The notes under the pieces: generated by a model | Seen by the model: only the letters and a program-made list of their open reading frames with translations | Told to the model about the DNA's origin: nothing | The model's database searches: none | In this document: positions 1 through 64,000 of the stretch, piece by piece | Numbering within the stretch: the stretch's first letter is position 1 | How the letters are laid out: each line of letters starts with the position of its first letter | Source: Thermodesulfobacteriota bacterium | Lineage (GTDB): Bacteria > Desulfobacterota_D > UBA1144 > Nemesobacterales > Nemesobacteraceae | Direction of reading: 5' to 3' | Assembly (NCBI GenBank): GCA_965249045.1 | Contig: OZ252213.1 | Coordinates: 1,399,904 to 1,463,903, forward strand | Length of the DNA stretch: 64,000 nt | Position numbers and translations under genes: made by a program

Positions 1-1048
1 TATCCGCATGCCCGCATTTGTGGCATGTCTGACTTGTGTATGCGGGATTTACTTCTATCAGTCTCCCGCATTTGTACTCAAGATTCTTTCTTATCTCCCC
101 GAAGGCGGTATCAAGTATTGCCCTGTTAAGTTCCGCCTTCTGCTTCACGTTCTTTCCGGGATTCTCTATCGTGCCCTTTGCAGAAGCCGTCATGTTCCTC
201 AACTTTAAGTCTTCCACTATCACGGTTCCGCATTTCCCGGCAATCTCCTTTGTGGTCTTGTGAATCCAGTTCTTGCGGATATTGGCTATCTTCCTGCTCA
301 CCTTAGCAAGTTTCTTCTTTGTGTCCTTCCGCCTGTTAGACCCCTTGACCTGCCTTGCCATCCTTCGCTGATAGCGCTTACGCCTTGCTTCTTTCTTCCT
401 TAAATCGGGCAGGAAGTAGAAATGTCCATCCGAAGTGGCAACTTGGCGAACGTTCATGTCAACACCAAGAACCTCGCTGTCGTCCAATCTCCGTTCTGCC
501 TCGATTTCATAGAAGACAAAGGCACGCCACCTGTGCCCGTCATGGCGAAGCACAACCTGCTTGGGCGCGCAGTCCTCCCAAGGATTGCCACCCCTGCGGG
601 TGAGTCTCACCCAACCCACCAATGGAATGCGAAGCAGAGAGTATTTTCTATCAATATTTTTTATTCTGAAGTTTTCCTTGCTAGGGAGTGTAAAACTAGG
701 AGTAGTCCTTCTCCTGCTTCTAGGCTTCGGGAAGCCCTTTTTGCCAGCAATTGCCTCTTTCAACGCGTCCGCAAAATACTTGAGAGTATGTTTAATAGGA
801 TTGGCGGGAAGCTCCCTAAGCCAGTGCGTCCTATGCCTTAGCTTGGTGAACTCCACTCCGAGACTGAAATAACTGGTAGATGGCCCTTCTCCCTCGCCGT
901 CCCTGAACTTCTGGTAGTCGCTAAGGTTCTTCTCCCGAAAATGGTTCCAGACGTATCTACAAGCTCCCGCTATCTGGAACATCTTCCTTGCCTTCGCCTT
1001 AGAGGTAGGCAGAACGACAAACTCTACAGTACGTATTTCTTTAATCAT
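1..1048 (-). CDS. tnpB: TnpB-like transposon-associated protein (IS200/IS605 family OrfB, RuvC-like nuclease with zinc finger). It is partial: the 3' end lies beyond the window start.
   Basis: Manual reverse-complement translation starting at the ATG complementary to 1046-1048 gives an uninterrupted protein: MIKEIRTVEFVVLPTSKAKARKMFQ...LGVDMNVRQVATSDG...IHKTTKEIAGKCGTVIVEDLKLRNMTASAKG...NRAILDTAFGEIRKNLEYKCGRLIEVNPAYTSQTCHKCGHAD. It shows the RuvC-I Asp (GVDMN), the RuvC-II Glu (IVEDL) and the first CxxC of the zinc finger. There is an in-frame stop 4 codons upstream of the ATG. The plus-strand ORFs listed for 8-872 are antisense artefacts. Confidence 0.85.
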   Translation of the reverse strand, partial: MIKEIRTVEFVVLPTSKAKARKMFQIAGACRYVWNHFREKNLSDYQKFRDGEGEGPSTSYFSLGVEFTKLRHRTHWLRELPANPIKHTLKYFADALKEAIAGKKGFPKPRSRRRTTPSFTLPSKENFRIKNIDRKYSLLRIPLVGWVRLTRRGGNPWEDCAPKQVVLRHDGHRWRAFVFYEIEAERRLDDSEVLGVDMNVRQVATSDGHFYFLPDLRKKEARRKRYQRRMARQVKGSNRRKDTKKKLAKVSRKIANIRKNWIHKTTKEIAGKCGTVIVEDLKLRNMTASAKGTIENPGKNVKQKAELNRAILDTAFGEIRKNLEYKCGRLIEVNPAYTSQTCHKCGHAD

Positions 1049-1211
1049 TAAAGTATATTATGTCCAGTTATCATGTGATTGGGTAAATAAGTCCCTTATA
1101 CTTTCATAAAATTCCGTTCTCAACTGTGCATATGAAAAAATTCAAATCCTAGCACTGGTCTTGGAAAAATGATTCATTGTGAAAAGAATACGGATTATGG
1201 AAAGAGAAAGA

Positions 1212-1244
1212 GCGGAGAATAGCCGATATTCTCCGCTCTTTTAG
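1212..1244. terminator. GC-rich perfect hairpin (gagcggagaata-gccga-tattctccgctc) followed by TTTT. It is either a bidirectional rho-independent terminator for the luciferase-like oxidoreductase gene or the subterminal hairpin of the IS200/605-type left end.
   Basis: A 12-bp perfect stem is seen directly. T-runs lie on both sides. It sits 40 bp downstream of the stop of the 1257..2192 gene and about 165 bp upstream of the tnpB start. Confidence 0.5.
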
Positions 1245-1256
1245 TCTACAGAAAAC

Positions 1257-2192
1257 TTAAGAATAAGTTTTAGCTGTTATCTCCATTACCTCTATATTAC
1301 TCTGTTTTCCTACCGGTCCGGGAACCAATATGGCAAGATCGACTCCAGCTGCGAAATGCTCTTCAAGTTTTTTCTTACAGTTATCTGGCGTACCGGCAAG
1401 CGCTATTGAATCTATGAGTTCGTCAGTGAAAACTTCGGCCGGGTTCGCTCCGTCCTGCACCTGGTCGATTATATCACCGAAACCTATGTTTCTTATGAGT
1501 CTCTGGTAAAACGGAAACCTGGCATATGGACCTAGCCCCCTCTTGGCTGCGGCAACGGCCGCGGCTTCATCATCCGAGACAAACGATGGGATGCCGTTTG
1601 TAATTGATACAGCTGAAGGGTCTCTCTCCGCTTTCGCGGCGCCCACGGCAACCTGCTCTTTTAGGGTTGCCACATAGGCGGGAGGACAGAGGTATGGCAT
1701 TATACCGTCGGCAACCTCTCCGGCCAGCTCCGCCGCGGCTTTGGTAAGTCCAGCTATATAGACTGGAAGATCGGGTACTTTCCTTTTAAGAGAAAGCCTG
1801 GGAGATGTTCCGTCAGCAAACGCTTTCACTTCGCCCACATAGTTTCTCATCGCCTCAATCGGATCTCCCATATCTATATCGTATCTATTGTTAACGGGCT
1901 TGTGACTGACTCCGAGTCCGAGAATCATTCTTCCGTCCGTTATTTCCTGTATCGTAAGCGCTGTCGCGGTAGCAACTACGGGCTGGCGCATGTATATGTT
2001 AGCTATCCATGTTCCAACGTTTATTCTCTCAGTGCACTCCGCAAACACCTGAGCGTTTGTTATGGCGTTGTAAGGCGGCACCTCCGGAGAGAGAATGCCG
2101 TCAAAACCCGCCTCCTCAGTAATTCTTGCGAGCTCTCTCATATCGCTCACGCTGCACCCCCAAACCGGTGAAGTTGTCGCAATTTTTCCCAT
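1257..2192 (-). CDS. Luciferase-like (LLM class) flavin/F420-dependent oxidoreductase
   Basis: The 311-aa ORF has a TIM-barrel LLM-type sequence (GFDGILSPEV..., ...ILGLGVSHKP...). An AAGGAGG Shine-Dalgarno sits 5 nt before the ATG. Confidence 0.8.
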   Translation of the reverse strand: MGKIATTSPVWGCSVSDMRELARITEEAGFDGILSPEVPPYNAITNAQVFAECTERINVGTWIANIYMRQPVVATATALTIQEITDGRMILGLGVSHKPVNNRYDIDMGDPIEAMRNYVGEVKAFADGTSPRLSLKRKVPDLPVYIAGLTKAAAELAGEVADGIMPYLCPPAYVATLKEQVAVGAAKAERDPSAVSITNGIPSFVSDDEAAAVAAAKRGLGPYARFPFYQRLIRNIGFGDIIDQVQDGANPAEVFTDELIDSIALAGTPDNCKKKLEEHFAAGVDLAILVPGPVGKQSNIEVMEITAKTYS

Positions 2193-2213
2193 TTTAGCCT
2201 CCTTGAGTTTTTT

Positions 2214-3113
2214 TCAGTACTGGTTTACTACATCCCTGTAATAATCTGGACGAAGGGAAGCTTCGTCTCTGGTCTTTAACACTTCTTTTATCTCTTTAAG
2301 AACTCTCTTTTTTTCCTCAGGGAATTTCGCCTTGACAGGAAGATAATTTGATATGTGGTTTGAATAGAAGTAACCGTTTGAAAGTTCCGTATTTTCAACT
2401 ATGGTCTCAAGTTCTTCTATCATCCGAAATTTGTCCGGAAGCTCAAAGAGGCCTTCCTGCCATTGCTTGTAAATCGGTGCTCCGGGACGAAGTTGAAGGG
2501 AAAGAGCTCCGACATATTCAGGATCACATTCCGTAAGAAGTTTTCCGGTAGCCAGTGCGTGCTCACTGCTCCTCTCCTTCCCGCCGATGCCGAGGAGGAC
2601 CATGACCGAATTCATTATCCCCGAGGCTTTCAGTTTTCTTGAGGCTTCAACGGTCTCGGCAAAATTCGCTCCCTTCTCTATTCTCTCGAGTACTACATCA
2701 TCTCCGCTTTCAAAACCTATGTAAACCATGCTGAGACCATTCTCTCGAAGACGCGTGAGGTCTTCAATCGATTTTCTGAGTATGTCGCCCACGTTTGCGT
2801 ACACGGTAATTCTCTCAAGATCAGGGGTTTTTTCATGAAGATAATCCATTATTTCCATAAGTTTCGCCGTAGAAAGCACGAGTGCGTTACCATCGGCTAT
2901 AAAAACCCTTCGCTCAAGTGATCCCCTTTTCGCCGCGGTATCGATAATCTCTCTGATTTCGCCCATAGGTCTTACCCTGAATTTCTGGGTTTCCTTTCTG
3001 TACATGGCGCAATATGTGCATTTGTTGTGGGAACAGCCGACAGTGGCTTGCAGAATAAAACTTTTATGTTCGCTTGGGGGACGGAAAAAGGGAGTTACGT
3101 ATTCAATCATCAC
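2214..3113 (-). CDS. Radical SAM domain protein of unknown specific function
   Basis: 299 aa with a canonical CX3CX2C motif near the N-terminus (CSHNKCTYC) and a GFESGDD...IEKG motif. Its stop lies 21 bp upstream of the start of the luciferase-like gene, so the two are probably co-transcribed. Confidence 0.85.
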   Translation of the reverse strand: MMIEYVTPFFRPPSEHKSFILQATVGCSHNKCTYCAMYRKETQKFRVRPMGEIREIIDTAAKRGSLERRVFIADGNALVLSTAKLMEIMDYLHEKTPDLERITVYANVGDILRKSIEDLTRLRENGLSMVYIGFESGDDVVLERIEKGANFAETVEASRKLKASGIMNSVMVLLGIGGKERSSEHALATGKLLTECDPEYVGALSLQLRPGAPIYKQWQEGLFELPDKFRMIEELETIVENTELSNGYFYSNHISNYLPVKAKFPEEKKRVLKEIKEVLKTRDEASLRPDYYRDVVNQY

Positions 3114-3306
3114 CCTAAGAACTTAACAAAATTTTGAGGTCTGTTCAACAAGACTTTGCAATGGCGTAAAGCATAGGTTATTCTTGCGCCATAATGTTTG
3201 ACCTCGAACCACACGAAAAAGAAGGCCTGAAGTACATACTTGGTGTACCGATACTAATCGGACTAATAATGGTCATCGCTTCTCTGACGCACATCGTCCT
3301 TGCTCC

Positions 3307-3780
3307 CTAGCTTGTGCCCCAGCGGATTATCCGGAGGATGAGTTCGTGGATTTCGATCTCTACTCCACTATTATCCCTAAAAAGATATCCCCCGTTTTTC
3401 TTCTCTTCCCAAGTAACTCCGAGAAGTTTCAGATTTTTCTTCGGTTTTTGGGGATCGGGATCGATTTTCCTTCCGACAAAGGTAACGGTGTTTTCGCCCC
3501 CGTAAAGTACCATAATCAGTTTTGAAGTTCCAAAAAGGAGCAAAAAACCCGGAGTTTTTGCTTCGGTACCGAAAACCGCCTGCATAAAACCCGGAGGCGG
3601 AGCAATCACGCTGATTGTGTCTCGGCCGTATTCTTTGTTTAATGACTCCACATATGTTTCGAAGCTACGGCAGAGAAAATCCGAAGCTCTCTTGCTTTCC
3701 CCGCATGTTTCATCCGAGTCGACTGAGATTTTCTCTTTTTCGTAAAACTCAGCAATCCACGGCTGTTTTTTCATTTCCAC
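3307..3780 (-). CDS. Hypothetical protein (157 aa)
   Basis: Long ORF with coding-like composition. It lies upstream of, and on the same strand as, the radical SAM/oxidoreductase pair. I recognise no family. Confidence 0.45.
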   Translation of the reverse strand: MEMKKQPWIAEFYEKEKISVDSDETCGESKRASDFLCRSFETYVESLNKEYGRDTISVIAPPPGFMQAVFGTEAKTPGFLLLFGTSKLIMVLYGGENTVTFVGRKIDPDPQKPKKNLKLLGVTWEEKKNGGYLFRDNSGVEIEIHELILRIIRWGTS

Positions 3781-4045
3781 GGCACATCACCTTAACCTTC
3801 AGCTTTCAATCTGGAGTCTGAAGACAAGAAAGCTTCATCGTTCTCAGCTCTGAAAAACCATCCGCAAACCGATAGATTTTCTCATTTTTCACTGAAAACG
3901 CTTCAAATTCTTCGCGTAATATAATAATATATGCAACAAGGGGAAACAAAAGATAGACAAACTCTACGGAAACACCGCAGGCCTCACCAGAAGCGACCTG
4001 AAGAACATACTTAGAATATACAAGAGGAAAATTCCTCAGGACCGC

Positions 4046-5671
4046 TTGGTAACCCCTGAATTAATCCGCACTCTTTTAGCCCTCTCGGGCGAATTTAAAA
4101 GAACAATGACGGTGCTTATCGACCGCAAGGGAAAGATAAGGTTTGTTTTCATCGGAGAACCTTGCGATTTTCCTTTTGAAAAATTGCTCGGAAGGAGGAG
4201 AAGAGCGAAGTACAGACTCAGGGGACTTCGTGCTGTAAGAACCAATCTTAAGGGATCAGGCCTTACCAATTCAGACCTGACGACCCTGGCAAACGAAAGA
4301 CTCGATCTGGTGGCTTCGGCGTCTATCAGTCAAAGCGGTTCAGCGGGGCGCCTTGAATACGCTAATCTCATCCCACCGGACGAAAAGAACCCGGCGAAGT
4401 GGGAGATTTCAAAATTTTCGGATCTAGGTCGCATAGAGATTAATCTTGAGCAGGAAATAAACAGCATAGAACAAGCTCTCAGGCGCGCTTTTCTCAAAAA
4501 CGGAGGCAAGGAAAACAGAGAAGGAGTGATACTGGTGGGATTCAGCACTAAATTCCGCTACCTGACTGAAAAATCTCTTGAGGAACTTGACTCTCTGGCT
4601 CTTTCAGCCGAAAAAGTGGTGCTCGACAAGGTGGCTCAGGTAAGAAAAAAGGTTGATCCCCGTTATCTTGTCGGGAAAGGAAAACTCAGGGAAGTCGCTC
4701 TTCATGCTAAACACCTGGGAGCGGATACCATAATTTTTGACACCGAACTTACCCCTGCTCAGGCAAACGCAATCGGAGAGGAATCCGGCCTTGATATAAT
4801 GGACCGCAGTCAGCTTATAATACAGATATTCGCAAAACACGCTAAGACAAATGAAGGAAAAATCCAAGCCAGACTCGCCGAATTACAATACAACCTGCCG
4901 AGACTTAAAGGCAAAGGCACGACCTTCTCACAGCTTGGCGGTGGAATAGGTACTAGAGGCCCGGGAGAAAAGAAGCTTGAACAGGAAAGAAGAAACATAC
5001 GAAAACAGATCGAGCAGCTTGAAAAACAGACTGAAAATCTCTGCAGAAGAAGGGAACACACAAGGAAAAACAGGAAAACCTCAAGAATTCCAACCCTTTC
5101 CTTTATCGGATACACAAATGTCGGCAAATCCACGCTTTTTAACCGTCTGACAAAATCCTCGATTGTTACACAAGACAAGCTTTTCTCAACCCTGAATCCA
5201 ACCACAAGAAAAGTCATGCTTCCGGGAGGAAAACAGATACTCATGACTGATACGGTGGGCTTTATAAGCAAGCTTCCCCAGGAACTCATAAACGCGTTTA
5301 GAGCCACGCTTGAGGAAATAGGCGAAGCCGACCTGCTGCTTCATGTAGCCGACGCGAGCGATCCAGAGGTCAGAGAAAAAATAGATTCGGTAATCAAGAT
5401 AATGGAGTCCATGGAATGTGAGAACATTCCCAGTATTCTTGTGTTCAATAAAACGGACGAAGCGGACGCGCATACACAAGCGACACTTCGCGAGGCGTTT
5501 CCTCAAGTTCCACTTGTGTCGGCAAAAAAAGGAACGAATTTCAGGGAGTTACTTCTACATATAGAGAAAGTTGTTGAAAAAATCGAAGCTGATGCGAAAG
5601 TCGGGGGTTTTAACCCGGAAGAAAAGCCCGAAGACACTGTCTCGCTTCCGTTATTACACAGTTCCTTTTAG
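4046..5671 (+). CDS. hflX: GTPase HflX. The start is uncertain: the frame is open from a TTG at 4046, which implies an N-terminal extension of about 150 aa.
   Basis: HflX N-domain and G-domain motifs are present (GYTNVGKSTLFN, DTVGF, NKTD). No in-frame stop occurs from 4046 to 5671. Candidate internal starts are the ATG at 4106 and the GTG at 4535 preceded by AAGGAG-N8. Confidence 0.85.
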   Translation: MVTPELIRTLLALSGEFKRTMTVLIDRKGKIRFVFIGEPCDFPFEKLLGRRRRAKYRLRGLRAVRTNLKGSGLTNSDLTTLANERLDLVASASISQSGSAGRLEYANLIPPDEKNPAKWEISKFSDLGRIEINLEQEINSIEQALRRAFLKNGGKENREGVILVGFSTKFRYLTEKSLEELDSLALSAEKVVLDKVAQVRKKVDPRYLVGKGKLREVALHAKHLGADTIIFDTELTPAQANAIGEESGLDIMDRSQLIIQIFAKHAKTNEGKIQARLAELQYNLPRLKGKGTTFSQLGGGIGTRGPGEKKLEQERRNIRKQIEQLEKQTENLCRRREHTRKNRKTSRIPTLSFIGYTNVGKSTLFNRLTKSSIVTQDKLFSTLNPTTRKVMLPGGKQILMTDTVGFISKLPQELINAFRATLEEIGEADLLLHVADASDPEVREKIDSVIKIMESMECENIPSILVFNKTDEADAHTQATLREAFPQVPLVSAKKGTNFRELLLHIEKVVEKIEADAKVGGFNPEEKPEDTVSLPLLHSSF

Positions 5672-5754
5672 CTTTCTTAAAACCTGCACACAAAAAAGGG
5701 GATGCCCGTTTCCACGAACATCCCCTTTTTTATACTGTTTTTACTTCCAGATCT

Positions 5755-5952
5755 CTACCAAGGCTTGGACGCGTCGTCCTGTCCCTTGAGATTCTTGATC
5801 CATTTCGAATCGTCATAACTGGAAACGCCGAAAGTGAGCGCCAGAGTAGCGATTATAACGCCTATCTCATTATTGTTCGTCTGCTCGGCTCTCCTTTTGA
5901 TCTTGTTATGAATTGGATCCGGAATATTTAGTGTTATTTCTGCCATTATCAA
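5755..5952 (-). CDS. Small ribbon-helix-helix-like (CopG/Arc-type) protein, putative DNA-binding
   Basis: The 65-aa ORF starts MAEITLNIPDPIHNKIKRRAEQ...GVIIATLALTFG, which matches the strand-helix-helix pattern of RHH proteins. It lies 28 bp downstream of the nitroreductase-family gene on the same strand. Confidence 0.4.
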   Translation of the reverse strand: MIMAEITLNIPDPIHNKIKRRAEQTNNNEIGVIIATLALTFGVSSYDDSKWIKNLKGQDDASKPW

Positions 5953-5979
5953 AACCTCCTGATTGATTTTTGATAAGAA

Positions 5980-6993
5980 CTAGTCAGCGTCCCCGATACC
6001 TTTTTCTTTCCTGTACTCTGCTACTTTCTCCCTTTTTACTGTCGGGGTAAGAGAAAAGCCTGAAGGGTCAGGAGATGCGCCCGCGGCCGAAGCCTGCAAT
6101 TCCTCGGCGCTAAGAGAATTAAACTTCATGTCTCCCGCGACCTCTCCGAGCTGGGACTCTTCAAGTTTCCAGTCGGTAAGCCACTCGTCTCCGAGACCGA
6201 AACGTTTCGTAAGCCCGTTGATCTCCTCCAATCTTCCGGGAAGAGGTCCTGCCGGCTGAAGCAGATTCAGATCCTGCAGAAGACTCATTACTTCTGGATC
6301 TCTCGGGAATGCGTTTCCGACCCGTTTCTCAAAGAACATGGTATCAAACGGAGGACGGCATCTCTGCCCGCCACCTTGGATATCCTCTGCAGGATAGCCG
6401 ACGGTCATAAGCCAGCTGAACACGTAAGTGTCGGGAAGACTGAACTTCGCCTTCGTGTTTCTCCTCGCACCGCCACTCGCGCCGTTAAGACAGGTCCCGA
6501 GACCCAGCGCCGTCGCGGCCAATATCGCGTTCTGGATCGCGTTTCCAAGATCGATTGCGGCGAGCCGATGCAGTATTGCGTCGGGAAGCAGTCCGGGAAG
6601 TGGGAACAGGTTAGATACCCTGTCGTATTCCCAGCCATGGGCCTTGTCAAGCGCTCCGGTTCTCATAAGATCGTGGATTGACTGACCCTGCGTGTCATAG
6701 TTGGCCATGTCATAACACCAGAACACAAGCACGGGAGCCATCTGCGTGGTGATCTGACTCCAGTCGGATATGAACTCCCATATTTCGGGATCCTCATCCC
6801 TGTATACAACTATTGCTCTTTGTCCATTGAAGTTACCTGCCGAAGGAGAAAGCCTGGCGGCTTCCAGCATGGCCTGAATCTTCCACTTCTCAACGGGCTG
6901 ATTCGGCTCATACCACCTGATGGACCTTCTTGTCCCTATGGCGTTGAACGTGTCCATGACACTAACTTCGCTGGCACTTGGTATGTTACTCAT
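5980..6993 (-). CDS. Nitroreductase-family flavoprotein with a C-terminal extension of about 100 aa
   Basis: 337 aa, with an RRSIRWY motif and a nitroreductase-like core. The C-terminal 100 aa are Gly/Pro-rich and I do not recognise them. Confidence 0.7.
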   Translation of the reverse strand: MSNIPSASEVSVMDTFNAIGTRRSIRWYEPNQPVEKWKIQAMLEAARLSPSAGNFNGQRAIVVYRDEDPEIWEFISDWSQITTQMAPVLVFWCYDMANYDTQGQSIHDLMRTGALDKAHGWEYDRVSNLFPLPGLLPDAILHRLAAIDLGNAIQNAILAATALGLGTCLNGASGGARRNTKAKFSLPDTYVFSWLMTVGYPAEDIQGGGQRCRPPFDTMFFEKRVGNAFPRDPEVMSLLQDLNLLQPAGPLPGRLEEINGLTKRFGLGDEWLTDWKLEESQLGEVAGDMKFNSLSAEELQASAAGASPDPSGFSLTPTVKREKVAEYRKEKGIGDAD

Positions 6994-7179
6994 ATTAACC
7001 TCCTGTTTGGGTGTTTTTTATTCAGAGTGAAACTAAAACTCCATAACCTCTCCTGACATTATACCACCAAATTACAAAAATTTCATCATCGAAAATCAAA
7101 ATCTCTTGAATTTTACAACGCCAACGATTTAGTATACATTCTATTGTTGAACTTAAAGCGCAAGCAGGAGGAATTACTA

Positions 7180-8334
7180 ATGAGAGACGTTTACATCATA
7201 GGAGTGGGAACCACCGCCTGCGGAAGATTTCCCGATAAACCAGCTCACGTGCTCGCAAGGGAAGCCGCATGGGCCGCGATACAGGATTCGGGAATTCACG
7301 CGCGAAAAATCGAGATCGCGTTTTGCGGTCATGTCTACCAAGGTATGGGAGTCGGTCAGAGGGCGCTTAAGGACATAGGACTTGTCGGACAGCCTACCAT
7401 AAATGTGGAAGGAGCCTGCGGGAGCGGAACCCTTTCTCTGTGGGAAGCCTGGAGAACAATAGCCTACGGCCAGTACGATATAGCTCTCGCTCTCGGCGTT
7501 GAGAACCTGAGCAGGATTCTCTCCGGAGGTCCCCTACCCCTTGAGGAAGACGATCTCGAGGTTTCAATCGGCATGGGAATGCCCGGGCTCTACGCAATAA
7601 GAGCTTCAAAGTACATGAGCGAATACGGAGTTACCTTGGAACAGCTGGCCGAAGTTGTCGTAAAAAGCCGCCACCACGCCTCGCTAAATCCTCTTGCCCA
7701 GTACAGAAAGCCTACCACGGTAGAAGAAGTTTTGAGTGCCCCGATGATCGCAGACCCGCTTACGCGCAACATGTGCTGTCCCGTCGGCGACGCAGCCGCG
7801 GCTGCCGTGCTTTGTTCCGAGGAACATGTTGAAGAGCTTGCCAAAAAGATGCCGGTAAAGATACTTGGCTGTGTTGCCCAGTCGGGCAAATACAGCAGTC
7901 CCACAGGTCTTACCTGCGATCCTTCTGAGAACGTTTGGAGAACTTCCCAAATGGCTTACGAAATGGCTGGACTAGGACCCGAGGATATGGACGTAGCTGA
8001 GATTCACGATGCTTTCTCAATAGCGGAAATGATGGTTGTTGAATCCCTCGGTTTCTGCGAGAAGGGAGAAGGAGCAACTCTCATAGACGAAAAAAGCACT
8101 TGGGTGGGGGGCGATAAAGTCGCGGTCAACCCAAGCGGCGGATTGCTTTCACGGGGACACCCCGTCGGAGCTACCGGACTTCTTCAGACCGCTGAGATTG
8201 TAAGGCAGCTAAGAGAGGAAGTTGAACCCGAACGCCAGGTGAAAGATGCGAAAGTTGGTATCATCGAGACCATGGGAGGTGCCCAGCCCGCCATGGACGG
8301 AATCACCTGCGTTGTGAGCATCCTCGGAAAATAA
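7180..8334 (+). CDS. Thiolase-like protein (SCP-x/lipid-transfer-protein-type thiolase domain)
   Basis: MRDVYIIGVGTTACGRF...EGACGSG... is typical of the thiolase-domain family. An AGGAGG Shine-Dalgarno lies 8 nt before the ATG at 7180. The listed ORF begins at an earlier in-frame codon. Confidence 0.8.
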   Translation: MRDVYIIGVGTTACGRFPDKPAHVLAREAAWAAIQDSGIHARKIEIAFCGHVYQGMGVGQRALKDIGLVGQPTINVEGACGSGTLSLWEAWRTIAYGQYDIALALGVENLSRILSGGPLPLEEDDLEVSIGMGMPGLYAIRASKYMSEYGVTLEQLAEVVVKSRHHASLNPLAQYRKPTTVEEVLSAPMIADPLTRNMCCPVGDAAAAAVLCSEEHVEELAKKMPVKILGCVAQSGKYSSPTGLTCDPSENVWRTSQMAYEMAGLGPEDMDVAEIHDAFSIAEMMVVESLGFCEKGEGATLIDEKSTWVGGDKVAVNPSGGLLSRGHPVGATGLLQTAEIVRQLREEVEPERQVKDAKVGIIETMGGAQPAMDGITCVVSILGK

Positions 8335-8537
8335 GGGTGGTGACGCTGTAATCAGCGTTCTTAACCTGATATCCCGGCTTTTTTCTGCGCTAAGCAAACC
8401 GAAGACGTTGCGCGGGTGGTGGTTTAACCGCGCTCGGGGGTTGTTGCGTAATCGTGTTTTGCAACCCTTCCCTCCCGGTTTTTCAATTCCGAGTAATTTC
8501 TTGATTCCGCACAAAGAAGAATTATTTTGTGTCTGAG

Positions 8538-11123
8538 ATGATTTCACCCGAAAAATTTACTCTAAAAGCCCAGGAAGCTATCTTGGAGGCCCGAAACGCG
8601 GCGGGCGACAGCGGAAACCAGGTAATTGATCTGCCCCATCTCTTTGTGGCTCTTATAAACCAGCCTGGAATACCGATCGAGATCCTCAAGCGACTGGGAT
8701 CTGATCCCCAGGTGCTTGTTCGAAGAGCCGCGGAGCAGATATCAAAGCTCCCCAGGGTCAAGGGAGCATCCGACCGGATATACATGAGCAGAGAGCTTGA
8801 TTCTGCGATCCGGACAGCCGACAAGGAAGCACAACATCTGGGGGACACGTATGTAAGCACAGAACACCTTCTGATCGGAATTGTTTCTCACGCCGGTGGA
8901 GTGCTTAAAGACGGATTTTCGGAATCGGGTATAACCAAGGAAGGGATTTTTAAGGCATTAAAAGAACTGAGAGGTAACCAAACAGTGAATACACAGAACC
9001 CCGAAGATACAATGGAACCGCTTCGCCAGTACGGAAAGGATTTCACCGAGCTTGCCCGAAGGGGGAAAATAGATCCTGTTATCGGAAGAGATGAAGAGAT
9101 AAGAAGAGTGATCCGGGTACTTCTTCGAAGAACGAAGAACAACCCGGTGCTCATAGGGGAACCTGGAGTGGGGAAAACGGCTATAGTCGAGGGGCTTGCC
9201 CAGCGGATAGTCGACTCTGATGTTCCCGAAGGGCTTAAGGATAAAAAACTCATTTCTCTCGATCTGGGATCGCTGCTTGCGGGAGCGAAGTACAGGGGAC
9301 AGTTCGAAGAAAGACTCAAAGCGGTACTCAAAGAAGTTACGGAGTCCGAGGGAGAGATAATTCTTTTCATAGATGAGATACATACCGTTGTGGGAGCCGG
9401 CGCGGCGGACGGAGCGATGGACGCGTCAAACATGCTCAAGCCGGCTTTGGCACGGGGAGAGCTTCACTGCATAGGAGCAACCACGCTTGATGAATACAGA
9501 AACCGCATAGAAAAAGACGCCGCCCTTGAGCGCAGGTTCCAGCAGGTCTACGTTGACGAACCTTCCGTCGAAGAAAGCATTTCGATACTAAGAGGGCTTA
9601 AGGAAAAATATGAGGTTCACCACGGCGTGAAAATCAAGGACGAGGCTCTTGTCGCCGCCGCCCAGCTTTCAAACAGATATATATCAGGGCGGTTTCTGCC
9701 AGATAAGGCCGTTGACCTCATGGATGAAGCCTCGGCGCGACTAAAAATGGAAATTGACTCCGTGCCGACAGAGATAGATGAGATAAGAAGAAAGGTAATG
9801 CGCCTTGAAATAGAAAGGGAGGGATTTAAAAAAGAGCAGGATCCCGAACTTCTGGGAAAACTTGAAGACCTTGAGAAAAACCTTCTGGAACTAAAGGAGG
9901 AAGCAGAGGTACTTGAAGCACATTGGCAGAAAGAAAAAGACTGCATATCGAGGATAAGAAAAACCAAAGAGGAAATAGAAAACGCTAGAATGGAAGCGGA
10001 AAAAGCGCAGAGAGAAGGGGATTTCTCCCGTGCATCTGAATTTCTTTACGGCAGGATTCCCGAGCTTGAGAAGAAGATGGAAAACCTCGGCACGGAGCTC
10101 TCCGAAATACAGAGTCAAAGGAAAATGCTTCGCGAGGAGGTAAGCGCCGAGGATATAGCTATAGTTGTGTCGAAGTGGACGGGAATACCTTTATCAAGCC
10201 TGGTTGAGGAGGAAGTAGAAAAACTCGTTCACATGGAGGAAAGACTTTCCGAACGGGTGGTGGGACAGCCGGAGCCGATAAAGCTGGTCTCAAACGCGCT
10301 TCGCAGATCAAGGGCGGGACTATCCGATCCGAAAAGACCCATAAGTTCGTTTATATTCCTCGGACCCAGCGGGGTTGGCAAGACGGAACTCGCCAAATCG
10401 CTTGCCGAGTTCATGTTTGATGATGAAAACGCGATTGTACGGATTGATATGAGCGAGTATATGGAAAAGCACTCCGTATCAAGACTGATTGGAGCGCCTC
10501 CCGGGTATGTCGGGTACGAGGCGGGAGGACAGCTTTCGGAAACCGTGAGAAGGCGGCCCTACTCCGTAGTGCTTTTTGACGAGATAGAAAAAGCGCATGC
10601 CGACGTGTTTAACCTGCTTCTTCAGATTCTTGACGACGGAAGGCTCACCGACGGGCAGGGAAAAACGGTGGATTTCAGGAACACTGTAATAATAATGACC
10701 TCAAACCTCGGAAGCCAATATATACAGGAATCGTCAGGAAACAGCGGGGAGATGGAGAGCAGTATAAAGGAGACACTCAGAAATCATTTCCGCCCTGAGT
10801 TTCTAAACAGAATTGATGAAGTCGTTATATTCAGCGGTCTAAAAAGAACCGACCTTATGAAAATAGCCGAGATTCAGATCGGATATCTGAGAGAGAGACT
10901 TGGGGAAAAGGGCCTCGGAATAGAGCTTTCCGAAAAAGCTATCGTAAAACTAGTTGATATTGGTTACGACCCTGTCTTCGGAGCTAGGCCGATTAACCGC
11001 GCTATACAGAAATACATTCAGGACCCGCTTGCAAACGAGATACTGAAAGGAAATTTCGAGAACTCAGCCATGATAAAGATAAACCTGGACAAAGAAGGAA
11101 ACTTCACTTTCGGAAGAAAGTAA
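8538..11123 (+). CDS. clpB: ATP-dependent chaperone ClpB
   Basis: Two AAA+ modules are present ([16 protein letters not shown]), with a coiled-coil middle domain and a ClpB-type N-domain. The listed ORF starts at GTG 8529. ATG 8538 is the likelier start. Confidence 0.95.
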
Positions 11124-11130
11124 CTGCGGA

Positions 11131-11343
11131 TCAAAGCTCAAACTTGCTAGTCAGAAACAATGTTCGTCCTAGGATTGAATCAAGATAAAGCGCCTGAGCT
11201 TCATCTTGGTTGGGGCGGGATTGACTCTCGTTGCCGATATTCAGGATGCCTCCCGTAAGCTCAAACCATTTGAATCCAAACGCTTTTTCTCGGTTAAGTG
11301 AGATGTCATGCCCGATCCAACGCTTGTAGCGTTTAGTCTTCAT
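11131..11343 (-). CDS. Hypothetical 70-aa ORF in the convergent clpB/proS intergenic region. It may be a degenerate IS relic.
   Basis: The ORF is open only. Neighbouring frames on the same strand contain a CTFC (CxxC) fragment and a short motif (gccgatattc) shared with the hairpin region beside tnpB. The evidence is weak. Confidence 0.2.
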   Translation of the reverse strand: MKTKRYKRWIGHDISLNREKAFGFKWFELTGGILNIGNESQSRPNQDEAQALYLDSILGRTLFLTSKFEL

Positions 11344-11488
11344 CGTTATTCCAGCAACTTGAAACCGCGTGCGTGTTCCATTGCACGGTCATATTGTTCC
11401 GACCTGCGTTGAGCAAAAGGTGCAGACGGTTGCGGGGGCGGATAGCAGTGTGGCTGACTGGTTACAAAATTTTTTGTTCCCGGTTTTC

Positions 11489-13222
11489 TTATTTCTCTTC
11501 AACCAGAAGAGCCGCAATTTCCCCCGGAACTTCTTCCACGGCCACGGTTATTCTCTCACCGGAGTTTCTATTTTTTATCTCTACTTTGCCTTCTTTGAGA
11601 TTTCTTCGCCCGATGGTAACCTGAATCGGAATTCCGAGCAGATCTGAGTCCTTAAATTTCACTCCGGCAGTTTCCGCCCTGTCATCAATCAGAACATCCA
11701 CCCCGTCGCGAAGAAGTTTTAAGTATATTTCTTCCGCTGCGTCCTTTACGTCCTGCTGTTTCATGTTTATCAGAAGCACGGAAACTTCAAACGGAGCCAG
11801 AGGAACGGGGAATTTTATTCCGTACTCATCGTTATTCTGTTCTATCGCCGCTGCTACCGTTCTTCCTATCCCTATTCCGTAACAACCCATAACAAGGGGT
11901 TTTTCCGCTCCCCTCTCATCTACGTAGGTAGCTCCCAAGGCTTCGCTGTATTTGGTGCCCAGTTTAAAAACATGCCCGACTTCAATGCCCCTTGACGCTT
12001 TTAGAACGCCGTTTTCGGAAACGGGGCAAGGGTCTCCTTCCCTCGCCACTCTTATATCCGCGTAGGAATCCGCTTCAAAATCCCGCCCGGGGTTAACGCC
12101 GGTTATGTGGTAGTCGCCCTTGTTGGCACCCGTTACAACGTTTTTCATATTGCGAACCGACTTATCCGCAACCACTCTTACGTTCTTTCTTTTAAGAGCA
12201 ACCGGTCCGCTGAACCCAAGGGGTCCGCCCGAAACCTCCGAAATGGTCTGCGGGTCGGCAAGTTCTGCGACATCACATCCAAGAAAATTCTTAAGCTTGG
12301 TCAGGCTCAGTTCCGTGTCTCCTCTTACAAGCGCAACTACCGGTTCCGTTTCAGTACGCACTATAAGGGTCTTTATAAGTTTCTCCGCACCGACTTTTAA
12401 AAGCTGCGCCACTTCCTCAACCGTCTTAAGACCCGGGGTATGAACCTCGGAAACATCGTCAAGCCCGGAGGTTGTTCTAAGCCCTTCTCTTTCGTCTTCT
12501 GAAATGCCGATTTTCGCAAGTTCGAGGTTGGCGGCGTAATCAGCTTCGGTGGAACTCATTATCACATCTTCCCCTGTGTCGGCCGTCACCATGAACTCAT
12601 GAGAGAAACTTCCTCCGATATTTCCGGAATCGGCGGCAACCACGCTGAATTCAAGGCCGCACCTCTCGAATATGCGCACATAAGCGTCGTACATCGCCTG
12701 GTAGGAGCGATCCGCCTCCTCATCTGAAACGTCAAAGCTGTAGGCGTCTTTCATTATGAATTCGCGCGCCCTCATAATTCCGAACCGGGGGCGGATCTCA
12801 TCCCTGAACTTCGTTTGTATCTGGTAGAAATTAACCGGAAGCTGCTTGTAGGAACGGATCTCCCTTCGGACCATGTCCGTTATTATTTCCTCATGGGTAG
12901 GCCCCAGGCAGAAATCCCGCTCGGCGCGATCCTTGAATCGAAGCAGCTCCTTTCCGTAGTAATCCCATCTGGCGCTTTCAATCCAGGGTCCAGCCGGAAG
13001 CACCGCGGGCATGAGAAGCTCGATGGCCCCGGCCCTGTTCATTTCCTCCCGCACTATGTTCTCAACTTTCCTTATGGATTTGAGTCCCAGAGGAAGGTAG
13101 TTGTAGATCCCGGCCGCAAGCTTTCTTATCATGCCGGCTCTTACCATAAGCTTGTGACTTATGATCTCGGCATCCGAAGGGTCTTCCTTGACTGTGGGTA
13201 TGAAATAGGAAGAAAACCTCAT
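11489..13222 (-). CDS. proS: Prolyl-tRNA synthetase (bacterial type)
   Basis: 577 aa with class II aaRS motifs and an editing-domain insertion. The N-terminus reads MRFSSYFIPTVKE. Confidence 0.95.
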   Translation of the reverse strand: MRFSSYFIPTVKEDPSDAEIISHKLMVRAGMIRKLAAGIYNYLPLGLKSIRKVENIVREEMNRAGAIELLMPAVLPAGPWIESARWDYYGKELLRFKDRAERDFCLGPTHEEIITDMVRREIRSYKQLPVNFYQIQTKFRDEIRPRFGIMRAREFIMKDAYSFDVSDEEADRSYQAMYDAYVRIFERCGLEFSVVAADSGNIGGSFSHEFMVTADTGEDVIMSSTEADYAANLELAKIGISEDEREGLRTTSGLDDVSEVHTPGLKTVEEVAQLLKVGAEKLIKTLIVRTETEPVVALVRGDTELSLTKLKNFLGCDVAELADPQTISEVSGGPLGFSGPVALKRKNVRVVADKSVRNMKNVVTGANKGDYHITGVNPGRDFEADSYADIRVAREGDPCPVSENGVLKASRGIEVGHVFKLGTKYSEALGATYVDERGAEKPLVMGCYGIGIGRTVAAAIEQNNDEYGIKFPVPLAPFEVSVLLINMKQQDVKDAAEEIYLKLLRDGVDVLIDDRAETAGVKFKDSDLLGIPIQVTIGRRNLKEGKVEIKNRNSGERITVAVEEVPGEIAALLVEEK

Positions 13223-13285
13223 CCGTTTCTCTCCTTTAAAGCAATTTAAAACTCAGCCGGAAAACAATTTCGCGGGGTTCTGGGT

Positions 13286-14344
13286 TCAGTTAACGTAGTT
13301 TCTTTCTATTTCCTTAACAAGTTCCCCGACCAAATCGGCTTCTTTGAAAGATTTTATCAGTTTTCCGTCCCGATAAAGCATTCCCTTCCCCCTTCCCCCG
13401 GCTATTCCTATATCGGCTTCCGCAGCTTCGCCCGGCCCGTTAACAACGCAGCCCAGGATGGCGACTTTAACCGGTCTTTGGAGGTTAAAACCGGAGACAC
13501 CCTGCGCGACTTCCGAAACGAGTTTTTCAAGATCTATTTCAAGCCGACCGCATCCGGGACACGAGATAAGTTCGATTCCGTTGTTCCTCATTCCCAGAGA
13601 CCTCAGTATGTTCATTCCGACAACGATCTCCTCCACCGGATCGCCAGTTAAAGAGACCCTTATCGTATCTCCTATCCCTTCGGCCAGAAGCGCCCCGATT
13701 CCTATTGAAGATTTCACCGTTCCCATCCCCGGGGTTCCGGCCTCGGTAACTCCGAGATGGAGAGGGTATTCGGTTTTCTCCGCGAGCATTCTGTACGCGG
13801 TGATCATTTTCCTCACGTCGGTGGATTTAACGGAAATCTTTATGTCGTAAAAATCAAGGTCCTCGAGTATGCGCACATGCCTCATCGCGCTTTCAACCAA
13901 GGCTTCCGCGGTGGGATGCTCGTACTTTTTGAGTATGTCTTTTTCAAGAGAGCCTGAATTTACGCCTATCCTTATGGGAATTTTCCTTTCCCTGCAGGCG
14001 TCAACCACGGCCTTTATTCTGTACCTCGCGCCGATGTTTCCGGGATTTATTCTCATCCCGTCAACTCCCTGTTTTATTGACTCGAGGGCTAGTCTGTAAT
14101 CGAAGTGTATATCCGAGACGAGCGGGATTCTTGTTTCATTCCGTATAGGCCCCAGAGCTCTTGCGGCATCCATGTCCGGAACAGCGACCCTGACGATATC
14201 ACAGCCGGCTTCTTCAAGTCTTTTTATCTGGGAGACGGTTGACGCGACATCTCTCGTGTCGGTAATGGTCATTGACTGAACCGATACAGGAGCTCCCCCG
14301 CCTATTTTCACGTTGCCGATTGATATCTGCCGGGATTGTCTCAT
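13286..14344 (-). CDS. ispG: 4-hydroxy-3-methylbut-2-en-1-yl diphosphate synthase (IspG/GcpE)
   Basis: 352 aa. The N-terminus MRQSRQISIGNVKIGGGAPVSVQSMT and the C-terminal Cys cluster (CPGCGR) are characteristic. Confidence 0.95.
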   Translation of the reverse strand: MRQSRQISIGNVKIGGGAPVSVQSMTITDTRDVASTVSQIKRLEEAGCDIVRVAVPDMDAARALGPIRNETRIPLVSDIHFDYRLALESIKQGVDGMRINPGNIGARYRIKAVVDACRERKIPIRIGVNSGSLEKDILKKYEHPTAEALVESAMRHVRILEDLDFYDIKISVKSTDVRKMITAYRMLAEKTEYPLHLGVTEAGTPGMGTVKSSIGIGALLAEGIGDTIRVSLTGDPVEEIVVGMNILRSLGMRNNGIELISCPGCGRLEIDLEKLVSEVAQGVSGFNLQRPVKVAILGCVVNGPGEAAEADIGIAGGRGKGMLYRDGKLIKSFKEADLVGELVKEIERNYVN

Positions 14345-14399
14345 AACTTGCGGAGAATGCTATTGAATAGTTAGGGAATTATATACTTGTTACACAAGA

Positions 14400-14427
14400 T
14401 TGCAACTGTTTGACAGATCGGTATAAT
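14400..14427 (+). promoter_or_regulatory. Sigma70-like promoter for the DUF59-apbC genes (TTGCAA, 16-nt spacer, TATAAT)
   Basis: Read directly: -35 ttgcaa at 14400-14405 and -10 tataat at 14422-14427. It lies in the divergent ispG/DUF59 intergenic region. Confidence 0.4.
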
Positions 14428-14592
14428 GTAACGATGATAAAGACTTACAAATGCCGTGCTAGAATCTCCAAGCCAAGTCATAAGGCGTTATCCCGCATAT
14501 TTGATTGGGCCCCGGAGTAGAGAGCAAAGGATGACGCTTATCAGCGCGTCTGGTATGTGCGGAGAACAAAAAAAAGAAGGAGGCAAAAAATC

Positions 14593-14997
14593 ATGGGGAT
14601 GAAAAAGATAATCCAGATAGACAGGGGCGGTTCCTCGAAAGATAAAAGCGGCGTGTCTTTTACCAAGTTTGAAAAGAAAGAAAAACCCGAAGACAGTCCC
14701 GAAGTAACAGAGAAAATCGTCTACGACGCTCTTAGGGAAGTGCACGATCCCGAGCTTCCCGTGAACATAGTGGATCTTGGGCTTATTTACGACACCAAAA
14801 TCTCCGGGCGAAACATTCAGGTCAAGATGACGCTTACAACTCCCGGGTGCGGCATGGGCGCGCAGATAGCCGGTCAGGCGGAAATGGCCCTTAAGAACGC
14901 AGGAGCTGATAATGTGCTCATAGAAGTGATATGGGATCCTCCCTGGAACCCCGACATGATATCCGAAGAAGGAAAAAAGAAGCTGGGTATCACATAG
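14593..14997 (+). CDS. DUF59/MIP18-family Fe-S cluster assembly protein (SufT-like)
   Basis: It contains HDPELPVNIVDLGLIY...TLTTPGCGMG. The ATG at 14593 is preceded by GAAGGAGG. The listed ORF starts 36 nt earlier. Confidence 0.75.
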   Translation: MGMKKIIQIDRGGSSKDKSGVSFTKFEKKEKPEDSPEVTEKIVYDALREVHDPELPVNIVDLGLIYDTKISGRNIQVKMTLTTPGCGMGAQIAGQAEMALKNAGADNVLIEVIWDPPWNPDMISEEGKKKLGIT

Positions 14998-15010
14998 GGA
15001 GACTCTTTTT

Positions 15011-16057
15011 GTGGAAATAACCAGAGAACAGATAATAAAAATTCTTAAGGGAGTGAACTATCCTGGTTTTAACCGAGACATAATGTCTTTCGGCCTCGTA
15101 AAAGATATTCTCGTGGAAGGCTCGAAAGTTACCCTCTCCATAGTACTTCCCAAACCCGATCAGAAGCTTCAGTCCGCAATTGAAGAAGAAGTCCGAAAAG
15201 CCATCTTCGGCATACCCGGGGTTGAAGATCTTTCGATTAAGATCGGCGCGCGGCCGCAGAAGCAGATAACTACCGACTCGGGTGGTGAAAAAAGCAAGCT
15301 TCCCGACGTAAAGTACTACATAGCCGTGGCAAGCGGCAAGGGAGGAGTCGGCAAATCAACTGTAGCGACCAATCTTTCCCTGGCGATTTCCAAAAAAAGA
15401 AAGAAAGTCGGACTTCTGGACGCCGATATCTGGGGACCGAGCGCTCCTTTAATGATGGGGATAAGTGAAAAGCCCCGAGCGACTACCGACGATAAAATTA
15501 TCCCCATAGAAAAATTCGGTCTCAAGGTGATGTCGATCGGGTTTCTCGTGAACGAGGAAGACGCCGTTATATGGAGAGGCCCCATGGTGCACGGAGCTAT
15601 AAAGCAGTTTATTGAAGACGTTGAGTGGAGTGGAACTGATTACCTGATAATTGACCTTCCTCCAGGCACAGGGGACGCCCAGCTTTCCTTGGCACAGACG
15701 GCTCCAATAAGTGGAGGGGTTATAGTAACCACTCCGCAGGACGTGGCCCTCGTGGACGTGAGAAGGGGAATACTGATGTTTAACAAACTCAATATTCCTA
15801 TTCTTGGCATAGTGGAGAACATGAGTTATCTCGATATGCCGAATGTAGACGGGAAGATCGACATATTCGGCAGGGGCGGTGGAAGACGAATGGCGGAGAG
15901 GTTTGAAGTTCCGTTTCTGGGAGAAATCCCTATTGATCCCAGGATAAGAATCGGCGGGGATAACGGGACCCCGATTGTGGAGTCTGATCCGGAAAGCATC
16001 GCGGGAAAGGCCTTTTTTGAAATCGCAGACAGAATCCTTGAGTCCCTAGAGGACTGA
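15011..16057 (+). CDS. apbC: Mrp/NBP35/ApbC-family Fe-S cluster carrier ATPase with an N-terminal DUF59 domain
   Basis: A deviant Walker A (ASGKGGVGKST) is present, the N-terminal domain is DUF59-like, and there is a CxxC region. GTG start. Confidence 0.9.
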   Translation: MEITREQIIKILKGVNYPGFNRDIMSFGLVKDILVEGSKVTLSIVLPKPDQKLQSAIEEEVRKAIFGIPGVEDLSIKIGARPQKQITTDSGGEKSKLPDVKYYIAVASGKGGVGKSTVATNLSLAISKKRKKVGLLDADIWGPSAPLMMGISEKPRATTDDKIIPIEKFGLKVMSIGFLVNEEDAVIWRGPMVHGAIKQFIEDVEWSGTDYLIIDLPPGTGDAQLSLAQTAPISGGVIVTTPQDVALVDVRRGILMFNKLNIPILGIVENMSYLDMPNVDGKIDIFGRGGGRRMAERFEVPFLGEIPIDPRIRIGGDNGTPIVESDPESIAGKAFFEIADRILESLED

Positions 16058-16250
16058 CCGACAGACAGACATAACCACACTGTCGGCCTCTCGGGAATCT
16101 CAAATCAACTACCTGATTCAACCACCAAAAATCCAAACAGCTTTTTAATTAGGTCTGCGAAGATCGCCAAAGGAACACGATCCTAGCCAATTTCCCTGAA
16201 TCTCAAGTAGAATTACAAAAGAGCATGAGAAAACCGAGGTTTTTATTTTC

Positions 16251-17204
16251 ATGAACACAGGAAAGGACCCTTACGCGGTACTCGGCGTACCGAGAAACGC
16301 AACACAGGATCAGATAAAAAAGGCGTACAGAGACCTCGCCAGAAAACATCACCCTGACATGAACCAGGGAGATAAAAAATCCGAGGAAAAATTCAAGGAA
16401 ATCCAGCACGCTTACGAAACCCTTTCTGACCCGGAGAAGAAAAAAAGCTACGATATGTTCGGAACAAGCGGTTTCGGCGGACAGAGACCGGGTGGCGGGG
16501 GTGGAAGTTACAGACAGTATTCACGGGGTTTTCCGGGTATAGACGAGATTTTCAAAGATATCTTTTCCCAAGGAGGCGCATCCTACGGTATGGGTGGAGC
16601 CAGAGGAAATTTCGGGGATATTTTCGATTTCGGCGCCACGCGACAGCAGCCTAGAAAACCGAAGAACATCCAGCACACCGTAACCCTTGATTTTGAGACC
16701 GCCGTAAAAGGCGGAGAAAAAGAACTTCTGATGAAACCCCCCGAAGGTGAAACGAAAAAAATAAGAGTCAGGATTCCGTCAGGAGTGAAAACCGGGTCTA
16801 AGGTGAGACTGCCGGGTAAAGGCGAACAACTGAATTCCATGGCCGGGGATCTCATACTCGAAATAAAGGTTTTGCCGCATCCGATTTTCAAAAGGGAGAA
16901 TGACGATATATATATTGATCTTCCGTTAACGGTTTATGAGGCCACCCTGGGAACGCTGATTGATGTGCCGACCATAGAGAGCCCGGTAAAACTTACGATC
17001 CCTCCCGGGGTCGGAAGCGGCACAAAAATGAGACTTAGAGAAAAGGGAGTGAAAAACCCCAAGACCGGCAAGAGAGGAGATCAGTTCGTAGTTGTTCAGA
17101 TAGCAATGCCGCAGAAATCTGATAAATACATGGAAGACCTCATGAGTGAGATAAAAGAGAAATATCCTTACGACCCTAGAAAAAAATTCCGCCAGTATCT
17201 ATAA
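16251..17204 (+). CDS. cbpA: CbpA-like J-domain co-chaperone (DnaJ homolog lacking the zinc-finger domain)
   Basis: J domain with HPD (DPYAVLGV...KHHPDMN), a Gly-rich linker and the C-terminal DnaJ CTD. There are no CxxCxGxG repeats. Confidence 0.8.
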   Translation: MNTGKDPYAVLGVPRNATQDQIKKAYRDLARKHHPDMNQGDKKSEEKFKEIQHAYETLSDPEKKKSYDMFGTSGFGGQRPGGGGGSYRQYSRGFPGIDEIFKDIFSQGGASYGMGGARGNFGDIFDFGATRQQPRKPKNIQHTVTLDFETAVKGGEKELLMKPPEGETKKIRVRIPSGVKTGSKVRLPGKGEQLNSMAGDLILEIKVLPHPIFKRENDDIYIDLPLTVYEATLGTLIDVPTIESPVKLTIPPGVGSGTKMRLREKGVKNPKTGKRGDQFVVVQIAMPQKSDKYMEDLMSEIKEKYPYDPRKKFRQYL

Positions 17205-17251
17205 TTGATCCGGTGGAGTTAAGGACATACGCATAAGGAGAGTAGTTTGCT

Positions 17252-17515
17252 GTGAGCGACGGACAAGAAGAATTGAAAATGGATTTTTCGGGATTTATTC
17301 TTTCGTTAAACGCCTCGGCTCTTATTCACTTGGGAGAAATTCCCGACCCGCACTCAAAAAAAAGAGAAGTTAACATTCCCGCTGCCAAGCACACCATAAC
17401 CATACTCGAGATACTAGCGGAAAAAACCGAGGGGAATCTTACAGAAGAGGAAAAGCAACTTCTCGACGACATGATTTACAACATCCGCATGAAATACGTA
17501 AAGTCCCTTAGCTGA
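17252..17515 (+). CDS. DUF1844-family small protein
   Basis: 87 aa: MDFSGFILSLNASALIHLGEIPDP...NLTEEEKQLLDDMIYNIRMKY. It lies 47 bp downstream of the cbpA-like gene on the same strand. Confidence 0.6.
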   Translation: MSDGQEELKMDFSGFILSLNASALIHLGEIPDPHSKKREVNIPAAKHTITILEILAEKTEGNLTEEEKQLLDDMIYNIRMKYVKSLS

Positions 17516-17524
17516 TTTCCTCTT

Positions 17525-18427
17525 CTACATCGTTGAGAGTTTCAGAAACTGTCCGTATCTTTCCTCTATTTCCTGCTTTTGAAGCGAACTGAGACGTCTT
17601 ACGCTGAAATCCTCAACGGTAAAAGAAGCCAGAACACTTCCGTAGGCAACCCCTTTTTTAAAGCTGGCAAAATCAAGGTCTTTATCCTGAGACGCCACAT
17701 AACCCATGAATCCTCCGGCAAAAGTGTCTCCTGCTCCCGTTGGGTCAAGCACCTGTTCAAGCATGTAGCTTGGGGCGAAAAACAAAGCTTCCCGGGAGAA
17801 AAGCAAAGCTCCGTACTCCCCTCTTTTCACAATCAGAAATTCCGGGCCCATGTCCATTATCTTTTTCGCCGCCCTGGCCACAAGTGGTTCTTCCGAGAGT
17901 TGTCTTGCCTCAGAATCGTTTATTATGAGGATGTTTACTCTGCCAAGAAGTTTTTTAAGTTCCTGTAGTTTGTTCTCTATCCAGAAATTCATGGTGTCAC
18001 AGGCCACAACGCGGGGCGAACTCACCTGCTCAAGGACTTTCATCTGTATTTCCGGATCGGTGTTGGCCAGGAAAAGATAGTCGGCCTCTCTTGATTTTTC
18101 GGGAACCACAGGATCAAACGACCCCAGAACGCCAAGGGTGACGGAAACGGTTTCGGGATCTTTCATGTCATAGTCGTATCTGCCTTCCCATCTGAAGGTT
18201 TCTCCGGCACTGATCGCTATCCCTTCCGTATCAACGCCCTTTGAGCGAAGCATCTCAGAATAGTCCGGAGGAAAATCGTCTCCTACAGCCGAAACCATAT
18301 GAACATCTGTAAAATTACGGGCCGCCAGAGAAAAATAACAAGCGGATCCCCCAAGCACATCCTCTTCTCTTCCAAAAGGCGTTTCTATGGTATCAATCCC
18401 TACTGAACCTACTACAACTATGCTCAT
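17525..18427 (-). CDS. PfkB-family carbohydrate/nucleoside kinase (ribokinase-like)
   Basis: N-terminal GSVGIDT and a C-terminal DPTGAGDTFAGGF anion-hole motif. Confidence 0.8.
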   Translation of the reverse strand: MSIVVVGSVGIDTIETPFGREEDVLGGSACYFSLAARNFTDVHMVSAVGDDFPPDYSEMLRSKGVDTEGIAISAGETFRWEGRYDYDMKDPETVSVTLGVLGSFDPVVPEKSREADYLFLANTDPEIQMKVLEQVSSPRVVACDTMNFWIENKLQELKKLLGRVNILIINDSEARQLSEEPLVARAAKKIMDMGPEFLIVKRGEYGALLFSREALFFAPSYMLEQVLDPTGAGDTFAGGFMGYVASQDKDLDFASFKKGVAYGSVLASFTVEDFSVRRLSSLQKQEIEERYGQFLKLSTM

Positions 18428-18435
18428 CCGAACCT

Positions 18436-19290
18436 CTACATGTATTTTTTTACAACAAGCTCAAGCCTGTCCTTAGTCTCTTCGGTTACGTGCTCCGGGG
18501 ACGTTATTATGGAGTAACCGAGGGCACCGGCACAGGGGCATTCTCTTTTTTCTGGGATACTATCAACTACAGCAGCCAATATTTTTTTCGCCGCATCGAC
18601 GTTTTTGTTCATGATTTCGATTATATCTGAGACTTTGACATCGTCGTGATCTTCTTTCCAGCAGTCATAATCGGTGCAAAGAGCTATCACGGAATAACAA
18701 ATCTCGGCTTCCCTCGCGAGTTTTGCTTCCGGCATCGCAGTCATTCCTATTACTCCTGCTCCCCATCTCCTGTAAATATGGCTCTCCGCTCTGGTAGAGA
18801 ACTGAGGACCTTCTATACAGATATAGGTTCCTCCAGAGTGAACCGTCCCACCACAGCCAAGCGATGCCTCTCTAAGACAATCCGAGAGCACAGAACACAC
18901 GGGATCGGCCATTGAAACGTGCGCCACCAGACCACCCTCAAAAAAGGTAGAAGGCCGCCCTTTTGTGTTATCAATGAACTGATCGGGTATTACTATGTGT
19001 CCGGGTTCTATTTCCTCTTTCAAGCTGCCCACGGCACTTACGGATATAACCCACTCGACTCCCATAGCTTTCATCGCGTATATGTTAGCCCGGAAATTTA
19101 TCTCCGATGGGGATATTGTATGCCCTGTCCCGTGTCTTGGAAGAAAAACCATGCGCGTGCCGCCAAGAGTTCCCGTGACGAGACTTGAAGAAGGGCTACC
19201 CCATGGAGTGTCCATAGAAACGCTTTTAACGTCCGAAAGTCCCTCCACCTCATAGAGACCGCTTCCGCCTATTACTCCTATGGTCCTCAA
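18436..19290 (-). CDS. mtnP: S-methyl-5'-thioadenosine phosphorylase / purine nucleoside phosphorylase family
   Basis: IGVIGGSGLYE...HGTGHTISPSEINFRANIYAMK, typical of the MTAP/PNP-I family. Confidence 0.85.
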   Translation of the reverse strand: MRTIGVIGGSGLYEVEGLSDVKSVSMDTPWGSPSSSLVTGTLGGTRMVFLPRHGTGHTISPSEINFRANIYAMKAMGVEWVISVSAVGSLKEEIEPGHIVIPDQFIDNTKGRPSTFFEGGLVAHVSMADPVCSVLSDCLREASLGCGGTVHSGGTYICIEGPQFSTRAESHIYRRWGAGVIGMTAMPEAKLAREAEICYSVIALCTDYDCWKEDHDDVKVSDIIEIMNKNVDAAKKILAAVVDSIPEKRECPCAGALGYSIITSPEHVTEETKDRLELVVKKYM

Positions 19291-19949
19291 ACTTTCGTCT
19301 CCATCTGCTGAGATATCGGTTTTGCGACAATAATTACCCTGGTTTCACCCGAAAAAGGCAGCTTGAGCTCTCTTGTCAAAAGAAGCTCCATATCCTCAGG
19401 ATGCCGGTCCACGTAATCTTCCCACTCCTTTTTTCCCCGGGGGCCTTTCATTATAACCATCTCCCCTCCGATATCCAGATAAGGAGCGCCAAGAGCAACT
19501 ATAGTGTCCATACTTCCAACCGCCCGGAATGTTGCCCGGTCAAAACACCCTCTCATGCTGTCGGCTATCTCCTCGGCCCTAGAGTGGTGAATATCGATAC
19601 CTGAAAGTCCGAGAGATCTTTTCATATGTTTTAGAAAAGCGACTTTCTTCCCCACAGACTCGACAAGCGTAACGCGAAGAGAACCATCGTGAATATAAAG
19701 CGGGATCCCGGGAAACCCGGCGCCTGTGCCTATGTCAATCACCCTTGAACCTGGAGGCATGAATTCGGCCACGGTAAGGGAATCGATCAGGTGCTTGATT
19801 ATAATTTCCCGCTCAGTAAGAACCGAACTTAGGTTTACACGTTCGCCCCACTTTCGCAGCAGATCAACGTAAGAGAGGAAAAGATCGGTCCTGATGTTAC
19901 TAACACCTATTCGTCTCGCTCCTTCCCTAAGGAGTTGTTCATTAGTCAT
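19287..19949 (-). CDS. rsmG: 16S rRNA (guanine527-N7)-methyltransferase RsmG
   Basis: 220-aa GidB-family sequence (DIGTGAGFPGIPL). Confidence 0.9.
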   Translation of the reverse strand: MTNEQLLREGARRIGVSNIRTDLFLSYVDLLRKWGERVNLSSVLTEREIIIKHLIDSLTVAEFMPPGSRVIDIGTGAGFPGIPLYIHDGSLRVTLVESVGKKVAFLKHMKRSLGLSGIDIHHSRAEEIADSMRGCFDRATFRAVGSMDTIVALGAPYLDIGGEMVIMKGPRGKKEWEDYVDRHPEDMELLLTRELKLPFSGETRVIIVAKPISQQMETKV

Positions 19950-20737
19950 TTTAACTCGAGCGTAGCGACATTGCTTATTCCTTTAAAAGCGAATGTAAGA
20001 AATCCGGTGTGCGCCACGGTTCTGTTATCGGGGCGGGTCTTCCCCTTTTTTACCTGGTAGTTTCTCATTATGAGCTCCACGGTTTCAATTCTTACAAAAC
20101 CCGTTTCCTCAAGCACTTCCGCGGTTCTTTCCACCTGGTTGTAAGTCGGGGAAATGCTCGCGATTCTCCCACCCGGAGCAAGAGCTTCGTAAGACGCGGG
20201 AATTCCGTACCATGGAGAAGGAAGATCAAGTATCGCAACGTCAACGTCCTTTTCCTTAAAACCCTCTCTGGCATCACCACAGTTAAATTCCACGTACTCT
20301 GAAAGTCCTGTCCGTCGCACGTTGTCTCTGGCGTTATTCATGAATTCTTCTCTTTTCTCGTACGTATAGACTTTTCCCGAAGGGGCCACTGAATTCGCAA
20401 GCGCTATGGTAAGAGCTCCAGAGCCGGTCGCGGCTTCAACCACTCTGGTTCCCGCCCTCACGTCCGTCTTAAAAAGAATAAGCGCCGCGTCCTTGGGGTA
20501 AACTATCTGCGTAGTCCTCCTCACCTTCATCACTTTCTGTTCAACAGTCGGATTAAGAAGCACAAAATCGTTTCCGAGACTCGAAACTATCGTCTCTCCC
20601 CATTTTTTTCCAAGCGCGGAGGAAAGATCGAGTATTCCCAGATGAGAACTGAAGGACCTGCCCTCTTCCACAACTACCATGAAACTTTTATTATCGGGGG
20701 AAACCAGAAGAATTGTGTCACCGGATTTTATTTTCAT
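19946..20737 (-). CDS. trmI: tRNA (adenine-N1)-methyltransferase TrmI (GCD14 family)
   Basis: 263 aa with an N-terminal beta domain and a SAM-binding Rossmann fold (VVEAATGSGALT). Confidence 0.85.
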   Translation of the reverse strand: MKIKSGDTILLVSPDNKSFMVVVEEGRSFSSHLGILDLSSALGKKWGETIVSSLGNDFVLLNPTVEQKVMKVRRTTQIVYPKDAALILFKTDVRAGTRVVEAATGSGALTIALANSVAPSGKVYTYEKREEFMNNARDNVRRTGLSEYVEFNCGDAREGFKEKDVDVAILDLPSPWYGIPASYEALAPGGRIASISPTYNQVERTAEVLEETGFVRIETVELIMRNYQVKKGKTRPDNRTVAHTGFLTFAFKGISNVATLELK

Positions 20738-21900
20738 TAAAGCCGTTTCGCCCTCCCCGCACTTATGAAATATTTATAGGTGAAGATAACGCACCCGGCA
20801 AGCATGAATATTCCCACTGCTGAATACATATTCGAGAAACCGTAATCGCGCGCTATGATCCCGAGGCCAAAGGCGAAAAAGTTTATCCCGATGCTAAATG
20901 ACATGTTAAACGCCCCCATAGCCGTTCCCCTCTCGTCATCAAGCGCCCTATCGATAATCATCGCGCTTATAGTTGGGTAAAGGATTCCATAACCCAGACT
21001 GAAGACAAAGGAAACCAAAACGGCACTCAGGGTGGAATTTATTGAAAAGACCAGCAGCAGGGACAAGACCATGATGAACATTGAAGGCAGGGCTATTTTT
21101 CTCCTCTCGACAATATCCGGAAGCCTCCCCCCTAGAACCCTGATTAATATCACGGTTATGGAATAGGTAAGGAAAAAACTTCTCGCGTTAATTCCATTTT
21201 CCTTAAGAAAAACAGAGAAGAAATTGAGCATGCTTCCAAGCCCCACGGCAATTATAAGGTTGGTCAACAGAAGCACCCTGAATCTCGCTGAGAAAACAAC
21301 GTCAAAGAATCCGCTGAAGATGGGTTTTCTGGATACCGTAAAGCTTCCCTCTCGTGAAAAAAAGCAAAAAACAAAGGCAAGCAGGCTGAACAAGGAAGTA
21401 TAGAGGAAGAAGACCGGGTAACTGAATCTTTCGATTACCAGTTCTCCCAGAGAAGGTCCAATCGAGTAAGAAGCTATTGTGAAGGCACCGAAGAGGCCAA
21501 GTCCGTAAGCCCTTATTTCACTGGGAACATAATCTGAAACCGCAGTAGCCGCAGATGTGAAGAAAAAAGCGAAAGCGACTCCCTGCATGAGTCTCAGAAT
21601 AAATATTTTCACGTCAATATCCGATATGAGAATGTATAGAAGGGAGATCAAAAACATCAAGAAAGAGCCCGCAAGCATAAATCTCCTTCGCCCATAGTGA
21701 TCTATCAGAAAGGCTGCAAAGGGAATGACTCCTATTGAGGTTATGCCGAAGGTTCCCATAACGTAACCTATACGGGCCTCGTCACCCCCAATATCCCTTA
21801 TAAAAAGCGGGAGCAGGAAGAAAGAGGAAAAATTACAGAAAAAGAAAAAGTTTCCCAGAGTAACTAGGGAGAAATCTCTGTACTTTTGTAGGAAAAGCAT
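20737..21900 (-). CDS. MFS transporter (intact paralog)
   Basis: 387 aa with about 12 predicted TM segments. It is about 55% identical to the IS-disrupted paralog at 22433..25151. Confidence 0.8.
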   Translation of the reverse strand: MLFLQKYRDFSLVTLGNFFFFCNFSSFFLLPLFIRDIGGDEARIGYVMGTFGITSIGVIPFAAFLIDHYGRRRFMLAGSFLMFLISLLYILISDIDVKIFILRLMQGVAFAFFFTSAATAVSDYVPSEIRAYGLGLFGAFTIASYSIGPSLGELVIERFSYPVFFLYTSLFSLLAFVFCFFSREGSFTVSRKPIFSGFFDVVFSARFRVLLLTNLIIAVGLGSMLNFFSVFLKENGINARSFFLTYSITVILIRVLGGRLPDIVERRKIALPSMFIMVLSLLLVFSINSTLSAVLVSFVFSLGYGILYPTISAMIIDRALDDERGTAMGAFNMSFSIGINFFAFGLGIIARDYGFSNMYSAVGIFMLAGCVIFTYKYFISAGRAKRL

Positions 21901-21980
21901 CTTAAATGGTGGACTGAAGAAAATTAAAGAGAGGAAAGTCTACATGATTTTACACCTTCTATCAGAACAACTATGATTTT

Positions 21981-22008
21981 TTGACATGAAAGGGGGCCGT
22001 GATATAAT
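21981..22008 (+). promoter_or_regulatory. Consensus sigma70 promoter for the tRNA-Lys/tRNA-Glu pair (TTGACA, 16-nt spacer, TATAAT)
   Basis: ttgaca at 21981-21986 and tataat at 22003-22008. The tRNA starts at 22021. Confidence 0.55.
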
Positions 22009-22020
22009 ACGGCATCTTTT

Positions 22021-22094
22021 GAGCCGTTAGCTCAGCTTGGTAGAGCAACTGCCTTTTAAGCAGTGGGTCACAGGTTCGAATCCTGTACGGCTCA
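22021..22094 (+). tRNA. tRNA-Lys (anticodon UUU)
   Basis: Manual cloverleaf: acceptor gagccgt/acggctc, D arm gctc-agcttggta-gagc, anticodon arm actgc-cttttaa-gcagt, T arm acagg-ttcgaat-cctgt, discriminator A. There is no encoded CCA. Confidence 0.9.
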
Positions 22095-22104
22095 TTTTTC
22101 CGTC

Positions 22105-22182
22105 GTCCCCGTCGTCTAGTCAGGCCTAGGACATCGGCCTTTCACGCCGGTAACAGGGGTTCAAATCCCCTCGGGGACGCCA
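22105..22182 (+). tRNA. tRNA-Glu (anticodon UUC), with encoded CCA
   Basis: Acceptor gtccccg/cggggac, anticodon arm tcggc-ctttcac-gccgg, T arm agggg-ttcaaat-cccct, discriminator G followed by CCA. Confidence 0.85.
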
Positions 22183-23556
22183 GAGAAAAATTCCCAATAG
22201 CAGTTTGAAAAACCATAGTGAAAACAGCTGGTTAAAATTTTTGGTTCAAGCAGTTTCTATCTAACTTCCGACTTTCCCGTCCCCACAACCTTTGGGAGCA
22301 AGGTGCTTCCCTTTTGGAATTTCCTTCAGAAGTGTGTGTGTTGGAGTGCAAGATTAGGTTCTCTCGCCATTGTCACGTAAGTTCTCTTCTCGGGAGAAAA
22401 GTAAAAAGAAAAGATGTATATCTTTCTTTGTTCTATTCTATCGCGGCTTCTTCACCCATTATTGCGGTTATGTAGTACTTGTAAGTAAAGATGACACACC
22501 CAACAACCAAGAACATCGCGGTTGCCAAGTACATGCTGAAGAAGCCGTAATCGCGCACTATCAGTCCAAGAATAATAGCGGAAGAGTTTATTCCTGTTCC
22601 GTAGGCCATATTAAATATGCCCACTGCGGTTCCCCTCTCGCCGGCATGCGCTCTGTCAATAACCATTGTATTTATCGTGGGATAAGCAAATCCGTAGCCT
22701 ATACTAAATACCAGAGAGAACAGAATCAATTGTGAATAGATGCTCACGAAGAAAGCTATGGGCATCGAGACAACTATCATAAAGAGTGCTGGCAGAGCGA
22801 TCTTTCTTCTCTGTATAATATCCGTGAACCTTCCCCCAAAAACCCTGATTAATATTGCCACCACGGCATAGATAACAAAAAAAATTCCCATTTGAAGGCC
22901 CTGTTCTTTGAGATGAATGTGGAAGAAATGGACTAAAGACCCGAGCCCCACGGCGATCATCAGGTTCATCAGGAAAAGTACGCTGAACCTGTCGGAAAAC
23001 AAAACATTAAGGAATCCTTGGAAAAGCTGGCCCCTGAGTACGCCGCGGGTTGTTTTCGCTGAGAAGAAGCAAAGTATAAACGCAAACAGCTGGAAGCTAG
23101 AAGCGTAGAGAAAAAACGTATGGTAACCGAATTTTTCAATAAGAATTTCTCCGAAGAAGGGCCCGATGGAGAAACAGGCTATCATCGTAACACCGAAGGT
23201 GGTAAGACAAGAATGCCTTATGTTCCTAGGAATGGTATACGAAACGGCTGTAGCCGCGGAAGTAAAGAAAAGGCCGAATGCAACGCCCTGCAAAAGCCTC
23301 AAAGCGTACATCATTGCGTTAATATCCGATACAAACAGGTAAAGAATGGAGAACAAAAACATTAGGGCTGAACCCAAGAGCATGAAAATCCTCTGCCCGT
23401 AGCGGTCTATAAGAAAACCGGAAACCAGAGCGGTACTTACTGACGCTATACCGAAAGTCCCCATCACGTAACCAATAGAGGCCGTGTCACCTCCTAGGTC
23501 TTTTATGAAAAGTGGCAGCAGGAAGAAGGAGGTGAAACCACATTGGAAGAAAAAAT

Positions 23557-25094
23557 GAGTTATAACTAAATCTGGTGTTCAGAGTGATTTGAAAAAAAGC
23601 GGCGTATCCGGTTGATTTGTTGTTTGAGTTCAAAAAAACAACCAATAGGAGGATACGCCACTATGGGCAAGAAGGATAAAGTTTTTGACCTCAAAGGTCA
23701 AAAAGAGACAATCGATTCATTGAACGGACTGTTCAGCAAATTTGTCCACTCAGAAAGACAGAGAGCGGTTGCCAAAGAATTGAAGCTTGACGGACACATG
23801 GGAAACGGGCTTCAAGGCCCCGGGGCGGTTGCTGACCCCCTCAGCGAGATGTTGAGAGAGGGCGCCCGGTTTCTTCTCGGCACAGCCGTGCGGTGCGAGC
23901 TCGAAGAGTTCCTCAAGCAATACGAGGATCGTCTTCTGGACAATGGGAGAGTCGCGGTTGTGCGCAACGGATACCTGCCCGAGCGGGAGATACAGACCGG
24001 CATTGGTCCCGTGAAGGTACGAGTTCCCAAGGTGAGGTCCAAGGACGGGGAACCCGTCACTTTCCACTCGGTATTGGTGCCTCCCTATGTGCGCAAGGCC
24101 GCGACGCTTGAGGCGGCTTTGCCTTGGCTGTATCTGAAGGGAGTATCCACCGGGGAGATGGGGCCTGCGCTAGAGGCGCTGATCGGGCCTGAGGCCAGGG
24201 GGCTTTCGCAAAGCACGGTGTCGCGGCTCAAAAAACAGTGGGCCGAGCAATACGGTACCTGGAGGACCGGGGATTTGAGCGAGGGTCGCTGGGTGTATAT
24301 ATGGGTAGACGGCATATACAGCAACATACGAGGAGATAACCCTCGGTTGTGCGTGCTGGTGGTCATAGGGGTAAACGAACGTGGGGAGAAGCACTTCCTG
24401 GCTATCGAAGACGGTGTGCGAGAATCAAAGCAGAGCTGGCGTGAGGTATTGGTGAATCTCAAAGGGCGTGGGATGAAGGAAGCCCCGAAGCTTGCTGTTG
24501 GAGATGGAGCGCTTGGGTTTTGGCCCGCTCTTGAAGAGGTTTACGGAGAAACCCGTCAGCAGCGCTGCTGGGTGCACAAAACGATGAACGTACTCAACTA
24601 CCTGCCCAAGTCCTCCCAGCCCAAGGCCAAGAGGCAGCTGCATGATATCTGGCAGGCGGAGACAAAGGAAGACGCGGAGAGGGCCTTTGATCTGTTCTTG
24701 AAGACATATGAAGACAAGTACCCGAGAGCGGCACAGTGCCTTGTGAAGGACAGGGAGGAGTTGCTGGCGTTTTACGACTTTCCCGCCAACCACTGGCGGA
24801 GCATTCGGACAACGAACCCGATTGAGTCGGCCTTCGGCACAATACGGCATCGGACCAGACGCTGCAAAGGCTGTCTGAGTTCCGAGGGCATGTTGCACAT
24901 GATATTCAAGCTGGGGATGTGCGCGGAGAAGAACTGGCGCAAAATTAACGGGTTTGATTTCCTGGCGAAAGTGATAACGGGAGTGAAGTTCAGAGATGGG
25001 ATCGAAGAGACAACAGAGAAAACAGCGGAGGTGACGACAGACGATCAGGTCGCCGCTTGATCATGTCCTTGAACACCAGATTTGCATATATCTC
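23557..25094 (+). mobile_element. IS256-family insertion sequence, copy 1 (1538 bp), flanked by an 8-bp target-site duplication GAAAAAAT
   Basis: It matches copy 2 at 44666..46203 across the transposase ORF and at both ends. The terminal inverted repeats are imperfect and about 32 bp long (gagttataactaaatctggtgttca... versus the reverse complement gagatatatgcaaatctggtgttca...). The duplication GAAAAAAT lies at 23549-23556 and 25095-25102. Confidence 0.9.
23612..25060 (+). CDS. IS256-family (Mutator-type) transposase
   Basis: 482 aa with the C-terminal family signature HWRSIRTTNPIESAFGTIRHRTR. The protein is identical to the copy at 44700..46148. Confidence 0.9.
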   Translation: MICCLSSKKQPIGGYATMGKKDKVFDLKGQKETIDSLNGLFSKFVHSERQRAVAKELKLDGHMGNGLQGPGAVADPLSEMLREGARFLLGTAVRCELEEFLKQYEDRLLDNGRVAVVRNGYLPEREIQTGIGPVKVRVPKVRSKDGEPVTFHSVLVPPYVRKAATLEAALPWLYLKGVSTGEMGPALEALIGPEARGLSQSTVSRLKKQWAEQYGTWRTGDLSEGRWVYIWVDGIYSNIRGDNPRLCVLVVIGVNERGEKHFLAIEDGVRESKQSWREVLVNLKGRGMKEAPKLAVGDGALGFWPALEEVYGETRQQRCWVHKTMNVLNYLPKSSQPKAKRQLHDIWQAETKEDAERAFDLFLKTYEDKYPRAAQCLVKDREELLAFYDFPANHWRSIRTTNPIESAFGTIRHRTRRCKGCLSSEGMLHMIFKLGMCAEKNWRKINGFDFLAKVITGVKFRDGIEETTEKTAEVTTDDQVAA

Positions 25095-25615
25095 GAAAAA
25101 ATTTCCCAGAGTGATTAGAGAAAAATCTTTATATTCTCTTATGAACTCCATATTGAGGCCTATTCTAACGAAAGAAAATTCAAGCCTGAATACTACACGA
25201 TTTTATATTTTGTGTTGATCTTTACAGTCAAATTTTCTCATATAAAAACGCTCCACAATATAACACAGACTTGCCCGAACCATGAGGTTGGCCATTAGGA
25301 TAAATATTTTTCGTCATCCCACTCATCTTGACTAAGTTTCTATTGCAGGGGAATGACATGAGCACGGCTTGAAGGAATGAAAGCGATTTTTATGATCTCT
25401 CAATATACTCTAGAGAAAGTTGCTATGAGTGGTAAACGCAAGGAAATGTTACGGAAAAATCTGTGGCCTGAACAGTACTTTCAGTGATCATGGGCTACGC
25501 ATACCCGTAAACCTTTGATCAGGGGGAAGTAATACCATTAACAAATGGCAACGCTACGTCCATATCCACGCTCGGCCACTAGCCTGCTCCGCTGAGTTGA
25601 AATCGGCTGCTAACC

Positions 25616-27190
25616 CTAAAGATATTTTTCGTATTCTTTTTCGAAAAGATCTGATAGCGTATTAGCTTTGCGGTCATATTCTTCCAGATCATCCCAAGAA
25701 AGTCTGGGCTGAAGAAGAGTCGAATCAACCCCTGGACACTTAACTGGCACAGACAAATCAAGTATGGGGATTTTGACAAATTCGCTACCGTCAAGCGAAC
25801 CGTTTACCGCAGCGCTAACAAGAGCCCTTGTGGATGGGAGAGGCATTCTTTTACCAACTCCGAAAGGTCCGCCGGAAATCCCGGTATTCAGAAGCCAGAC
25901 GGTTACTTTGTGCTTCTCCATCCTTTCCTTCAGCATTCTGCCGTAGAACTTCGGGGGTCTTGGAAGAAAGGGAGACCCGAAACATGAACTGAAAGTCGCC
26001 TGGGGCTTGCTTACCCCTCTTTCCGTACCAGCAACTTTCGCCGTGTATCCCAGAAGGAAATAACGCATAGCTTGGTCGGGATCAAGTTTCGATATCGGGG
26101 GCAGAACACCGAAAGCGTCATAAGTCAGCATGAAAATACTTTTCGGAATGCTGCCTACTCCTTCCGGAACAATGTTCTCAAGCATATCAATCTGGTAAGC
26201 CCCGCGGGTGTTCTCCGTATGCCTGTCACTGTCAAAATCTATCTTTCCCGTCTCTAGATCAAGCTCAACGTTTTCCAAAACCGAGCCAAAATTAAGCGCC
26301 GCCCGATAAATCTCAGGCTCTGTGTTTGGACTAAGCTTTATAGTTTTTGCGTAACACCCGCCCTCGAAATTAAAAACTCCTTCATCAAACCATCCGTGCT
26401 CGTCGTCTCCGATAAGAGCTCTTTCAGGATCGGCGGAAAGCGTGGTTTTGCCCGTTCCCGACAGTCCGAAGAAAAGTGCTACGTTTCCATCTTTTCCGAT
26501 ATTTGCCGAACAGTGCATTGGAAAAACGTCTTTTTCCGGCAAAAGAAAATTCATTGCGGCAAAAACGGATTTTTTCATTTCTCCCGCATAGCGCGTTCCC
26601 CCGATAAGGGCAATTCTTCGGCTCAAGTTAAGAAATATGAACGTTTCGCTGTTAAGACCGTAGCTCTCGGGATCATCCGCCTTGAAACCCGGGGCCGAGA
26701 TAACGGTAAAACCCACTTCACTGTGGGGAAGCTCAGAAGCGTCTGGCCTTATAAAAAGGTTGTTTACGAAAAGATTGTGCCACGCAAATTCGTTTATAAC
26801 CCTTACGTTTGTTCTATAGTGGGGATGGGCGCAGACCTGCAGGTCTCTTACAAAAACGTCTTTCCCTTTGAAATAATCCATCACTTTTTCATAAAAGTGA
26901 TCAAATACCTCGGGTGACACAGGCTGATTTACCGCCCCCCAATCTACATCTTTTTCCGTAGAAGGTTCCTTTACCACAAACCTGTCCTTGGGAGATCTTC
27001 CAGTATGGGGAGAAGTGAAACCTACAAAAGTTCCCCGCTCACCGATGCATCCTTCGTTTCTTTTAATCGCCTCTTCATAGAGTCTGGGAACAGAGAGGTT
27101 GTAATAGACGCCGGAAGGATCTTCAAGCTGATGTTTTTCTGAAAGCTCCTTTTCGATTGAAAAATTCTCGGACATGTTTTTTGCCTCCAA
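25616..27190 (-). CDS. pckA: Phosphoenolpyruvate carboxykinase (ATP)
   Basis: 524 aa with the kinase-1a motif GLSGTGKTTLS and PEPCK-ATP family sequence throughout. Confidence 0.95.
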   Translation of the reverse strand: MEAKNMSENFSIEKELSEKHQLEDPSGVYYNLSVPRLYEEAIKRNEGCIGERGTFVGFTSPHTGRSPKDRFVVKEPSTEKDVDWGAVNQPVSPEVFDHFYEKVMDYFKGKDVFVRDLQVCAHPHYRTNVRVINEFAWHNLFVNNLFIRPDASELPHSEVGFTVISAPGFKADDPESYGLNSETFIFLNLSRRIALIGGTRYAGEMKKSVFAAMNFLLPEKDVFPMHCSANIGKDGNVALFFGLSGTGKTTLSADPERALIGDDEHGWFDEGVFNFEGGCYAKTIKLSPNTEPEIYRAALNFGSVLENVELDLETGKIDFDSDRHTENTRGAYQIDMLENIVPEGVGSIPKSIFMLTYDAFGVLPPISKLDPDQAMRYFLLGYTAKVAGTERGVSKPQATFSSCFGSPFLPRPPKFYGRMLKERMEKHKVTVWLLNTGISGGPFGVGKRMPLPSTRALVSAAVNGSLDGSEFVKIPILDLSVPVKCPGVDSTLLQPRLSWDDLEEYDRKANTLSDLFEKEYEKYL

Positions 27191-27345
27191 ATTCCCTATC
27201 GCCTATAGGCTTACAAACAACAAAGATGTCGGGGAAAATCGACTATTTTATTAAAGGACTTGTAAGATATACAAAGTTTCTCTTTTTGCAAGAATAAATC
27301 CGACTCGGCTCACAGAATCCCTAAGACCCGTTAAAAGAACTGGGT

Positions 27346-28275
27346 TTATGTCTTTGCGGTGACCTTCGATATCCATCCGGTTATCGCATCTATAGAGTCT
27401 TTGGGATTCTCTACGCAGTCATGTTTCGCCCCAAGTATATAGTGCAGTGTCACGTCTTCGTTACCCGCATGATTCATTATATTCTTAAGCTCCTTGGGCT
27501 CCCACACATCAACGATATCGTCGTCTACTCCGTGGATAAACAGAACCGGAATTTCCACATCTTTTATAATCTCGCAGGTTTTTGCGTAGTAGGCATGAGG
27601 CCCTCTCATGAACCACCAAGTCCTGTAAGTAAACATCTCGGCATCAACGGGGTTGAAAGAATCACCCCAAGCTCTGTAGACAATAAACACCTGATCGTTT
27701 TTCTTCTTCTCGGGGTTCGGACCCAATACCTCTCTGGCTTTTAGATAGATAGCCTCATAAGAAGGAATGCTCCTGTTTCTCTCAAGCCTTCTTTGCTGTG
27801 AATAGGGAAGAGAATAGGAACAGCCTTCCAGTATAAGCCCGTTTATCCCAAAAGAACCGGTCTGGCTGGCGTAGTAGACGGCCATGTTGGCCCCTAGGCT
27901 GTAACCCAGAATGAAAATGTTACGAAACCCTTCTTTCCGAAGAATATTCACCGATTCCTTCATTTCATGAATTGTGTCGGGAAAGACCCCTTCCCCCATT
28001 ATCTGACCCATAAACGCCATGCGGGTATTCACAGAAAGCGTGCTTATATTTTTTTCTTTAAGAAGCGGAGGGAGTCTGACTGGGGTTCCCCTTGTGAGAA
28101 AGTGTCCCAATACTCCGTAGAGATTTATGATTATGGGAGATTCGTAAAGATCTTCTTCCGAGGCAAACGCGGGGGTAACAAGAAGAGAATTCACCTCGAA
28201 TCCATCTTCAGTCTTATAAGTAAGAAGACTCTTCTGTTCGTTTACCATCGTAGAATCAGACGAATCTTCTGTCAA
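27346..28275 (-). CDS. Alpha/beta-hydrolase fold protein (GxSxG: GYSLGAN). It is a tandem paralog of the next gene.
   Basis: 309 aa. It shares VNTRMA...GYSLG...HG.DD motifs with 28256..29158. The true start may be the second Met, at 28248. Confidence 0.7.
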   Translation of the reverse strand: MTEDSSDSTMVNEQKSLLTYKTEDGFEVNSLLVTPAFASEEDLYESPIIINLYGVLGHFLTRGTPVRLPPLLKEKNISTLSVNTRMAFMGQIMGEGVFPDTIHEMKESVNILRKEGFRNIFILGYSLGANMAVYYASQTGSFGINGLILEGCSYSLPYSQQRRLERNRSIPSYEAIYLKAREVLGPNPEKKKNDQVFIVYRAWGDSFNPVDAEMFTYRTWWFMRGPHAYYAKTCEIIKDVEIPVLFIHGVDDDIVDVWEPKELKNIMNHAGNEDVTLHYILGAKHDCVENPKDSIDAITGWISKVTAKT

Positions 28276-29158
28276 GCCATCTTACTATAATGTCGCCCAT
28301 TTCTTCTTCCTTTCCATCGAGATTGTGACCCGTGTTAAGATAATAGGCGGAAACATCATCATTTCCGTTATCTATGGCTATCTGTGCAAGGTTGTAGGTT
28401 TCATCGGGTTTTACAAACGCATCGTTCCAGCCTTGTATAAGAAGAATCGGCAGCTTTATGTTTTCTATCTGCCTATAGCTCTTTACGGCTGTTGCCTCCG
28501 GACCGGCGAGAAACCACCATGTCTTGTATGTATATATCTCCGTGTGCTCAGGCTGGTAAGAGTTTCCCCTAGCCTTGAAAATAAGAATCGTCCTGTCTTG
28601 TTTTGAATCATGGGGTTTATCGCCAAGTATCGTTTTCGCCTCCTCATACACCTCATCGTAAGAAGGCTGACTTTCCCACTTGTTCCATCTTCTCCTTATC
28701 GAGTCGGGAATCGAATACGGAGTAGCAAGCGCAATTACGCCCTTTAGCAGGCCTAATTCATCGGAATCCGGCTGGCGGCTTTTCACCGAAAGATATCTAA
28801 GAACCACCCCTCCCCCCAGACTATAGCCCGAAACGATGATTCTCTCATACCCGATCTCACCCAAGTACCTCACTACCCCGTCTATCTGCGGAATGGTGTC
28901 GTCCACTATTCCAAAACCGAAGAAAAGCCCGAAATTGGCCATTCTGGTATTTATCGAGATAGACGAATAGCCGGCCTTGGCAAAAATCGGCGGCAAAAAC
29001 CTCTGGCTTCCGTCAAGAAAATTTCCCAGAAACCCGTGAACATGAATAATTATAGTTTTTCTCTTGTCAGAGTCGTTGTTAAGCGCTCTGTAGTAAAGGG
29101 CGTTAACCCTCCCCTTCCCTACTGGTACGGAAATCAGCTCCTGCTCTACGTATTTCAT
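28256..29158 (-). CDS. Alpha/beta-hydrolase fold protein (GxSxG: GYSLGGG)
   Basis: 300 aa. Paralog of 27346..28275. Confidence 0.7.
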   Translation of the reverse strand: MKYVEQELISVPVGKGRVNALYYRALNNDSDKRKTIIIHVHGFLGNFLDGSQRFLPPIFAKAGYSSISINTRMANFGLFFGFGIVDDTIPQIDGVVRYLGEIGYERIIVSGYSLGGGVVLRYLSVKSRQPDSDELGLLKGVIALATPYSIPDSIRRRWNKWESQPSYDEVYEEAKTILGDKPHDSKQDRTILIFKARGNSYQPEHTEIYTYKTWWFLAGPEATAVKSYRQIENIKLPILLIQGWNDAFVKPDETYNLAQIAIDNGNDDVSAYYLNTGHNLDGKEEEMGDIIVRWLDRRFV

Positions 29159-29301
29159 TATTAAACGCGGTTGTTTTTAAAAAACACTGATATTATAAAG
29201 ATCGACCGGGCAAGTCAATAGCATCCGTGACGAATTCCGACACCTGAGAAGAACGGCAAAGTTAAAAGACGCACCGAACCCAAAACTTGCGAGTGACAAA
29301 T

Positions 29302-29622
29302 TCAATGGTCTGCAAGTTCCATCGCGACTGAATCGGGGTTTTCCATCAGAAAATCCGCTTTTTTCTTTGCTTCCATCCAGTCTGACGCCTCTCCCACTTT
29401 TATGAGAGTGTTTTCCAAAGTGGCTTTCAAGAAAAGATCCCCCGTCCCCTTGTTCCAGAAGATCTGCCAGTTGTCGCCCCGAAAACCCCTTAGCCATCCG
29501 AAGGGAAAAAACCCTGAATAATCATCAATGGACTTCATCCACCGGTTCTCCATTTGTGCACTGTAGAGATAAAAACTGGGTAAAAAATACCCTCTGGTCT
29601 CACCACCAAAAGCGTTTTCCAA
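29302..29622 (-). CDS. Hypothetical Trp-rich small protein, 83-106 aa depending on start
   Basis: The ORF lies between nth and the hydrolase genes on the same strand: ...MENRWMKSIDDYSGFFPFGWLRGFRGDNWQIFWNKGTGDLFLKAT.... I recognise no family, and alternative overlapping ORFs exist. Confidence 0.3.
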   Translation of the reverse strand: MENAFGGETRGYFLPSFYLYSAQMENRWMKSIDDYSGFFPFGWLRGFRGDNWQIFWNKGTGDLFLKATLENTLIKVGEASDWMEAKKKADFLMENPDSVAMELADH

Positions 29623-29647
29623 AAAATCCTTTTAATTCCACAGGTCA

Positions 29648-30298
29648 TCATGACGCGTAAAGTTGTTCGAAGTACAAGCATATGTGTGATATCCCGCACT
29701 TTGAGCAGAGCGGTTTTCTCGCCTTGCAGATACTTCTTCCATGATCTCCGAGGGAATTCGAGAAAAATGTCCAGTCTCTTTCCGGAATACACTCCCTGAG
29801 ATCGAATTCAATTTTAACGGGGTCGGAATTTCGTGTAAGGCCCAGGCGGCGGCTTAACCTCATAATATGCGTGTCAACTATGACTCCGGGTTTTCTGAAA
29901 TGATTCCCTATTATAACGTTTGCAGTTTTCCTTCCGACTCCAGGAAGTTTGACCAACTCTTCCATTTTGCAGGGAACCTCTCCTGCGTGCATTTGTATTA
30001 TTTGCCGCGAACAGTTTATTATCGCTTTTGCCTTGTTTCTGTAGAAACCCGTTGATCTTATGTCATCTTGGAGTTCTTCTTCTGATGCCTGCGAAAAAGC
30101 TTTTAGATCCGGGTATTTGCGGAAAAGTCCTAGGGTTACCATATTTACTCGTTTATCCATGCACTGAGCGGAGAGAATAGACCCAATCAGAAGCTCTGAA
30201 GCGTTTTCAAAAACGAGATGACATTTTGCGTCGGGATAGGTTTTTTTTAGAAATCGAAGCACCTTACGTGCCTTCGCTTTTAAATCCCGGATATTCAT
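29648..30298 (-). CDS. nth: Endonuclease III (DNA glycosylase/AP lyase) with a [4Fe-4S] cluster
   Basis: HhH-GPD motif (LVKLPGVGRKTANVI) and the C-terminal Cys ligands (CKARKPLCSKCGISHIC). The likely start is MNIRDL at 30298. The listed ORF starts 48 codons earlier. Confidence 0.85.
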   Translation of the reverse strand: MNIRDLKAKARKVLRFLKKTYPDAKCHLVFENASELLIGSILSAQCMDKRVNMVTLGLFRKYPDLKAFSQASEEELQDDIRSTGFYRNKAKAIINCSRQIIQMHAGEVPCKMEELVKLPGVGRKTANVIIGNHFRKPGVIVDTHIMRLSRRLGLTRNSDPVKIEFDLRECIPERDWTFFSNSLGDHGRSICKARKPLCSKCGISHICLYFEQLYAS

Positions 30299-30491
30299 CT
30301 CGAACAGCAAAATATATACGCAAAACTTCTCAGGCCGCAAGCAGATAGGATTTGACGAGCAAGGGAAGTTGTAAGGTGTCTCCCCACACGCGACATTGAT
30401 CCGGACAGAAGACCTGCTCATAAACATAAGAAAGGGGGACATGAACTTCTCAGGTCCCCCTTTCTTATCTAGAGTTTTCTCTTACTGAAGT

Positions 30492-30758
30492 TCAGTCATT
30501 TCTGGCCGGCTCAAGGCCTTCTTTGCCCTCAAAAAAATCTTTGTTTATATCAATGAACTTCTGCCATTTCTCGGGCAATTCGTCTTCGTGAAATATGGCA
30601 TCCACCGGACATGGGTCAACACATGCTCCGCAGTCTATGCATTCATCGGGATGGATAATCAACTGATCATCTCCTTCATATATGCAATCCACCGGACATG
30701 CTTCGACACAAGCTTTGTCTTTCACTCCGATACATGGTTCAGCAATTATGTATGCCAT
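30492..30758 (-). CDS. Ferredoxin with 2x[4Fe-4S] or 7Fe cluster motifs
   Basis: 88 aa with two cysteine clusters ([14 protein letters not shown] and [12 protein letters not shown]). Confidence 0.85.
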
Positions 30759-30984
30759 TTTTGAAACCTCCGAACTGGCGCGTTTCTACCGTACAAACTT
30801 ATTTTCTCTATATTAACTAAAGCTCTTGCAAATAAAAGACACCCAATCAGGTGATTTTTTACTCTTCAGGCGTTTTTCCGGAATCTTTGAGTTCAGGGGC
30901 CACTTGGGCCGGAGCGGTATCGGCTAAGGAAGCAGGCGCTGATTTAGCATCCGCACCCGTTTTAACTTCGTGCAATTGTCCAGT

Positions 30985-31335
30985 TTATTCCACATCACGG
31001 GTCTGCCCCGGGGATTCTTCCGAAAGCTCCCCGGTTGGCTGAGAAAATTCCTCAAACACTTCGCTCGGCGATTTCTCCACAACCGAACCCGTTATCGACT
31101 TTATGGAAGTATAACCCAGAAAAAGAGAAGTAATTACAAATAGAAGCCCAAGAAGCCTCGTCATTTTCACGAGAAAGGGCATTGCTCCACTTGAACCAAA
31201 GACTGACTCTGAGCTTCCACCTCCGAACATTGAGCCTATGTCGCCAGATTTGCTCGGCTGAAGCAGTATGATCAGTACAATAAGCACACTGAGCACTATG
31301 TGAATAATTTTTACCGACGGTATCAAGAACTCCAA
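30985..31335 (-). CDS. secG: Preprotein translocase subunit SecG
   Basis: 116 aa with two TM helices and a Gly-rich loop (LLQPSKSGDIGSMFGGGSSESVFG). Confidence 0.8.
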   Translation of the reverse strand: MEFLIPSVKIIHIVLSVLIVLIILLQPSKSGDIGSMFGGGSSESVFGSSGAMPFLVKMTRLLGLLFVITSLFLGYTSIKSITGSVVEKSPSEVFEEFSQPTGELSEESPGQTRDVE

Positions 31336-31338
31336 TTT

Positions 31339-32136
31339 CTAACCCCCAAAGGATTTTATTATTCTGAAAAAAGAGTCGGCCGAAAGACTGGCTCCTCCAA
31401 CCAGAACTCCGTCAACTTCTTCAACGGACATAATCTCGGATATGCTACCCGTTTTAACGCTCCCGCCATATAGAATTTTTATATTATTGCCCGGACCGGG
31501 AAACATTTCAGTCAGAAATTCTCTTATATGTTGATGAATTTCAGCTATTTCCAAAGAAGTAGCGTTTTTCCCAGTCCCTATGGCCCAGACTGGTTCGTAC
31601 GCTATAACGATATCCGAGACCTGTTCTTCACCCAGAGAACGCAATGCACTTTCTATCTGAGCCTTTATCGGTGAAAAGAGGAGCCTTTTTCTCATCAAAG
31701 CGTCTTCACTTCTGCAGATTGCCTCCTCCCTCTCGGCCTCAGTTTCTCCCACACAGAGAATTATTTTCAAGCCGCAGGAAATTGAAATGGAGACCTTTTC
31801 GGTTATCTCTTCATCAGTTTCTCCAATTATGTGTCTTCTTTCGGAATGGCCGAGAATAACCCACCTACATCCAGCATCGATGAGCATCGGCGCAGACACC
31901 TCACCCGTAAAAGCTCCCCCAATCTTACCGAAAACGTTTTGAGCCCCAAGATCTATGTTTGAACCCGAGATACAGCCCCGTACTACGTCAAGAGCCGTGT
32001 AGGGAGGCACAAGCACTACCTGACAGGCATCATAGTCTTCTCCCAGCAGGTTGACTATTGAGCCGGACAACTCCTGTGCTTCCTCCCGGAGCAGGTTCAT
32101 TTTCCAGTTTCCAACAACAAGCTTTTTATCCATCTG
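31339..32136 (-). CDS. tpiA: Triosephosphate isomerase
   Basis: VVGNWKMN...GHSERR...AYEPVWAIGTG motifs. The likely start is MDKKLVV at 32136. Confidence 0.9.
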   Translation of the reverse strand, partial: QMDKKLVVGNWKMNLLREEAQELSGSIVNLLGEDYDACQVVLVPPYTALDVVRGCISGSNIDLGAQNVFGKIGGAFTGEVSAPMLIDAGCRWVILGHSERRHIIGETDEEITEKVSISISCGLKIILCVGETEAEREEAICRSEDALMRKRLLFSPIKAQIESALRSLGEEQVSDIVIAYEPVWAIGTGKNATSLEIAEIHQHIREFLTEMFPGPGNNIKILYGGSVKTGSISEIMSVEEVDGVLVGGASLSADSFFRIIKSFGG

Positions 32137-32230
32137 GTACCCTTTGACGAAAATTCGTCTTGTTCTAAAAACGCAGAAAGCTACTTCCTGATTACAATCA
32201 AGGCAAGTTTTTTTCTTTTTCGAAGAATAC

Positions 32231-33370
32231 TCATCCCAGAAACTCACCCAGTCTTCTTATGCCTTCCCTTATGGAATCAACTGAAGTCGTATAGGAAAAC
32301 CTCAGATAATCTCTTCCCCTGTCGCTGAAATCTATTCCGGGAGTTACACCCACGTGGCAGTTCTCGAGAATATCAAACGCGAGGCGCCAGGAGTCCCGGC
32401 TCCACCTGGAAGAATTCACAAAGACGTAAAATGCCCCCTTAGGCTCAACTGCAATATCAAATCCGATCGAGGAAAGTCCTTTTATCATTTCCTTCCTTCT
32501 TTTATCAAACTCGGCTACGATGGCTTCATTTTTGCCGCTTTTTTTCACTTTCTCAATAGCTTCGACTCCGGCTTTCTGAACGAAGGATCCGGCGGAGATA
32601 AAAAGGTTCTGCTGAAGTTTCTGCACATACCTTACGAGGTTCTTGGGAACTATCATGTAACCAAGACGCCAACCCGTCATGGAATAAAGTTTGGCAAAGC
32701 CGTTTATCGCTATGGATTCATCAGTGAATTCCAGAATCGAGTTAACGTGCGCACCGTAGACAAGACCGTGATATATTTCATCTGAGATCACAAAAAGACC
32801 CGTCTCGGACAGTTCCCGGAGAACATCCCTGTCCATAACCGCCCCGGTAGGATTAGCCGGAGAGTTTACCAGGATAGCCTTTGTTTTCTTGCCGATGTTT
32901 TTTCTGATTTCCGCAGGGTCAACTTGATAACCATCGCTTTCGTAAACGGGTATTTTCTTTGCGACCCCTCTCGCAACACTTATTATCTGCGGATAACATG
33001 CGTAATGGGGGTCCGTTATTAATATTTCATCACCGGGGTTAAGAACAGTCAGCATTGCCAGCAGAAGCGCGGGGGAACTGCCTATAGTTATTATTACCCT
33101 TTCATACCCGACTTCCACGCCGTAGGTACGGCTGTAATCCTCTGCGACGCTTTTGCGAAGCTCCTCAATTCCAAGGCTGCTTGTGTATTTTGTATAGCCT
33201 TTCTCTATCCAACGCACAGCGGCCGAGCATACCTCTTCTGGGGTATTGAAATCAGGTTCTCCGACCTCGAAATGGACGATATCCCGACCCTCATTCTCAA
33301 GCTGCTTTGCCCTTTCAAGGATATCCATTACGTAGAAAGGTTCTATGTTTTTAACCAGATCCGAAATCAT
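32231..33370 (-). CDS. Pyridoxal-phosphate-dependent aminotransferase, class I (aspartate/aromatic aminotransferase-like)
   Basis: Fold-type I aminotransferase sequence (…NPTG…, …SFSKLYSMTGWRLGY-like motif SMTGWRLGYM). The likely start is MISDLV at 33370. Confidence 0.8.
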   Translation of the reverse strand: MISDLVKNIEPFYVMDILERAKQLENEGRDIVHFEVGEPDFNTPEEVCSAAVRWIEKGYTKYTSSLGIEELRKSVAEDYSRTYGVEVGYERVIITIGSSPALLLAMLTVLNPGDEILITDPHYACYPQIISVARGVAKKIPVYESDGYQVDPAEIRKNIGKKTKAILVNSPANPTGAVMDRDVLRELSETGLFVISDEIYHGLVYGAHVNSILEFTDESIAINGFAKLYSMTGWRLGYMIVPKNLVRYVQKLQQNLFISAGSFVQKAGVEAIEKVKKSGKNEAIVAEFDKRRKEMIKGLSSIGFDIAVEPKGAFYVFVNSSRWSRDSWRLAFDILENCHVGVTPGIDFSDRGRDYLRFSYTTSVDSIREGIRRLGEFLG

Positions 33371-33408
33371 GTCACGAAAGCACCTGAAGAATCGAGTAGA
33401 ATGGGAAG

Positions 33409-33924
33409 TCAACCCCGCGTGGATACGAACCGCTCGTTAATCTGTTTTACAAGAAGATCTCTTTTAAGCCGTCCAAGCCTGTCAAAAAACAATATACCAT
33501 CAAGATGGTCAATTTCATGTTGAAGAACTCTTGACAGCATTCCATCAGCGTCAATGGTGAAACGCTTGCCTTCTCTGTCAAGGGCAGATACCCGAGCATG
33601 CTCTTTTCTTCTTATGTTCGCGAAAAACCCGGGTACGCTGAGGCAGCCTTCCTCTCCCGTTTGAAATCCACGGGAGGAAACAATCTCGGGATTTATAAGT
33701 TCATAAAACTCCCTCTTATTTTCTTCAGGCAAGGAAATATCGATAACGAGAACCCGGATATTCTTGCCGACTTGTGGGGCCGCAAGTCCAACGCCGTTAG
33801 CGTCACGCATTGTCTGTGCCATATCATCTAGAAGACGGTCCACGTCTTCGCTTAACTTCCCCACAGGAAGGGATTTCCTCTTTAACGCCGGGTCGGGGTA
33901 AACAAGGATATCAAGTACAGGCAT
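33409..33924 (-). CDS. def: Peptide deformylase
   Basis: GLAAPQVG, EGCLSVPG and HEIDHLDG motifs are present. Confidence 0.9.
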   Translation of the reverse strand: MPVLDILVYPDPALKRKSLPVGKLSEDVDRLLDDMAQTMRDANGVGLAAPQVGKNIRVLVIDISLPEENKREFYELINPEIVSSRGFQTGEEGCLSVPGFFANIRRKEHARVSALDREGKRFTIDADGMLSRVLQHEIDHLDGILFFDRLGRLKRDLLVKQINERFVSTRG

Positions 33925-33974
33925 CTGGGACGCTTACAAAAGAAGGGTTGTTAACAAACCCCGGCTGGGGTCTG

Positions 33975-34265
33975 TTACTTATCGCTCTGTTTTTCCGCAA
34001 GTTTCGGAGCAAGCCAGTTGCTTACCCTAAACAATGGAAGGGTTTTTTCGCCGATTTTTATTTTTTCGCCTGTTCTCGGATTTCTTCCTTCATAAGGCTG
34101 ATAGTTTTTTGTAAAAAAACTTCCGAAATGTCTTATCTCTATTCTCTCCCTGTCGCGAAGCATCCCAGTCATAGCATCGATTATGACATCCAGAACCTTT
34201 CTGGATTCTAGGGAATTAAGGTTAAATTTCCGTGAAAGTTCTTTTTCAATATCCGACTTTTTCAT
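33975..34265 (-). CDS. HU/IHF-family DNA-binding protein
   Basis: 96 aa with the beta-arm motif (RNPRTGEKIKIGEKTLPLFRVS). Confidence 0.8.
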   Translation of the reverse strand: MKKSDIEKELSRKFNLNSLESRKVLDVIIDAMTGMLRDRERIEIRHFGSFFTKNYQPYEGRNPRTGEKIKIGEKTLPLFRVSNWLAPKLAEKQSDK

Positions 34266-34366
34266 GAGACCTTGAAAAACAAGTAGAACTAGGACTTAGG
34301 ATTTCACTCTAGATATTTTAAAGCCGTTTGTCAAGTAAGCCTTCGATTTCGCAGAGAAATTTTTTC

Positions 34367-37300
34367 TCAGTATCCAAGATTCGGGCGGAGCCATTTTTCC
34401 GCTTCCTCAAGACTGATTTCCTTTCTTTTCGCATAATCCAGAACCTGGTCCTTCAGTATTTTCCCAAGAGAAAAATACCTTGATTCGGGATGGGCCATGT
34501 AAAAACCCGAAACCGAACTCGACGGGGTCATGGCGAAGCTTTCGGTAAGTGATACTCCCGTGTGTTTTTCCGCCTTGAGAAGGTCCCAGAGAATCTTCTT
34601 TTCCGTGTGATCAGGACAGGACGGGTACCCTGGAGCAGGCCTTATTCCCCTGTATTTTTCACTTATCAGGTCTTCGGAACTGAGCTTTTCCTCTTTCCCG
34701 TATCCCCAGAAGTCTCTTACTTTTTTATGGATCATTTCGGCAAGAGCCTCAGCTATTCTGTCTCCAAGCACGCTTGTCATAATCGAATTGTAATCATCCC
34801 CCTTTTCCTTGAAGTCCGCGGAAAATTTCTCAACCCCATCGCCTGCAGTTACCACAAAGCCCCCCATGTAATCTTCTCTGCCCGAGGCTTTTGGCGCTAT
34901 AAAATCGGAAAGACAATAAAAGTGCCCTTGTTTAGACCGTATTTCCTGCTGTCTTAGGAAATGGAGTATGGCCAGAACCCGTTTTTCCTCTCCATGGATT
35001 TCAACGTCGTCTCCGACACTGTTTGCGCGGAAGATTCCGACAACCGCACGGGGAGTGAAAACTTTCTCCAGGATTATCCGCTTAAGGAGCGCTTGGCCGT
35101 CCCGGTAAAGTTTTTTTGCCTGGCTTCCTCTTTTGGGGTGCTCAAGTATTTTCGGGAAAACCCCTTTGAGCTCCCACGCCCAGAAAAAAGGAGACCAGTC
35201 TATGTAACCGGCGACTTCTTCAAGTGAGATGGTGTCGAAGACAAAAACTCCAAGCCGCCCCGGGCGCTGTATTGCTATATTCTCCCATTCAGTCGGAAAT
35301 GCTTTTTCCCTTGCCTTTTCTATAGAAACATATTCCGCCTGGCCACGGGCTTTTTCAAAACGCTGCCTTTGCTCTGAGTTGCTTTTTTTAAGTTCCTCCA
35401 CGTAGGACCGGGTCTTTTCCGGATTCATTATGTCGTTACACACGCCTATAACAATGGAGGCATCGGGTATGTGGTCAACTATGCCGCTGTATCCAGGAGC
35501 TATTTTTATCGCCGTATGAGCCCTGCTTGTAGTAGCCCCGCCTATAAGAAGAGGGATATTAAGCCCCTCCCGTTCCATTTCTCTCGCGTTATACACCATC
35601 TCGTCAAGAGAAGGTGTAATCAGTCCGCTTAATCCTATGAAATCCGCTTGATGCTCTCTTGCAACGTTGAGTATTTTCTCGCAAGGAACCATTACCCCAA
35701 GGTCTATTACCTCATAGTTATTGCAACCGAGAACCACAGACACTATGTTCTTCCCTATATCGTGGACATCTCCCTTCACGGTGGCTATAACAAACTTCCC
35801 TTTGACTCCCCCGCTCCCCTTTTTTTCCTTTTCCATAAACGGCTGAAGGTATGCGACGGCCCTTTTCATCACTCTCGCGCTTTTCACCACTTGAGGAAGA
35901 AACATTTTGCCGTCACCAAACAGATTCCCCACTACTTTCATCCCATCCATGAGAGGACCCTCGATAACGTAAATAGGCGCTCCGTATTTGACCCTGGCCT
36001 CTTCCGCGTCATCCTCAATGAAATCCGCTATGCCGTTTACAAGGGAGTGCTCAAGACGTTTTTCAACCCCAAGTTCTCTCCATTGCCTAGTTTCTTTTTC
36101 CGCGCCCGCGGACTTCATACCTTCAAAACGTTTTGCGTACTCAACAAGACGCTCCGTGGCATCGGGATGACGGTTAAGAAGCACGTCTTCTACTCTTTCA
36201 AGAAGTTCAGGGTCAATATCGTCGTAAACAGTGAGCATCCCCGCGTTTACTATCCCCATGTCAAACCCGGCTTTTATCGCGTGGTAAAGAAATGCGCTGT
36301 GCATAGCTTCACGCACCATGTTGTTTCCCCTGAAGGAGAAGGATATGTTGCTTACTCCACCGCTTGTAAGCGCTTTGGGACAGGATTTTTTTATTTCCCT
36401 TACAGCTTCGATGAAATCCACGGCATACGAATTGTGTTCCTCTATCCCTGTTCCGACCGTAAGAACGTTGGGATCAAAAATTATATCGCAGGGGTCCATG
36501 CCCACTTTTTCGGTTAATATGCGGTAAGCCCTTTTGCAGACTGCTACCTTATCCTCTTTTGAGGCCGCCTGGCCTTTTTCGTCAAAAGCCATTACCACGA
36601 CCGAGGCACCGTAACGCATTGCCGCCTTTGCCTGCTGGCAGAACACCTCCTCGCCTTCCTTAAGACTTATGGAATTTACGATGCACTTGCCCTGAATACA
36701 TTTAAGCCCCCGCTCAATAACAGACCATTTCGAGCTGTCTATCATCACGGGTACCTTGACCACCTCGGGTTCCGACGCGATAAAATTAAGGAAACGCTCC
36801 ATACAGGCTTCAGAGTCAAGAAGCCCTTCATCGAAGTTGACATCTATTATGTTCGCCCCGTTTTCTACCTGCTGAAGAGCTATAGAAACGGCTCCTTCAA
36901 AATCTCCTTCCTTTACAAGCCTTGCGAACTTAGGAGAACCAGTAACATTGGTCCTCTCGCCAACCATTATGAAAGGCCCTTCGGCATCAGAGGTTATCCT
37001 AAGGGGCTCGAGGCCGCTTAGTCTGGTTACGCCTTTATAAACGGGGATCTTTCTTGGCGGAACATCTCCGAGTTTTTCCACAACCATTTCTATGTGTTCC
37101 GGAGTGGTGCCGCAGCATCCGCCGACTATATTTAGAAAACCGCTCTCCGCGAAATCCTGAAGAAGAGTAGAAGTAATCTCGGGAGTCTCGTCATATCCGG
37201 TTTCACTCAACGGATTGGGAAGCCCCGCATTTGGGTAGCAGCTTATGCAGCAGTCAGCTATTCGAGAGAGTTCTTCAATGTAAGGACGCATGTCTTCCGC

Positions 37301-38071
37301 CCCAAGCGCGCAGTTTATGCCGACGCTGAAGGGTTTTGCGTGGCGAACCGAGTTCCAGAAAGCCCCCACTGTCTGCCCTGAGAGGGTGCGCCCGGAACGA
37401 TCCGTTATGGTAACGGAAAGCATGACTGGAATCCTGTCCCCGCCGCGCGCATCGAAAAAGGTTTCAATGGCGTATATGGCCGCTTTGAGGTTCAGGGTGT
37501 CAAAAGTGGTCTCGGGCAGAAGTATATCAACCCCTCCCTCAACAAGAGCTTCTGCCTGCTCGCGGTAAGCCTCCACGAGCTGGTCAAAGGAAACCGCCCT
37601 GTAAGACGGATCGTTTACGTCAGGGGACATTGACGCAGTCTTGTTAGTCGGACCCAGTGCTCCGGCAACAAAACACGACCTATGGGGATTTTTCTCCATA
37701 AAGTCAGAAGCTGCCTTCTTTGCGAGTTTTGCCGACTCTACATTAAGGGTTCTCACCCAGCTTTCGAGGCCGTAATCGGCCTGAGCTATGGAGGTGGAAC
37801 TAAAGGTGTTGGTCTCAACTATATCGCAACCGGCTTCGAAGTATTTTCTGTGGATTTCATATATGACGTCGGGTCTTGTAAGGGAAAGGAGGTCGTTATT
37901 GCCCTTTAGATCCACCGGGTGATCAGAGAACAGATCTCCCCTGAAATCCTCTTCTTTGAGGTCGTGCCTTTGGATCATTGTGCCCATAGCGCCGTCGAGG
38001 AAAACTATTCTTTTATCCGCAAGAGCCTCGAGCCGCGCAGACACTTTTGTACACCTATCTTCCGTATTCAT
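34367..38071 (-). CDS. metH: Cobalamin-dependent methionine synthase
   Basis: 1234 aa with Hcy-binding, pterin-binding, B12-binding (DxHxxG region: [11 protein letters not shown]) and AdoMet reactivation domains. Confidence 0.95.
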
Positions 38072-38156
38072 TCTCGCTCACCTTGTCGAGAGACCTTATA
38101 TTCTCCTTTTCCCGCCGGCAAACGCCGCTTTACAGGAAAAAAGAAAAGCACGGAGT

Positions 38157-38948
38157 CTACCATATGTTTCTGAGTTCTCTTAATTTTATGAAAACCGCCA
38201 TCGGATCATTCTCCAAAGACGGGTCTTTTTCCCTGAGCGCATCCAGGAGGGCCGGATCACCCGTTCTCATAAAGGGATTGTATGTTCTCTCCTCCCCTAG
38301 GGTTGACCGGGGAAACTTATCTTCGGGAATTTCCTCAAGCTTTTTCTTCGCATCTTCGTTCTCCGGAGCAAACTCAAGAGCGAACCTAAGATTAGTTTCC
38401 GCGTAGTCGTGACCGCAGAACATCCTTAGTCCGTCAGAAAGACTGGAAAGCTTAAAGGCAAAGGTCTCATAAAGATCCTCGACTTTCCCCCTGAACTTTA
38501 CGTTTCCGCATCCTGAGACAAATACCGTATCGCCCAGAAAGATGTTGTCACCGATTATAAAGGAGGTGTGTTCCGGGCAGTGCCCTGGAGTATGAATCAC
38601 CTGAAGTCGCTGCTTTCCGAACGATATCTCGTCTCCCTCCTCTATACCTTCGCTTCTTGGAGCAACGTGGTCGAGGGCCGTCGTATGAATAAGAATCTTC
38701 GAGGAGAGAAAAACCTTCGTTATGGGATTGTTTCCGTAAATGTGATCGGGATGCGCGTGGGTGTTCAGGACGTATTTAACCCTGTAGTCCCTCTCTCTTA
38801 TGATTTTCAGAAGAGTGACCGGGTCAAGCGGGTCTATTACCACGCATTGCCCCGTTTCCTCGCACGCCACCAGGTAATTGTAGTTGCTGTCGCTTTCGCT
38901 GACCTTGAAGCCGTGTATTGAGAATCCGTCCTCGCTAAGTACGTTCAT
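38157..38948 (-). CDS. MBL-fold metallo-hydrolase (hydroxyacylglutathione hydrolase-like)
   Basis: HxHxDH motif (NTHAHPDHIYGN) and downstream metal ligands. The start is uncertain; I chose MNVLSEDG. Confidence 0.75.
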   Translation of the reverse strand: MNVLSEDGFSIHGFKVSESDSNYNYLVACEETGQCVVIDPLDPVTLLKIIRERDYRVKYVLNTHAHPDHIYGNNPITKVFLSSKILIHTTALDHVAPRSEGIEEGDEISFGKQRLQVIHTPGHCPEHTSFIIGDNIFLGDTVFVSGCGNVKFRGKVEDLYETFAFKLSSLSDGLRMFCGHDYAETNLRFALEFAPENEDAKKKLEEIPEDKFPRSTLGEERTYNPFMRTGDPALLDALREKDPSLENDPMAVFIKLRELRNIW

Positions 38949-39132
38949 CCGAGCCTCCTTTTCGCGTGAAAGTGTACCTGAAAGCCTCATTGCGAATAAA
39001 AGACCGGAGACGCGCACTGCGGGTGAGCTGAGCAAAGAACTCCTTGACACCTACCGTGTTAGTCGCGGAATTTCTTTGACATCAAAAGCCGTTAGGGTAG
39101 TTTTTACTCCCGATTGACATTTTGGAGGCGTC

Positions 39133-40368
39133 ATGGGTTTCGTAGAATCTCTTAAATGCAAGGAATGCGGCGAGCTTTATCCCAAGGAACCGAAGCATGT
39201 ATGTGAGATGTGTTTCGGTCCTCTCGAAGCTGTATACAACTACGATGAGATAAAAAAGCATATCTCAAGGAAAGAAATAGCTTCCCGTCCGCAGAACATA
39301 TGGAGATACAAGGAACTTCTCCCCCTTGACTCCGAACCCACTCTCGGAACCCAGGTAGGGTACACTCCGCTTGTGCGAGCAAGAAATCTGGCCGAGGCGC
39401 TTGGGGTTTCGGAAATCTACGTGAAAAACGACGCGGTCTGCTACCCCACCCTTTCTTTTAAGGACAGGGTCGTATCCGTAGCCCTCTCAAAAGCAAAAGA
39501 GTTCGGATTCGAGACGATTGGCTGTGCATCCACGGGGAATTTAGCAAACTCCGTATCCTCGATTTCCGCTGCAGGAAATCTAAAAAGCTTCATATTAATT
39601 CCCCACGACCTTGAACAATCGAAAATACTCAACACCATAGTCTACGGAGCGAATCTTATAGGCGTAAGAGGCGCTTACGACGATGTAAACAGGCTCTGCA
39701 GCGAAATAGCCGACAAATACAACTGGGCTTTCGTGAACATAAACATGAGGCCCTATTATTCCGAAGGTTCCAAGTCATACGCGTTTGAAGTAATGGAACA
39801 ACTCGGATGGAAAGCCCCCAAGCACATAGTGGTTCCGATGGCAAGCGGTTCTCTCCTCACCAAGGTCTGGAAAGCCATAAAGGAATTTGAGTTGCTCGGA
39901 ATCGTGGAACCTCAGGGTTCAAAAATATACGGCGCCCAGGCAACGGGATGTTCGCCCATATCAACCGCATTTAAAAACGACTGGGAGACGTTCAAACCGG
40001 TAAAACCGGACACTATAGCGAAATCCCTCGCCATTGGTACTCCGGCCGACGGCTACTACGCAATGAATATAATAAGGGAAAGCGGTGGAGTAGCGGAAGA
40101 CGTAAGCGATGCGGAAATAGTGGACGCGATAGAGCTTCTTGCGAGGACCGAAGGCATTTACACCGAGACCGCGGGAGGAGTAACGCTCGGGGTAACGAAA
40201 AAGCTGATAGAAGAGGAAAAGATTCCCCGCGATGAGCCAATAGTGGTATCAATAACTGGAAACGGTCTTAAAACCCAGGATGCCGTTGAGGGAAGGCTTG
40301 GAAAGCCCCAGGTGATAGATCCTACTCTTGAGGACTTTGAAGAGCTTTACAGCAGTAAAAAACTGTAG
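39133..40368 (+). CDS. thrC: Threonine synthase-like PLP enzyme (fold type II) with an N-terminal zinc-ribbon
   Basis: SFKDRV lysine motif, a Gly-rich PLP loop and ThrC-like length (411 aa). The N-terminus carries CKECGELY...CEMCFGPL. I cannot distinguish a true ThrC from a ThrC-paralogous sulfhydrylase by eye. Confidence 0.8.
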   Translation: MGFVESLKCKECGELYPKEPKHVCEMCFGPLEAVYNYDEIKKHISRKEIASRPQNIWRYKELLPLDSEPTLGTQVGYTPLVRARNLAEALGVSEIYVKNDAVCYPTLSFKDRVVSVALSKAKEFGFETIGCASTGNLANSVSSISAAGNLKSFILIPHDLEQSKILNTIVYGANLIGVRGAYDDVNRLCSEIADKYNWAFVNINMRPYYSEGSKSYAFEVMEQLGWKAPKHIVVPMASGSLLTKVWKAIKEFELLGIVEPQGSKIYGAQATGCSPISTAFKNDWETFKPVKPDTIAKSLAIGTPADGYYAMNIIRESGGVAEDVSDAEIVDAIELLARTEGIYTETAGGVTLGVTKKLIEEEKIPRDEPIVVSITGNGLKTQDAVEGRLGKPQVIDPTLEDFEELYSSKKL

Positions 40369-40443
40369 TGTTACGTGTTATAGTCATTGGTATATGGTGG
40401 GTAGCAAAATTTTAGTAAACCAAGAGAAAAACGGGAGAAAAAC

Positions 40444-40716
40444 ATGGTATCGGTAAGAATTCCAACCCCTCTTAGAAAACTCTCAGGAGACAGAGACGAG
40501 CTTGAGATAGAAGCATCCACGGTATCCGTTCTCATAGAAGAACTCGAGAGCGAATGTCCTGGCATAAAGAACAGACTCTGTGATGAGAGCGGAAACGTAA
40601 GAAGATTCATAAATCTCTACGTGAACAATGAAGACATAAGGTTTCTTGACGGAGTGGACACGAAACTTAACGACGGAGATGTCGTATCAATTATTCCGGC
40701 AATAGCCGGAGGATGA
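40444..40716 (+). CDS. MoaD/ThiS-family sulfur-carrier protein (C-terminal ...AGG)
   Basis: 90 aa, with a beta-grasp-like sequence ending in GlyGly-stop. It lies 75 bp downstream of the thrC-like gene on the same strand. Confidence 0.7.
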
Positions 40717-40766
40717 GTCGGGGACACACGGCAAGAGCTTTAAGAGTATTAGATAATACTTTAGGT

Positions 40767-41846
40767 TTAGTGAATTAATTCTTTTATTTTATTTAAGTAT
40801 TTCTCGATCAAAGGTTCTTTTCTTCCGTTGTAGCTTCCGGCAAATTCCATTAAAGCTTCCTTCTGTTTTCTGGTGAGTTTCTGCGGTATTACCACTTTTA
40901 CCACAACGTATTGATCGCCAAGACTCCCGGATTCCACGTCCACAAGCCCCTTTCCTCTAAGCTTGAAGGTTTGTTCCGGCTGCGTTCCGGCGGGGATTTT
41001 CATCTTGGTGGTACCCTTTAGAATCGGAACGTCTACCTCATCTCCAAGAGCCGCCTGAGTAAAGCTTATCGGAAACTCGCACACGATGTCGTTTCCGTCC
41101 CGTCTGAAAATGGGGTGTTCCCTTACCATTACCTGTATGTAGAGATCTCCCGGAGGACCTCCACGTGCTCCAGGTTCCCCTTCCCCCCTTATGACAAGCC
41201 TCATTCCACTGGAAATCCCGGCGGGTATGTTGACCTTTACCGCCTTCTCGGTGTATGAAAGGCCGGATCCCCGGCAACTTCTACAGGGATTCGTTATAAT
41301 TTTTCCGCTTCCCCCACACGAAGGGCAACCCTGGCTTATTGAAAACGGACCTTGGGAAAAAGCAACCGATCCTCTTCCTCCGCAACGATCACAAACTGAC
41401 TCTCCTCCAACCGCAGCTCCGGAACCAGAGCAATCATCACAGAGTTTTCTTTTCCTGATTTTTACTTCTCTCTGAGTCCCAAACGCAGCTTCATCAAAAT
41501 CCACTTCAAGGTTGTACTGCAGAGTCTCTCCTTGCCGGCCCCTGCTCCTGCCCATTCCTCCCGTGAAAACGTCATCGAAGAGATCGCCGAAAATATCGCT
41601 GAACCCCGAAAAACCGCCCATGCCGTCACCCGACATCTGGCCGAAACTGTCATAACGAGCCCTCTTATCCCTGTCGTTAAGCACTTGGTAGGCCTCGTTT
41701 ATTTCCTTGAACTTTTCTTCGGCATTCTTATCCTCGGGGTTGCGGTCCGGATGGTACTTGAAGGCAAGATCCTTGTAGGAACTTTTTATATCTTCGGGGG
41801 AAGCGTTTTTCTCAACAGCAAGTATTTCGTAGTAGTTTTTAGCCAT
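40767..41846 (-). CDS. dnaJ: Chaperone DnaJ (full-length, with zinc-finger repeats)
   Basis: J domain with HPD, a G/F region and four CxxCxGxG repeats (CDDCSGSG, CDRCGGRG, CPSCGGSG, CRSCRGSG). Confidence 0.95.
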   Translation of the reverse strand: MAKNYYEILAVEKNASPEDIKSSYKDLAFKYHPDRNPEDKNAEEKFKEINEAYQVLNDRDKRARYDSFGQMSGDGMGGFSGFSDIFGDLFDDVFTGGMGRSRGRQGETLQYNLEVDFDEAAFGTQREVKIRKRKLCDDCSGSGAAVGGESVCDRCGGRGSVAFSQGPFSISQGCPSCGGSGKIITNPCRSCRGSGLSYTEKAVKVNIPAGISSGMRLVIRGEGEPGARGGPPGDLYIQVMVREHPIFRRDGNDIVCEFPISFTQAALGDEVDVPILKGTTKMKIPAGTQPEQTFKLRGKGLVDVESGSLGDQYVVVKVVIPQKLTRKQKEALMEFAGSYNGRKEPLIEKYLNKIKELIH

Positions 41847-41873
41847 TTTAGAATTAGGGAGCGGGAGTTTTCG

Positions 41874-42476
41874 TCAGTCTTTTTCTTCAGAATCTTCCTC
41901 GGAGGTTTTTTCAGCACCTTGAGACACGGATACCATTGAGGGTCTTAGCAATCTTCCGTTAAGAAGATAGCCTTTCTGGACCTCTGAGATTATGGTGCCA
42001 CTTTCGTAAGTTTCCGAGTGCTCCTTGTAAACAGCTTCGTGGTAACTTGGGTCAAAACCAGTTCCCTCGCTTGAGTCTATCGGTGTAACGCCGAAGTTTC
42101 CTAGACCCGCCAGAAATTGCGCGTGAACAAGCTTTATTCCATCAAGAAAAGCTACGAAGTCTGTTTTTTCGCCAAGCAATTCTCCAGAAAGCTCAATAGC
42201 TCTTTCAATGTTGTCAAGAACGAAAAGCAGCTCCTTTAACTTCTGCGCGTTTCCGAAATCAAGTATTTCCTGCTTTTCCCTCGCAAGTCTTTTTTTGTAG
42301 TTATCAAAATCGGCCGAAAGCCTTAAATACTTCTCCCTCAAGGCTTCGAGTTCAGCGAAGGAGTCTTCCTCTATCTCTTTTTCTTGTCCGTCAGTACCGG
42401 GAGGTTCGGGCTCTTGCAGATCCTCAGCGCCGTTTTTCTCTTTCTCTTCAATTTCCGTTATCGTGTTCTCACTCAT
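41874..42476 (-). CDS. grpE: Nucleotide exchange factor GrpE
   Basis: 200 aa with an acidic N-terminus, a coiled coil and a GrpE C-terminal domain. Confidence 0.9.
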   Translation of the reverse strand: MSENTITEIEEKEKNGAEDLQEPEPPGTDGQEKEIEEDSFAELEALREKYLRLSADFDNYKKRLAREKQEILDFGNAQKLKELLFVLDNIERAIELSGELLGEKTDFVAFLDGIKLVHAQFLAGLGNFGVTPIDSSEGTGFDPSYHEAVYKEHSETYESGTIISEVQKGYLLNGRLLRPSMVSVSQGAEKTSEEDSEEKD

Positions 42477-43506
42477 TCCGTAATTCTCCGTTAACCCTCT
42501 TTGTGACCATCTTCGCCGTGTAGTTCACAAGCGGGATGATTCTTGAATAGTCCATTCTAGAGGGGCCGAACACACCTAAACTCCCGTAGCTGTTTCCTTT
42601 GCAGTAAGGTGCCGCCACGAGGCTGAAGCCGCGAGGCATCCCTTTTTCTGAACCTACAAAAACCTTCGAGCTACCATCTTTTACAACCGACTTCAGAAGG
42701 CTGGAAAGAAGTTCCTGATCCTCGAGTATCTCGATTATGGTCTTATAGAGACCGGAATCTCCGAAATCAAGAGACTCAATGACGAAAACCTTTCCTTTTA
42801 TGAATATCCCCGCCTTTCTCTCCCTCTCGAAAAGCTCACTGCTTATTCTAAGCACTTTTTCAAGGATTTCACTGTATTCGGTAGTGGTTCTCTTTATTTT
42901 CTCAAGCACAACCTTGCGCACCTGGTCAATCGTAAGGCCCAGAATCAGTTGATTAAGATAACTCCCTATCCTCTCGACCTGGGAATCCCGAATGGGTTTG
43001 GCAAGCTTTATGTAAGTTTTTTCCGTAAGCCCACCTTCAAAGACCAGAAACAGGAGACATTCCCTGTTTCCCATTTTCAGAAGCTTTGCGGACTTGACTC
43101 TGAGAGTGTTTCTCTGGGGAAGCATCGCGAGACCTGCAAGCTTCGTAAAGTCGGAAAGTATTGAACTTGTAGCGCTTATCACGTGATCAAGCGTGCCGTC
43201 AATCTCTTCATATTTATTCTCAAGGAACCGCAGGCCGACATCCGGTGAGTTTTCCACGTGGAGAATGTTCTCTACGTAATAATTTATTCCCTTCTCCGTG
43301 GGAAGCCTGCCGGAAGAAATATGACTTTGGGTGAGAAAACCCGCTTCCATAAGCGAATTAAGCTCCTGGCGGACCGTGGCCGGAGACCATTTTATATCGT
43401 ATTTCGATATAAGGGTCGAAGAACCGATGGGGCTTCCGGTCTCAATAAAATGATCTACTACAAAGCCCAGAAAAGCCTTGTTTCTTGGAGAGATTGGCTG
43501 TGTCAT
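42469..43506 (-). CDS. hrcA: Heat-inducible transcription repressor HrcA
   Basis: 345 aa with a winged-helix N-terminus (GSPIGSSTLISKY) and HrcA C-domains. It overlaps the grpE start by 8 nt. Confidence 0.9.
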   Translation of the reverse strand: MTQPISPRNKAFLGFVVDHFIETGSPIGSSTLISKYDIKWSPATVRQELNSLMEAGFLTQSHISSGRLPTEKGINYYVENILHVENSPDVGLRFLENKYEEIDGTLDHVISATSSILSDFTKLAGLAMLPQRNTLRVKSAKLLKMGNRECLLFLVFEGGLTEKTYIKLAKPIRDSQVERIGSYLNQLILGLTIDQVRKVVLEKIKRTTTEYSEILEKVLRISSELFERERKAGIFIKGKVFVIESLDFGDSGLYKTIIEILEDQELLSSLLKSVVKDGSSKVFVGSEKGMPRGFSLVAAPYCKGNSYGSLGVFGPSRMDYSRIIPLVNYTAKMVTKRVNGELRNE

Positions 43507-43516
43507 CTATTTCTGA

Positions 43517-43545
43517 AATATAATTTCCGCCTACTGTATTGTCAA
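43517..43545 (-). promoter_or_regulatory. Sigma70-like promoter immediately upstream of hrcA (TTGACA, 17-nt spacer, TATATT). It implies a near-leaderless transcript.
   Basis: Reverse complement of 43517-43545. The -10 ends 10 nt before the hrcA ATG and there is no SD. No CIRCE-like inverted repeat is visible in the 97 bp between hrcA and the IS end. Confidence 0.45.
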
Positions 43546-44665
43546 CGGAATCAAAAGTAAATTCTGCACTTACCAAACTGTCATACAGAATCTCAAATTA
43601 ACTAGTTCCGCTAATTAGTGTCTGCCAGAGAAGCTCTTAACTTCCTGAAATAAAACGAAATAATTATGATTTTCCATGGTGAAGATTGTCCATATACGGT
43701 ACAATTATATCCGAACGATCAACACGCGGGCCTTTTACAAACAATCTTCGGGGGTTTTCCATGAGAAAGATAAAAGAACTGCAGCTTAGTCTCGGCGAAG
43801 TTCCGATCGAGAAGATACGCTTCAATCCCAAGTCAAGAGACGACATTCCCGCCGTACTCAGAGGACTTCAGTACATTTACGTAAACACCAAGACGCGCGA
43901 GGAACTGTTTTCGCTTCTTGAGAAGGAGTTTCTTGCGGAAGTGAATTTTGACGTCGGCCGTCCGGGGATGGACATATGGAGGGTGGTGGTTCTTGGGGTG
44001 TTGAAGCAGGGGCTTGGCTGTGATTACGACCGGCTTCACGAGCTTGCAAACAATCACAGCTCGCTACGCCGGATGCTGGGTCACAGCGACTATTCGGGAG
44101 AGTACGAATACGAGTTGCAGACTATAATGGACAACGTGTTTTTGCTTGAGCCGGAGATGCTCAACAAGATAGGGGAGATAGTGGTGAGGAGCGGTCACGA
44201 GGTCTCAAAAAAAAAGCCTGGAGAAGGGTTGCGGGGGCGGTGTGACTCGTTTCCCGTCAAAACCGACGTTGAATATCCCACGGACGTGAGATTGCTCTGG
44301 GACGCTGTGAGGAGTCTTGTCAAGGCGGTGGCTTCGGCTGCGCGGAGGAACGGGCTTTGGGGGTGGCGTCAGGAAGGCCATCTTCTTGGGAAGGGGAAGA
44401 AGCTGTTTACCGTGGTAAGCACTTCGCGCAGACGCAGGAAGGCTGGGGATGAGGGGGTAAAAGAGTATTTGAGGTTTAGCGAGAACATGGTGAAGCGGGC
44501 GGAGAAGACTCTTTTGGAGCTGGTGAGTGTGAAAGGGCCGCGGTGGTGCATTGACAATATTAACCAGTGGCTGCGTCACTCCCGCAGGCAGATAGACCAG
44601 GTGGAGAGGCGTTTGGTTAAAGGGGAAGCGATACCGCGGGGGGAGAAGGTGTTTTCGGTGTTTGA

Positions 44666-46203
44666 GAGATATATGCAAATCTGGTGTTCAAGGACATGAT
44701 CAAGCGGCGACCTGATCGTCTGTCGTCACCTCCGCTGTTTTCTCTGTTGTCTCTTCGATCCCATCTCTGAACTTCACTCCCGTTATCACTTTCGCCAGGA
44801 AATCAAACCCGTTAATTTTGCGCCAGTTCTTCTCCGCGCACATCCCCAGCTTGAATATCATGTGCAACATGCCCTCGGAACTCAGACAGCCTTTGCAGCG
44901 TCTGGTCCGATGCCGTATTGTGCCGAAGGCCGACTCAATCGGGTTCGTTGTCCGAATGCTCCGCCAGTGGTTGGCGGGAAAGTCGTAAAACGCCAGCAAC
45001 TCCTCCCTGTCCTTCACAAGGCACTGTGCCGCTCTCGGGTACTTGTCTTCATATGTCTTCAAGAACAGATCAAAGGCCCTCTCCGCGTCTTCCTTTGTCT
45101 CCGCCTGCCAGATATCATGCAGCTGCCTCTTGGCCTTGGGCTGGGAGGACTTGGGCAGGTAGTTGAGTACGTTCATCGTTTTGTGCACCCAGCAGCGCTG
45201 CTGACGGGTTTCTCCGTAAACCTCTTCAAGAGCGGGCCAAAACCCAAGCGCTCCATCTCCAACAGCAAGCTTCGGGGCTTCCTTCATCCCACGCCCTTTG
45301 AGATTCACCAATACCTCACGCCAGCTCTGCTTTGATTCTCGCACACCGTCTTCGATAGCCAGGAAGTGCTTCTCCCCACGTTCGTTTACCCCTATGACCA
45401 CCAGCACGCACAACCGAGGGTTATCTCCTCGTATGTTGCTGTATATGCCGTCTACCCATATATACACCCAGCGACCCTCGCTCAAATCCCCGGTCCTCCA
45501 GGTACCGTATTGCTCGGCCCACTGTTTTTTGAGCCGCGACACCGTGCTTTGCGAAAGCCCCCTGGCCTCAGGCCCGATCAGCGCCTCTAGCGCAGGCCCC
45601 ATCTCCCCGGTGGATACTCCCTTCAGATACAGCCAAGGCAAAGCCGCCTCAAGCGTCGCGGCCTTGCGCACATAGGGAGGCACCAATACCGAGTGGAAAG
45701 TGACGGGTTCCCCGTCCTTGGACCTCACCTTGGGAACTCGTACCTTCACGGGACCAATGCCGGTCTGTATCTCCCGCTCGGGCAGGTATCCGTTGCGCAC
45801 AACCGCGACTCTCCCATTGTCCAGAAGACGATCCTCGTATTGCTTGAGGAACTCTTCGAGCTCGCACCGCACGGCTGTGCCGAGAAGAAACCGGGCGCCC
45901 TCTCTCAACATCTCGCTGAGGGGGTCAGCAACCGCCCCGGGGCCTTGAAGCCCGTTTCCCATGTGTCCGTCAAGCTTCAATTCTTTGGCAACCGCTCTCT
46001 GTCTTTCTGAGTGGACAAATTTGCTGAACAGTCCGTTCAATGAATCGATTGTCTCTTTTTGACCTTTGAGGTCAAAAACTTTATCCTTCTTGCCCATAGT
46101 GGCGTATCCTCCTATTGGTTGTTTTTTTGAACTCAAACAACAAATCAACCGGATACGCCGCTTTTTTTCAAATCACTCTGAACACCAGATTTAGTTATAA
46201 CTC
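44666..46203 (-). mobile_element. IS256-family insertion sequence, copy 2 (1538 bp, inverted relative to copy 1), flanked by a 9-bp target-site duplication GGTGTTTGA
   Basis: It shares the same ends as copy 1. The duplication ggtgtttga lies at 44657-44665 and 46204-46212. Confidence 0.9.
44700..46148 (-). CDS. IS256-family (Mutator-type) transposase, identical to 23612..25060
   Basis: The 482-aa translation is identical to the copy 1 transposase. Confidence 0.9.
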   Translation of the reverse strand: MICCLSSKKQPIGGYATMGKKDKVFDLKGQKETIDSLNGLFSKFVHSERQRAVAKELKLDGHMGNGLQGPGAVADPLSEMLREGARFLLGTAVRCELEEFLKQYEDRLLDNGRVAVVRNGYLPEREIQTGIGPVKVRVPKVRSKDGEPVTFHSVLVPPYVRKAATLEAALPWLYLKGVSTGEMGPALEALIGPEARGLSQSTVSRLKKQWAEQYGTWRTGDLSEGRWVYIWVDGIYSNIRGDNPRLCVLVVIGVNERGEKHFLAIEDGVRESKQSWREVLVNLKGRGMKEAPKLAVGDGALGFWPALEEVYGETRQQRCWVHKTMNVLNYLPKSSQPKAKRQLHDIWQAETKEDAERAFDLFLKTYEDKYPRAAQCLVKDREELLAFYDFPANHWRSIRTTNPIESAFGTIRHRTRRCKGCLSSEGMLHMIFKLGMCAEKNWRKINGFDFLAKVITGVKFRDGIEETTEKTAEVTTDDQVAA

Positions 46204-47229
46204 GGTGTTTGAGGAACACACTCGGTGGATAGCGAAGGGCAAGGCGGGAGTGCCGGTTGAGCTTGGGGTTCCGGTGTGCGTGATAGAGGATCAGCACCAG
46301 TTCATACTGAACCACAGGGTGATGTGGAGAGAAGAGGACGTGGATGTGGCGGTACCTTTTATTGAAGAGACCATTGAGAAGTATCCCGGGCTTTTGGCTT
46401 GCAGTTTTGACCGAGGCGCCTGGAGTCCCGGCAACAAGAGCAGGCTTGATGGGATGCTTGAGAGCAGCGTCTTGGCGAAGAAGGGCGGGAAGAGCAAGGC
46501 TGACCGGGAGAGGGAAGAGAGCGAAGAGTTTGTTAAGGGGCGCAGGCGGCACCCCGCCGTGGAGTCGGCGATAAACGCCTTGAACCACAAGGGACTTGGC
46601 AGGGTAAGGGATCATGGGGTGCGGGGGTTCGCCCGGTGCGTTGCTTTGTCGGTGCCGTCGGCCAATGTTCACAGGCTCGGGAAGCTTGTGATGAAGAAAG
46701 AAGAGGAAAGAAGGCGACGAAAACTGAAGCCCAGGTTCCTTGCAGCTGCTTGACCTGCCTGGTTACAGCTTGATTATCCGTTAGAAAAGTAACGAAAACA
46801 GTCCGGTTGCGTTCGATTAAGGTCAGGCCTGCGCTGTTTTTGCAATAATCGCCGCTTTTTATTGCTCTGCGGGGGTTCAAAGCGGTTGCTGCTTGCGATG
46901 TCGCGGAATAATCGCCAAAATAATTGTGAAAAAAGGCTTTTTCTGACAGACACTAATTAAGCGGAATTGCCGGACAATGCTCTTTACAAGCCAAAAACTC
47001 TCACTGTTATTGTTGCTTAAATAGCTTTCTTCGATACCGCGAGAGCAAACCTACCTAGGACACAACTTTCATGGCAAACTCTCGCGAGTTCATATGGAAA
47101 GAATCTTCAGAGCTCAACAATGTTTTAACTGCTATAATTCTTGAAGTAATTCTTGCAGCTGAATGGTCCACATATTTAAAGTTGCAACAATCTTTGACGA
47201 TACGCCGATTATAAATATAATTACCCGAA

Positions 47230-48660
47230 ATGGAAAAATTTGATCTCACAGTTATAGGATCCGGTCCCGGTGGATACATATCGGCAATAAGGGCCGCACA
47301 GATGGGGATGAAAGTTGCCGTCGTGGAGCGGGACAAGCCCGGGGGAGTATGCCTTAACTGGGGATGCATACCTTCAAAGGCAATTCTCAAATGCGCCGAG
47401 ATGTACTCGCATTTTCTTGACTCGGAGAGTTACGGAATTACCCACAAGGGGCTCTCCTTTGACTACTCAGAAGTAATAAAAAAAAGCAGAAAAGCTTCGT
47501 CTTCTCTTAATAGAGGTGTCGCCGGACTTTTCAAGAAAAACAATATCACTCTTATAAGCGGCACGGGAAGGCTCATATCAAAGCACGGAATTTCCGTTAC
47601 TGGGAAGGATTCACAAGATATAGAGAGCGAACGGATACTCCTTGCCACAGGTTCTGTCCCAAGAACGCTGCCCGGCCTTAAAATCGACGGAAAAGTGGTG
47701 ATGACAAGTGACGAGGCGATAATGCACACCGAGGTTCCCCGCTCAGTCGTAATAATAGGAGGTGGTTACATCGGAATGGAGTTTGCCTACGTCTACAACT
47801 CTTTTGGAAGCAAGGTAACCATAGTGGAGATGGAAAAACAGATCTTGCAGGGAGCCGACGAGGAAGTAGCGAAAGAGGCAAAGAAAATCTTCACGAAGCA
47901 GGGAATGACAATTCTTACGGAGACTGTGTACAAATCCCTTAAGAAAACCTCAAGTTCTGCAACCGTGACGGTGGAAAGCATGGTTTCTGGAGAACAGACA
48001 ACACTAAAAGCCGATATGGTCTTGGTATCGGTCGGAAGAAAAGCCATCGCAAACGCCGCGCCGACCTCTTTTGCCTTCTATGGTGCTGGTGACAGCATGG
48101 GTCTTGAAGATGTGGGCGTTGAACTTGATGAAAGAGGATTTATAAAAACAGATGAGGACTACATGACCACCTGTGCCAATATCTACGCGATCGGAGATGT
48201 AATCGGAGGTCCCCTGCTCGCGCACAAGGCTTCGGAGGAGGGAGTCGTCGCGGTTGAAAGAATGAAGGGAATGAACTCCAAAGTACATTACGACTCAATT
48301 CCCGGATGCGTTTACTGTCAGCCGGAAGTGGCTATGATCGGCCTTACGGAAAAACAGGCAAAAGACCAAGGTTATGACGTAGATATAGGAAAATTCCCTT
48401 TCAAGGCTGCGGGGAAAGCTGTCGCGGTCGGAGAAACGGACGGCTTTGTGAAAATGGTTTTCGACTCGAAAACAAAGGAGCTTCTCGGAAGTCACATAAT
48501 AGGCCACGGAGCAACTGAGATGATTGCAGAAATCGGAGTGGCGAAAACCTTAGAGACAACATCGTACGAAATAGCCACTACCCAGCACGCCCACCCAACT
48601 CTCTCGGAAGCCGTAATGGAAGCAGCTCTTGACGCGCTTGGAAGAGTAAGAAACTTCTGA
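47230..48660 (+). CDS. lpdA: Dihydrolipoyl dehydrogenase
   Basis: FAD motif GSGPGGY, the redox-active disulfide CLNWGCIPSK, an NAD fold and a C-terminal dimerisation domain with HPT. Confidence 0.9.
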   Translation: MEKFDLTVIGSGPGGYISAIRAAQMGMKVAVVERDKPGGVCLNWGCIPSKAILKCAEMYSHFLDSESYGITHKGLSFDYSEVIKKSRKASSSLNRGVAGLFKKNNITLISGTGRLISKHGISVTGKDSQDIESERILLATGSVPRTLPGLKIDGKVVMTSDEAIMHTEVPRSVVIIGGGYIGMEFAYVYNSFGSKVTIVEMEKQILQGADEEVAKEAKKIFTKQGMTILTETVYKSLKKTSSSATVTVESMVSGEQTTLKADMVLVSVGRKAIANAAPTSFAFYGAGDSMGLEDVGVELDERGFIKTDEDYMTTCANIYAIGDVIGGPLLAHKASEEGVVAVERMKGMNSKVHYDSIPGCVYCQPEVAMIGLTEKQAKDQGYDVDIGKFPFKAAGKAVAVGETDGFVKMVFDSKTKELLGSHIIGHGATEMIAEIGVAKTLETTSYEIATTQHAHPTLSEAVMEAALDALGRVRNF

Positions 48661-48687
48661 GGCGCAAAATATTTACTCACTGCCCCA

Positions 48688-49365
48688 ATGAGTACCATAG
48701 AGATATACAAACTCGGGACGGTTCCCTACGAAAAGGCGCTTGAATATCAGGAAAATCTTCTCGCTAAAAGAATCGCGGAAGAAATACAAGATTCCCTTAT
48801 CCTGCTTGAACACCCGCCGACGATCACTACCGGAAGGAAGGGAAACACGGAAAACCTGCTTGTAAGAAAGGAATATCTTGAAAAACACGGAGTTTCCTTC
48901 GTGCATGCATCAAGGGGAGGAGACATAACTTTTCACGGTCCCGGCCAAATTGTCGGCTACCCCATACTGAACCTCAAAAATCACGGAATGGACATTCGTA
49001 AGCACCTAAGAAGTATTGAAGAAGTGATTATAAGGACTCTTCGCGACTTTGACATCGAAGGCAGAAGAATAGATGGGGTCACTGGAGTCTGGGCAAAAAG
49101 AAGCAAAATAGCATCTATAGGGATAGCCATCAGGAAATGGGTGACCTACCATGGTTTTGCTCTTAACGTCAGCACGAATCTTGATTATTTCGATTTGATA
49201 CTCTCCTGCGGAATAACGGACGTGAGAATAACGTCTATCGGAAGTTGGCTTGGAAACGAAGAGAATGTTAGAATGGATGACGTCACGCGATCCGTCATAA
49301 AAAATTTCATGGGCGTTTTCGGTTTCGAAAACTTCACGCTGAAAGACAAAAAAGAGATAAACTAA
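48688..49365 (+). CDS. lipB: Octanoyltransferase LipB
   Basis: ...TTGRKG...RGGDITFHGPGQ...K(135)-like motif IRKWVTYHGFALNV.... Confidence 0.9.
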   Translation: MSTIEIYKLGTVPYEKALEYQENLLAKRIAEEIQDSLILLEHPPTITTGRKGNTENLLVRKEYLEKHGVSFVHASRGGDITFHGPGQIVGYPILNLKNHGMDIRKHLRSIEEVIIRTLRDFDIEGRRIDGVTGVWAKRSKIASIGIAIRKWVTYHGFALNVSTNLDYFDLILSCGITDVRITSIGSWLGNEENVRMDDVTRSVIKNFMGVFGFENFTLKDKKEIN

Positions 49366-49397
49366 AGGCTTTTAGAGCCGAGATTGGCAGTTTAAAA

Positions 49398-49715
49398 ATG
49401 TCGGAAGAAAGAATCCAGAAATTTAAGAAATTACTTGAGAAAAACCCCGCAACTCCTCTTGTTTACTACAGTCTTGCAAATGAGTATTTCAAACTTAACC
49501 GTTACGAGGAGACCATAGAGACAATTAACACCTACCTTCGTCTTAAAGATGACGAAGGAGCCGCTTACAGAATACTTGGCCATTGCTACACCGAACTTGG
49601 AATGCAAGACCAGGCGAAAGATGCATATGAAAAAGGTGTCCAGGCAGCATCAAGTCATGGGCATCCGGACATGGCTGAAGAATTCCGCGATTACATAGAA
49701 TCCTTAAACATCTAG
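49398..49715 (+). CDS. Tetratricopeptide-repeat small protein
   Basis: 105 aa with TPR-like helical repeats (LANEYFKLNRYEETIETINTYLRL...AYRILGHCYTELG). Confidence 0.55.
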   Translation: MSEERIQKFKKLLEKNPATPLVYYSLANEYFKLNRYEETIETINTYLRLKDDEGAAYRILGHCYTELGMQDQAKDAYEKGVQAASSHGHPDMAEEFRDYIESLNI

Positions 49716-49720
49716 GCGCA

Positions 49721-50155
49721 TTAGTCTGCGAGCAGGTTCCACTCAATCAGTATGGAACCGATAACAATAAAAGCGATTCCCGCAATCCTCATGGGCCCTG
49801 GGGTTTCTCCCAGAAAAAGATAAGCATAGATGGCCGTAAACATGGGAAAAGTGGCCACTATAGCGACAATTTTTGACGTATCAGCCATCTGAAGAGCCGT
49901 GAAGTAGAGAAAAAGGCCAATCAATCCTCCGATTAGTCCCGACAGAAGTATCCAGAAAAGTGTCCGACCGTCGACATTAATGACTTGGGCAAACCTACCC
50001 GTAGCCAGAACTAAACACACTAGACACAACGAAGTGAAAACAAACCTTATCGTGATTACCGAAAGTGGAGAAGCATCCTTCAGACTCAGTTTTTCAAAAA
50101 TCGGGTTAATCCCGAATATCATAGCCACAAGAAAAGCAATAAAAGTAGCCTTCAT
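49721..50155 (-). CDS. EamA-like (DMT superfamily) small membrane protein with 4 TM segments
   Basis: 144 aa, hydrophobic, with EamA-domain-like helices. Confidence 0.6.
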   Translation of the reverse strand: MKATFIAFLVAMIFGINPIFEKLSLKDASPLSVITIRFVFTSLCLVCLVLATGRFAQVINVDGRTLFWILLSGLIGGLIGLFLYFTALQMADTSKIVAIVATFPMFTAIYAYLFLGETPGPMRIAGIAFIVIGSILIEWNLLAD

Positions 50156-50424
50156 TTTATCCTCCTTGAGCGTAAAAGCACTTCTATCAGATAGTAGAAT
50201 TGCCTTTCCGCATATATTAGCAGTTTTCTCAATGTTTTATAATTTTTATCGACTTTCTGTTTGAAAAAGCAAAGCTCATAGGTGTTCACGTAACGTAAGG
50301 CTGCGTAAGAATCTATAAGTCCTGCCCATGTGTTTTATCGAAACGCGGGCAGCGGATTAGCTCTTTCTAGATCTGTTTAAAACTTGTACGATTCAGTCGA
50401 AGCGGGAATATTTGTTCCAAGGAA

Positions 50425-50805
50425 ATGGAAGTTTCACGAAAAACAATCTGTGTAGTGGCTGACGACATGTTTTTCTCGTCAAAAATCGAGAACGTGGCAA
50501 AAAACCTTGATATATCTATAATCAAGGTAAAAAATCACAAGGAGTTCCAAGATAAAATTGAAAGGAAAACAATTGATCTCGTAATTATTGATCTTGCTTC
50601 AAAGAAAATTGATGCAGAAGAGGTCTTCACCGAGCTTAAAGACTCTCCGAAACATGAAAAAACCTTCTGTATAGGATATCTGCCGCACGTAGAACGAGAG
50701 CTTGCCGACAAATTCGGGCAAAGGGGAGTAGACCTCGTTATTCCAAGATCGAAATTTTCTCGGGAAATGAGCAGGATAATCGAAGAACAATTGGAACCAC
50801 GGTAA
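50425..50805 (+). CDS. Stand-alone CheY-like receiver domain protein
   Basis: 126 aa with an N-terminal acidic pair (VVADDMFF) and a central Asp (DLVIIDL). Confidence 0.5.
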   Translation: MEVSRKTICVVADDMFFSSKIENVAKNLDISIIKVKNHKEFQDKIERKTIDLVIIDLASKKIDAEEVFTELKDSPKHEKTFCIGYLPHVERELADKFGQRGVDLVIPRSKFSREMSRIIEEQLEPR

Positions 50806-50994
50806 GAATATCAATTCCACCCCTGATATCTTCGTCGGATATCAGCCGTAAAGACTCGTGCCCACGCAGAAATTCCCGGAAATTCACATCCGGTCTGTAA
50901 TCACCATACCAATCCTCGATCAAGCTTGACATTGAAAAGGGGAATAATAATAATGTTTCCAAAGTTTTCTTTCCTCGAACTGTGATAGCAACTT

Positions 50995-51915
50995 ATGTCA
51001 GCCGACCAATCCAAAATATGGTTTAACGGAAAAACAGTACCTTGGGATGAGGCGAACGTGCATGTACTTACCCATACTCTGCACTACGGCCTTGGCGCCT
51101 TCGAAGGTATAAGAGCTTATAAATGCTCTAACGGAAAATCAGCCGTCTTAAAACTCACCGAACACATGCAAAGACTTTACGCCTCGGCGCACGTGGCCGG
51201 CATAAAGATTCCATATGAGATACAAACTCTCTGCGACGCGGTGATGGATCTTCTGCGCGAAAACGGACTTGATGAAGCTTACATAAGGCCCATAGTTTTT
51301 ATCGGACCGGGGGAAAAAGGGATACTTCCAGGAAATAACGTCATAAACGTGGCGATAGCCGTATGGCCATGGGGAACATATCTTGGAGATGACGCAATCA
51401 CCAACGGGATCAGGGCAAAAATTTCCTCTTATACGAGAATGCACGTTAACTCATTTATGACCAAGGCCAAGATATGCGGAAATTACGTAAATTCCGTAAT
51501 GGCCAGGCAGGAGGCCGCCGATCTCGGCTTCGATGAGGGAATACTGCTTGATTCAGAAGGCTACGTGGCCGAAGGAAGCGGCGAGAATATCTTCATCGTG
51601 AGAAACGGAATTCTCAAAACTCCACCTCTAACTTCCATACTGGAAGGGATAACTAGAAAGTGCGTTCTGGATATCGCCGACGACGAAGGCATTACGGTAA
51701 AAGAGCAGCGTTTCACAAGAGACGAGCTTTATATCGCGGATGAGGCCTTTTTCACCGGCACGGCTGCTGAAGTGACTCCTGTTAGGGAAGTTGACGGCAA
51801 AAAGATAGACTCAGGGAAACCTGGAGAAATAACGAAAAGACTCCAGAGAAGGTATTTTGCCGTAATAAAAGGGGAAGACGCGAAATTTGAGCACTGGCTT
51901 GATTATATCCCCTGA
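50995..51915 (+). CDS. ilvE: Branched-chain amino acid aminotransferase
   Basis: Fold-type IV aminotransferase (…HTLHYGLGAFEGIRAY…, …EGSGENIFIV…). Confidence 0.9.
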   Translation: MSADQSKIWFNGKTVPWDEANVHVLTHTLHYGLGAFEGIRAYKCSNGKSAVLKLTEHMQRLYASAHVAGIKIPYEIQTLCDAVMDLLRENGLDEAYIRPIVFIGPGEKGILPGNNVINVAIAVWPWGTYLGDDAITNGIRAKISSYTRMHVNSFMTKAKICGNYVNSVMARQEAADLGFDEGILLDSEGYVAEGSGENIFIVRNGILKTPPLTSILEGITRKCVLDIADDEGITVKEQRFTRDELYIADEAFFTGTAAEVTPVREVDGKKIDSGKPGEITKRLQRRYFAVIKGEDAKFEHWLDYIP

Positions 51916-51956
51916 ACTGTCTTTCCCCTTCAAGCAAACGCTAACCAGTGAAAAAC

Positions 51957-53426
51957 CTATCTTTCCATAAGGTAGTTAACTAGGGTTCTCACGCCGAACC
52001 CGGTTGCCCCGTACTGATACCAATCCGAAGTTTTTTCAACGTATGATGGGCCAGCTATATCTATATGAACCCACGGAACATCCGAAACGAAATTCTCAAG
52101 GAAAAGTGCCGCGGTTATCGCCCCACCCCATCTGCTTCCAACGTTTTTAACATCAGCTACGCGACTTCTTATTTCCTCTCTTAATTCGGTATCAAGAGGA
52201 AGTTCCCACATCTTCTCGCCGACATCACGCGCGGAATTTAAAACCGACCTCACAAGATTCGCGTTATTACCCATAACTCCGGCGTTGTGAAGGCCGAGTG
52301 CGACTATACAGGCACCGGTAAGAGTCGCGAGGTCCACTATCTCTGAAACCCCGAGGCGAACCGCGTAACTAAGCGCATCGGAAAGCGCCACCCTGCCTTC
52401 CGCGTCGGTGTTTATAATTTCTATTGTCTTGCCATTAAGAGCCGTTACAACGTCGTCCGGTTTGTAGGCCGAAGCGCCGGTCATATTCTCGGTTGCCGGA
52501 ATAATGCCGTGAACGTTAACTCTCGGAGTCAGATCTCCAAGCGCTTTCATCGTACCCAGTACAACCGCGGCACCCGACATGTCCATTTTCATCGTTCTCA
52601 TACTGTCTGCAGGCTTAAGACACAGGCCCCCCGAATCAAAAGTTATTCCCTTGCCGACAATAGCGACTTTTTTGCGGGATTTTACGGGAGAGGAATAGGA
52701 AAGATGGATGAATCTCGGGGGTTCGCTACTTCCAAAAGAGACTGCAGAGAGCCCTCCCATTCCCATTTCCCTTATCTCTTCCCTGCCGAGAACCTCGCAA
52801 CTGATATATTCTGACCCTTCGGAGATTGAAAGCGCATGCTCCGCGAGAATTGAGGGAGTAAGCATGTTCGGAGGATCGTTCACAAGATCTCTTGAAAAAG
52901 CCACACCCTCTGAGACGGCACAAGCGTGTGCAGCTTCGGTGCTGAAATAATCGGCGGAAATTCTTCTCGACGCTATACACACTTTCTCTATACGGTTTTT
53001 CTTTCTTCCCGAGGACTTAAACTTTCCGTACTCATAAGAACCGCAGGTCATGCCCTCAAGAAAGATTTTAAGAAACTTTCTGTCCACGTTAGAAAAATCA
53101 ACGGAAACTGTACGGGAATACTGGCCGGTTCTTGCAACCGCGGTGTTTGCGGCGCGAAAAGCCTCAAGAGGCCCGAAGTTTTCTTTTTTCCCGAGCCCCA
53201 GCAGGACGACTGTCTTCGTATTGAAATCGCCTGGGGTATCAACAAGAACTGTTTTTCCAAAAGCGCCCTTAAAATCGGACACCTTCACTTTGTCTGAAAG
53301 AAACCCTCTGAGTTTACTGTCTATTTTCCTGGCAGCGGCAGGAAATCTCTGCTCTTCATAACAGAGAAAAACAATTGAATCCGACTCAACGTTGGCAACA
53401 TCATCTTTTATCAGAGAGAACTTCAT
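51957..53426 (-). CDS. pepA: Leucyl aminopeptidase (M17)
   Basis: NTDAEGRL-like motif (NTDAEGRVALSD) and M17 C-domain metal ligands. The likely start is MKFSLIKDD at 53426. Confidence 0.9.
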   Translation of the reverse strand: MKFSLIKDDVANVESDSIVFLCYEEQRFPAAARKIDSKLRGFLSDKVKVSDFKGAFGKTVLVDTPGDFNTKTVVLLGLGKKENFGPLEAFRAANTAVARTGQYSRTVSVDFSNVDRKFLKIFLEGMTCGSYEYGKFKSSGRKKNRIEKVCIASRRISADYFSTEAAHACAVSEGVAFSRDLVNDPPNMLTPSILAEHALSISEGSEYISCEVLGREEIREMGMGGLSAVSFGSSEPPRFIHLSYSSPVKSRKKVAIVGKGITFDSGGLCLKPADSMRTMKMDMSGAAVVLGTMKALGDLTPRVNVHGIIPATENMTGASAYKPDDVVTALNGKTIEIINTDAEGRVALSDALSYAVRLGVSEIVDLATLTGACIVALGLHNAGVMGNNANLVRSVLNSARDVGEKMWELPLDTELREEIRSRVADVKNVGSRWGGAITAALFLENFVSDVPWVHIDIAGPSYVEKTSDWYQYGATGFGVRTLVNYLMER

Positions 53427-53595
53427 TTTTTCACCATTTAATCCAGATTTCAAAATACGGCTAGGATGCCGATATTCCAATAAAAAGATAATTCTACACT
53501 ACTAACACCCAGCAGAACAAAAAGATTCTTTTAATATGATCTCTTTTCAAATATGATTTAATTGGTTATTTCACCTAAAAAGAGAAAACCGACCC

Positions 53596-54744
53596 ATGAT
53601 CCAAGAAGAAAGAATGACCAGCCATCTGATGGATATCATACGGATAGACAGTCCATCAAGAAAGGAAAAGGATGTCGCCCGAAGGCTTGAGGAAGAGATG
53701 AAGGATCTAGGAGCCGACTGTTTTTACGACGATGCAGGGGACAAGGTGGAGGGAAACACGGGCAATCTGATAGTCAAGCTTCCCGGAACGAAGAAAGATG
53801 TTCCGCCCTTTTTTCTCTGCTCTCATATGGACACCGTAAGTCCCGGAGAGGGAATAAAACCTAGCGTGGAAAACGGCGTAATGAGAAGCGACGGCACGAC
53901 GATACTCGGAAGCGACGATAAAAGCGGGGTATCGATAATGGTCGAGGTGCTTCGAACGCTTAAGGAGAACAATATTCCCTGCGCAGACATAGAAATCGCA
54001 TTTACCATCTGCGAGGAAATCGGTCTTCTCGGAGCGAAGTTTCTTAACGCTTCAAGTTTTAAAAGTCCCTACGGGATAGTTCTTGACAGCAGTACTCCTG
54101 AGAGACTTGTCCTGCGGTGCCCGTGCTCCGATATTATGGAGGTAAAGATACACGGCGTTGAAGCACATTCGGGACTTTGCCCCGAAAACGGAATAAGCGC
54201 TGTAGAAGTCCTAAGCGATGCGGTCTCGAAAATGAATCTCGGAAGAATAGACTATGAGACAACCGCAAACATAGGAAAGATAAAGGGAGGGTCCGCCACA
54301 AACATAGTCCCGGGTCTCGTCGAAATAACGGCCGAGGCGCGAAGCCACGATGAAGGAAAACTTGACGCACAGATACAGCATATGCGTGACTGCTTTCTGG
54401 AAGCGGCAAAAAGCAGAGAGCTTTTTCTTGACGGAGAACGACTCTGCGCGCGGGCCGAGGTCGAAATAGAACGCGTATATCCCGTAATGAACGTCTCCCC
54501 GCAGGCAACTGTAACAAACCTTGTTCTTGAAGCCGCGGCAAACCTGCGCCACGACATAAAACTTCACACAAGCGGCGGAGGATGTGACGCAAACCACATA
54601 AACGAAAAGGGAATCGAGTGCGTAAACCTGGGAACGGGCATGTACGAGCTTCACACGGTAAACGAATATCTTCTGCTCGATGAGTTCCGCAGGTCAGCGG
54701 AGATAGTTCTTGAGACCATAAAACTCCACTCGCAAAGAAACTGA
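53596..54744 (+). CDS. M20-family metallopeptidase (peptidase T / tripeptidase-like)
   Basis: SHMDTV metal-binding motif, a dimerisation domain and 382 aa in length. Confidence 0.75.
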   Translation: MIQEERMTSHLMDIIRIDSPSRKEKDVARRLEEEMKDLGADCFYDDAGDKVEGNTGNLIVKLPGTKKDVPPFFLCSHMDTVSPGEGIKPSVENGVMRSDGTTILGSDDKSGVSIMVEVLRTLKENNIPCADIEIAFTICEEIGLLGAKFLNASSFKSPYGIVLDSSTPERLVLRCPCSDIMEVKIHGVEAHSGLCPENGISAVEVLSDAVSKMNLGRIDYETTANIGKIKGGSATNIVPGLVEITAEARSHDEGKLDAQIQHMRDCFLEAAKSRELFLDGERLCARAEVEIERVYPVMNVSPQATVTNLVLEAAANLRHDIKLHTSGGGCDANHINEKGIECVNLGTGMYELHTVNEYLLLDEFRRSAEIVLETIKLHSQRN

Positions 54745-54747
54745 GCA

Positions 54748-55110
54748 ATGAAGGCTCTAATACTGGTCGATCACGGGAGCACGGTAAAAGAGGCAAACGC
54801 CCTTCTTGAAGAGGTAGCCAGAAAAGTAAGGAATCACCGTGGCTCGCCGTTTGATATGGTTGAACACTGCCACATGGAACTTTGTGAACCGTCTATAAAA
54901 GACGCTTTTCGCAAATGCGTCGCGGCCGGAGCAAAGGACATAACGGTCCACCCGTATTTTCTCGTACCGGGAAGGCACTCAAAATCCGATATACCTAGGA
55001 TGGTAGCCGACGCGGCACAGGATTTTCCAGAAATAAGTTACAAGGTCACGGAACCACTGGGTCTCCACGATAAGATAATAGAAGTCATATTTGAAAGATC
55101 GCTTGGATAA
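54748..55110 (+). CDS. cbiX: CbiX/SirB-type small sirohydrochlorin chelatase
   Basis: 120 aa, beginning ILVDHGS..., typical of the short CbiX(S) class. Confidence 0.65.
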   Translation: MKALILVDHGSTVKEANALLEEVARKVRNHRGSPFDMVEHCHMELCEPSIKDAFRKCVAAGAKDITVHPYFLVPGRHSKSDIPRMVADAAQDFPEISYKVTEPLGLHDKIIEVIFERSLG

Positions 55111-55128
55111 CTTCCCGCATAAAACCTG

Positions 55129-55857
55129 ATGAAAAGATACTCGGCAGTGCTTTTTGATCTTTTTGACACGCTTGTAATGTTCAGACCGTCTCTTCTGCCG
55201 AAGGTAACTCATAACGGAGAAACCTGGAATTCCACGGCGCAGCACGTTTTCACACAAATGCGAAGCAGCCTCGGAGAAATGGAATTTACGGATTTCTACG
55301 GATCTTTCGTTGAAAGTCACAGAGAACTTCTGGAACTGAGGGAAAAGGATTTAAGAGAGTATCCGAACAGAAAAAGATTCGAGATATTCATGGAGAAAAC
55401 AGGTTTAAGAAGAGATGACGATGTGCTTGAGAAGTTTGTATGTTCACACATGGAAAGCCTCTGCGGAGCCATGGTATACCCTAAGCACCACACGGAGATT
55501 CTTTCCTATCTCAAGGAAAAGGGATACAGGCTTTCGGTTGTCTCGAACTTTGATCATGCCCCCACGGCGCAAAACCTACTTGTGAAATTCGGAATCGCGG
55601 ATTTTTTCGAACATATAGTGATCTCAGAAGACGTGGGCTGGAGAAAACCTCACAGGGAAATATTTGAATTTGCCCTTGCAAGACTCGGCGAGAGTCCATC
55701 AGACGCCATTTTCATAGGGGATAATCCGGAGGCGGACATAATAGGATCTTCGGACTGCGGGATTGATTCTGTATGGGTAAAAAGAAAAGAACAGTTCACT
55801 CGAGCAGAACCTAAATTCATCGTAACAGACCTAAAAGATCTAAAGGGAATAATCTAG
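55129..55857 (+). CDS. HAD-superfamily hydrolase
   Basis: Motif I (LFDLFDTLV) and motif IV (GDNPEADI). Confidence 0.75.
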   Translation: MKRYSAVLFDLFDTLVMFRPSLLPKVTHNGETWNSTAQHVFTQMRSSLGEMEFTDFYGSFVESHRELLELREKDLREYPNRKRFEIFMEKTGLRRDDDVLEKFVCSHMESLCGAMVYPKHHTEILSYLKEKGYRLSVVSNFDHAPTAQNLLVKFGIADFFEHIVISEDVGWRKPHREIFEFALARLGESPSDAIFIGDNPEADIIGSSDCGIDSVWVKRKEQFTRAEPKFIVTDLKDLKGII

Positions 55858-55872
55858 AAAAACACCGTCCAG

Positions 55873-57552
55873 ATGAAAAGACTCTCCCGCACAGAAAAAA
55901 GACTCCCCACCATAAGAAGCGGAAAACAGATAACCACGATCCAGCAGATGCTTGAGAAAAAAGCCTCTCTGTACGCAGACAAGATCGCGTATTCCATAAG
56001 AAAAAAAGCCCTGTCCGTAAGCTCCTTTACTTTCAGTGAAGTTTTCACACTTTCCACAGAGTTCTCAGCCTATCTCAGGGCTCTTGGTCTCAAAAGAGGA
56101 GACCATGTGGCTATTGTCGGGGGAAACAGCCCCGAGTGGGCTATTTCTTACTTTGCGGTAATCTGGGCAGGCGCCATAGCTGTCCCACTTGACGCAAGGG
56201 CAAGGACAGAGCACGTAAAACAGGTGCTGGGACTTTCAGATTCAAGATTTCTTATCGCCTCGGCGGGATTCGCGGAGGTCTTGGGAAACACCGCAACGGT
56301 TGAGCACTTAATACCGATGGACAAAGCTCTGGAAACCCAGATGGACACCGAAAAAACCGTGCCCGCAGAAAAATCAGAGCCCCAAGACATAGCCGATATA
56401 GTTTTTACCTCGGGAACCACAGGTAATCCCAAAGGCGTAATGCTTTCCCATGGAAACATAATGTCAAACCTGGAGGCACTTTACAGCGCTTTTCCCATAA
56501 CGGATAAAGACACGGCTTTTTCCATACTGCCCATCCACCACGTATATGAAAGAATAGTCGGAATACTGCTGTCTTTTTACTGCGGGCAGGCAGTGTTTTT
56601 CTCAAGAAGCATAAAGCCGAGGGAAATGCTCTCTGACCTTAAAGTCGCGAGACCTTCGGTGTGGCTTAACACCCCCTTGGTGCTTGAGAAACTGCTCCAG
56701 AGAATCGAACAAACTAAAGCGAAAAATTTTCTCACAAGAGCCCTTCCCTCCAAGCTTTTCGGGAAAATGGCGAAAAAACGCCTAGGTCTTGACCGCCTTA
56801 GACTTATAGTAAGCGGCGGAGCCGCTCTTTCCGAGCCGGTTTCCGAGGGACTTGAAAAATACGAATTTCCCCTCTTGCAGGGATACGGAATGAGTGAAAC
56901 ATCCGCAGTTATAGCCGCAAACCCTTTTTTGAAGCCGAAAAACGCAAGCGGCGGCATGGTGCTTGAAAACAGCGAGGTCGAGATAAGAGACGTAGACGCC
57001 GAAGGAATCGGGGAAATATGTGTGCGAGGCCCGAACGTAATGAACGGCTACTACAAGAACCCCGGTGCGACAAGAGAAATCCTCTCGGATGACGGCTGGC
57101 TCAGGACCGGCGACCTAGGTTATTTTGATCATGAAGGCTACCTGTACATAACGGGAAGAAAAAAATCGGTTATCGTAACTAAGGGAGGAAAGAACATCTC
57201 TCCCGAGGAAATCGAGGAAAAGCTCACCCCGCTTGAAACGGTTGAAGAAGCCATTGTATTCAGCCCGGACGATGAAAGGATACAGGCCGTGGTATTTCCA
57301 GAAGCGGAGGGAATTTCCAAAAAACTCGGGCAGTCCCCGCAGCGCGGAGACGACGAAAGAATCTGGAACATTCTTAAAAGCGAGATAACCAAGCTTAACA
57401 GCCGGCTTGAACCCCATAAAAGAATCACCCATTTCGCAATTGCCAGAGAAGAATTGCCGAAAACAACCACCAGAAAAATAAAAAGATATCTTTTCAGGGA
57501 TATGGACATACCCAAGACAACAAAGTTCATCCAGCCCCCGAGGGACAAATGA
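55873..57552 (+). CDS. AMP-dependent synthetase/ligase (long-chain acyl-CoA synthetase-like)
   Basis: AMP-binding motif [19 protein letters not shown], and a C-terminal TTRKIKR lysine motif. Confidence 0.85.
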
Positions 57553-59783
57553 AGAATAAAGCATCTCTTCAATTCGCCATGGACCACGGTCTTACCGAGA
57601 GTGAATTCGAAAAGATAATAGAGACCTTGGACAGAGAGCCGAACTCAACCGAAATCGGAGTCCTTGGAGCCATGTGGTCTGAACACTGCTCCTACAAAAG
57701 TTCCAAGGTGCACCTTCGAAAATTCCCCACAACGGGGAAACAGGTGATACAGGGTCCGGGAGAAAACGCCGGAGTTGTAGATATAGGGGATGGCTACTGC
57801 GTCGTTTTTAAAATGGAAAGTCACAATCATCCCTCTTTCATAGAACCTTACCAAGGCGCTGCAACAGGGGTCGGAGGGATACTCAGGGATATATTTACCA
57901 TGGGAGCAAGACCTGTGGCACTTTTAAACTCCCTCCGGTTCGGTAACCCACATCTCCAGAAAACGAAATTCCTCGTTGAAGGAGTGGTCTCGGGAATAGC
58001 CGGTTATGGAAACTGCATGGGGATCCCTACGATAGGAGGAGATATATATTTTGACGACTGCTACAATGGAAACCCCCTGGTAAACGCCTTTGCTCTCGGA
58101 GTAACCCAAAAAGATAGTGTTTTCCGCGGATATGCGTCGGGTGAGGGAAATCCCGTAATATACGTCGGATCGAAGACCGGAAGAGACGGAATACAGGGAG
58201 CTATCATGGCGTCAGACACCTTTACTGAGGAAACCGAAGAAAAAAGGCCCGCAGTGCAGGTGGGGGATCCGTTTACTGAGAAACTTCTTCTCGAAGCCTG
58301 CTTGGAGCTGTTTAAGACGGACTGTGTTGTCGGGATACAAGACATGGGAGCTGCGGGACTTACATCTTCTTCAACAGAGATGGCTGATCGTGCGGGAACC
58401 GGTCTCGAGATTAAGATCGACAGAGTTCCCAGGAGAGAAGAAAATATGACCCCTTATGAAGTCTTGCTTTCCGAATCGCAGGAGAGAATGCTGGTAGTCC
58501 TGGAAAAGGGCAAAGAAAATACAGCCCAAGATATTTTCAGGAAATGGAACCTTGATTTCTCAATTATCGGCAAGGTGACCGATTCGGGAAAACTGACCGT
58601 CGTGGAAGGAGAAACCATAGTTGCGGACCTGCCCGTGAGTCTTATAACCTCGGGCGCACCAACCTACAAAAGACCGATAAAAAAGCCGGACTACCTGGAA
58701 AAACCAGAGAAACTGAATCCGGAAAATCTCCCCGAACCTGTGGATATCCAGAAAGTTTTTCTTGAAATTCTGTCTTCTCCAACTGTTTCGAGCAAAAAAT
58801 GGGTGTACGAGCAGTACGACTATATGGTAAGAACCGATACCGTTTTGGGACCAGGAGCCGATTGCGCGATAATAAGACTCAAGGGAACGGGAAAAGGGAT
58901 TGCCATGACATCTAATGTAAACTCTAGATACTGCTATCTAAACCCCCGTGAAGGGAGCAAAATAGCTGTTGCAGAGAGTGTCAGGAATCTGGCCTGCTGT
59001 GGCGCTTCTCCTCTAGCAATCACGGATTGTCTTAATTTTGGAAACCCTGAGAATCCCGAGATAATGTGGCAGTTCTCAGAAAGCGTTGAAGGCATGTCGG
59101 AAGCTGCAAAAGTATTTAATACACCGGTTGTAAGTGGTAACGTCAGTCTTTACAACGAAACCGAAGGTGTTGCCATATTCCCTACCCCGACTGTGGCGAT
59201 GGTAGGTCTTATAAAAGATACGAACAAAATCGTCACTCCTTGGTTTCAGGACCCTGGAGACTTAGTGATACTGCTCGGAGGAGCGATAGAAGAAGATATA
59301 GGAGGAAGTGAGTATCTGAAGACCGCACATGGCTTGATTGACGGTGAACCACCCTCAATTGATCTTGATAAAGAAAAAAGACTTGCCGAGATGTTGATTG
59401 CGTGCGCTTCTCAAAGTATAATTAGATCGGCGCATGATATATCTGAGGGCGGCTTTGCTGTAGCGCTTGCGGAATGTTGCTTTAGTCCAGACGGTACGAG
59501 AGGGGTCCTGGTAAAAGCGCCCAACATAAATGAAAACTTTCTTAGAAACGATCTGTTTCTTTTCTCCGAGACACAATCTAGAGTAATAGCGAGTATAAGC
59601 GAAAACAGCTGGGAAAAGATAAAAGAGATAGCAACCGATTACGGTGTTCCCGCTCTGCGTGCCGGAGTGGTCATTGATGATGACAGATTTTGCGTTAAAG
59701 ACTCAATTAACATGAAAATCTCAATAGTTCATGACGCATGGTCCCTGGGTTTTCAGAAAAGCCTTTCAGTCACAGAGGGGTAA
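57549..59783 (+). CDS. purL: Phosphoribosylformylglycinamidine synthase subunit PurL
   Basis: 744 aa with two PurM-like repeats ([21 protein letters not shown]). Confidence 0.95.
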
Positions 59784-59785
59784 AA

Positions 59786-61198
59786 ATGGCAAAGCTACGC
59801 GAAGAGTGTGGAGTTTTTGGAATATATGACCATCCCGCTGCCGCCAACTTTACCTATCTTGGCCTCTACTCTCTTCAGCACAGAGGACAGGAAAGTGCCG
59901 GCATAGTGTCAACCGACGGCAAAAAGCTCTATTCTCACCGGAAAATGGGGCTTGTAACCGAGGTTTTTAACGAAGAATCAATATTAAAGCTGCAAGGCAC
60001 TACCGCAATCGGCCATGTTAGATATTCCACAACAGGCTCAAGCAACAGCAAGAATACTCAACCCCTGATAATGAATTACGAGAAAGGGGAACTCGCTGTT
60101 GGGCACAACGGCAATCTTACAAATGCAAGAGTGCTAAGACACAAGCTTGAAAAAGAAGGTTCTATCTTTCAATCAACAACGGATACCGAGGTAATAGTAC
60201 ACCTAATAGCAAGATCGAAGGAAAAAACCTTTCTCAAAAGAATCATAGAAGCCCTTACTGAATGCAAGGGCGCATATTCTCTTGTATTTCTTACTCCTAA
60301 AGGTCTGGTGGCCGCACGTGACCCCCATGGATTCAGGCCCCTTGTTCTTGGAAAAATTGATAACTCTTACGTTGTGGCATCCGAAACATGTGCTTTTGAA
60401 CTCATAGGAGCCGATTATATAAGGGAAATAGAGCCTGGGGAAATAGTGTTCATAAACGAGAGCGGAATCAGGTCATTCAAGCCGCTTCCGAAAAAACAAC
60501 ACAAATACTGCGTGTTCGAAAACATATATTTTTCGAGACCCGATTCGTCTCTTCAGGGAAGAAGCATTTATCAGATGAGAAAAAGCATGGGTAAGCAACT
60601 CGCAATCGAGTCTCCGGCAGACGCAGATATCGTCGTAGCCGTACCCGATTCAGGGACGCCAGCGGCCATGGGATACGCGGAGCAACTGGGAATTCCCTTT
60701 GAAACAGGGTTTCTGCGAAGCCACTATATCGGAAGAACTTTTATTCAGCCTCAACAGTCAATAAGAAACTTCAGCGTGAAACTGAAACTCAGCGTGATAA
60801 AAGAGGTTATAAACGGCAAAAAAGTAGTGGTAGTCGATGATTCCATAGTAAGAGGTACAACCAGCAGAAAAATTGTCAAGATGATACGTGATGCCGGTGC
60901 CAAGGAAATTCACATGAGAATAAGTTCTCCTCCAATGAAGTTTTCATGCTACTACGGTATAGATACCCCTTTTAAAGAAGAACTCATAGCGCATTCGCTC
61001 GAAGTGGAAGAAATAAAGGACTACATAACTTCAGATACTCTGGGATACCTAAGCGCGGAGGGAATAACAAAAGCCGTCACTAACGGCGACAAATCCCCTA
61101 ACGGAAGAGCAAACTACTGTTTTGCGTGTTTTGACGGTAATTATCCGGTAGAAATAACGGACGAAAAAGTATCGCATCAACAGATGGACCTTTTTTAG
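59786..61198 (+). CDS. purF: Amidophosphoribosyltransferase
   Basis: N-terminal nucleophile CGVFGI directly after the Met, and a PRTase motif (VVVDDSIVRGTT). SD gagggg is present. The listed ORF begins 16 codons earlier. Confidence 0.95.
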   Translation: MAKLREECGVFGIYDHPAAANFTYLGLYSLQHRGQESAGIVSTDGKKLYSHRKMGLVTEVFNEESILKLQGTTAIGHVRYSTTGSSNSKNTQPLIMNYEKGELAVGHNGNLTNARVLRHKLEKEGSIFQSTTDTEVIVHLIARSKEKTFLKRIIEALTECKGAYSLVFLTPKGLVAARDPHGFRPLVLGKIDNSYVVASETCAFELIGADYIREIEPGEIVFINESGIRSFKPLPKKQHKYCVFENIYFSRPDSSLQGRSIYQMRKSMGKQLAIESPADADIVVAVPDSGTPAAMGYAEQLGIPFETGFLRSHYIGRTFIQPQQSIRNFSVKLKLSVIKEVINGKKVVVVDDSIVRGTTSRKIVKMIRDAGAKEIHMRISSPPMKFSCYYGIDTPFKEELIAHSLEVEEIKDYITSDTLGYLSAEGITKAVTNGDKSPNGRANYCFACFDGNYPVEITDEKVSHQQMDLF

Positions 61199-61231
61199 GG
61201 TTACCGTAATGTATTGAGATAGTGGTCCAAG

Positions 61232-63916
61232 CTACACAGTTGAAAGCTTCTTGAGAATTTCCTCAAGCTTTTTTTTGTGGTTTTGAAACTCATCCAGCTT
61301 TCCCTTTTCCTTTTCCACAACATCCTCAGGAGCACGGTCGATAAAATCCCTGTTTGCAAGCTTGCCTTCGGTTCTTTTAAGTTCCTGTGAGACTTTAGCC
61401 AGGTCTTTGCTCAACCTGGAAATCTCCTCCTCAAGATCAAGCAGATTTTCAACCGGCATAACTATTTCTACTCCCAAAACAACTTCCGAGACTGCCTTAC
61501 CGGGAGAATCTTCACCGCAGACAACGCAATCGCCAAGAGAAGCCATACCGAGGATAATCTCAAGATTTCCCCTTAAAACGTTCTCCACTTCACCATTTTC
61601 AGAATTAAGATGAATCAGTACCTTTTCCGAAGGATGAACTCCCATAGTGGCTCGCAAGCTTCGTATTCCGGTGACAACGCTTTTTATAAGCTCTATCTGC
61701 CCGGACTCCTCTTTGAACATCTCATTTTCACTCAGCGTCGGATACTGCGCATCGAGAATACTCTTTGAGTTAATACCCTCATCTTTAGGAAGACTAATTC
61801 CTTTTTCTCTGAATATTTTGAAGATTTCCTCCGTAATGTAAGGCGTAAAAGGATGGAGTGCCCGCAGAGAACGGAGCAAAACCCGCACAAGTACGTTAAG
61901 AGTGGTCTTTTTCGACTCGTCATCTTCTCCATAAAGCGAGAATTTGGATATTTCGAGATACCAGTCGCAATAATCATCCCACATAAAGTGATAAAGTGCC
62001 TGTGAAGCCTTGTCGAATTCGTAGTTTTCGATGAATTCCTCAACTTCCCCCAGCGTGGTATTCAGTCTGGTAAGAATCCACCGATCAGGAACGCTTAGAC
62101 AATGGGTGCTAATATCAGAGTCGGAAACAAGCTCCGGTTCAAGGTTCATAAACACAAACCTCGTCGCGTTCCAGATCTTGTTCATGAAATTTCTGTATCC
62201 CTCAATAACAGGAAAGGTAAGTTTTATATCCCTTCCCTGAGCTGCAAGCGCCGCGAGGGAGAAACGAAGCGCGTCGGCACCGTATTTTTCGATCACGTCA
62301 ATAGGATCAATCACGTTGCCCGTTGTCTTGCTCATCTTGCGGCCCTTTGCATCCCTTATGAGGCCATGCACGTAAACATCCCTAAATGGCACATCTTCCT
62401 TGAACTTAAGTCCCAGCATTATCATTCTCGCAACCCAGAAAAAGATAATGTCGAATCCGGTAACCAGACACGACGTCGGATAGTAATGCCTGAGCTCCTC
62501 GGTATCCTCAGGCCATCCGAGGGTGGAAAAAGGCCAGAGTCCGGAGGAAAACCATGTATCCAGAACATCAGGGTCTCTAACGAGTTCAACCTTGTCGCTG
62601 TAATGCTTCTTCGCACTGGCCATGGCTTCATCCTCGTTCATACCAACGAAAATCTCCCCGTCAGGCCCGTACCACGCAGGTATGCGGTGACCCCACCAAA
62701 GCTGTCTTGAAATACACCAAGGCTCTATGTTTCTCATCCATTCAAAATAAGTGTTTTCCCAGAACCCGGGATGAAAACGTATCTCTCCCCGCTCCACGCA
62801 CGAAATGGCTTGAGCAGCAAGTTCCCCGGCATTTACGTACCACTGATCAGTCAACCAGGGTTCCACAACGGCCCCTGAGCGGTCACCGTAAGGAACCGTA
62901 TGAACTGTCTGTTCAACTTTTACCAGAAAACCCTTATCCTCAAGATCCTTGAGGACAGCTTTTCTCGCCTCAAATCTCTCAAGCCCCGCGTATTTTTCGG
63001 GAACGTCGCCCTTTATATATCCCCGTTCATCTAGAATGTTTATGATATCGAGGCCGTTTCGTTTTCCGACTTCAAAATCGTTAAAATCATGTCCCGGAGT
63101 TATCTTTACGGCTCCAGTGCCCTTCTCAGGATCGCTGTATTCATCGGCTATTACGGGAATCTTCCTCCCCACGAGGGGCAAAACCGCGTTTCTGCCCACC
63201 AAGGCAGCATATCTCGGATCATCCGGGTGAACCGCAACGGCCGTGTCTCCAAGCATGGTCTCGGGGCGCGTTGTAGCCACTGTAACCGACAAACCATCAT
63301 CTCCTTCTATCGGATACCTTATATACCAGTAGCTTCCCTGGGTTTCCTTCTGTTCCACTTCCAGATCCGATATGGCGGTACGAAGCTTGGGATCCCAGTT
63401 AACAAGTCTTTTGTCTCTGTAGATAAGTCCTTGGGAGTAAAGATCAACAAAAACTTTTCTTACCGCTTCTGAAAGACCCTCATCGAGGGTAAAACGTTCC
63501 ATTTCCCAGTCGGGAAGCGCTCCGAGTCTTTTAAGCTGTTCTGTAATGCGGCTGCCGGAGTTCTCCTTCCACTGCCAGATCCTCTCAAGAAATTTCTCTC
63601 TGCCGAGATCGTTTTTGGTTAGTCCCTCGGAAGCAAGTTCTTTTTCAACCATCATCTGAGTGGCAATACCGGCGTGATCCGTGCCCGGAACCCAGAGAAC
63701 GTCAAAATTCTTCATTCTCTTGTACCTGATCAGAATGTCTTGGATGGTGTTGTTAAGAGCGTGGCCTATGTGCAACGACCCCGTTACGTTAGGAGGGGGA
63801 ATAACAATCGAGAAAACCTTTGCCGAGTTCGTTATTTCGGATTTGTGAAGTCCTGCGGAGATCCAGAAATCATAAATTCTCCCTTCAACCTCCGCAGGGT
63901 TGTAGCTTTTTTCCAT
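61232..63916 (-). CDS. valS: Valyl-tRNA synthetase
   Basis: 894 aa with HIGH (PPPNVTGSLHIGHA) and KMSKS (KMSKTTGN) motifs and a C-terminal coiled coil. Confidence 0.95.
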   Translation of the reverse strand: MEKSYNPAEVEGRIYDFWISAGLHKSEITNSAKVFSIVIPPPNVTGSLHIGHALNNTIQDILIRYKRMKNFDVLWVPGTDHAGIATQMMVEKELASEGLTKNDLGREKFLERIWQWKENSGSRITEQLKRLGALPDWEMERFTLDEGLSEAVRKVFVDLYSQGLIYRDKRLVNWDPKLRTAISDLEVEQKETQGSYWYIRYPIEGDDGLSVTVATTRPETMLGDTAVAVHPDDPRYAALVGRNAVLPLVGRKIPVIADEYSDPEKGTGAVKITPGHDFNDFEVGKRNGLDIINILDERGYIKGDVPEKYAGLERFEARKAVLKDLEDKGFLVKVEQTVHTVPYGDRSGAVVEPWLTDQWYVNAGELAAQAISCVERGEIRFHPGFWENTYFEWMRNIEPWCISRQLWWGHRIPAWYGPDGEIFVGMNEDEAMASAKKHYSDKVELVRDPDVLDTWFSSGLWPFSTLGWPEDTEELRHYYPTSCLVTGFDIIFFWVARMIMLGLKFKEDVPFRDVYVHGLIRDAKGRKMSKTTGNVIDPIDVIEKYGADALRFSLAALAAQGRDIKLTFPVIEGYRNFMNKIWNATRFVFMNLEPELVSDSDISTHCLSVPDRWILTRLNTTLGEVEEFIENYEFDKASQALYHFMWDDYCDWYLEISKFSLYGEDDESKKTTLNVLVRVLLRSLRALHPFTPYITEEIFKIFREKGISLPKDEGINSKSILDAQYPTLSENEMFKEESGQIELIKSVVTGIRSLRATMGVHPSEKVLIHLNSENGEVENVLRGNLEIILGMASLGDCVVCGEDSPGKAVSEVVLGVEIVMPVENLLDLEEEISRLSKDLAKVSQELKRTEGKLANRDFIDRAPEDVVEKEKGKLDEFQNHKKKLEEILKKLSTV

Positions 63917-64000
63917 GGCTGATCAAAAGAAAGAAGCAGACCGCAGGGGAAATATCAATCTTCTAGCACCACGTCTTCGCTCTTTTCTTCAATTTCCGGT

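Follow-up and report, generated by a model that had tools for sequence, protein, structure and literature searches.

The element that runs off the edge of the window (the whole stretch of DNA analysed here, 64 kb in length) is very likely a transposase-less carrier of the RNA-guided nuclease gene tnpB that has IS1595-type ends, is moved in trans and carries a predicted RNA that reads into its flank. It belongs to a known kind, the DDE-associated TnpB elements, and spans 1295 bp, with tnpB as its only gene and no transposase gene. Sequence beyond the edge was recovered from the same contig, with L006 and L003 100% identical to the window over 5 kb (for L006, window positions 1-5000). Read in L006, the full open reading frame stops 176 nt past coordinate 1 and the element ends 200 nt beyond the edge, so that the right end and the omegaRNA region do lie past coordinate 1, where an earlier note made from the letters alone had expected them. 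The features found within the window are:

1-1048, minus strand: tnpB codons 1-349 of 407, starting from an ATG at 1048 and continuing past the window edge.
1049-1095, minus strand: left end of the element, consisting of the 5' leader and a truncated left inverted repeat; similarity among about 35 copies stops here.
1079-1052, minus strand: promoter-like site ATCACA-16-TATACT in the 5' leader, a consensus match only.
1080-1095, minus strand: left terminal inverted repeat GGGACTTATTTACCCA, 8 nt short of its right counterpart and of all paralogues.
1096-1103, minus strand: left copy of the 8-bp target-site duplication AAGTATAA, identical to the right copy at 8/8 positions.
1104-1107, minus strand: ATGA, a candidate TAM directly 5' of the duplicated target.
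1207-1241, minus strand: perfect 15-bp hairpin outside the element, an intrinsic-terminator-like structure of the LLM oxidoreductase gene (1257-2192).

The earlier note had described an uninterrupted minus-strand TnpB of at least 349 aa at the window edge, and both the translation (349 codons in the window, 407 aa in full) and profile matches above cut-off bear this out: NCBIfam NF040570, "RNA-guided endonuclease TnpB family", scores 198 bits against a cut-off of 100, and the Pfam families OrfB_IS605 (71 bits) and Cas12f1-like_TNB (35 bits) also exceed their cut-offs. Inside the window the protein carries the RuvC-I aspartate D197 (GVDMN), the RuvC-II glutamate E279 (VIVEDL) and the first CxxC (C342/C345), all of which had been called intact. 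When the contig was extended leftwards, the C-terminal RuvC-III and zinc-finger region proved, in the source genome, free of the frameshift that would have spoken against the earlier note's reading, and the full-length protein has a complete D-E-D triad and C4 zinc finger (CxxC..CxxC). The residues concerned, D197/E279/D371 and C342/C345/C361/C364, are invariant in an alignment of 11 sequences that includes relatives down to 32% identity. For the RuvC half, the best sequence match among solved structures is RdCas12n (PDB 9J09, E = 1.2e-33).

Some 40 related copies, from genomes of Candidatus Dadabacteria and from metagenomes, served to define the ends of the element. About 35 copies have terminal inverted repeats of approximately 24 bp (GGGAATTATATAC-TTryTTACCCA), and target-site duplications of 8 bp, whose sequence differs from copy to copy, are perfect (8/8) in 18 independent copies and match at 7/8 positions in a further five. 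In the window copy, AAGTATAA recurs directly after the right end, past the window edge, while the left repeat lacks 8 nt (ATTATATA) in comparison with its own right repeat (GGGAATTATATACTTGTTTACCCA) and with all paralogues. Near-identical copies occur in complete Dadabacteria chromosomes including OY763921, OZ219878 and OZ242322, and three copies within one genome share 98.6-99.1% identity but occupy different sites, a sign of recent transposition. Searches of the 64-kb window by tblastn and blastn revealed the element and its flank nowhere else, and a plasmid collection yielded only relatives of <38% identity, annotated as IS200/605 TnpB and uninformative on the ends. A generic repeat finder ranked the flanking inverted repeat among many weak pairs; it became convincing only by comparison across copies.

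The position of the left boundary at 1095 was confirmed by empty sites. In three relatives (L248, L250 and L252), in which the LLM gene is 88-93% identical, AAGTATAA occurs once and the element is absent. These sites also settle the nature of the hairpin, which the earlier note had placed at the 5' flank of the element as a perfect 12-bp structure at 1212-1240 and had proposed as a left-end subterminal hairpin. The structure is real but larger, with stem arms of 15 bp at 1207-1221 and 1227-1241 and a 5-nt loop (dG -24.4 kcal/mol; z = -5.1 against shuffled sequences). Starting 15 nt past the stop codon of the LLM gene, it is separated from the element by 112 nt, and all three element-free relatives keep it, with compensatory substitutions, so it lies outside the insertion and cannot be its left end. 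The terminator consensus scan did not list it because its U-rich tail, CUUUCUCUUUCC, is interrupted. On these grounds the hairpin is the putative terminator of the upstream oxidoreductase gene and not part of the element, and hairpins near TnpB genes that lack TnpA need such an empty-site check.

The same comparisons bear on whether this is an IS1341-like, TnpB-only member of the IS200/IS605 family, mobilised as single-stranded DNA by a Y1 TnpA acting in trans, with 1207-1241 as its left-end hairpin. The element is indeed TnpB-only: a single tnpB open reading frame without tnpA, none of which lies between it and the LLM gene, as had been noted. A weak match to NCBIfam IS200_TnpB (134 bits against a cut-off of 425) and a short conserved motif 5' of the insertion likewise speak for such an assignment. 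Against it stand the inverted repeats and target duplications of 23 copies, neither of which is found in IS200/IS605 elements (PMC13565253, PMC3627910), a hairpin that is outside the insertion and present at empty sites, and the separation of the conserved motif from the left end by the 8-bp duplication. Conserved ends do exist among the copies, but they are ~24-bp inverted repeats with 8-bp duplications, which IS200/605 elements lack by definition; the empty-site comparison has already refuted the IS1341-like model, and we regard it as scarcely credible. Membership of IS607, a group with a serine-recombinase TnpA as partner and without inverted repeats or duplications, was rejected for the same features and for a score of 94 bits against the NF038280 (IS607_TnpB) cut-off of 350.

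A scan for the repeat led to other elements, both ISs and MITEs, with the same repeat and perfect 8-bp duplications. The ISs, L062 (1882 bp) and L107 (1697 bp), have open reading frames matching Pfam DDE_Tnp_IS1595 (1.4e-41) and Zn_ribbon_IS1595, whereas the MITEs (L085, L089, L092, L095, L100 and L059) measure 300-450 bp and have no open reading frame. IS1595-type transposases occur in at least 20 of the 120 scanned loci. The outer 13 nt of the repeats are identical between TnpB elements and IS1595 ISs, and the repeat of one such IS (L055) equals the right repeat of the TnpB element at L015 over 23 nt. IS1595 members are "usually flanked by 8-bp TSDs" (PMC8101967). Two of the IS1595 elements found here carry passengers, a PAPS-reductase-like gene (L062) and a DNA methyltransferase gene (L055).

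The element itself holds no IS1595 transposase, nor was one found in the 3-4 kb around any TnpB copy among approximately 150 related loci or in the 64-kb window, and a composite element with both transposase and tnpB was absent from 80 metagenome and 31 viral TnpB loci. By its sequence, then, the element can only be a non-autonomous IS1595 relative, since it has no transposase within it, nearby or elsewhere in the window. We infer that a DDE transposase of the IS1595 family, whose gene lies elsewhere, would move it in trans through a cut-and-paste mechanism, with tnpB and its 3' non-coding RNA travelling as cargo. None of the best 120 homologues of the L055 transposase bore a Dadabacteria label, in a list without the organism labels that would decide the point. 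A transposase gene inside the L045 copy was considered as partner and rejected, as it is part of a nested IS5-like element that is unrelated and has repeats of its own. That TnpB itself, through its RuvC/RNase-H fold, serves as the transposase of an autonomous element would account for copies that are clearly mobile although the 3-4 kb around each of the ~150 loci shows no transposase. We consider this very improbable, as the same repeats and 8-bp duplications also flank IS1595 ISs with a DDE transposase of their own and MITEs with no open reading frame at all, and TnpB was dispensable for transposition in every element tested (cited in PMC3627910 and PMC13565253).

The last ~230 nt of the element contain conserved, partly covarying helices of a predicted RNA. 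In these proposed helices 93% of cells are paired, as opposed to 28-40% in controls with slid partners. Compensatory changes occur in the inner helix, and in six pairs both partners differ; GAACCGTGAAATTGAT shows almost no variation across all 33 copies, despite its location within the variable tail of the protein. The outer helix coincides with the transposase-binding repeat, and its conservation is for that reason not creditable to the RNA alone. Owing to indels, RNAalifold applied to the raw MAFFT alignment missed a variable hairpin around columns 150-180. Rfam gave no match to the element or to its flanks, only noise at a permissive E-value. We infer the ends of the omegaRNA, its guide length and its TAM from this pattern. 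The right inverted repeat would form the 3' arm of the terminal stem of the predicted RNA, and the transcript would continue into flanking DNA at a predicted junction of ...GUAUAUAAUUCCC followed by flank. In known TnpB/omegaRNA systems the guide is taken from the flanking DNA, and here it would match the uninserted allele, that is, the target duplication plus the right flank. The predicted guide had no meaningful match in the 64-kb window.

In a logo of 20 reconstructed empty sites, positions -4 to -1 read A/W/G/R, with no C in 80 cells. The resulting motif, A-W-G-R followed by A, is asymmetric and is absent from seven non-TnpB elements with the same repeats. It may be the TAM: A-W-G-R just 5' of the target would act as such, and the right end (..TTCCC), a non-TAM, would protect the occupied site. 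This pattern suggests a purine-rich TAM in a Cas12n-like TnpB. In many copies, A-W-G-R overlaps host start codons (ATG-R), and there is a reasonable, though less than even, prospect that the motif is not a TAM and that, with the same architecture, insertion precisely at host start codons is selected for or targeted. In six of 23 copies the insertion falls on the start codon of a host open reading frame of 201-504 codons; in nine, an ATG located 24-25 nt from the right end shares its frame with the host reading frame downstream, and its distance, 24 or 25 nt, changes together with the insertion offset, 3 or 4. The host ATG then opens a leader of 10-18 codons, the stop of which either precedes the tnpB ATG by 12-24 nt or overlaps with it (TAATG). 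So placed, the element would borrow a host promoter and RBS and give the host gene back an in-frame ATG. Against insertion directed at start codons, an ATG is present there without a long host reading frame in the window copy and in at least four further copies (L022, L045, L168 and L231). The two readings are in any case not exclusive, because an ATGR TAM would itself favour start codons.

A more far-reaching proposal, which we put forward tentatively and think rather unlikely, is that these elements form a distinct class of prokaryotic OMEGA elements, TnpB/omegaRNA cassettes fused with IS1595 ends and specialised for host start codons. The right inverted repeat would then double as transposase site and as 3' stem of the guide RNA; a short leader coupled to tnpB would be expressed from the promoter, RBS and ATG of the host; the in-frame ATG of the right end, preceded by an SD-like GAGG (GAGG-N8-ATG), would restart the host protein with about eight extra residues; and an ATGR TAM would tie RNA-guided homing to uninserted start codons. 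If true, this would show a TnpB nuclease cooperating with a duplication-forming cut-and-paste DDE transposon, an arrangement otherwise typical of eukaryotic Fanzors, and would point to harmless insertion at gene starts as a possible strategy.

The ten closely related genomes that were examined all have the window copy at one and the same position, and all ten orthologous copies share the 8-bp deletion in the left repeat. For these two reasons it is most likely immobile and slowly decaying, with its reading frame still intact here. The frame is intact in most of the ten; three orthologues (L001, L004 and L038) are frameshifted, by a change that lies in an A-run and may be an assembly error, and L004 has in addition a 36-bp deletion that removes the first CxxC. 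Fixation at one site and a damaged left repeat, yet an open frame in most genomes, might instead suggest that the host has domesticated the gene, for instance as an RNA-guided regulator of the TldR type, and that the copy is no remnant of a parasite. We find this highly doubtful: fixation carries little weight in genomes that differ by only 1-1.4%, the frameshifts and the lost CxxC argue against domestication, and the catalytic D/E/D triad is preserved, while exapted TldR proteins have reportedly lost theirs (Wiegand et al. 2024, cited in PMC13565253).

TnpB is the ancestor of Cas12 and a compact scaffold for genome editing. To our knowledge, its prokaryotic biology has been worked out only for the scarless IS200/605 and IS607 elements, and DDE-linked TnpBs have been reported only briefly, for other IS families. 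The present family is a concrete case: well populated, recently mobile, TnpB-only, with IS1595 ends and 8-bp duplications. Its dozens of natural pairs of insertion and empty site allow the question to be asked whether RNA-guided homing operates alongside a duplication-forming cut-and-paste transposon, and in our model a single DNA segment would serve both as transposase site and as guide-RNA stem. For annotation, "TnpB without TnpA" should not be taken as IS1341-like by default.

Among known systems, the closest are the six DDE-associated TnpB branches (DDE-1 to DDE-6; Altae-Tran et al. 2023, PNAS, PMC10691335), whose partners include ISL2, IS630 and IS1031 (summarised in PMC13565253). In those branches as here, symmetrical inverted terminal repeats enclose a TnpB gene whose 3' end is near a transposon end, and solo TnpB copies with the ends of transposase-bearing elements are thought to move in trans. 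Here, by contrast, the partner family is IS1595, with its 8-bp duplications, which the texts of PMC10691335 and PMC13565253 do not name, and no composite of transposase and tnpB between the same repeats occurs in ~150 loci. A literature search for IS1595 together with TnpB found nothing relevant. Like IS1595 ISs and MITEs, the element has repeats that start with GGGAATTATATAC, identical over up to 23 nt, A/T-rich 8-bp target duplications and a passenger gene; unlike the ISs it has no transposase gene, and the gene it carries encodes an RNA-guided nuclease with a predicted RNA that overlaps the right repeat, while its strand-asymmetric target sites set it apart from ISs and MITEs alike. With the IS1341 group it shares a single tnpB of ~400 aa and, by prediction, a conserved structured RNA at the 3' end of the gene that would read into the flank, but that group has subterminal hairpins, inserts directly 3' of a tetra- or pentanucleotide, and lacks inverted repeats and duplications. 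The match to Cas12n (type V-N) in the RuvC half includes the MTASAKGT-ENPGKNV-QK-LNR insertion, and the rare A-rich PAMs of Cas12n (PMC12216341) are compatible with the purine-rich TAM proposed here; unlike Cas12n, the element has no CRISPR array, its protein is 407 rather than 540 aa long, and the N-terminal half aligns better with ISDra2 TnpB (8H1J). Fanzor1 proteins reside in eukaryotic DDE transposons (Mariner, IS4, MuDR and Sola; PMC3627910), from which the present element differs in being prokaryotic, TnpB-sized and devoid of eukaryotic features, but like them it carries a TnpB-type nuclease as cargo in an inverted-repeat, duplication-forming cut-and-paste transposon. As IS1595 is the prokaryotic relative of eukaryotic Merlin (PMC8101967), the homing question bears on the origin of Fanzor-type arrangements.

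The frame at the left edge of the window, which the earlier note had read as an unannotated TnpB gene, is real: its 349 codons match the NCBIfam TnpB model NF040570 at 198 bits (cut-off 100), as well as the Pfam models OrfB_IS605 and Cas12f1-like_TNB. A look-up of contigs encoding the exact protein of the neighbouring oxidoreductase gene yielded eight loci, each with 10 kb of sequence to either side; in two of them (L003 and L006) window positions 1-5000 are 100% identical. Coordinates were converted as L006 position = 12193 minus window position, and the complete gene was read on that contig. The features considered here are:

1-1048, minus: partial tnpB, 349-codon open frame, ATG at 1048, continuing past the window edge
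L006 11145-12368: complete tnpB, 407 aa, read on the matching contig
1095: left end of the element, fixed by empty-site alignment
1096-1103: left duplication, fixed by empty-site alignment
200 nt past the window edge: right end of the element, fixed by empty-site alignment
1207-1221/1227-1241: hairpin between the oxidoreductase gene and tnpB, perfect 15-bp stem, 5-nt loop
1257-2192, minus: LLM-class (F420-type) oxidoreductase gene, same strand as tnpB
2214-3113, minus: radical-SAM protein gene, same strand as tnpB

The C-terminal region, where the earlier note had allowed for a break, is uninterrupted on L006, with RuvC-III (NADTNAAMN, D371) and the second CxxC present and no frameshift. In an alignment with relatives down to 32% identity, D197, E279, D371 and four cysteines are invariant, and the nearest solved structure to the RuvC half is Cas12n. 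The interval between the tnpB stop codon and the next gene, Proton_antipo_M (NuoN-like), is only 72 bp. No tnpA occurs among the genes adjoining tnpB (those for the oxidoreductase and the radical-SAM protein), in agreement with the absence first noticed between tnpB and the oxidoreductase gene. By itself, the TnpB gene is ordinary.

A copy search with one genome per species returned 39 loci, about 35 of which encode the same TnpB family (74-100% identity), nearly all in MAGs of Candidatus Dadabacteria (labelled Thermodesulfobacteriota at NCBI) and often at four to seven copies per genome. In the aligned flanks, similarity begins sharply at GGGAATTATATAC..., 33-57 nt 5' of the ATG, and ends as sharply at ...GTATATAATTCCC, directly past the stop codon. 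These ends are mutual inverted copies across about 24 nt, delimit elements of 1264-1331 bp, and are bordered directly outside by an 8-bp direct repeat of copy-specific sequence that is perfect in 18 independent insertions (three from metagenomes) and carries one mismatch in 5 more. Three copies at separate sites of one chromosome are 98.6-99.1% identical, so transposition has been recent. The earlier assignment to an IS200/605-type (IS1341-like) element was wrong: terminal inverted repeats and target-site duplications are absent from IS200/IS605 and IS607 elements (PMC13565253, PMC3627910), and the inverted repeats and 8-bp duplications found here rule that identity out.

In contigs of element-free relatives, where the oxidoreductase homologues are 88-93% identical and the NuoN-like gene is next in line, alignment of the intergenic regions revealed a single AAGTATAA (…TTTTATGA-AAGTATAA-TTAGGG…). 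At the same place the genome of the window has AAGTATAA, a 1295-bp element and AAGTATAA again, and both ends and the left duplication are therefore fixed, the right end lying beyond coordinate 1 as had been proposed. The target AAGTATAA(T), at window 1096-1103 and in the right flank (L006 12393-12401), resembles the -10 box of the NuoN-like gene; the duplication re-creates this -10-like sequence beside the right end, and a host promoter element may thereby outlast the insertion.

The hairpin that had been offered as the possible left end of the transposon does exist, with a stem somewhat larger than the 12 bp reported; the role proposed for it does not hold, since it lies 112 nt outside the element and is kept in all three element-free relatives. 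Its predicted energy is -24.4 kcal/mol (z = -5.1) and compensatory changes maintain its stem (GAGCGGAGAAT/ATTCTCCGCTC; GAGCGGAAAAT/GTTTTCCGCTC; GGAGTGGAGAAT/ATTTCCACTCC). It is present at empty sites, starts 15 nt past the stop codon of the oxidoreductase gene and precedes CUUUCUCUUUCC, and is thus the terminator of that gene.

The 8-bp duplications and the repeats starting in GG, features of the IS1595 family (PMC8101967), led us to suspect an IS1595 affiliation. Searching viral contigs for GGGAATTATATAC-N5-TA gave 120 loci; by a rough estimate, isolated matches to this 15-base pattern are expected by chance at that collection size. Inverted pairs of matches occur at 9 of the 120, and those measured bound elements with perfect 8-bp duplications, including insertion sequences of 1.7-1.9 kb (L062 and L107) and MITEs of 300-480 bp at six loci (L085, L089, L092, L095, L100 and L059; five independent insertions, as L089 and L100 hold the same one). 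ORFs within these elements match Pfam DDE_Tnp_IS1595 (1.4e-41) and Zn_ribbon_IS1595, and tblastn detected an IS1595 transposase in at least 20 of the 120 loci. The insertion sequence of viral-scan locus L055 combines an IS1595 transposase, whose homologues are named 'IS1595 family transposase' at NCBI, with a DNA-methyltransferase passenger, and its repeat and the right-hand repeat of L015, a TnpB element from Dadabacteria, are identical over 23 nt. This insertion sequence spans L055 11188-13766, its putative methyltransferase-like ORF having 288 aa; that of L062 (1971-3852), with the same repeats, carries a PAPS-reductase-like passenger (Pfam PF01507).

The same repeats surround TnpBs of only 29-41% identity (L051, L171, L172/L190 and L231, the last with a perfect duplication, AAAAATAT); IS1595-type repeats are tied to more than one TnpB lineage. 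No IS1595 transposase turned up in the window, in the 3-4 kb flanking any Dadabacteria copy, or among 80 TnpB loci from metagenomes and 31 from viruses. The element thus belongs to the IS1595 type but lacks a transposase; it carries tnpB as cargo and would be mobilised in trans by a partner transposase gene encoded elsewhere.

Across 33 copies, the last ~230 nt of the element contain conserved helices. The segment GAACCGTGAAATTGAT is almost invariant at every codon position, though it codes for a variable C-terminal tail, and pairs with the outermost right repeat (AAUUGAUAC with GUAUAUAAUU); the inner stem is variable, with compensatory changes. Of the cells in the structure tested, 93% are paired, versus 28-40% with the partners slid, and six pairs are changed on both sides. 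No Rfam family matches the element. The 3' structure is most simply read as an omegaRNA and, since GAACCGTGAAATTGAT pairs with it, the right inverted repeat as also supplying the 3' side of this putative RNA's terminal stem. The putative guide would start at the first flanking base.

The target sites are asymmetrical. In 20 reconstructed empty sites, the left side reads A/W/G/R from -4 to -1, with no C in 80 cells, and 19 sites have A as their first duplicated base; the right side has no information content. A one-sided motif is not expected from a symmetrical DDE synaptic complex, and none resembling A-W-G-R was seen in seven IS1595 elements or MITEs without TnpB. The A-W-G-R motif lies precisely where a TAM would be required with the right flank as guide; the right end (TTCCC) would then be non-TAM, and Cas12n has A-rich PAMs (PMC12216341). 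For these reasons A-W-G-R is likely a TAM. The motif might also reflect insertion at host start codons, a reading compatible with the TAM: in six copies it coincides with the start codon of a host gene 201-504 codons long, and nine copies have, 24-25 nt from the right end, an ATG that follows GAGG and is in frame with the host ORF. The distance of this ATG (24 or 25) co-varies with the offset of the insertion (3 or 4 nt). From the displaced host ATG runs a leader of 10-18 codons that either stops 12-24 nt short of the tnpB ATG or overlaps it. The window copy, however, has ATGA at the motif position without such a host ORF, and lies 48 nt upstream of the start of the NuoN-like gene. Start-codon insertions were noted at L010, L013, L015, L021, L032 and L034 (also L014, L027 and L028), with junctions at ~2950-3000 and ~4240-4250; the right-end ATG adds about 8 residues (MVSQVYNS...) to the host ORF.

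The left repeat of the window copy (GGGACTTATTTACCCA) lacks 8 nt (ATTATATA) that are present in its own right repeat and in every paralogue, and both deletion and site are common to all 10 orthologous copies. In three orthologues (L001, L004 and L038) the A-run at codon 117 contains a +1 frameshift, which could stem from assembly or from long-read homopolymer error, or else be true decay; L004 has further lost the first CxxC through a 36-bp deletion of codons 332-343. The window copy is therefore probably drifting and no longer mobile, its ORF still being intact in the genome of the window.

Other remnants and nested elements were observed. Window 14374-14520 (+) holds another left end on its own, in which GGGAATTATATAC is perfect and is followed ~60 nt on by a 28-codon fragment (MIKTYKCRARISKPSHKALSRIFDWAPE-stop) resembling a different TnpB N-terminus; neither right end nor duplication is nearby, its left flank (ATTG|AATAGTTA) agrees with A-W-G-R|A, and L018 and L023 hold partial matches. 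Loci L002 and L005 (494-1033) carry a 540-bp segment between related inverted repeats (GGGGATTATCTAC... / ...CTATATAATTCCC), which encodes AhpC/Redoxin on the opposite strand and shows no clear duplication; L006 has 281 nt of unrelated sequence instead. At L045, the 3' end of a TnpB element is interrupted at 4228-5705 by a nested IS5-like insertion sequence (DDE_Tnp_1/DUF772, 380 aa) that has repeats of its own, GAGCCTCTTGCAAAATT; the duplication around the outer element, AAAGCAAC, is still perfect. L012 and L039 (4247-4280) show a second, solo right-repeat remnant 33 nt past the right end, giving tandem right ends.

A literature search pairing IS1595 with TnpB retrieved nothing relevant. The main text of Altae-Tran et al. 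2023 (PMC10691335) describes six DDE-transposase-linked TnpB branches, every one with inverted terminal repeats, and solo TnpBs that share those ends and are presumably mobilised in trans; a 2026 review names ISL2, IS630 and IS1031 as DDE partners (PMC13565253). IS1595 is unnamed in both main texts. What is of interest in the present element is its IS1595-type architecture, the apparent dual use of its right end, and its start-codon and TAM-like targeting. It shares inverted-repeat ends with the DDE-linked TnpBs of 2023 and differs in its probable partner family, which their text does not name; it may coincide with one of those branches.

Follow-up and report, generated by a model that had tools for sequence, protein, structure and literature searches.

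The window analyzed here, a stretch of 64,000 nucleotides from a Thermodesulfobacteriota bacterium (assembly GCA_965249045.1, contig OZ252213.1), harbors two copies of one IS in inverted orientation, separated by a gap of 19,571 bp (Table 1). Alignment within the window showed that the copies are exact reverse complements with 1538 of 1538 positions identical and no mismatch; the sameness at the ends and inside reported by the initial annotation thus proved to be strict identity. This identity ends exactly at the boundaries 23557/25094 and 44666/46203, and the ends of copy 1 line up with the ends of relatives that are 77.5% identical. A repeat search of the whole window revealed the pair as the only long inverted repeat; a perfect repeat of 1538 bp cannot be a product of chance.

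Table 1. Coordinates of the two IS copies, their target-site duplications, and the interrupted and intervening features in the window.
Feature	Position	Strand	Remarks
IS256-family IS, copy 1	23557..25094	+	1538 bp; left TIR ~23557-23588, right TIR ~25063-25094
IS256-family IS, copy 2	44666..46203	-	1538 bp; identical to copy 1
Transposase gene, copy 1	23663..25060	+	465 aa plus stop (likely form); D216/D281/E388, C302xxH305
Transposase gene, copy 2	44700-46097	-	within IS copy 2
8-bp duplication, left, copy 1	23549..23556		GAAAAAAT; single at empty site
8-bp duplication, right, copy 1	25095..25102		GAAAAAAT
9-bp duplication, left, copy 2	44657..44665		GGTGTTTGA; single at empty site
9-bp duplication, right, copy 2	46204..46212		GGTGTTTGA
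MFS gene, 3' part	22433..23556	-	codons about 17-390
MFS gene, 5' part	25095..25151	-	ATG plus 18 codons, MEFIREYKDFSLITLGNFF
Intervening block	25103..44656		pckA ... hrcA-grpE-dnaJ genes, MFS 5' end, left part of ISNCY
ISNCY-family element	43604..46967	+	~1.8 kb own sequence; IS256 copy 2 nested inside

The terminal inverted repeats (TIRs), whose length was taken as about 25-32 bp, are imperfect: alignment of the copy ends gave matches at 24 of 32 positions, in agreement with the imperfect ends of about 32 bp described initially, and at 21 of the first 26. They contain a perfect 14-bp core, AAATCTGGTGTTCA, which in the window is confined to the four IS ends.

Each copy contains a single long open reading frame, spanning 23663-25060 in copy 1. 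A transposase of 482 aa had been proposed; a reading frame of this length does exist from a TTG codon, but judged from the sequence the likelier product comprises 465 aa and starts at the ATG at 23663, upstream of which AGGAGG is located. The 465-aa form is used by public gene calls and its N-terminus is conserved among homologues. The transposase reached 226 bits against Pfam PF00872 (cut-off 21) and 322 bits against the NCBIfam IS256 equivalog NF033543 (cut-off 150); the next-best families, ISH6 and IS1249, scored far under their own cut-offs. Residues D216, D281, E388, C302, and H305 are invariant in an alignment of nine homologues; furthermore, the protein carries a lineage-specific N-terminal insertion of 41 aa.

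Elements of the IS256 family are ~1.2-1.5 kb long and possess one transposase open reading frame and imperfect TIRs of ~20-40 bp. With 1538 bp the present IS lies at the upper edge of, or marginally over, the typical size range. Some elements of the family have been described as carrying a subterminal TGTAAA motif (Dodd et al. 1994, as cited in PMC7780238). Neither TGTAAA nor TTTACA was found within 80 bp of either IS end; the motif is not a universal hallmark of the family, and relatives of the IS have the core AATCTGGTGT in common instead. The family membership assigned initially was borne out by NF033543 and PF00872, the DDE and CxxH residues, the TIRs, and the duplications of 8 and 9 bp. 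The element is a new, so far unnamed member of the well-known IS256 family.

Like IS256 of Staphylococcus and Enterococcus, the type element, the IS encodes a Mutator-type DDE transposase in a single open reading frame, has imperfect TIRs, uses AT-leaning targets of 8-9 bp, is present as multiple identical copies, and interrupts genes. It differs in size (1538 bp vs. about 1.3 kb), in its 465-aa protein with the 41-aa N-terminal insertion, in its mostly 9-bp duplications, and in its host, apparently an uncultured bacterium of Dadabacteria-like affiliation. Sequence kinship to IS256 is distant; therefore, the assignment rests on the family model and not on close identity. Inverted copies of IS256 form composite transposons. 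They also mediate chromosomal inversions (PMC5065196).

The only relative with a solved structure is ISCth4 of Clostridium thermocellum (6XG8/6XGW/6XGX; PMC7780238). Against structure 6xg8 of ISCth4 TnpA, residues 64-400 of the transposase gave an alignment with E=8e-29. D216/D281/C302/H305/E388 stand opposite D175/D241/C262/H265/E348, the residues named for ISCth4 TnpA in PMC7780238, with spacings of 65-66, 21, and 86 residues in both proteins, and they align to the ISCth4 motifs FIDAIH, ADALSG, QRCIVH, and TTNTIES. ISCth4 is also near in size (1503 bp), and its -35 and -10 hexamers are split between right and left end, in register with a spacer of ~6 bp, as those proposed for this IS. In contrast, phmmer yields a distant match of 103.7 bits, the TIR sequences are different, TGTAAA is absent from this IS, and ISCth4 produces 8-bp duplications whereas those of this IS mostly comprise 9 bp.

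Closer relatives occur in marine Gammaproteobacteria (Marinobacter, Nitrincola, Halieaceae) and in OZ253668.1, a Thermodesulfobacteriota MAG. These unnamed IS256-family elements have 68-78% amino-acid identity, the same ends GAG(T/C)TATA...AATCTGGTGT, and 9-bp duplications; they fall under the usual thresholds for the same IS. In relatives the left end GAGTTATAAC is conserved, as is TTGAC(G/T) at the same position of the right end, and relatives in other genomes are flanked by 9-bp duplications as well. The gammaproteobacterial forms encode 415-aa proteins without the N-terminal insertion, whereas the OZ253668.1 element, with 77.5% nucleotide identity over its full length, and other 465-aa homologues have it too. 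GC content amounts to 54.1% in the IS and to 46.8% in the remainder of the window, which confirms the GC-rich character noticed initially; as an argument for the horizontal origin then suggested, it is weak evidence because the 465-aa sub-lineage is also found in other genomes, one of which apparently belongs to a relative of the host.

Both copies lie within genes. Copy 1 splits a gene encoding a 390-aa MFS transporter after codon 19. The 5' part of this gene now runs into the IS and reaches a stop after 37 aa; the first possible in-frame start of the 3' part past the IS is a GTG at 23467. Upon in silico deletion of the IS and one duplication, the 390-aa reading frame was restored and gave 187 bits with Pfam MFS_1. 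Copy 2 interrupts a resident ISNCY element within its transposase gene. The 481-aa protein reconstructed from this gene scored 433 bits with NCBIfam NF033593 ISNCY (cut-off 325). This resident element resembles ISNCY-family ISs in passing the equivalog model, in its size of ~1.8 kb, and in its terminal inverted repeats, which are imperfect and read TTCCGCT(T)AATTAGTGTCTG(C/T)CAGA; it is unlike them in that the reconstructed transposase matched no Pfam domain, no target duplication is evident at its ends, and it is disrupted by a nested IS256-family copy. In a public protein look-up, neither the truncated MFS reading frame nor the ISNCY-IS fusion reading frame had a record. Presumably, the MFS transporter gene has been inactivated by copy 1 and the ISNCY transposase by copy 2.

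The 8-bp duplication of copy 1 and the 9-bp duplication of copy 2, both described in the initial annotation, were reproduced at the respective flanks. A sibling genome without the two IS copies was available for comparison, namely a public circular metagenome contig of 1.85 Mb (ENA ERZ25766727, ctg362170_233x_c, 233x), of which loci L091, L092, L094, and L095 tile positions 1489-64000 of the window. Over this region the contig is colinear with the window and shows about 3 differences in roughly 60 kb outside the ISNCY element; a cluster of 25 SNPs is located inside this element beside copy 2. The contig is devoid of both IS copies, the 8-bp and the 9-bp target are each present once, the MFS gene is intact at 390 aa (L092), and an intact 481-aa ISNCY transposase gene occupies the same site (L091). 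Since both sites are empty with single targets in a near-identical genome, the copies are recent, independent simple insertions, as had been proposed.

The 19.6-kb block between the copies contains pckA, nth, secG, tpiA, metH, thrC, hrcA, and dnaJ, assigned by NCBIfam, as well as def and grpE, assigned by Pfam, so that all gene names given initially were confirmed. The description of the copies as bracketing core genes holds for this housekeeping block, but it had missed that both insertions are intragenic; as copy 1 resides in the MFS gene and copy 2 in the ISNCY transposase gene, the pair does not simply lie between core genes. In the IS-free contig, the block occupies the same position with unchanged orientation. 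It is native to its position and not inverted; together with the intact duplications, this supports the earlier view that no inversion has been fixed. Near the ISNCY/hrcA junction, no sequence within 3 mismatches of the CIRCE operator of HrcA was detected. GC skew was uninformative on the direction of replication of the block because it tracks the coding strand. A scan of the whole window at Rfam gathering thresholds returned two tRNAs and nothing else.

The same IS was also found elsewhere. The exact transposase is present on 15 contigs; at ten inspected loci the IS was 99.9-100% identical, and these loci represent eight distinct sites in addition to those of the window, so that closely related genomes contain at least eight. 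Duplications at these eight sites comprised 9 bp in six cases and 8 bp in one, and were absent in one. The targets are AT-leaning (66% A+T, nine targets). One copy is nested within another copy of the same IS. Many further sites in related genomes are polymorphic for the IS. Its exact 35-nt left end had no match in the JGI metagenome contigs scanned, and nothing directly relevant was found in the literature on transposases in Dadabacteria.

A recent transfer of the IS between phyla was considered and found no support: the DnaK encoded beside one identical IS copy is 98% identical to the DnaK of the sibling genome, and therefore that contig appears to derive from a close relative, as probably do the remaining contigs with the IS. 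A conserved or domesticated inverted pair was also considered. OZ253668.1 indeed contains two inverted copies of the 77.5%-identical IS ~21 kb apart, but their flanks share nothing with the window; hence, a conserved arrangement was rejected.

We conclude with high confidence that the two copies stem from very recent, independent transpositions of one active IS256-family IS to sites separated by 19.6 kb, probably in the chromosome of a member of Candidatus Dadabacteria. By analogy to the family (IS256; ISCth4, PMC7780238), it would move by copy-out/paste-in via a double-stranded circle, and staggered joining would yield the 8- and 9-bp duplications. Circular intermediates of this pathway have a junction spacer of 5-8 bp. 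In such a circle, the junction may assemble a promoter from a putative -35 hexamer TTGCAT (bp 8-13 of the right end), which fits the consensus at 3 of 6 positions, and a putative -10 hexamer TATAAC (bp 5-10 of the left end); given a junction spacer of 6 bp, their spacing is 17 bp.

Inverted identical IS256-family copies around a segment correspond to the architecture of Tn4001 (Prudhomme et al. 2002, as cited in PMC7780238), and both copies could have moved as a unit together with the 19.6 kb. We consider such a composite transposon, which the initial annotation had also dismissed, exceedingly improbable: the near-identical genome without the IS copies shows the block in place and unchanged in orientation, each copy has its own matching duplication while the outer flanks, GAAAAAAT and GGTGTTTGA, differ, and the cargo is made up of housekeeping genes present in single copy. 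An assembly artefact, either a repeat consensus pasted twice or a strain chimera, appears very unlikely as well. The window evidently stems from a metagenome-type assembly in which many close strains co-exist, the odd cluster of 25 SNPs in the ISNCY element might reflect consensus mixing, and the window's own contig was not found in the public index; however, an artefact would not create exact 8- and 9-bp duplications of targets that are single-copy at the empty sites, duplications of these lengths recur beside this IS at further, independent sites, and the flanks are otherwise colinear with and nearly identical to the 233x circular contig.

RecA-mediated inversion of the block, raised in the initial annotation, is a reasonable possibility on general grounds: homologous recombination between the two copies could flip the 19.6 kb, although there is no sign of such an event. 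The block might have undergone an even number of inversions already, or flip in the population, so that the present orientation is one of two states. Repeats of 1.5 kb in inverted orientation suffice for homologous recombination, IS256 copies bound a 1-Mb inversion fixed in S. aureus OC8 (PMC5065196), and the IS copy without duplication in the sibling genome is possibly a trace of IS-IS recombination elsewhere. Given the intact duplications of both copies, the orientation shared with the IS-free genome, and the absence of any recombinant junction from the assembled sequences, we regard past or ongoing flipping as unlikely. Rather doubtful, too, is a broader scenario in which the IS is in an ongoing burst in a natural population of Dadabacteria-like bacteria with small genomes (about 1.85 Mb), its insertions are polymorphic between strains ~1 SNP per 10-20 kb apart, and the block including the hrcA-grpE-dnaJ heat-shock operon is invertible with both orientations present.

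The significance of these findings is local and modest, with neither a new mechanism nor a new kind of element involved. Filled and empty sites in near-identical genomes provide a clean before/after case of an IS transposing within an uncultured lineage, and the two polymorphic insertion sites are usable as strain markers. Apparently, the IS is currently active in this lineage, where it disables an MFS transporter as well as the transposase of another transposon, and the inverted pair is a potential substrate for inversion.

The two IS copies of the window, inverted with respect to each other, were compared base by base. Copy 1 and the reverse complement of copy 2 are identical at 1538 of 1538 positions, and the match stops exactly at the ends of both. 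A distance of 19,571 bp separates the two copies, which form the sole long repeat within the 64-kb window. The terminal inverted repeats are imperfect, with 24 of 32 positions matching; a 14-bp core common to both, AAATCTGGTGTTCA, matches perfectly and is absent elsewhere in the window. Each copy carries a target duplication of its own. The initial annotation had described two identical inverted copies of 1538 bp with imperfect ends of about 32 bp, an 8-bp duplication at copy 1 and a 9-bp duplication at copy 2; rereading of the boundaries and flanks reproduced all of these features.

Coordinates of features in the window
Feature	Window position	Strand	Sequence
Copy 1	23557-25094	+	
Copy 1 target duplication	23549-23556 + 25095-25102		GAAAAAAT
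Copy 2	44666-46203	-	
Copy 2 target duplication	44657-44665 + 46204-46212		GGTGTTTGA
N-terminal 41-aa insertion of the transposase (residues about 8-48)	23663-23810	+	
tRNA-Lys(UUU) and tRNA-Glu(UUC)	22020-22182		
48-nt direct repeat	30580-30714		
hrcA-grpE-dnaJ operon	40767-43611		
ISNCY element	43604-46967		TTCCGCT(T)AATTAGTGTCTG(C/T)CAGA (repeats at about 43604 and 46967)
Cluster of differences in the ISNCY element	44297-44547		

Exact-protein look-ups with window genes identified a sibling contig, which is circular and comprises 1,848,232 bp (ENA ERZ25766727 ctg362170_233x_c, also at NCBI). Four of its loci (L094, L092, L091, and L095) are colinear and together cover window positions 1489-64000. 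Both IS copies are missing at these sites, and where the aligned segments meet, they overlap by just the bases of each target duplication. At the empty sites, the sequence is ...GGAAGAAAAAATTTCCC... and ...TTTTCGGTGTTTGAGGAACAC..., and each contains a single copy of its target. Base-by-base comparison of four stretches (about 41 kb) revealed 3 mismatches outside the ISNCY element, the resident IS holding copy 2, and the whole tiling added just a handful of further differences. Since this near-identical genome has both sites empty, it follows from the alignment that both insertions are real and recent, and that they occurred independently, each as a simple insertion. A composite transposon was rejected, as the 19.6-kb block between the copies is already in place in the IS-free sibling. 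The block is thus native and in its ancestral orientation, with no inversion fixed; both duplications are intact and the gene order is the same as in the IS-free genome. Very recent transposition, independent simple insertions instead of a composite transposon, and the lack of a fixed inversion had all been proposed initially, and the sibling genome bears them out.

The initial annotation missed that both copies interrupt genes, namely those of an MFS transporter and an ISNCY transposase. Excision in silico of copy 1 together with one duplication yielded a 390-aa ORF on the minus strand (Pfam MFS_1, 187 bits), and gene calls for the sibling contig include the same MFS gene, intact at 390 aa. 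Copy 1 sits after codon 19, between ...LGNFF and FQCGF..., a point taken as lying within the stretch that encodes the predicted first transmembrane helix. The interrupted gene leaves a 37-aa fusion peptide, and the first possible start of the 3' remnant is located 46 codons downstream. We infer that copy 1 inactivated this transporter gene. A paralogous MFS gene adjoins it; a pair of tRNA genes lies between the two paralogs, about 250 bp past the 3' end of the interrupted gene (stop 22433). Furthermore, a 99% identical relative from another assembly (L093:15292-17826, ENA ERZ26167216 ctg467690_17.71x_l) contains the counterpart of window 22381-23556 + 25095-25151. Its MFS gene shows +1, -7, and -4 nt indels, and after it comes a distinct IS of the IS256 family, whose 403-aa transposase is only 31% identical. 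With indels in the relative and copy 1 in the window, decay of this transporter gene is under way independently in two lineages.

Excision of copy 2 restored a 481-aa ORF on the plus strand, which reached 433 bits with the NCBIfam ISNCY transposase model (cut-off 325); hence, copy 2 is nested inside another IS. The 481-aa gene is intact in the sibling contig. The ISNCY element, about 1.8 kb in size, ends about 100 bp upstream of hrcA. It contains 25 of the 28 base-by-base differences between window and sibling contig, 17 of them within 250 bp, and the 25 together result in 14 amino-acid changes. The cluster has the appearance of gene conversion, with another ISNCY copy as donor, or of consensus mixing in the assembly.

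The transposase matched Pfam Transposase_mut with 226 bits and the NCBIfam IS256 equivalog model with 322 bits (cut-off 150), in agreement with its first assignment as a Mutator-type transposase of the IS256 family. The 482 aa reported initially correspond to the long ORF counted from TTG; however, a start at the ATG of position 23663, for a protein of 465 aa, is likelier, because this ATG is preceded by AGGAGG, public assemblies call the 465-aa form, and the N-terminus is conserved. The motif MG(K/R)K.KVF is kept in homologs down to 66% identity. The only solved relative is the IS256-family transposase of ISCth4 (6xg8, E=8e-29), with the key residues D175, D241, C262, H265, and E348 (PMC7780238). 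These align at equal spacing with D216, D281, C302, H305, and E388, which are invariant across nine homologs. An insertion of 41 aa near the N-terminus is conserved in a sub-lineage of 462-465 aa but missing from 415-aa relatives, such as the common transposases of marine Gammaproteobacteria (about 70% identity). The closest element in GTDB (one genome per species) is 77.5% identical at the DNA level along all 1538 bp, and its termini fall on the same bases, which independently confirms the IS boundaries. Apart from the element's own, the closest protein cluster is 88% identical. Judged by these distances, the IS represents a new, as yet unnamed IS256-family member, present in public assemblies though unannotated as such.

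Family membership leads us to expect transposition by copy-out/paste-in, in which a figure-eight arises when one IS end attacks the other, and replication then releases a circle with abutted ends separated by a 5-8 bp spacer (PMC7780238). Integration of this circle by staggered joins would generate the 8- and 9-bp target duplications (PMC7780238). The right end contains TTGCAT at bp 8-13, where relatives have TTGACG or TTGACT, and the left end contains TATAAC at bp 5-10. At the circle junction, the two hexamers would be 11+n bp apart, that is 17 bp with the canonical 6-bp spacer. They may form a junction promoter with a weak -35 hexamer, an arrangement which resembles the split promoter reported at the junctions of ISCth4 and IS256.

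The exact 465-aa transposase was found on 15 contigs from two ENA assemblies. Ten loci were read, and their IS sequences show 99.9-100% identity across the 1538 bp; they represent eight distinct sites, with a 9-bp duplication at six, an 8-bp duplication at one, and none at one. Duplications of 9 bp also flank relatives of the IS in other genomes, and the targets have a moderate AT bias (66% over nine sites). The sibling genome carries at least two copies at other places (L084, L085). One of them (L085:2895-4432/L090:2895-4432, about 1.46 Mb) lacks a target duplication and is flanked by GTAGTTCTG and CAGAATTTT; the five flanking bases that adjoin one end are the reverse complement of the five that adjoin the other. 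Earlier recombination between IS copies, or a deletion, could have left this arrangement behind. At L088:1735-4820, a copy is nested in a second copy of itself with the 9-bp duplication ATTGTCCAG. Many sites at L081-L089 lie beside defense or accessory genes (ThsB-TIR, OLD-TOPRIM, AlwI restriction enzyme with methylases, large helicases), and other transposases also adjoin them; the sites possibly represent genomic islands that vary among related strains. DnaK adjoining one copy is 98% identical to that of the sibling genome, and on this one case we infer that the IS-bearing contigs probably derive from close relatives of the host and not from other phyla. The 77.5% identical relative occurs in a Thermodesulfobacteriota MAG (OZ253668.1, 1.92 Mb; L001, L002) in two copies, inverted and separated by about 21 kb; a 9-bp duplication flanks one of them, and the other has none. 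The shared layout appears coincidental, as the flanks there bear no relation to those in the window.

A horizontal origin had been suggested for the GC-richer transposase genes. The excess is real, with 54.1% G+C in the IS vs 46.8% in the remaining window (+7 points), and the neighboring ISNCY element is also GC-richer (52.6%). However, the composition of IS elements commonly differs from that of their hosts, and the excess is therefore weak evidence of origin. The 465-aa sub-lineage apparently occurs on a 1.98-Mb contig, where the transposase is 66% identical and the prolyl-tRNA synthetase 79% identical to that of the window, and also in the OZ253668.1 MAG. This distribution suggests that the element may have resided in the broader host lineage for some time. 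Candidatus Dadabacteria, probably the lineage of the host, supply the nearest named homologs of the window prolyl-tRNA synthetase, with identities of 95% (partial sequence), 85%, and 75%.

The gene names assigned to the block held up: NCBIfam models confirm pckA, nth, secG, tpiA, metH, thrC, hrcA, and dnaJ, and Pfam matches support def and grpE. The hrcA-grpE-dnaJ operon is without dnaK, which is located elsewhere in related genomes; a CIRCE operator was not found at ≤3 mismatches anywhere in the window. A direct repeat in a small ferredoxin-like gene (48 nt, 77% identity, 87-nt spacing) probably reflects two 4Fe-4S cluster motifs.

Overall, the initial finding is accurate and its interpretation supported; this is ordinary recent IS256-family transposition. 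Identical 1.5-kb repeats in inverted orientation and 19.6 kb apart would plausibly be a substrate for homologous recombination, and a fixed 1-Mb inversion bounded by IS256 copies was described for S. aureus OC8 (PMC5065196). In the window, there is no sign of such an event. Flipping of the block within the population, made possible by the IS pair, would be of mild interest.

Follow-up and report, generated by a model that had tools for sequence, protein, structure and literature searches.

Does a gene named as a threonine synthase (ThrC) serve threonine synthesis when a sulfur carrier gene follows it, or do the two genes together make homocysteine? The question was raised by a pair of genes in a 64-kb window (the whole stretch of DNA that was analysed, 64,000 nt). 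The host genome is that of an uncultured marine member of the Dadabacteria. We put at roughly 80% the probability that the pair represents MetM and MetO in Dadabacteria, as their orthologs, and makes homocysteine; the genes are referred to here as metM-like and metO-like. Coordinates of the pair and of the neighbouring features are given in Table 1.

Table 1. Positions in the window of the gene pair, its sequence motifs and the adjacent features
Feature	Position	Strand	Basis
metM-like gene, ThrC-family fold-type II PLP enzyme, 411 aa	39133..40368	+	PALP and TIGR00260 profile matches
Four-Cys zinc-ribbon-like N-terminal motif, C9-x2-C12 ... C24-x2-C27	39157..39213	+	Conserved cysteines
Lys110 codon, SFKDR motif, predicted PLP Schiff-base lysine	39460..39462	+	Alignment to solved ThrCs
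metO-like gene, 90-aa CysO/MoaD-type beta-grasp sulfur carrier	40444..40716	+	PF02597 ThiS
metH, cobalamin-dependent methionine synthase	34367..38071	-	NF007024, 1985 bits; five Pfam domains
Glyoxalase-II-like MBL-fold hydrolase (GloB-like)	38157..38948	-	Lactamase_B and HAGH_C domains
Promoter-like block, TTGACA-16 nt-TAGTTT	39074..39106	+	Conserved with locus L005

Anatomy of the enzyme and carrier genes

The anatomy of the pair was observed directly and agreed with the initial annotation, which had described a ThrC-family gene followed 75 bp later on the same strand by a 90-aa beta-grasp carrier ending in Gly-Gly. The metM-like gene starts with ATG, and GGAGG lies just 5′ of the start codon. 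Its product matched PF00291 (PALP) with an E-value of 1.7e-65 in a Pfam profile search, and the predicted fold is clear from the sequence. Databases annotate the protein as 'threonine synthase'. It scored 280.7 bits against the TIGR00260 thrC model (cut-off 167.1), passing the NCBI equivalog threshold, and 273.4 bits against the full-length thrC model NF006050, under the cut-off of 303. With the cysteine synthase A model the score was 42 bits, below the cut-off of 387, and TIGR03844 was matched weakly, at 58.6 bits. Solved ThrCs (n = 5) were matched at E-values of 1e-29 to 1e-55 (best 4.5e-55), with 32.5-37% identity to the four bacterial enzymes (6cgq, 2zsj, 1uim and 2d1f) and 27% to the Arabidopsis enzyme. 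Identity was 85% to the enzyme of locus L005, 49.5% to a SAM-riboswitch-linked Actinoplanes homolog and about 48-50% to the actinobacterial SAM-linked homologs, through which the enzyme is indirectly suggested to be an ortholog of the MetM characterised in S. albulus.

Lys110 is invariant across the clade alignment and was aligned with the lysine of PTGSFKDRG in the solved ThrCs; from established ThrC knowledge it is presumably the lysine that forms the Schiff base with PLP. The four-Cys motif near the N-terminus is absent from the solved short bacterial ThrCs. In the alignment of clade sequences (A1), C9, C24 and C27 were invariant and C12 was at least 90% conserved. The ribbon was considered as a clade diagnostic and dropped because one sequence (P0367) carries both the ribbon and canonical ThrC motifs.

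The metO-like protein ends in IPAIAGG-stop, with the GG codons at 40708-40713. The carrier already ends in Gly-Gly, and C-terminal trimming would therefore be unnecessary. PF02597 (ThiS) was matched with an E-value of 2e-17, TIGR01687 with 52.1 bits (cut-off 49.5), and the SAMP1 and archaeal MoaD models with 52-54 bits. The score for the TIGR01682 moaD model was 20 bits, below the cut-off of 66, which does not qualify the protein as MoaD proper. Its best solved relatives were the CysO carriers 4n6e_B (5e-20) and 3dwg_C (2e-19), each 45.6% identical. Some sources label homologs of the carrier 'molybdopterin synthase sulfur carrier subunit'.

Relation of the enzyme to threonine synthase

The initial annotation had called for a family tree and an inspection of substrate-pocket residues, and both separated the enzyme from threonine synthases. 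A clade containing the metM-like protein, the enzymes of 45 SAM-linked loci and the Actinoplanes/Micromonosporaceae homologs excluded the solved ThrCs in 100 of 100 neighbour-joining bootstraps. Discriminating residues were defined as those at catalytic-domain positions where conservation is at least 93% among 46 SAM-riboswitch-linked sequences and where all five solved ThrCs share one different residue. The metM-like protein carried the clade state at 18 of these 18 positions. Replacements include G58L, G64V, T88L, N157R, R160Y, G187A, G190S and N191L (T. thermophilus numbering). The canonical motifs PTGSFKDRG, STGNTS and NSVNPxR(L/I)EGQK read PTLSFKDRV, STGNLA and NINMRPYYSEGSK, respectively, in the metM-like protein; in its PLP-phosphate loop, ASGSL stands in place of the GNAGN of ThrC. 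T88, S155 and R160 of T. thermophilus ThrC are residues that contact the substrate phosphate. Judged from these replacements, the predicted phosphate/specificity pocket of the metM-like protein is remodelled. STGNLA together with N-x-N-x-R-P-Y-Y, as opposed to STGNTS and N-S-V-N-P-x-R in ThrC, can be combined with SAM-riboswitch association into a practical classifier.

Gene linkage and the connection to methionine

The clade motif was matched in at least 600 species genomes, and the 80 best loci, which span about ten phyla, were surveyed in detail. A gene for a CysO-like carrier ending in GG lies downstream of the enzyme gene on the same strand in 74 of the 80 best loci; the pairing of enzyme and carrier is therefore far beyond chance. 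The clade is also linked to the methionine regulon. A SAM-I riboswitch (RF00162; scores of 68-96 bits, where the gathering score is 44.4) was found upstream of the enzyme gene on the same strand in 45 of the 80 best loci, at a distance of 68-385 nt in 44 of them and of 872 nt, past an intervening E1 gene, in the 45th. The homolog from Actinoplanes derwentensis has a SAM-I riboswitch 10 nt upstream. An ORF of 91 aa in the vicinity of the Actinoplanes homolog was considered and rejected, as it does not encode a carrier. A homology search seeded with a Micromonosporaceae homolog returned Micromonosporaceae matches alone and no Streptomyces. Genes for a ThiF E1 (23 loci), JAMM (12), TusA (9) and CysK/M (27) were present among the 80 best loci, and NIL-domain genes recurred in their gene clusters. 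Literature searches on Dadabacteria methionine metabolism, ThrC active-site residues and a link between NIL and the carrier yielded nothing usable.

The Dadabacteria pair is divergent from metH and from an MBL-fold hydrolase gene, as had been annotated initially. MetH, the enzyme that consumes homocysteine, has five of its five domains. The MBL gene lies between metH and the metM-like gene; it is oriented as metH, separated from it by 85 bp, and divergent from the metM-like gene. Its longest ORF spans 38157..39050, and the gene call of 263 aa in a sister genome makes 38948 the likely start. The protein scored 176.5 bits against TIGR03413, under the cut-off of 200.8, and its best PDB matches were the glyoxalase II structures 1xm8 (9e-30) and 1qh3. 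The gene order metH-MBL<>metM-metO-dnaJ is kept in loci L001-L007 and L086, and the position of the MBL gene is conserved solely in this close lineage. Adjacency to metH was found in 3 of the 80 best related loci, confined to the Dadabacteria/Thermodesulfobacteriota lineage. The placement beside metH, from which a role in methionine metabolism had been argued, holds as a link within that lineage and was rejected as a general feature of the clade, for which the riboswitch is the more general link.

In the window, no Rfam family was matched at the gathering threshold, and none at E ≤ 10 in positions 38850-39250. The leader of the metM-like gene is short and therefore leaves no room for a riboswitch; in the Dadabacteria lineage, adjacency to metH replaces the riboswitch as the methionine link. 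The promoter-like block lies about 30 nt 5′ of the metM-like start and is the sole long conserved intergenic stretch shared with locus L005. A generic promoter/terminator scan did not flag this block, which may act as the promoter of the pair.

Pfam scans of all ORFs of at least 150 aa found no ThiF/MoeB or JAMM gene in the 64 kb, and tblastn with representatives from related loci found no E1, JAMM, TusA, NIL or CysK/M there. The earlier statement that the window holds neither an E1-like activator nor a JAMM protein was thus borne out. Pfam scans of the window also found no MetY. No E1, JAMM, TusA or NIL gene was present within 10 kb of the pair in close relatives, where a search for CysK/M genes also gave no match. 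The activation of the carrier and the release step are therefore locally unaccounted for.

Proposed chemistry, alternatives and known systems

In S. albulus, MetM, a ThrC homolog, and the thiocarboxylate of MetO turn O-phosphohomoserine into homocysteine, as GapMind 2026 and PMC12172450 summarise from Hasebe et al. (Appl Environ Microbiol 2024). According to GapMind 2026, which includes the route, the S. albulus pathway consists of MetM, MetO, MoeZ and Mec, the first of which is 'often misannotated' as threonine synthase. A SAM riboswitch is described as preceding S. albulus metM (PMC12172450). The initial annotation had described a ThrC-paralog plus MoaD-like route as one proposed for actinomycetes; such a route exists, and on this account (Hasebe et al. 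2024 via GapMind 2026) it is experimentally established rather than proposed.

We infer the chemistry of the Dadabacteria pair from the Streptomyces work and from the mechanisms of ThrC and CysM/CysO. Which E1 takes part, and how homocysteine is freed from the carrier, are likewise inferred. An E1 of the ThiF/MoeZ type, whose gene would lie at another place in the genome, would adenylate the carrier and give its C-terminal thiocarboxylate. O-phospho-L-homoserine would be bound by the ThrC-family enzyme as an external aldimine on Lys110, and elimination of phosphate would produce a vinylglycine-type intermediate, as in threonine synthase. The carrier thiocarboxylate would attack C-gamma, whereas water attacks C-beta in threonine synthase. 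Hydrolysis of the carrier-homocysteine adduct would yield free homocysteine, which the divergently encoded MetH could methylate to methionine. By analogy, the metM-like protein is a predicted carrier-thiocarboxylate-dependent homocysteine synthase. Synthesis of homocysteine by a ThrC paralog and a carrier thiocarboxylate, as initially suggested for this locus, is supported by the discriminating residues, the tree, the riboswitches (45/80) and the carrier linkage (74/80). A further proposal, quite improbable in our judgement, is that the streamlined Dadabacteria genome (~1.9 Mb) holds a minimal self-contained pathway. Its sole ThrC-family enzyme would split O-phosphohomoserine between threonine (attack by water) and homocysteine (attack by the carrier thiocarboxylate), and the glyoxalase-II-like thioesterase would take the role of JAMM (Mec) and free homocysteine from the adduct.

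It is unlikely that the metM-like protein truly acts as a threonine synthase, perhaps a bifunctional one, or as a threonine synthase/deaminase, with a neighbouring carrier that serves another pathway. The presumed substrate-phosphate contacts T88, S155 and R160 (T. thermophilus) are replaced, and the solved ThrCs fall outside the clade in 100 of 100 bootstraps. SAM riboswitches in 45 of the 80 best loci, and a downstream GG carrier in 74 of the 80, would be unexpected for a threonine enzyme. The TIGR00260 score (280.7 bits against 167.1) and the database name speak for threonine synthase, as does the report of a clade member with threonine synthase and deaminase activities (PMC12172450). In vitro, that member, from Microcystis, was reported to act weakly as a threonine synthase and as a threonine deaminase; in vivo it did not raise methionine (PMC12172450). 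A cyanobacterial homolog is 51.6% identical to S. albulus MetM and adjoins a metO-like gene (PMC12172450), and cyanobacteria retain a separate canonical ThrC2, which argues against a threonine role for the clade enzyme.

The carrier's nearest solved relatives are CysO proteins, the enzyme matches TIGR03844 weakly (58.6 bits), and CysK/M genes share the cluster in 27 of the 80 best loci; these observations are compatible with an enzyme that uses O-phosphoserine and the carrier thiocarboxylate to make cysteine, which would be the counterpart, on a ThrC fold, of CysM/CysO in M. tuberculosis. Cysteate synthase, another member of the ThrC family, acts on O-phosphoserine and was counted on the same side. 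We hold cysteine synthesis to be very improbable. Clusters that encode a CysK/M-type enzyme encode the ThrC-like enzyme as well, and this co-occurrence argues for two separate products; the regulatory link is to SAM and, in the Dadabacteria lineage, to metH. Homocysteine is also the product of the characterised family member, as given in GapMind 2026. The adjacency could also be incidental, with the 90-aa protein a MoaD, a ThiS or a tRNA-thiolation/ubiquitin-like modifier unrelated to the ThrC-like gene, as the molybdopterin names of some homologs and the SAMP1 and archaeal MoaD scores (52-54 bits) would allow. The same-strand pairing kept across about ten phyla (74 of the 80 best loci), the low TIGR01682 moaD score (20 bits; cut-off 66), and the finding of no moaE, moaA, thiG or thiF among the ORFs of the 64-kb window make such a coincidence extremely improbable.

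The MetM/MetO route is already known, and the Dadabacteria pair is most likely a new example of a widely mis-annotated pathway; for the pair itself the result is confirmatory, not surprising. With the threonine-synthase label, the homocysteine route would be missed when metabolism is reconstructed for Dadabacteria and for many other bacteria, Verrucomicrobiota, Planctomycetota and Nitrospirota among them, and the mis-annotation may lead to wrong predictions of methionine auxotrophy or of a duplicated threonine step. The clade motif in at least 600 species genomes suggests that the MetM/MetO route reaches far beyond 'some Streptomyces'.

Like the S. albulus MetM/MetO system, the Dadabacteria pair combines a ThrC-homologous PLP enzyme annotated as threonine synthase with a small GG-type carrier and a link to methionine. 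The systems differ in that a SAM riboswitch is present in S. albulus, whereas the Dadabacteria pair has no riboswitch and is divergent to metH. The S. albulus pathway uses MoeZ and Mec, and neither gene lies near the Dadabacteria pair, whose carrier ends exactly in Gly-Gly and, unlike MetO, would need no trimming. The metM-like protein shares its fold and PLP lysine motif with canonical ThrC, and presumably also the substrate, O-phosphohomoserine; it differs at the 18 residues and in the PLP-phosphate loop and belongs to a separate clade. The M. tuberculosis CysM/CysO/Mec/MoeZ system has a carrier of the same family (45.6% identity to CysO, 3dwg_C) and follows the same logic, with a thiocarboxylate donor, a phosphorylated amino-acid acceptor and a fold-type II PLP enzyme. 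There the acceptor enzyme is of the CysK/M type and converts O-phosphoserine to cysteine, whereas here it is of the ThrC type and would convert O-phosphohomoserine to homocysteine. In the Wolinella succinogenes HcyS/HcyF/HcyD/MetY system, as cited in PMC5764234 (Krishnamoorthy and Begley, 2011), a protein thiocarboxylate is likewise the sulfur donor for homocysteine; that system uses O-acetylhomoserine and the fold-type I sulfhydrylase MetY, in contrast to the fold-type II ThrC-family enzyme of the Dadabacteria pair.

Organization of the metM-like locus

The elements named in the initial annotation, a ThrC-like gene with a zinc ribbon, a 75-bp gap, a gene for a 90-aa carrier ending in Gly-Gly, and divergent metH and MBL hydrolase genes, were all found in the window (table). 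The MBL hydrolase and metH genes are co-oriented with a gap of 85 bp and form one unit divergent from the metM/metO-like pair, with about 184 bp between. The hydrolase probably starts at 38948, because the sister genome (L086) calls it as a 263-aa protein. The short leader of the metM-like gene holds a conserved TTGACA-16-TAGTTT block that is shared with the related locus L005, which suggests control by a plain promoter and not by a riboswitch. Full-length proteins 100% identical to the window protein are on record, and homologs 89-93% identical carry the name Candidatus Dadabacteria. The remaining window genes are housekeeping genes (clpB, proS, ispG, pckA, tpiA, def, dnaJ-grpE-hrcA, lpd, purL/purF, valS).

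Features of the metM-like locus and its surroundings
Feature	Position	Strand	Details
metH	34367..38071	-	NF007024, 1985 bits
Glyoxalase-II-like MBL hydrolase	38157..39050 (longest ORF); likely 38157-38948	-	best PDB hits 1xm8, 1qh3; below GloB equivalog cut-off
TTGACA-16-TAGTTT block	39076-39103		
metM-like ORF, 411 aa	39133..40368	+	GGAGG Shine-Dalgarno, 4 bases ahead of ATG
metO-like carrier ORF, 90 aa	40444..40716	+	ThiS/MoaD fold, PF02597 E 2e-17; 75 bp downstream of metM-like ORF
dnaJ	40767-41846		
grpE	41874-42476		
337-aa ORF	43686-44699		probably truncated
IS256/Mutator copies, 1550 nt each	23550-25099; 44661-46210	inverted	
PNP_UDP_1 phosphorylase (284 aa) and PfkB-family kinase (300 aa)	17525-19290	-	adjoining; ~20 kb from the pair

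dnaK is absent between dnaJ and grpE in the window and in the sister genome. In relatives at about 76% enzyme identity, dnaJ-dnaK-grpE-hrcA lies downstream of the pair (e.g. L001:11531-15246), and a 163-aa ORF without a Pfam match, absent in the window, lies between the MBL and metM-like genes. The two inverted copies of the insertion sequence are 100% identical and encode a 482-aa transposase (PF00872). The 19.5 kb between them includes pckA, tpiA, def, metH, the metM/metO-like pair and dnaJ-grpE-hrcA, and the copies could mediate inversion of this segment. GC content is 0.56 at 44-46 kb vs about 0.46 elsewhere in the window. An intact 481-aa ORF was present in L086 at the site of the right copy, and the 337-aa ORF of the window was therefore probably truncated by the insertion. 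The phosphorylase could be of the MTA or the purine nucleoside type, and together with the kinase it may serve methionine or adenosine salvage.

The carrier ends in ...IPAIAGG-stop. Its closest solved relatives are the CysO proteins of Amycolatopsis (4n6e_B, 5e-20) and M. tuberculosis (3dwg_C, 2e-19), each 45.6% identical to it. Assignment as MoaD proper was rejected (TIGR01682, 20 bits vs a cut-off of 66). Among the 120 closest carrier homologs, 25 stop exactly at Gly-Gly; the remaining 95 are extended at the C terminus by a short stretch, mostly of 1-4 residues (N, C, R, K and others), and the carriers of the closest loci (L005-L007) end in Gly-Gly plus one residue. Because residues follow Gly-Gly, trimming by a protease is implied in most relatives and not for the window carrier, which is predicted to be activation-ready as translated. 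Pfam scans of all ORFs of at least 150 aa yielded no ThiF/MoeB E1 and no JAMM gene in the window, and tblastn with representatives from related loci gave no window match for E1, JAMM, TusA, NIL or CysK/M, which upholds the earlier statement that E1 and JAMM genes are missing there.

Sequence departures of the enzyme from solved threonine synthases

The window protein belongs to the PLP-dependent enzyme family (PF00291, E 1.7e-65). It scored 280.7 bits with the NCBI thrC equivalog TIGR00260 (cut-off 167.1) and 273.4 bits with the full-length model NF006050, below its cut-off of 303. Identity was 32.5-37% to the four bacterial ThrCs of solved structure (B. subtilis 6cgq, Aquifex 2zsj, T. thermophilus 1uim, M. 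tuberculosis 2d1f) and 27% to Arabidopsis ThrC (1e5x). The CxxC...CxxC ribbon is formed by C9, C12, C24 and C27; as a marker of the clade it was rejected, since a homolog with canonical ThrC motifs (P0367) also has it.

The most conserved motifs of the five solved ThrCs are altered in the window protein: PTGSFKDRG is replaced by PTLSFKDRV, CASTGNTSAS by CASTGNLANS, NSVNPxR(L/I)EGQKT by NINMRPYYSEGSKS, and the GNAGN loop by ASGSL. When 1.84 billion cluster representatives were searched, many full-length relatives, 40-57% identical, proved to share these variants. Catalytic domains of 46 sequences with a SAM riboswitch ahead of the gene were compared with the five solved ThrCs, yielding 18 positions with conservation of at least 93% in the former and an invariant but different residue in the latter, including G58L, G64V, T88L, N157R, R160Y, G187A, G190S and N191L (T. 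thermophilus numbering). In T. thermophilus ThrC, residues T88, N154, S155 and R160 hold the substrate or product phosphate, which steers the addition of water. Remodelling of this pocket, with an arginine kept two residues away, would fit an enzyme whose substrate is still phosphorylated but whose reaction ends in another way.

Distance-based neighbour-joining trees were built from the catalytic domain using a trimmed MAFFT alignment. The clade, taken as the smallest that includes the window protein together with the SAM-linked loci and actinobacterial homologs, contained only sequences with the Leu-Ala/Gly and Arg...Tyr signature. The comparison of pocket residues and the family tree, both proposed initially as checks, came out in favour of the paralog: the clade residue is present at 18/18 positions, and the solved ThrCs fell outside the clade in 100/100 bootstraps.

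Related loci and competing readings

The motif N[IV][NT][LMI]R[PS][YFW]Y[ASV]E was scanned against 185,579 species, each represented by a single genome, giving at least 600 matches, and the best 80 loci, 56-85% identical to the window protein, were surveyed. These came from Thermodesulfobacteriota, Verrucomicrobiota, Planctomycetota, Nitrospirota, Elusimicrobiota, Acidobacteriota, Poribacteria, Omnitrophota, Rokubacteria, Methylacidiphilales and others. In 74/80 the enzyme gene is followed on its own strand by a gene for a carrier homolog, usually at 9-400 bp, and this makes it scarcely credible that the MoaD/ThiS gene adjoins the enzyme gene incidentally. A SAM-I riboswitch (RF00162, Rfam) was found on the same strand in 45/80 (68-96 bits vs a gathering score of 44.4), ending 68-385 nt ahead of the start codon in 44 of the 45; in L063 the distance is 872 nt and an E1 gene intervenes. 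In Actinoplanes derwentensis, a cultured actinomycete, the gene for a homolog that shares 49.5% identity with the window protein is preceded by a SAM-I riboswitch, the end of which is 10 nt upstream.

Other genes in the best 80 loci encode a CysK/M-type enzyme (27), a ThiF-family E1 (23), a JAMM protease (12), TusA (9) and an Rrf2 regulator (5). Three layouts were distinguished: riboswitch-metM-metO-NIL, mainly in Verrucomicrobiota and Planctomycetota; combined cysteine/homocysteine carrier clusters with CysK/M, E1 and JAMM, lacking a riboswitch in 22 of the 27 CysK/M loci; and, in Dadabacteria/Thermodesulfobacteriota including the window, metH-MBL divergent from metM-metO with dnaJ next. The order of the last was kept in L001-L007 and L086, and the placing of the MBL gene between metH and the metM-like gene is conserved only in that lineage.

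A stand-alone NIL-domain protein (about 92 aa, PF09383) is encoded after the carrier gene in 53/80 loci (within L005-L084; e.g. L038:4584-4862). The carrier ORF continues past Gly-Gly into a NIL domain in about nine loci (L008, L010, L011, L013, L020, L047, L052, L059, L064), six with a JAMM gene, and L032 has a fusion of the carrier with the ThiF E1. No NIL gene was found in the window or close relatives, and no paper linking the NIL domain to MoaD/ThiS carriers was found in the literature searched.

A genuine or bifunctional threonine synthase/deaminase is unlikely: the window protein passes the thrC model and such activities were reported in the Microcystis study (PMC12172450), but the altered phosphate pocket, the separate position in the tree, the SAM riboswitches ahead of clade genes and the carrier linkage all speak against it. 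Cysteine synthesis from O-phosphoserine is very improbable, because 27 clusters encode a CysK/M-type enzyme besides the ThrC-like one and regulation is via SAM. The four lines of evidence listed against a threonine synthase agree with the initial proposal of a carrier-fed ThrC paralog making homocysteine, which we consider right.

Proposed route and relation to the known pathway

For homocysteine synthesis, an E1 whose gene lies elsewhere in the genome would adenylate the Gly-Gly carrier and convert it to the thiocarboxylate, as the ThiF genes in 23 related clusters suggest. By family chemistry, O-phosphohomoserine would form an external aldimine at Lys110 and lose phosphate as in ThrC. The carrier thiocarboxylate, instead of water, would then add at C-gamma of the intermediate, following the Streptomyces work. 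The adduct would be split into homocysteine and free carrier, as JAMM does in other systems, and methionine would be made by the divergently encoded MetH. As pure speculation, the MBL hydrolase could in principle act as a thioesterase, with a carrier-homocysteine thioester or homocysteine thiolactone as its substrate.

The analysis adds evidence for a very widespread, SAM-regulated clade (at least 600 motif matches; riboswitches in over half of the best 80 loci) and a residue signature separating it from ThrC. The actinomycete precedent mentioned in the initial annotation was correct: the pathway is published for Streptomyces albulus, whose metM has a SAM riboswitch upstream (PMC12172450). A Microcystis 'ThrC' is 51.6% identical to MetM and adjoins a metO-like gene, and cyanobacteria retain a second, canonical ThrC (PMC12172450). 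Since the pathway is published and already included in an annotation tool (GapMind 2026), the window pair is of a known kind and would not in itself surprise a specialist; it is a further example of the published pathway, in a phylum without cultured representatives.

Follow-up and report, generated by a model that had tools for sequence, protein, structure and literature searches.

The nesting of one insertion sequence (IS) in another is common in IS-rich bacterial genomes, and in such cases one IS breaks the transposase gene of another and a non-autonomous element with intact ends is left. The locus described here lies in a 64-kb window (the whole stretch of DNA that was analysed) and almost certainly arose through two successive, independent transpositions, which left an IS256-family element inside an ISNCY-family element in the spacer between hrcA and lpd. 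It shows no unusual difference from other nested IS, and the same population also carries an IS256 copy that lies within a second copy of the same element (L014). The nesting is real but ordinary, and it reveals nothing mechanistically new about transposition.

The inner element resembles the IS256 family (PF00872; NF033543) in its length of 1538 bp, its 25-nt imperfect inverted repeats, its Mutator/IS256-type transposase of ~465 aa, its 8- or 9-bp target duplications and its burst-like multiplication, which is classic for IS256. It does not differ from the family in kind and is a distinct member of it; a second IS256-family element, on the related metagenome contig L002, shares only 78% DNA identity with it. 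The outer element resembles the ISNCY family (NF033593) in its length of ~1.8 kb, its single transposase gene with an end-to-end HMM match above the curated cutoff, its short and imperfect inverted repeats at the termini, its 6-bp target duplication and its presence in many copies at separate sites, and in that its relatives match the IS4/IS5-type DDE_Tnp_1 domain. It differs in its strong preference for TA[A/T][T/G]TA targets, in the interruption of the window copy by IS256, and in that the best annotated plasmid relatives found are at most 42% identical, which makes it a separate and probably unnamed element. From its size (1.8 kb) and 6-bp duplication we presume that it belongs to the ISDol1-like group of ISfinder.

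Results

The features at the inner insertion, and the second IS256 copy in the window, are as follows.

44666..46203, minus strand: inner IS256-family IS, copy 2 (1538 bp; termini GAG...CTC)
44700..46097, minus strand: IS256-family transposase gene (465 aa from ATG; stop codon 44700-44702)
44666..44690: IS256 terminal inverted repeat, arm 1 (25 nt, 84% complementary to 46179-46203; repeat search)
46179..46203: IS256 terminal inverted repeat, arm 2 (repeat search)
44657..44665: left 9-bp target duplication GGTGTTTGA of IS256 (single copy in L004)
46204..46212: right 9-bp target duplication GGTGTTTGA of IS256 (single copy in L004)
43761..44665, plus strand: 5' part of the ISNCY transposase gene (codons 1-301 and 2 nt of codon 302; holds the invariant D162)
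46213..46753, plus strand: 3' part of the ISNCY transposase gene (last nt of codon 302 to the stop; holds the invariant D368 and E419)
23557..25094, plus strand: IS256-family copy 1, identical sister of the inner element

The inner element had been recognized in an earlier note on this DNA as a second IS256-family copy, and it is indeed the exact reverse complement of copy 1 over all 1538 bp. Its transposase matches Pfam Transposase_mut (PF00872) with 226 bits (cutoff 21) and NCBIfam transpos_IS256 (NF033543) with 322 bits (cutoff 150), and an identical protein is encoded on at least 15 contigs. The same note read the open reading frames (ORFs) at 43686..44699 and 46115..46753 as halves of one transposase, which our analysis bears out: the protein starts as MRKIKELQ... 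from the ATG at 43761 and continues as ...SVFEEHTRWIAKG in the second ORF, and in silico removal of 44666..46212 restores one uninterrupted frame of 481 aa (43761..46753) with zero bases lost. As found, the 5' part runs on into IS256 and ends with ...RYMQIWCSRT and a stop at 44699. The resulting 312-aa truncated product is publicly recorded as P0134, and an exact look-up of it in the contig index returned no record. The 9-bp repeat GGTGTTTGA proposed as the source of a repeated V-F-E is present, whereas the repeat itself is longer than had been described, S-V-F-E over 12 identical nt (TCGGTGTTTGAG), because the codons on either side are by chance completed by the outermost base at each end of IS256.

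The rebuilt 481-aa protein matches NF033593 (transpos_ISNCY_1) with 433 bits against a cutoff of 325, over protein residues 22-458 and profile positions 2-443 of 444, and the next-best NCBIfam model, IS5_1, reaches only 64 bits (cutoff 275). This end-to-end match, together with intact 481-aa relatives at 94-95% identity, provides the full-length database match expected of a genuine transposase; no intact gene for exactly this rebuilt protein is recorded anywhere. The label "ISNCY/IS4-like" given earlier also holds, since the family HMM is that of ISNCY and Pfam DDE_Tnp_1 (PF01609/PF13751) is matched by 9 of the 21 aligned relatives; the rebuilt protein itself matches no Pfam model at E<=0.1, so its link to DDE_Tnp_1 comes through these relatives only. 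D162, D368 and E419 are invariant in the alignment, and the insertion point lies between D162 and the other two. An AlphaFold model (pLDDT 73) has the strand order beta1-beta5, with the insertion falling between strands beta1 and beta2 of the core. A Foldseek comparison of this model with the PDB gave nothing significant, with weak similarity to retroviral-integrase cores only (E>=0.15), and we therefore treat the three residues as a predicted catalytic triad. A family-profile sequence search of the PDB returned noise only (ClpB, E about 0.5). An Rfam scan of the whole window detected two tRNAs only, so that the untranslated ends of the outer IS hold no known RNA.

The order of the two insertions is recorded in related genomes, in which the site between the following two host genes is found in three stages.

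42469..43506, minus strand: hrcA, first gene of hrcA-grpE-dnaJ (Pfam HrcA; 111 bp from the outer IS)
47230..48660, plus strand: lpd, dihydrolipoyl-dehydrogenase-like gene (276 bp from the outer IS end)

The hrcA-lpd spacer is empty in nine related genomes and matches the window with the IS removed; an intact outer IS, free of IS256, occupies the same position in L004, L021 and L030, with flanks 100% identical to those of the window; and the window carries both elements. In L004, which is otherwise near-identical to the window, the outer IS is uninterrupted and reads TTTTCGGTGTTTGAGGAACAC without the IS256 element, and GGTGTTTGAGGAACAC is the exact empty IS256 target. The outer copies of the window and the sister strain nevertheless differ at 25 positions, clustered at 44297-44547, despite identical flanks, and so the copy in the window is not simply the sister copy with IS256 added. 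Another process has also acted, be it gene conversion or polishing of the assembly; rapid gene conversion among IS copies could explain why, between otherwise identical strains, differences are roughly 40-fold in excess within the IS. A diversity-generating retroelement was considered as the cause of the cluster and rejected, as the changes are not adenine-specific. An exact look-up of a 524-aa PEPCK ORF in the contig index gave no record, and its 519-aa start variant was found there.

The same excess of differences bears on the possibility that IS256 was placed inside ISNCY by a repeat mis-join during metagenome assembly, since polishing with reads from several copies could produce it and each of the two elements is present in these assemblies as a multi-copy repeat. 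A mis-join, however, could not produce a perfect 9-bp duplication at the exact IS termini, the junctions share their GAG...CTC ends and duplication length with independent insertions elsewhere, and the halves of the outer gene rejoin without loss of a base. We regard an artefact of this kind as very improbable.

Copy 1 of the IS256-family element interrupts an MFS transporter gene near codons 17-19, with an 8-bp duplication, GAAAAAAT, on its two sides (23549-23556 and 25095-25102). Identical IS256 termini are seen at 10 further places, with a 9-bp duplication in eight (seven distinct sites, as L008 and L013 share one), an 8-bp duplication in one and none in one. Identical copies at 10 or more sites and the absence of both window copies from the near-identical sister strain show that the element is currently or recently active in this population. 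The two window copies are identical and inverted and bracket 19.5 kb, as would the arms of a composite transposon that had moved the DNA between 23557-25094 and 44666-46203 as a unit. Each of the two, however, is flanked left and right by a duplication of its own (8 bp, GAAAAAAT; 9 bp, GGTGTTTGA), and the sister strain, which has neither copy, is empty at both sites and collinear with the window over the enclosed segment and the two outer flanks. Joint movement is therefore extremely improbable; nor has any inversion occurred between the two copies.

The limits of the outer element were set by comparison with eight other copies, each exactly 1789 bp, and with the nine empty sites, and give the following features.

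43618..46953, plus strand: outer ISNCY-family IS (3336 bp as found; 1789 bp minus IS256 and one duplication copy)
43612..43617: left 6-bp target duplication TAATTA of the outer IS (empty sites have one TAATTA within TTCCGCTAATTAAGCGGAA)
46954..46959: right 6-bp target duplication TAATTA of the outer IS (empty sites and other copies)
43618..43634, plus strand: true left terminal inverted repeat of the outer IS, GTGTCTGCCAGAGAAGC (copy comparison and motif search)
46936..46953, minus strand: true right terminal inverted repeat of the outer IS, GTGTCTGTCAGAAAAAGC (copy comparison and motif search)
43606..43612: left arm of a host hairpin, TTCCGCT (outside the IS; shares its last T with the start of the duplication)
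46960..46966: right arm of the host hairpin, AGCGGAA (outside the IS; intact in IS-free genomes)

The right repeat differs from the left by one mismatch and one extra A; both are imperfect, ~17 nt long and kept in all other copies, and within the 64 kb the terminal-repeat motif occurs only at the 43618 and 46953 ends (chance expectation 0.06). The element is found at no fewer than nine distinct flanks (L001-L003, L032-L037), each complete copy being exactly 1789 bp, and six other copies have a 6-bp duplication, the sequences including TAATTA, TAAGTA, AAAATA and TATATA. The estimate of about 1.8 kb of own sequence was therefore accurate, and the search for intact copies proposed in the earlier note yielded both the ends of the element and the length of its duplication (6 bp). 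The element was rightly recognized, whereas its bounds at 43606 and 46966, with ~24-bp inverted repeats at 43606-43629 and 46942-46966, require correction to 43618 and 46953, as the outermost 12-13 nt at either end are host sequence; the distance to the hrcA start codon (43506) accordingly becomes 111 bp rather than 100 bp. An inverted repeat at the former coordinates does exist (21 nt, 90% in a repeat search), and host sequence could be taken for a 24-bp repeat because TAATTA is itself palindromic and the element sits inside the loop of a host hairpin. That the element nonetheless spans 43606-46966 with no visible duplication is scarcely credible, given that TTCCGCTAATTAAGCGGAA is uninterrupted at the same spot in nine IS-free genomes and that the eight other copies share only the sequence from GTGT... 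to ...CAC, with unrelated flanks.

Discussion

The two transpositions are reconstructed as follows. In a first step, the 1789-bp ISNCY-family IS entered the divergent hrcA/lpd intergenic spacer, in the AT-rich loop of the host hairpin, duplicating TAATTA (6 bp). Later, and in one sub-lineage, the 1538-bp IS256-family element inserted into codon 302 of the ISNCY transposase gene in the opposite orientation, duplicating 9 bp (GGTGTTTGA). The gene was thereby split into a part encoding the 312-aa truncated product and a 3' remnant that is not translated, with the predicted first catalytic Asp, D162, parted from the second Asp, D368, and the Glu, E419. Because of this separation the outer element has probably lost the function of its own transposase, although with both ends intact it could in principle still be moved by the transposase of another copy. 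For annotation, the ORF fragments 43761-44699 and 46213-46753 are best described as halves of one dead ISNCY transposase gene rather than as two genes, and the outer element should be given the limits 43618-46953. The series of empty site, intact IS and IS-in-IS in close relatives documents cleanly how the events followed one another in nature.

The host sequence at the site is a conserved 19-nt palindrome, TTCCGCT-AATTA-AGCGGAA, which is uninterrupted in nine IS-free genomes, is predicted to fold into a hairpin (-7.4 kcal/mol, z = -3.4) and is cut exactly in half by the ISNCY element. It lies ~60 bp upstream of the hrcA promoter-like site. If it were an operator, the IS-bearing lineage would have rewired its heat-shock or lpd control. 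A search of the window for the CIRCE operator (TTAGCACTC-N9-GAGTGCTAA, <=3 mismatches) found none. No more copies of the palindrome were found in the window, so that a regulon motif is not supported. Taken jointly, a role of the palindrome as an operator of hrcA-grpE-dnaJ or lpd and gene conversion among the IS copies are, in our view, unlikely. The outer IS also carries an outward-facing promoter-like site (43692..43663, minus strand) that points at hrcA, and the insertions may affect the expression of hrcA or lpd.

Structure of the nested insertion

The spacer between hrcA and lpd carries an ISNCY-family insertion sequence (the outer element) whose transposase gene is interrupted by the second copy of an IS256-family element in the window, with the following features:

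43618-46953, outer ISNCY-family element, delimited by comparison with other copies
43612-43617 and 46954-46959, TAATTA duplication of the outer element
43686..44699, + strand, ORF with the 5' part of the ISNCY transposase (MRKIKELQ... from the ATG at 43761, ending ...GEKVFSVFERYMQIWCSRT and a stop)
46115..46753, + strand, ORF with the 3' part (contains ...SVFEEHTRWIAKG...)
44700..46097/46148, - strand, ORF between the two gene halves (465/482 aa)
44657-44665 and 46204-46212, 9-bp duplication GGTGTTTGA bracketing IS256 copy 2
23549-23556 and 25095-25102, 8-bp duplication GAAAAAAT bracketing IS256 copy 1

Deletion of 44666..46212 in silico gave a single unbroken ORF of 481 aa that starts at the ATG at 43761 and ends with the stop at 46753. 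Against NCBIfam NF033593, the equivalog model for ISNCY family transposases, the rebuilt protein scores 433 bits (cutoff 325) and covers profile positions 2-443 of 444; it has no Pfam match itself, and 9 of 21 aligned relatives match DDE_Tnp_1. A search of 5.8 billion proteins returned an intact 481-aa protein that is 95% identical, along with full-length relatives in their thousands (54-69% identity), and distant annotated relatives borne on plasmids carry the name ISNCY family transposase. The earlier note had taken the two ORFs for halves of one transposase that should find a full-length database match once rejoined, and both points are borne out by the continuous frame, the end-to-end profile match and the intact relative. 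Its attribution of a repeated V-F-E to the 9-bp duplication holds in part: the duplication is real, but the repeat is S-V-F-E and comes from 12 identical nucleotides, namely the duplication plus terminal IS256 bases that by chance complete the neighbouring codons.

Three residues, D162 (RCDSF), D368 (SFDRG) and E419 (VESAI), are invariant in the rebuilt protein and its 21 aligned relatives, and the insertion point at codon 302 separates D162 from the other two. The AlphaFold model (pLDDT 73) has beta1 at 157-167, a long helical insert, and beta2 and beta3 from residue 306, so that the IS256 insertion would lie between beta1 and beta2 of a presumed RNase-H-like core. Because the integrase-core similarity found by Foldseek against the PDB with this model was weak, the three residues are treated as putatively catalytic.

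The inner - strand protein matches Pfam Transposase_mut (226 bits) and NCBIfam transpos_IS256 (322 bits, cutoff 150), and the element ends in GAG...CTC with imperfect inverted repeats of 25 nt. A repeat search of the window identified 44661-46210 as the reverse complement of 23550-25099; by direct comparison, copy 2 (44666-46203) and copy 1 (23557-25094) are exact reverse complements of 1538 bp each. The identical transposase is recorded on at least 15 contigs, and the element occurs with exactly the same ends at 10 places, with duplications of 9 bp at eight (seven distinct sites, L008 and L013 having one in common), 8 bp at one and none at one, so 9 bp is its usual duplication.

Empty sites and order of insertion

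A look-up of the exact window HrcA led to the sister strain (L004, a circular 1.85-Mb contig), in which the gene order is hrcA, an intact 481-aa gene, lpd. The L004 sequence agrees with that of the window on either side of the IS256 element, the two matching stretches overlapping by 12 nt where they meet, and reads ...TTTTCGGTGTTTGAGGAACAC..., the unoccupied IS256 target. A look-up of the nearby ThiS yielded nine further genomes with an hrcA-lpd gap of only 382-383 bp (in one of them, L023, the spacer is interrupted by an assembly gap), which match the window spacer minus 43618-46959 base for base through ...AACTAGTTCCGCTAATTAAGCGGAATTGCC.... From the sister strain and these nine genomes, therefore, it follows that the ISNCY element inserted first, into an empty hrcA-lpd spacer, and that the IS256 element then inserted into its transposase gene.

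Ends and target sites of the outer element

Intact ISNCY copies were found in a Thermodesulfobacteriota MAG (L001) and in metagenome contigs (L002, L003, L032-L037). The sequence that they have in common with the window runs only from GTGT(C/T)TGCCAGAG... through ...CTGACAGACAC, all complete copies are exactly 1789 bp, and their flanks are unrelated to each other, a 6-bp direct repeat bracketing each except in L035. These limits and repeats set the outer element at 43618-46953. The 24-bp terminal inverted repeat that had been read at 43606-43629 and 46942-46966 is a composite: 12 nt that truly belong to the inverted repeat, the palindromic 6-bp duplication TAATTA, and the arms TTCCGCT and AGCGGAA of a host hairpin, whose loop the element entered. 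The earlier interpretation is thus correct and withstood its own refutation tests, the search for intact copies having also supplied the duplication length; only the outer boundaries and inverted repeats needed correction.

Outside the window the 6-bp repeats are TAATTA and TAAGTA (two sites each), AAAATA and TATATA (one each). With the window added, TAATTA accounts for three sites; the target preference is strong, TA[A/T][T/G]TA. The L035 copy has unmatched flanks (AAAATA left, TAGGTA right) and shares the left one with L001, suggesting that two ISNCY copies recombined.

In the roughly 13 kb of the window compared with the sister strain, all 25 differences fall within the 1789-bp ISNCY element (43634-44547 and 46552-46656; 17 of them within 44297-44547), the ~11 kb of flanks being identical. 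About half occur in the window copy alone and the other half in the sister copy alone, and they are not adenine-specific. The likely explanation is either gene conversion between diverged IS copies, with which the 25 sequence variants in the 90% cluster agree, or consensus polishing with reads of several copies.

Possible consequences for the outer element, hrcA and lpd

As judged from its sequence, the outer element would be unable to make its own transposase (gene callers report a 312-aa truncated product, P0134), and with both ends intact it could conceivably be mobilised in trans. No second copy of it lies within the 64-kb window. The surrounding spacer holds:

43606-43612 and 46960-46966, arms of the host hairpin TTCCGCT-AATTA-AGCGGAA
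43545..43517, - strand, hrcA promoter-like site (11/12), outside the outer element and retained
47194..47221, + strand, lpd promoter-like site (11/12), outside the outer element and retained

A regulatory effect of the insertion is possible but unsupported, because both promoter-like sites are retained, no CIRCE operator with up to 3 mismatches occurs in window 1-64000 though hrcA-grpE-dnaJ is present (40767-43506), no further copy of the split palindrome occurs in the window, and a stem of 7 bp is no more than a mild surprise in a spacer of 381 bp (chance roughly estimated at ~0.1; fold z-score -3.4). The hairpin is kept in the IS-free genomes (spacers L022-L031) where the region is assembled; six have AGTGGAA as the right arm, which would retain a G-U pair in + strand RNA. 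Both promoter-like sites are near-consensus sigma-70-like hexamer pairs ending only ~10 nt before the annotated ATG, which suggests that the mRNAs are very short or leaderless or that the start codons are mis-set. A further promoter-like site (TGGACA-18-CATAAT, 10/12, 43663-43692, - strand) lies in the ISNCY left end and faces outward to hrcA.

IS256 copies elsewhere

Copy 1 lies within a gene for an MFS transporter, which it interrupts at around codons 17-19; in the sister strain (L017) this gene is intact (390 aa), with an empty 8-bp target and copy 1 absent. The gene is fragmented in several other strains. Upstream of this region is a pair of adjacent tRNA genes (22021-22179, + strand). A composite transposon of copies 1 and 2 was rejected, each copy having a separate duplication and the region being collinear with strains that lack them; on the same grounds, the 19.5 kb between the copies has not been inverted.

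Each element is an ordinary member of a known IS family, and the nesting of one IS in another is commonplace; in this population one IS256 copy is even nested within another copy of the same element (L014, 1235-4320). In the sister-strain chromosome (L010, 2395-3932) a copy without target duplication has mutually inverted flanks (AGTTCTG and CAGAATT), possibly through rearrangement between IS256 copies. A different IS256-family element (78% DNA identity to that of the window) lies at 1234-2763 of a related metagenome contig (L002), 94 bp upstream of the intact ISNCY copy and beside a Cas9 gene. Many IS256 insertion sites (L005-L013) adjoin defence-type genes, among them ThsB-TIR, OLD-like TOPRIM, SIR2, and MmeI and AlwI restriction-modification genes.
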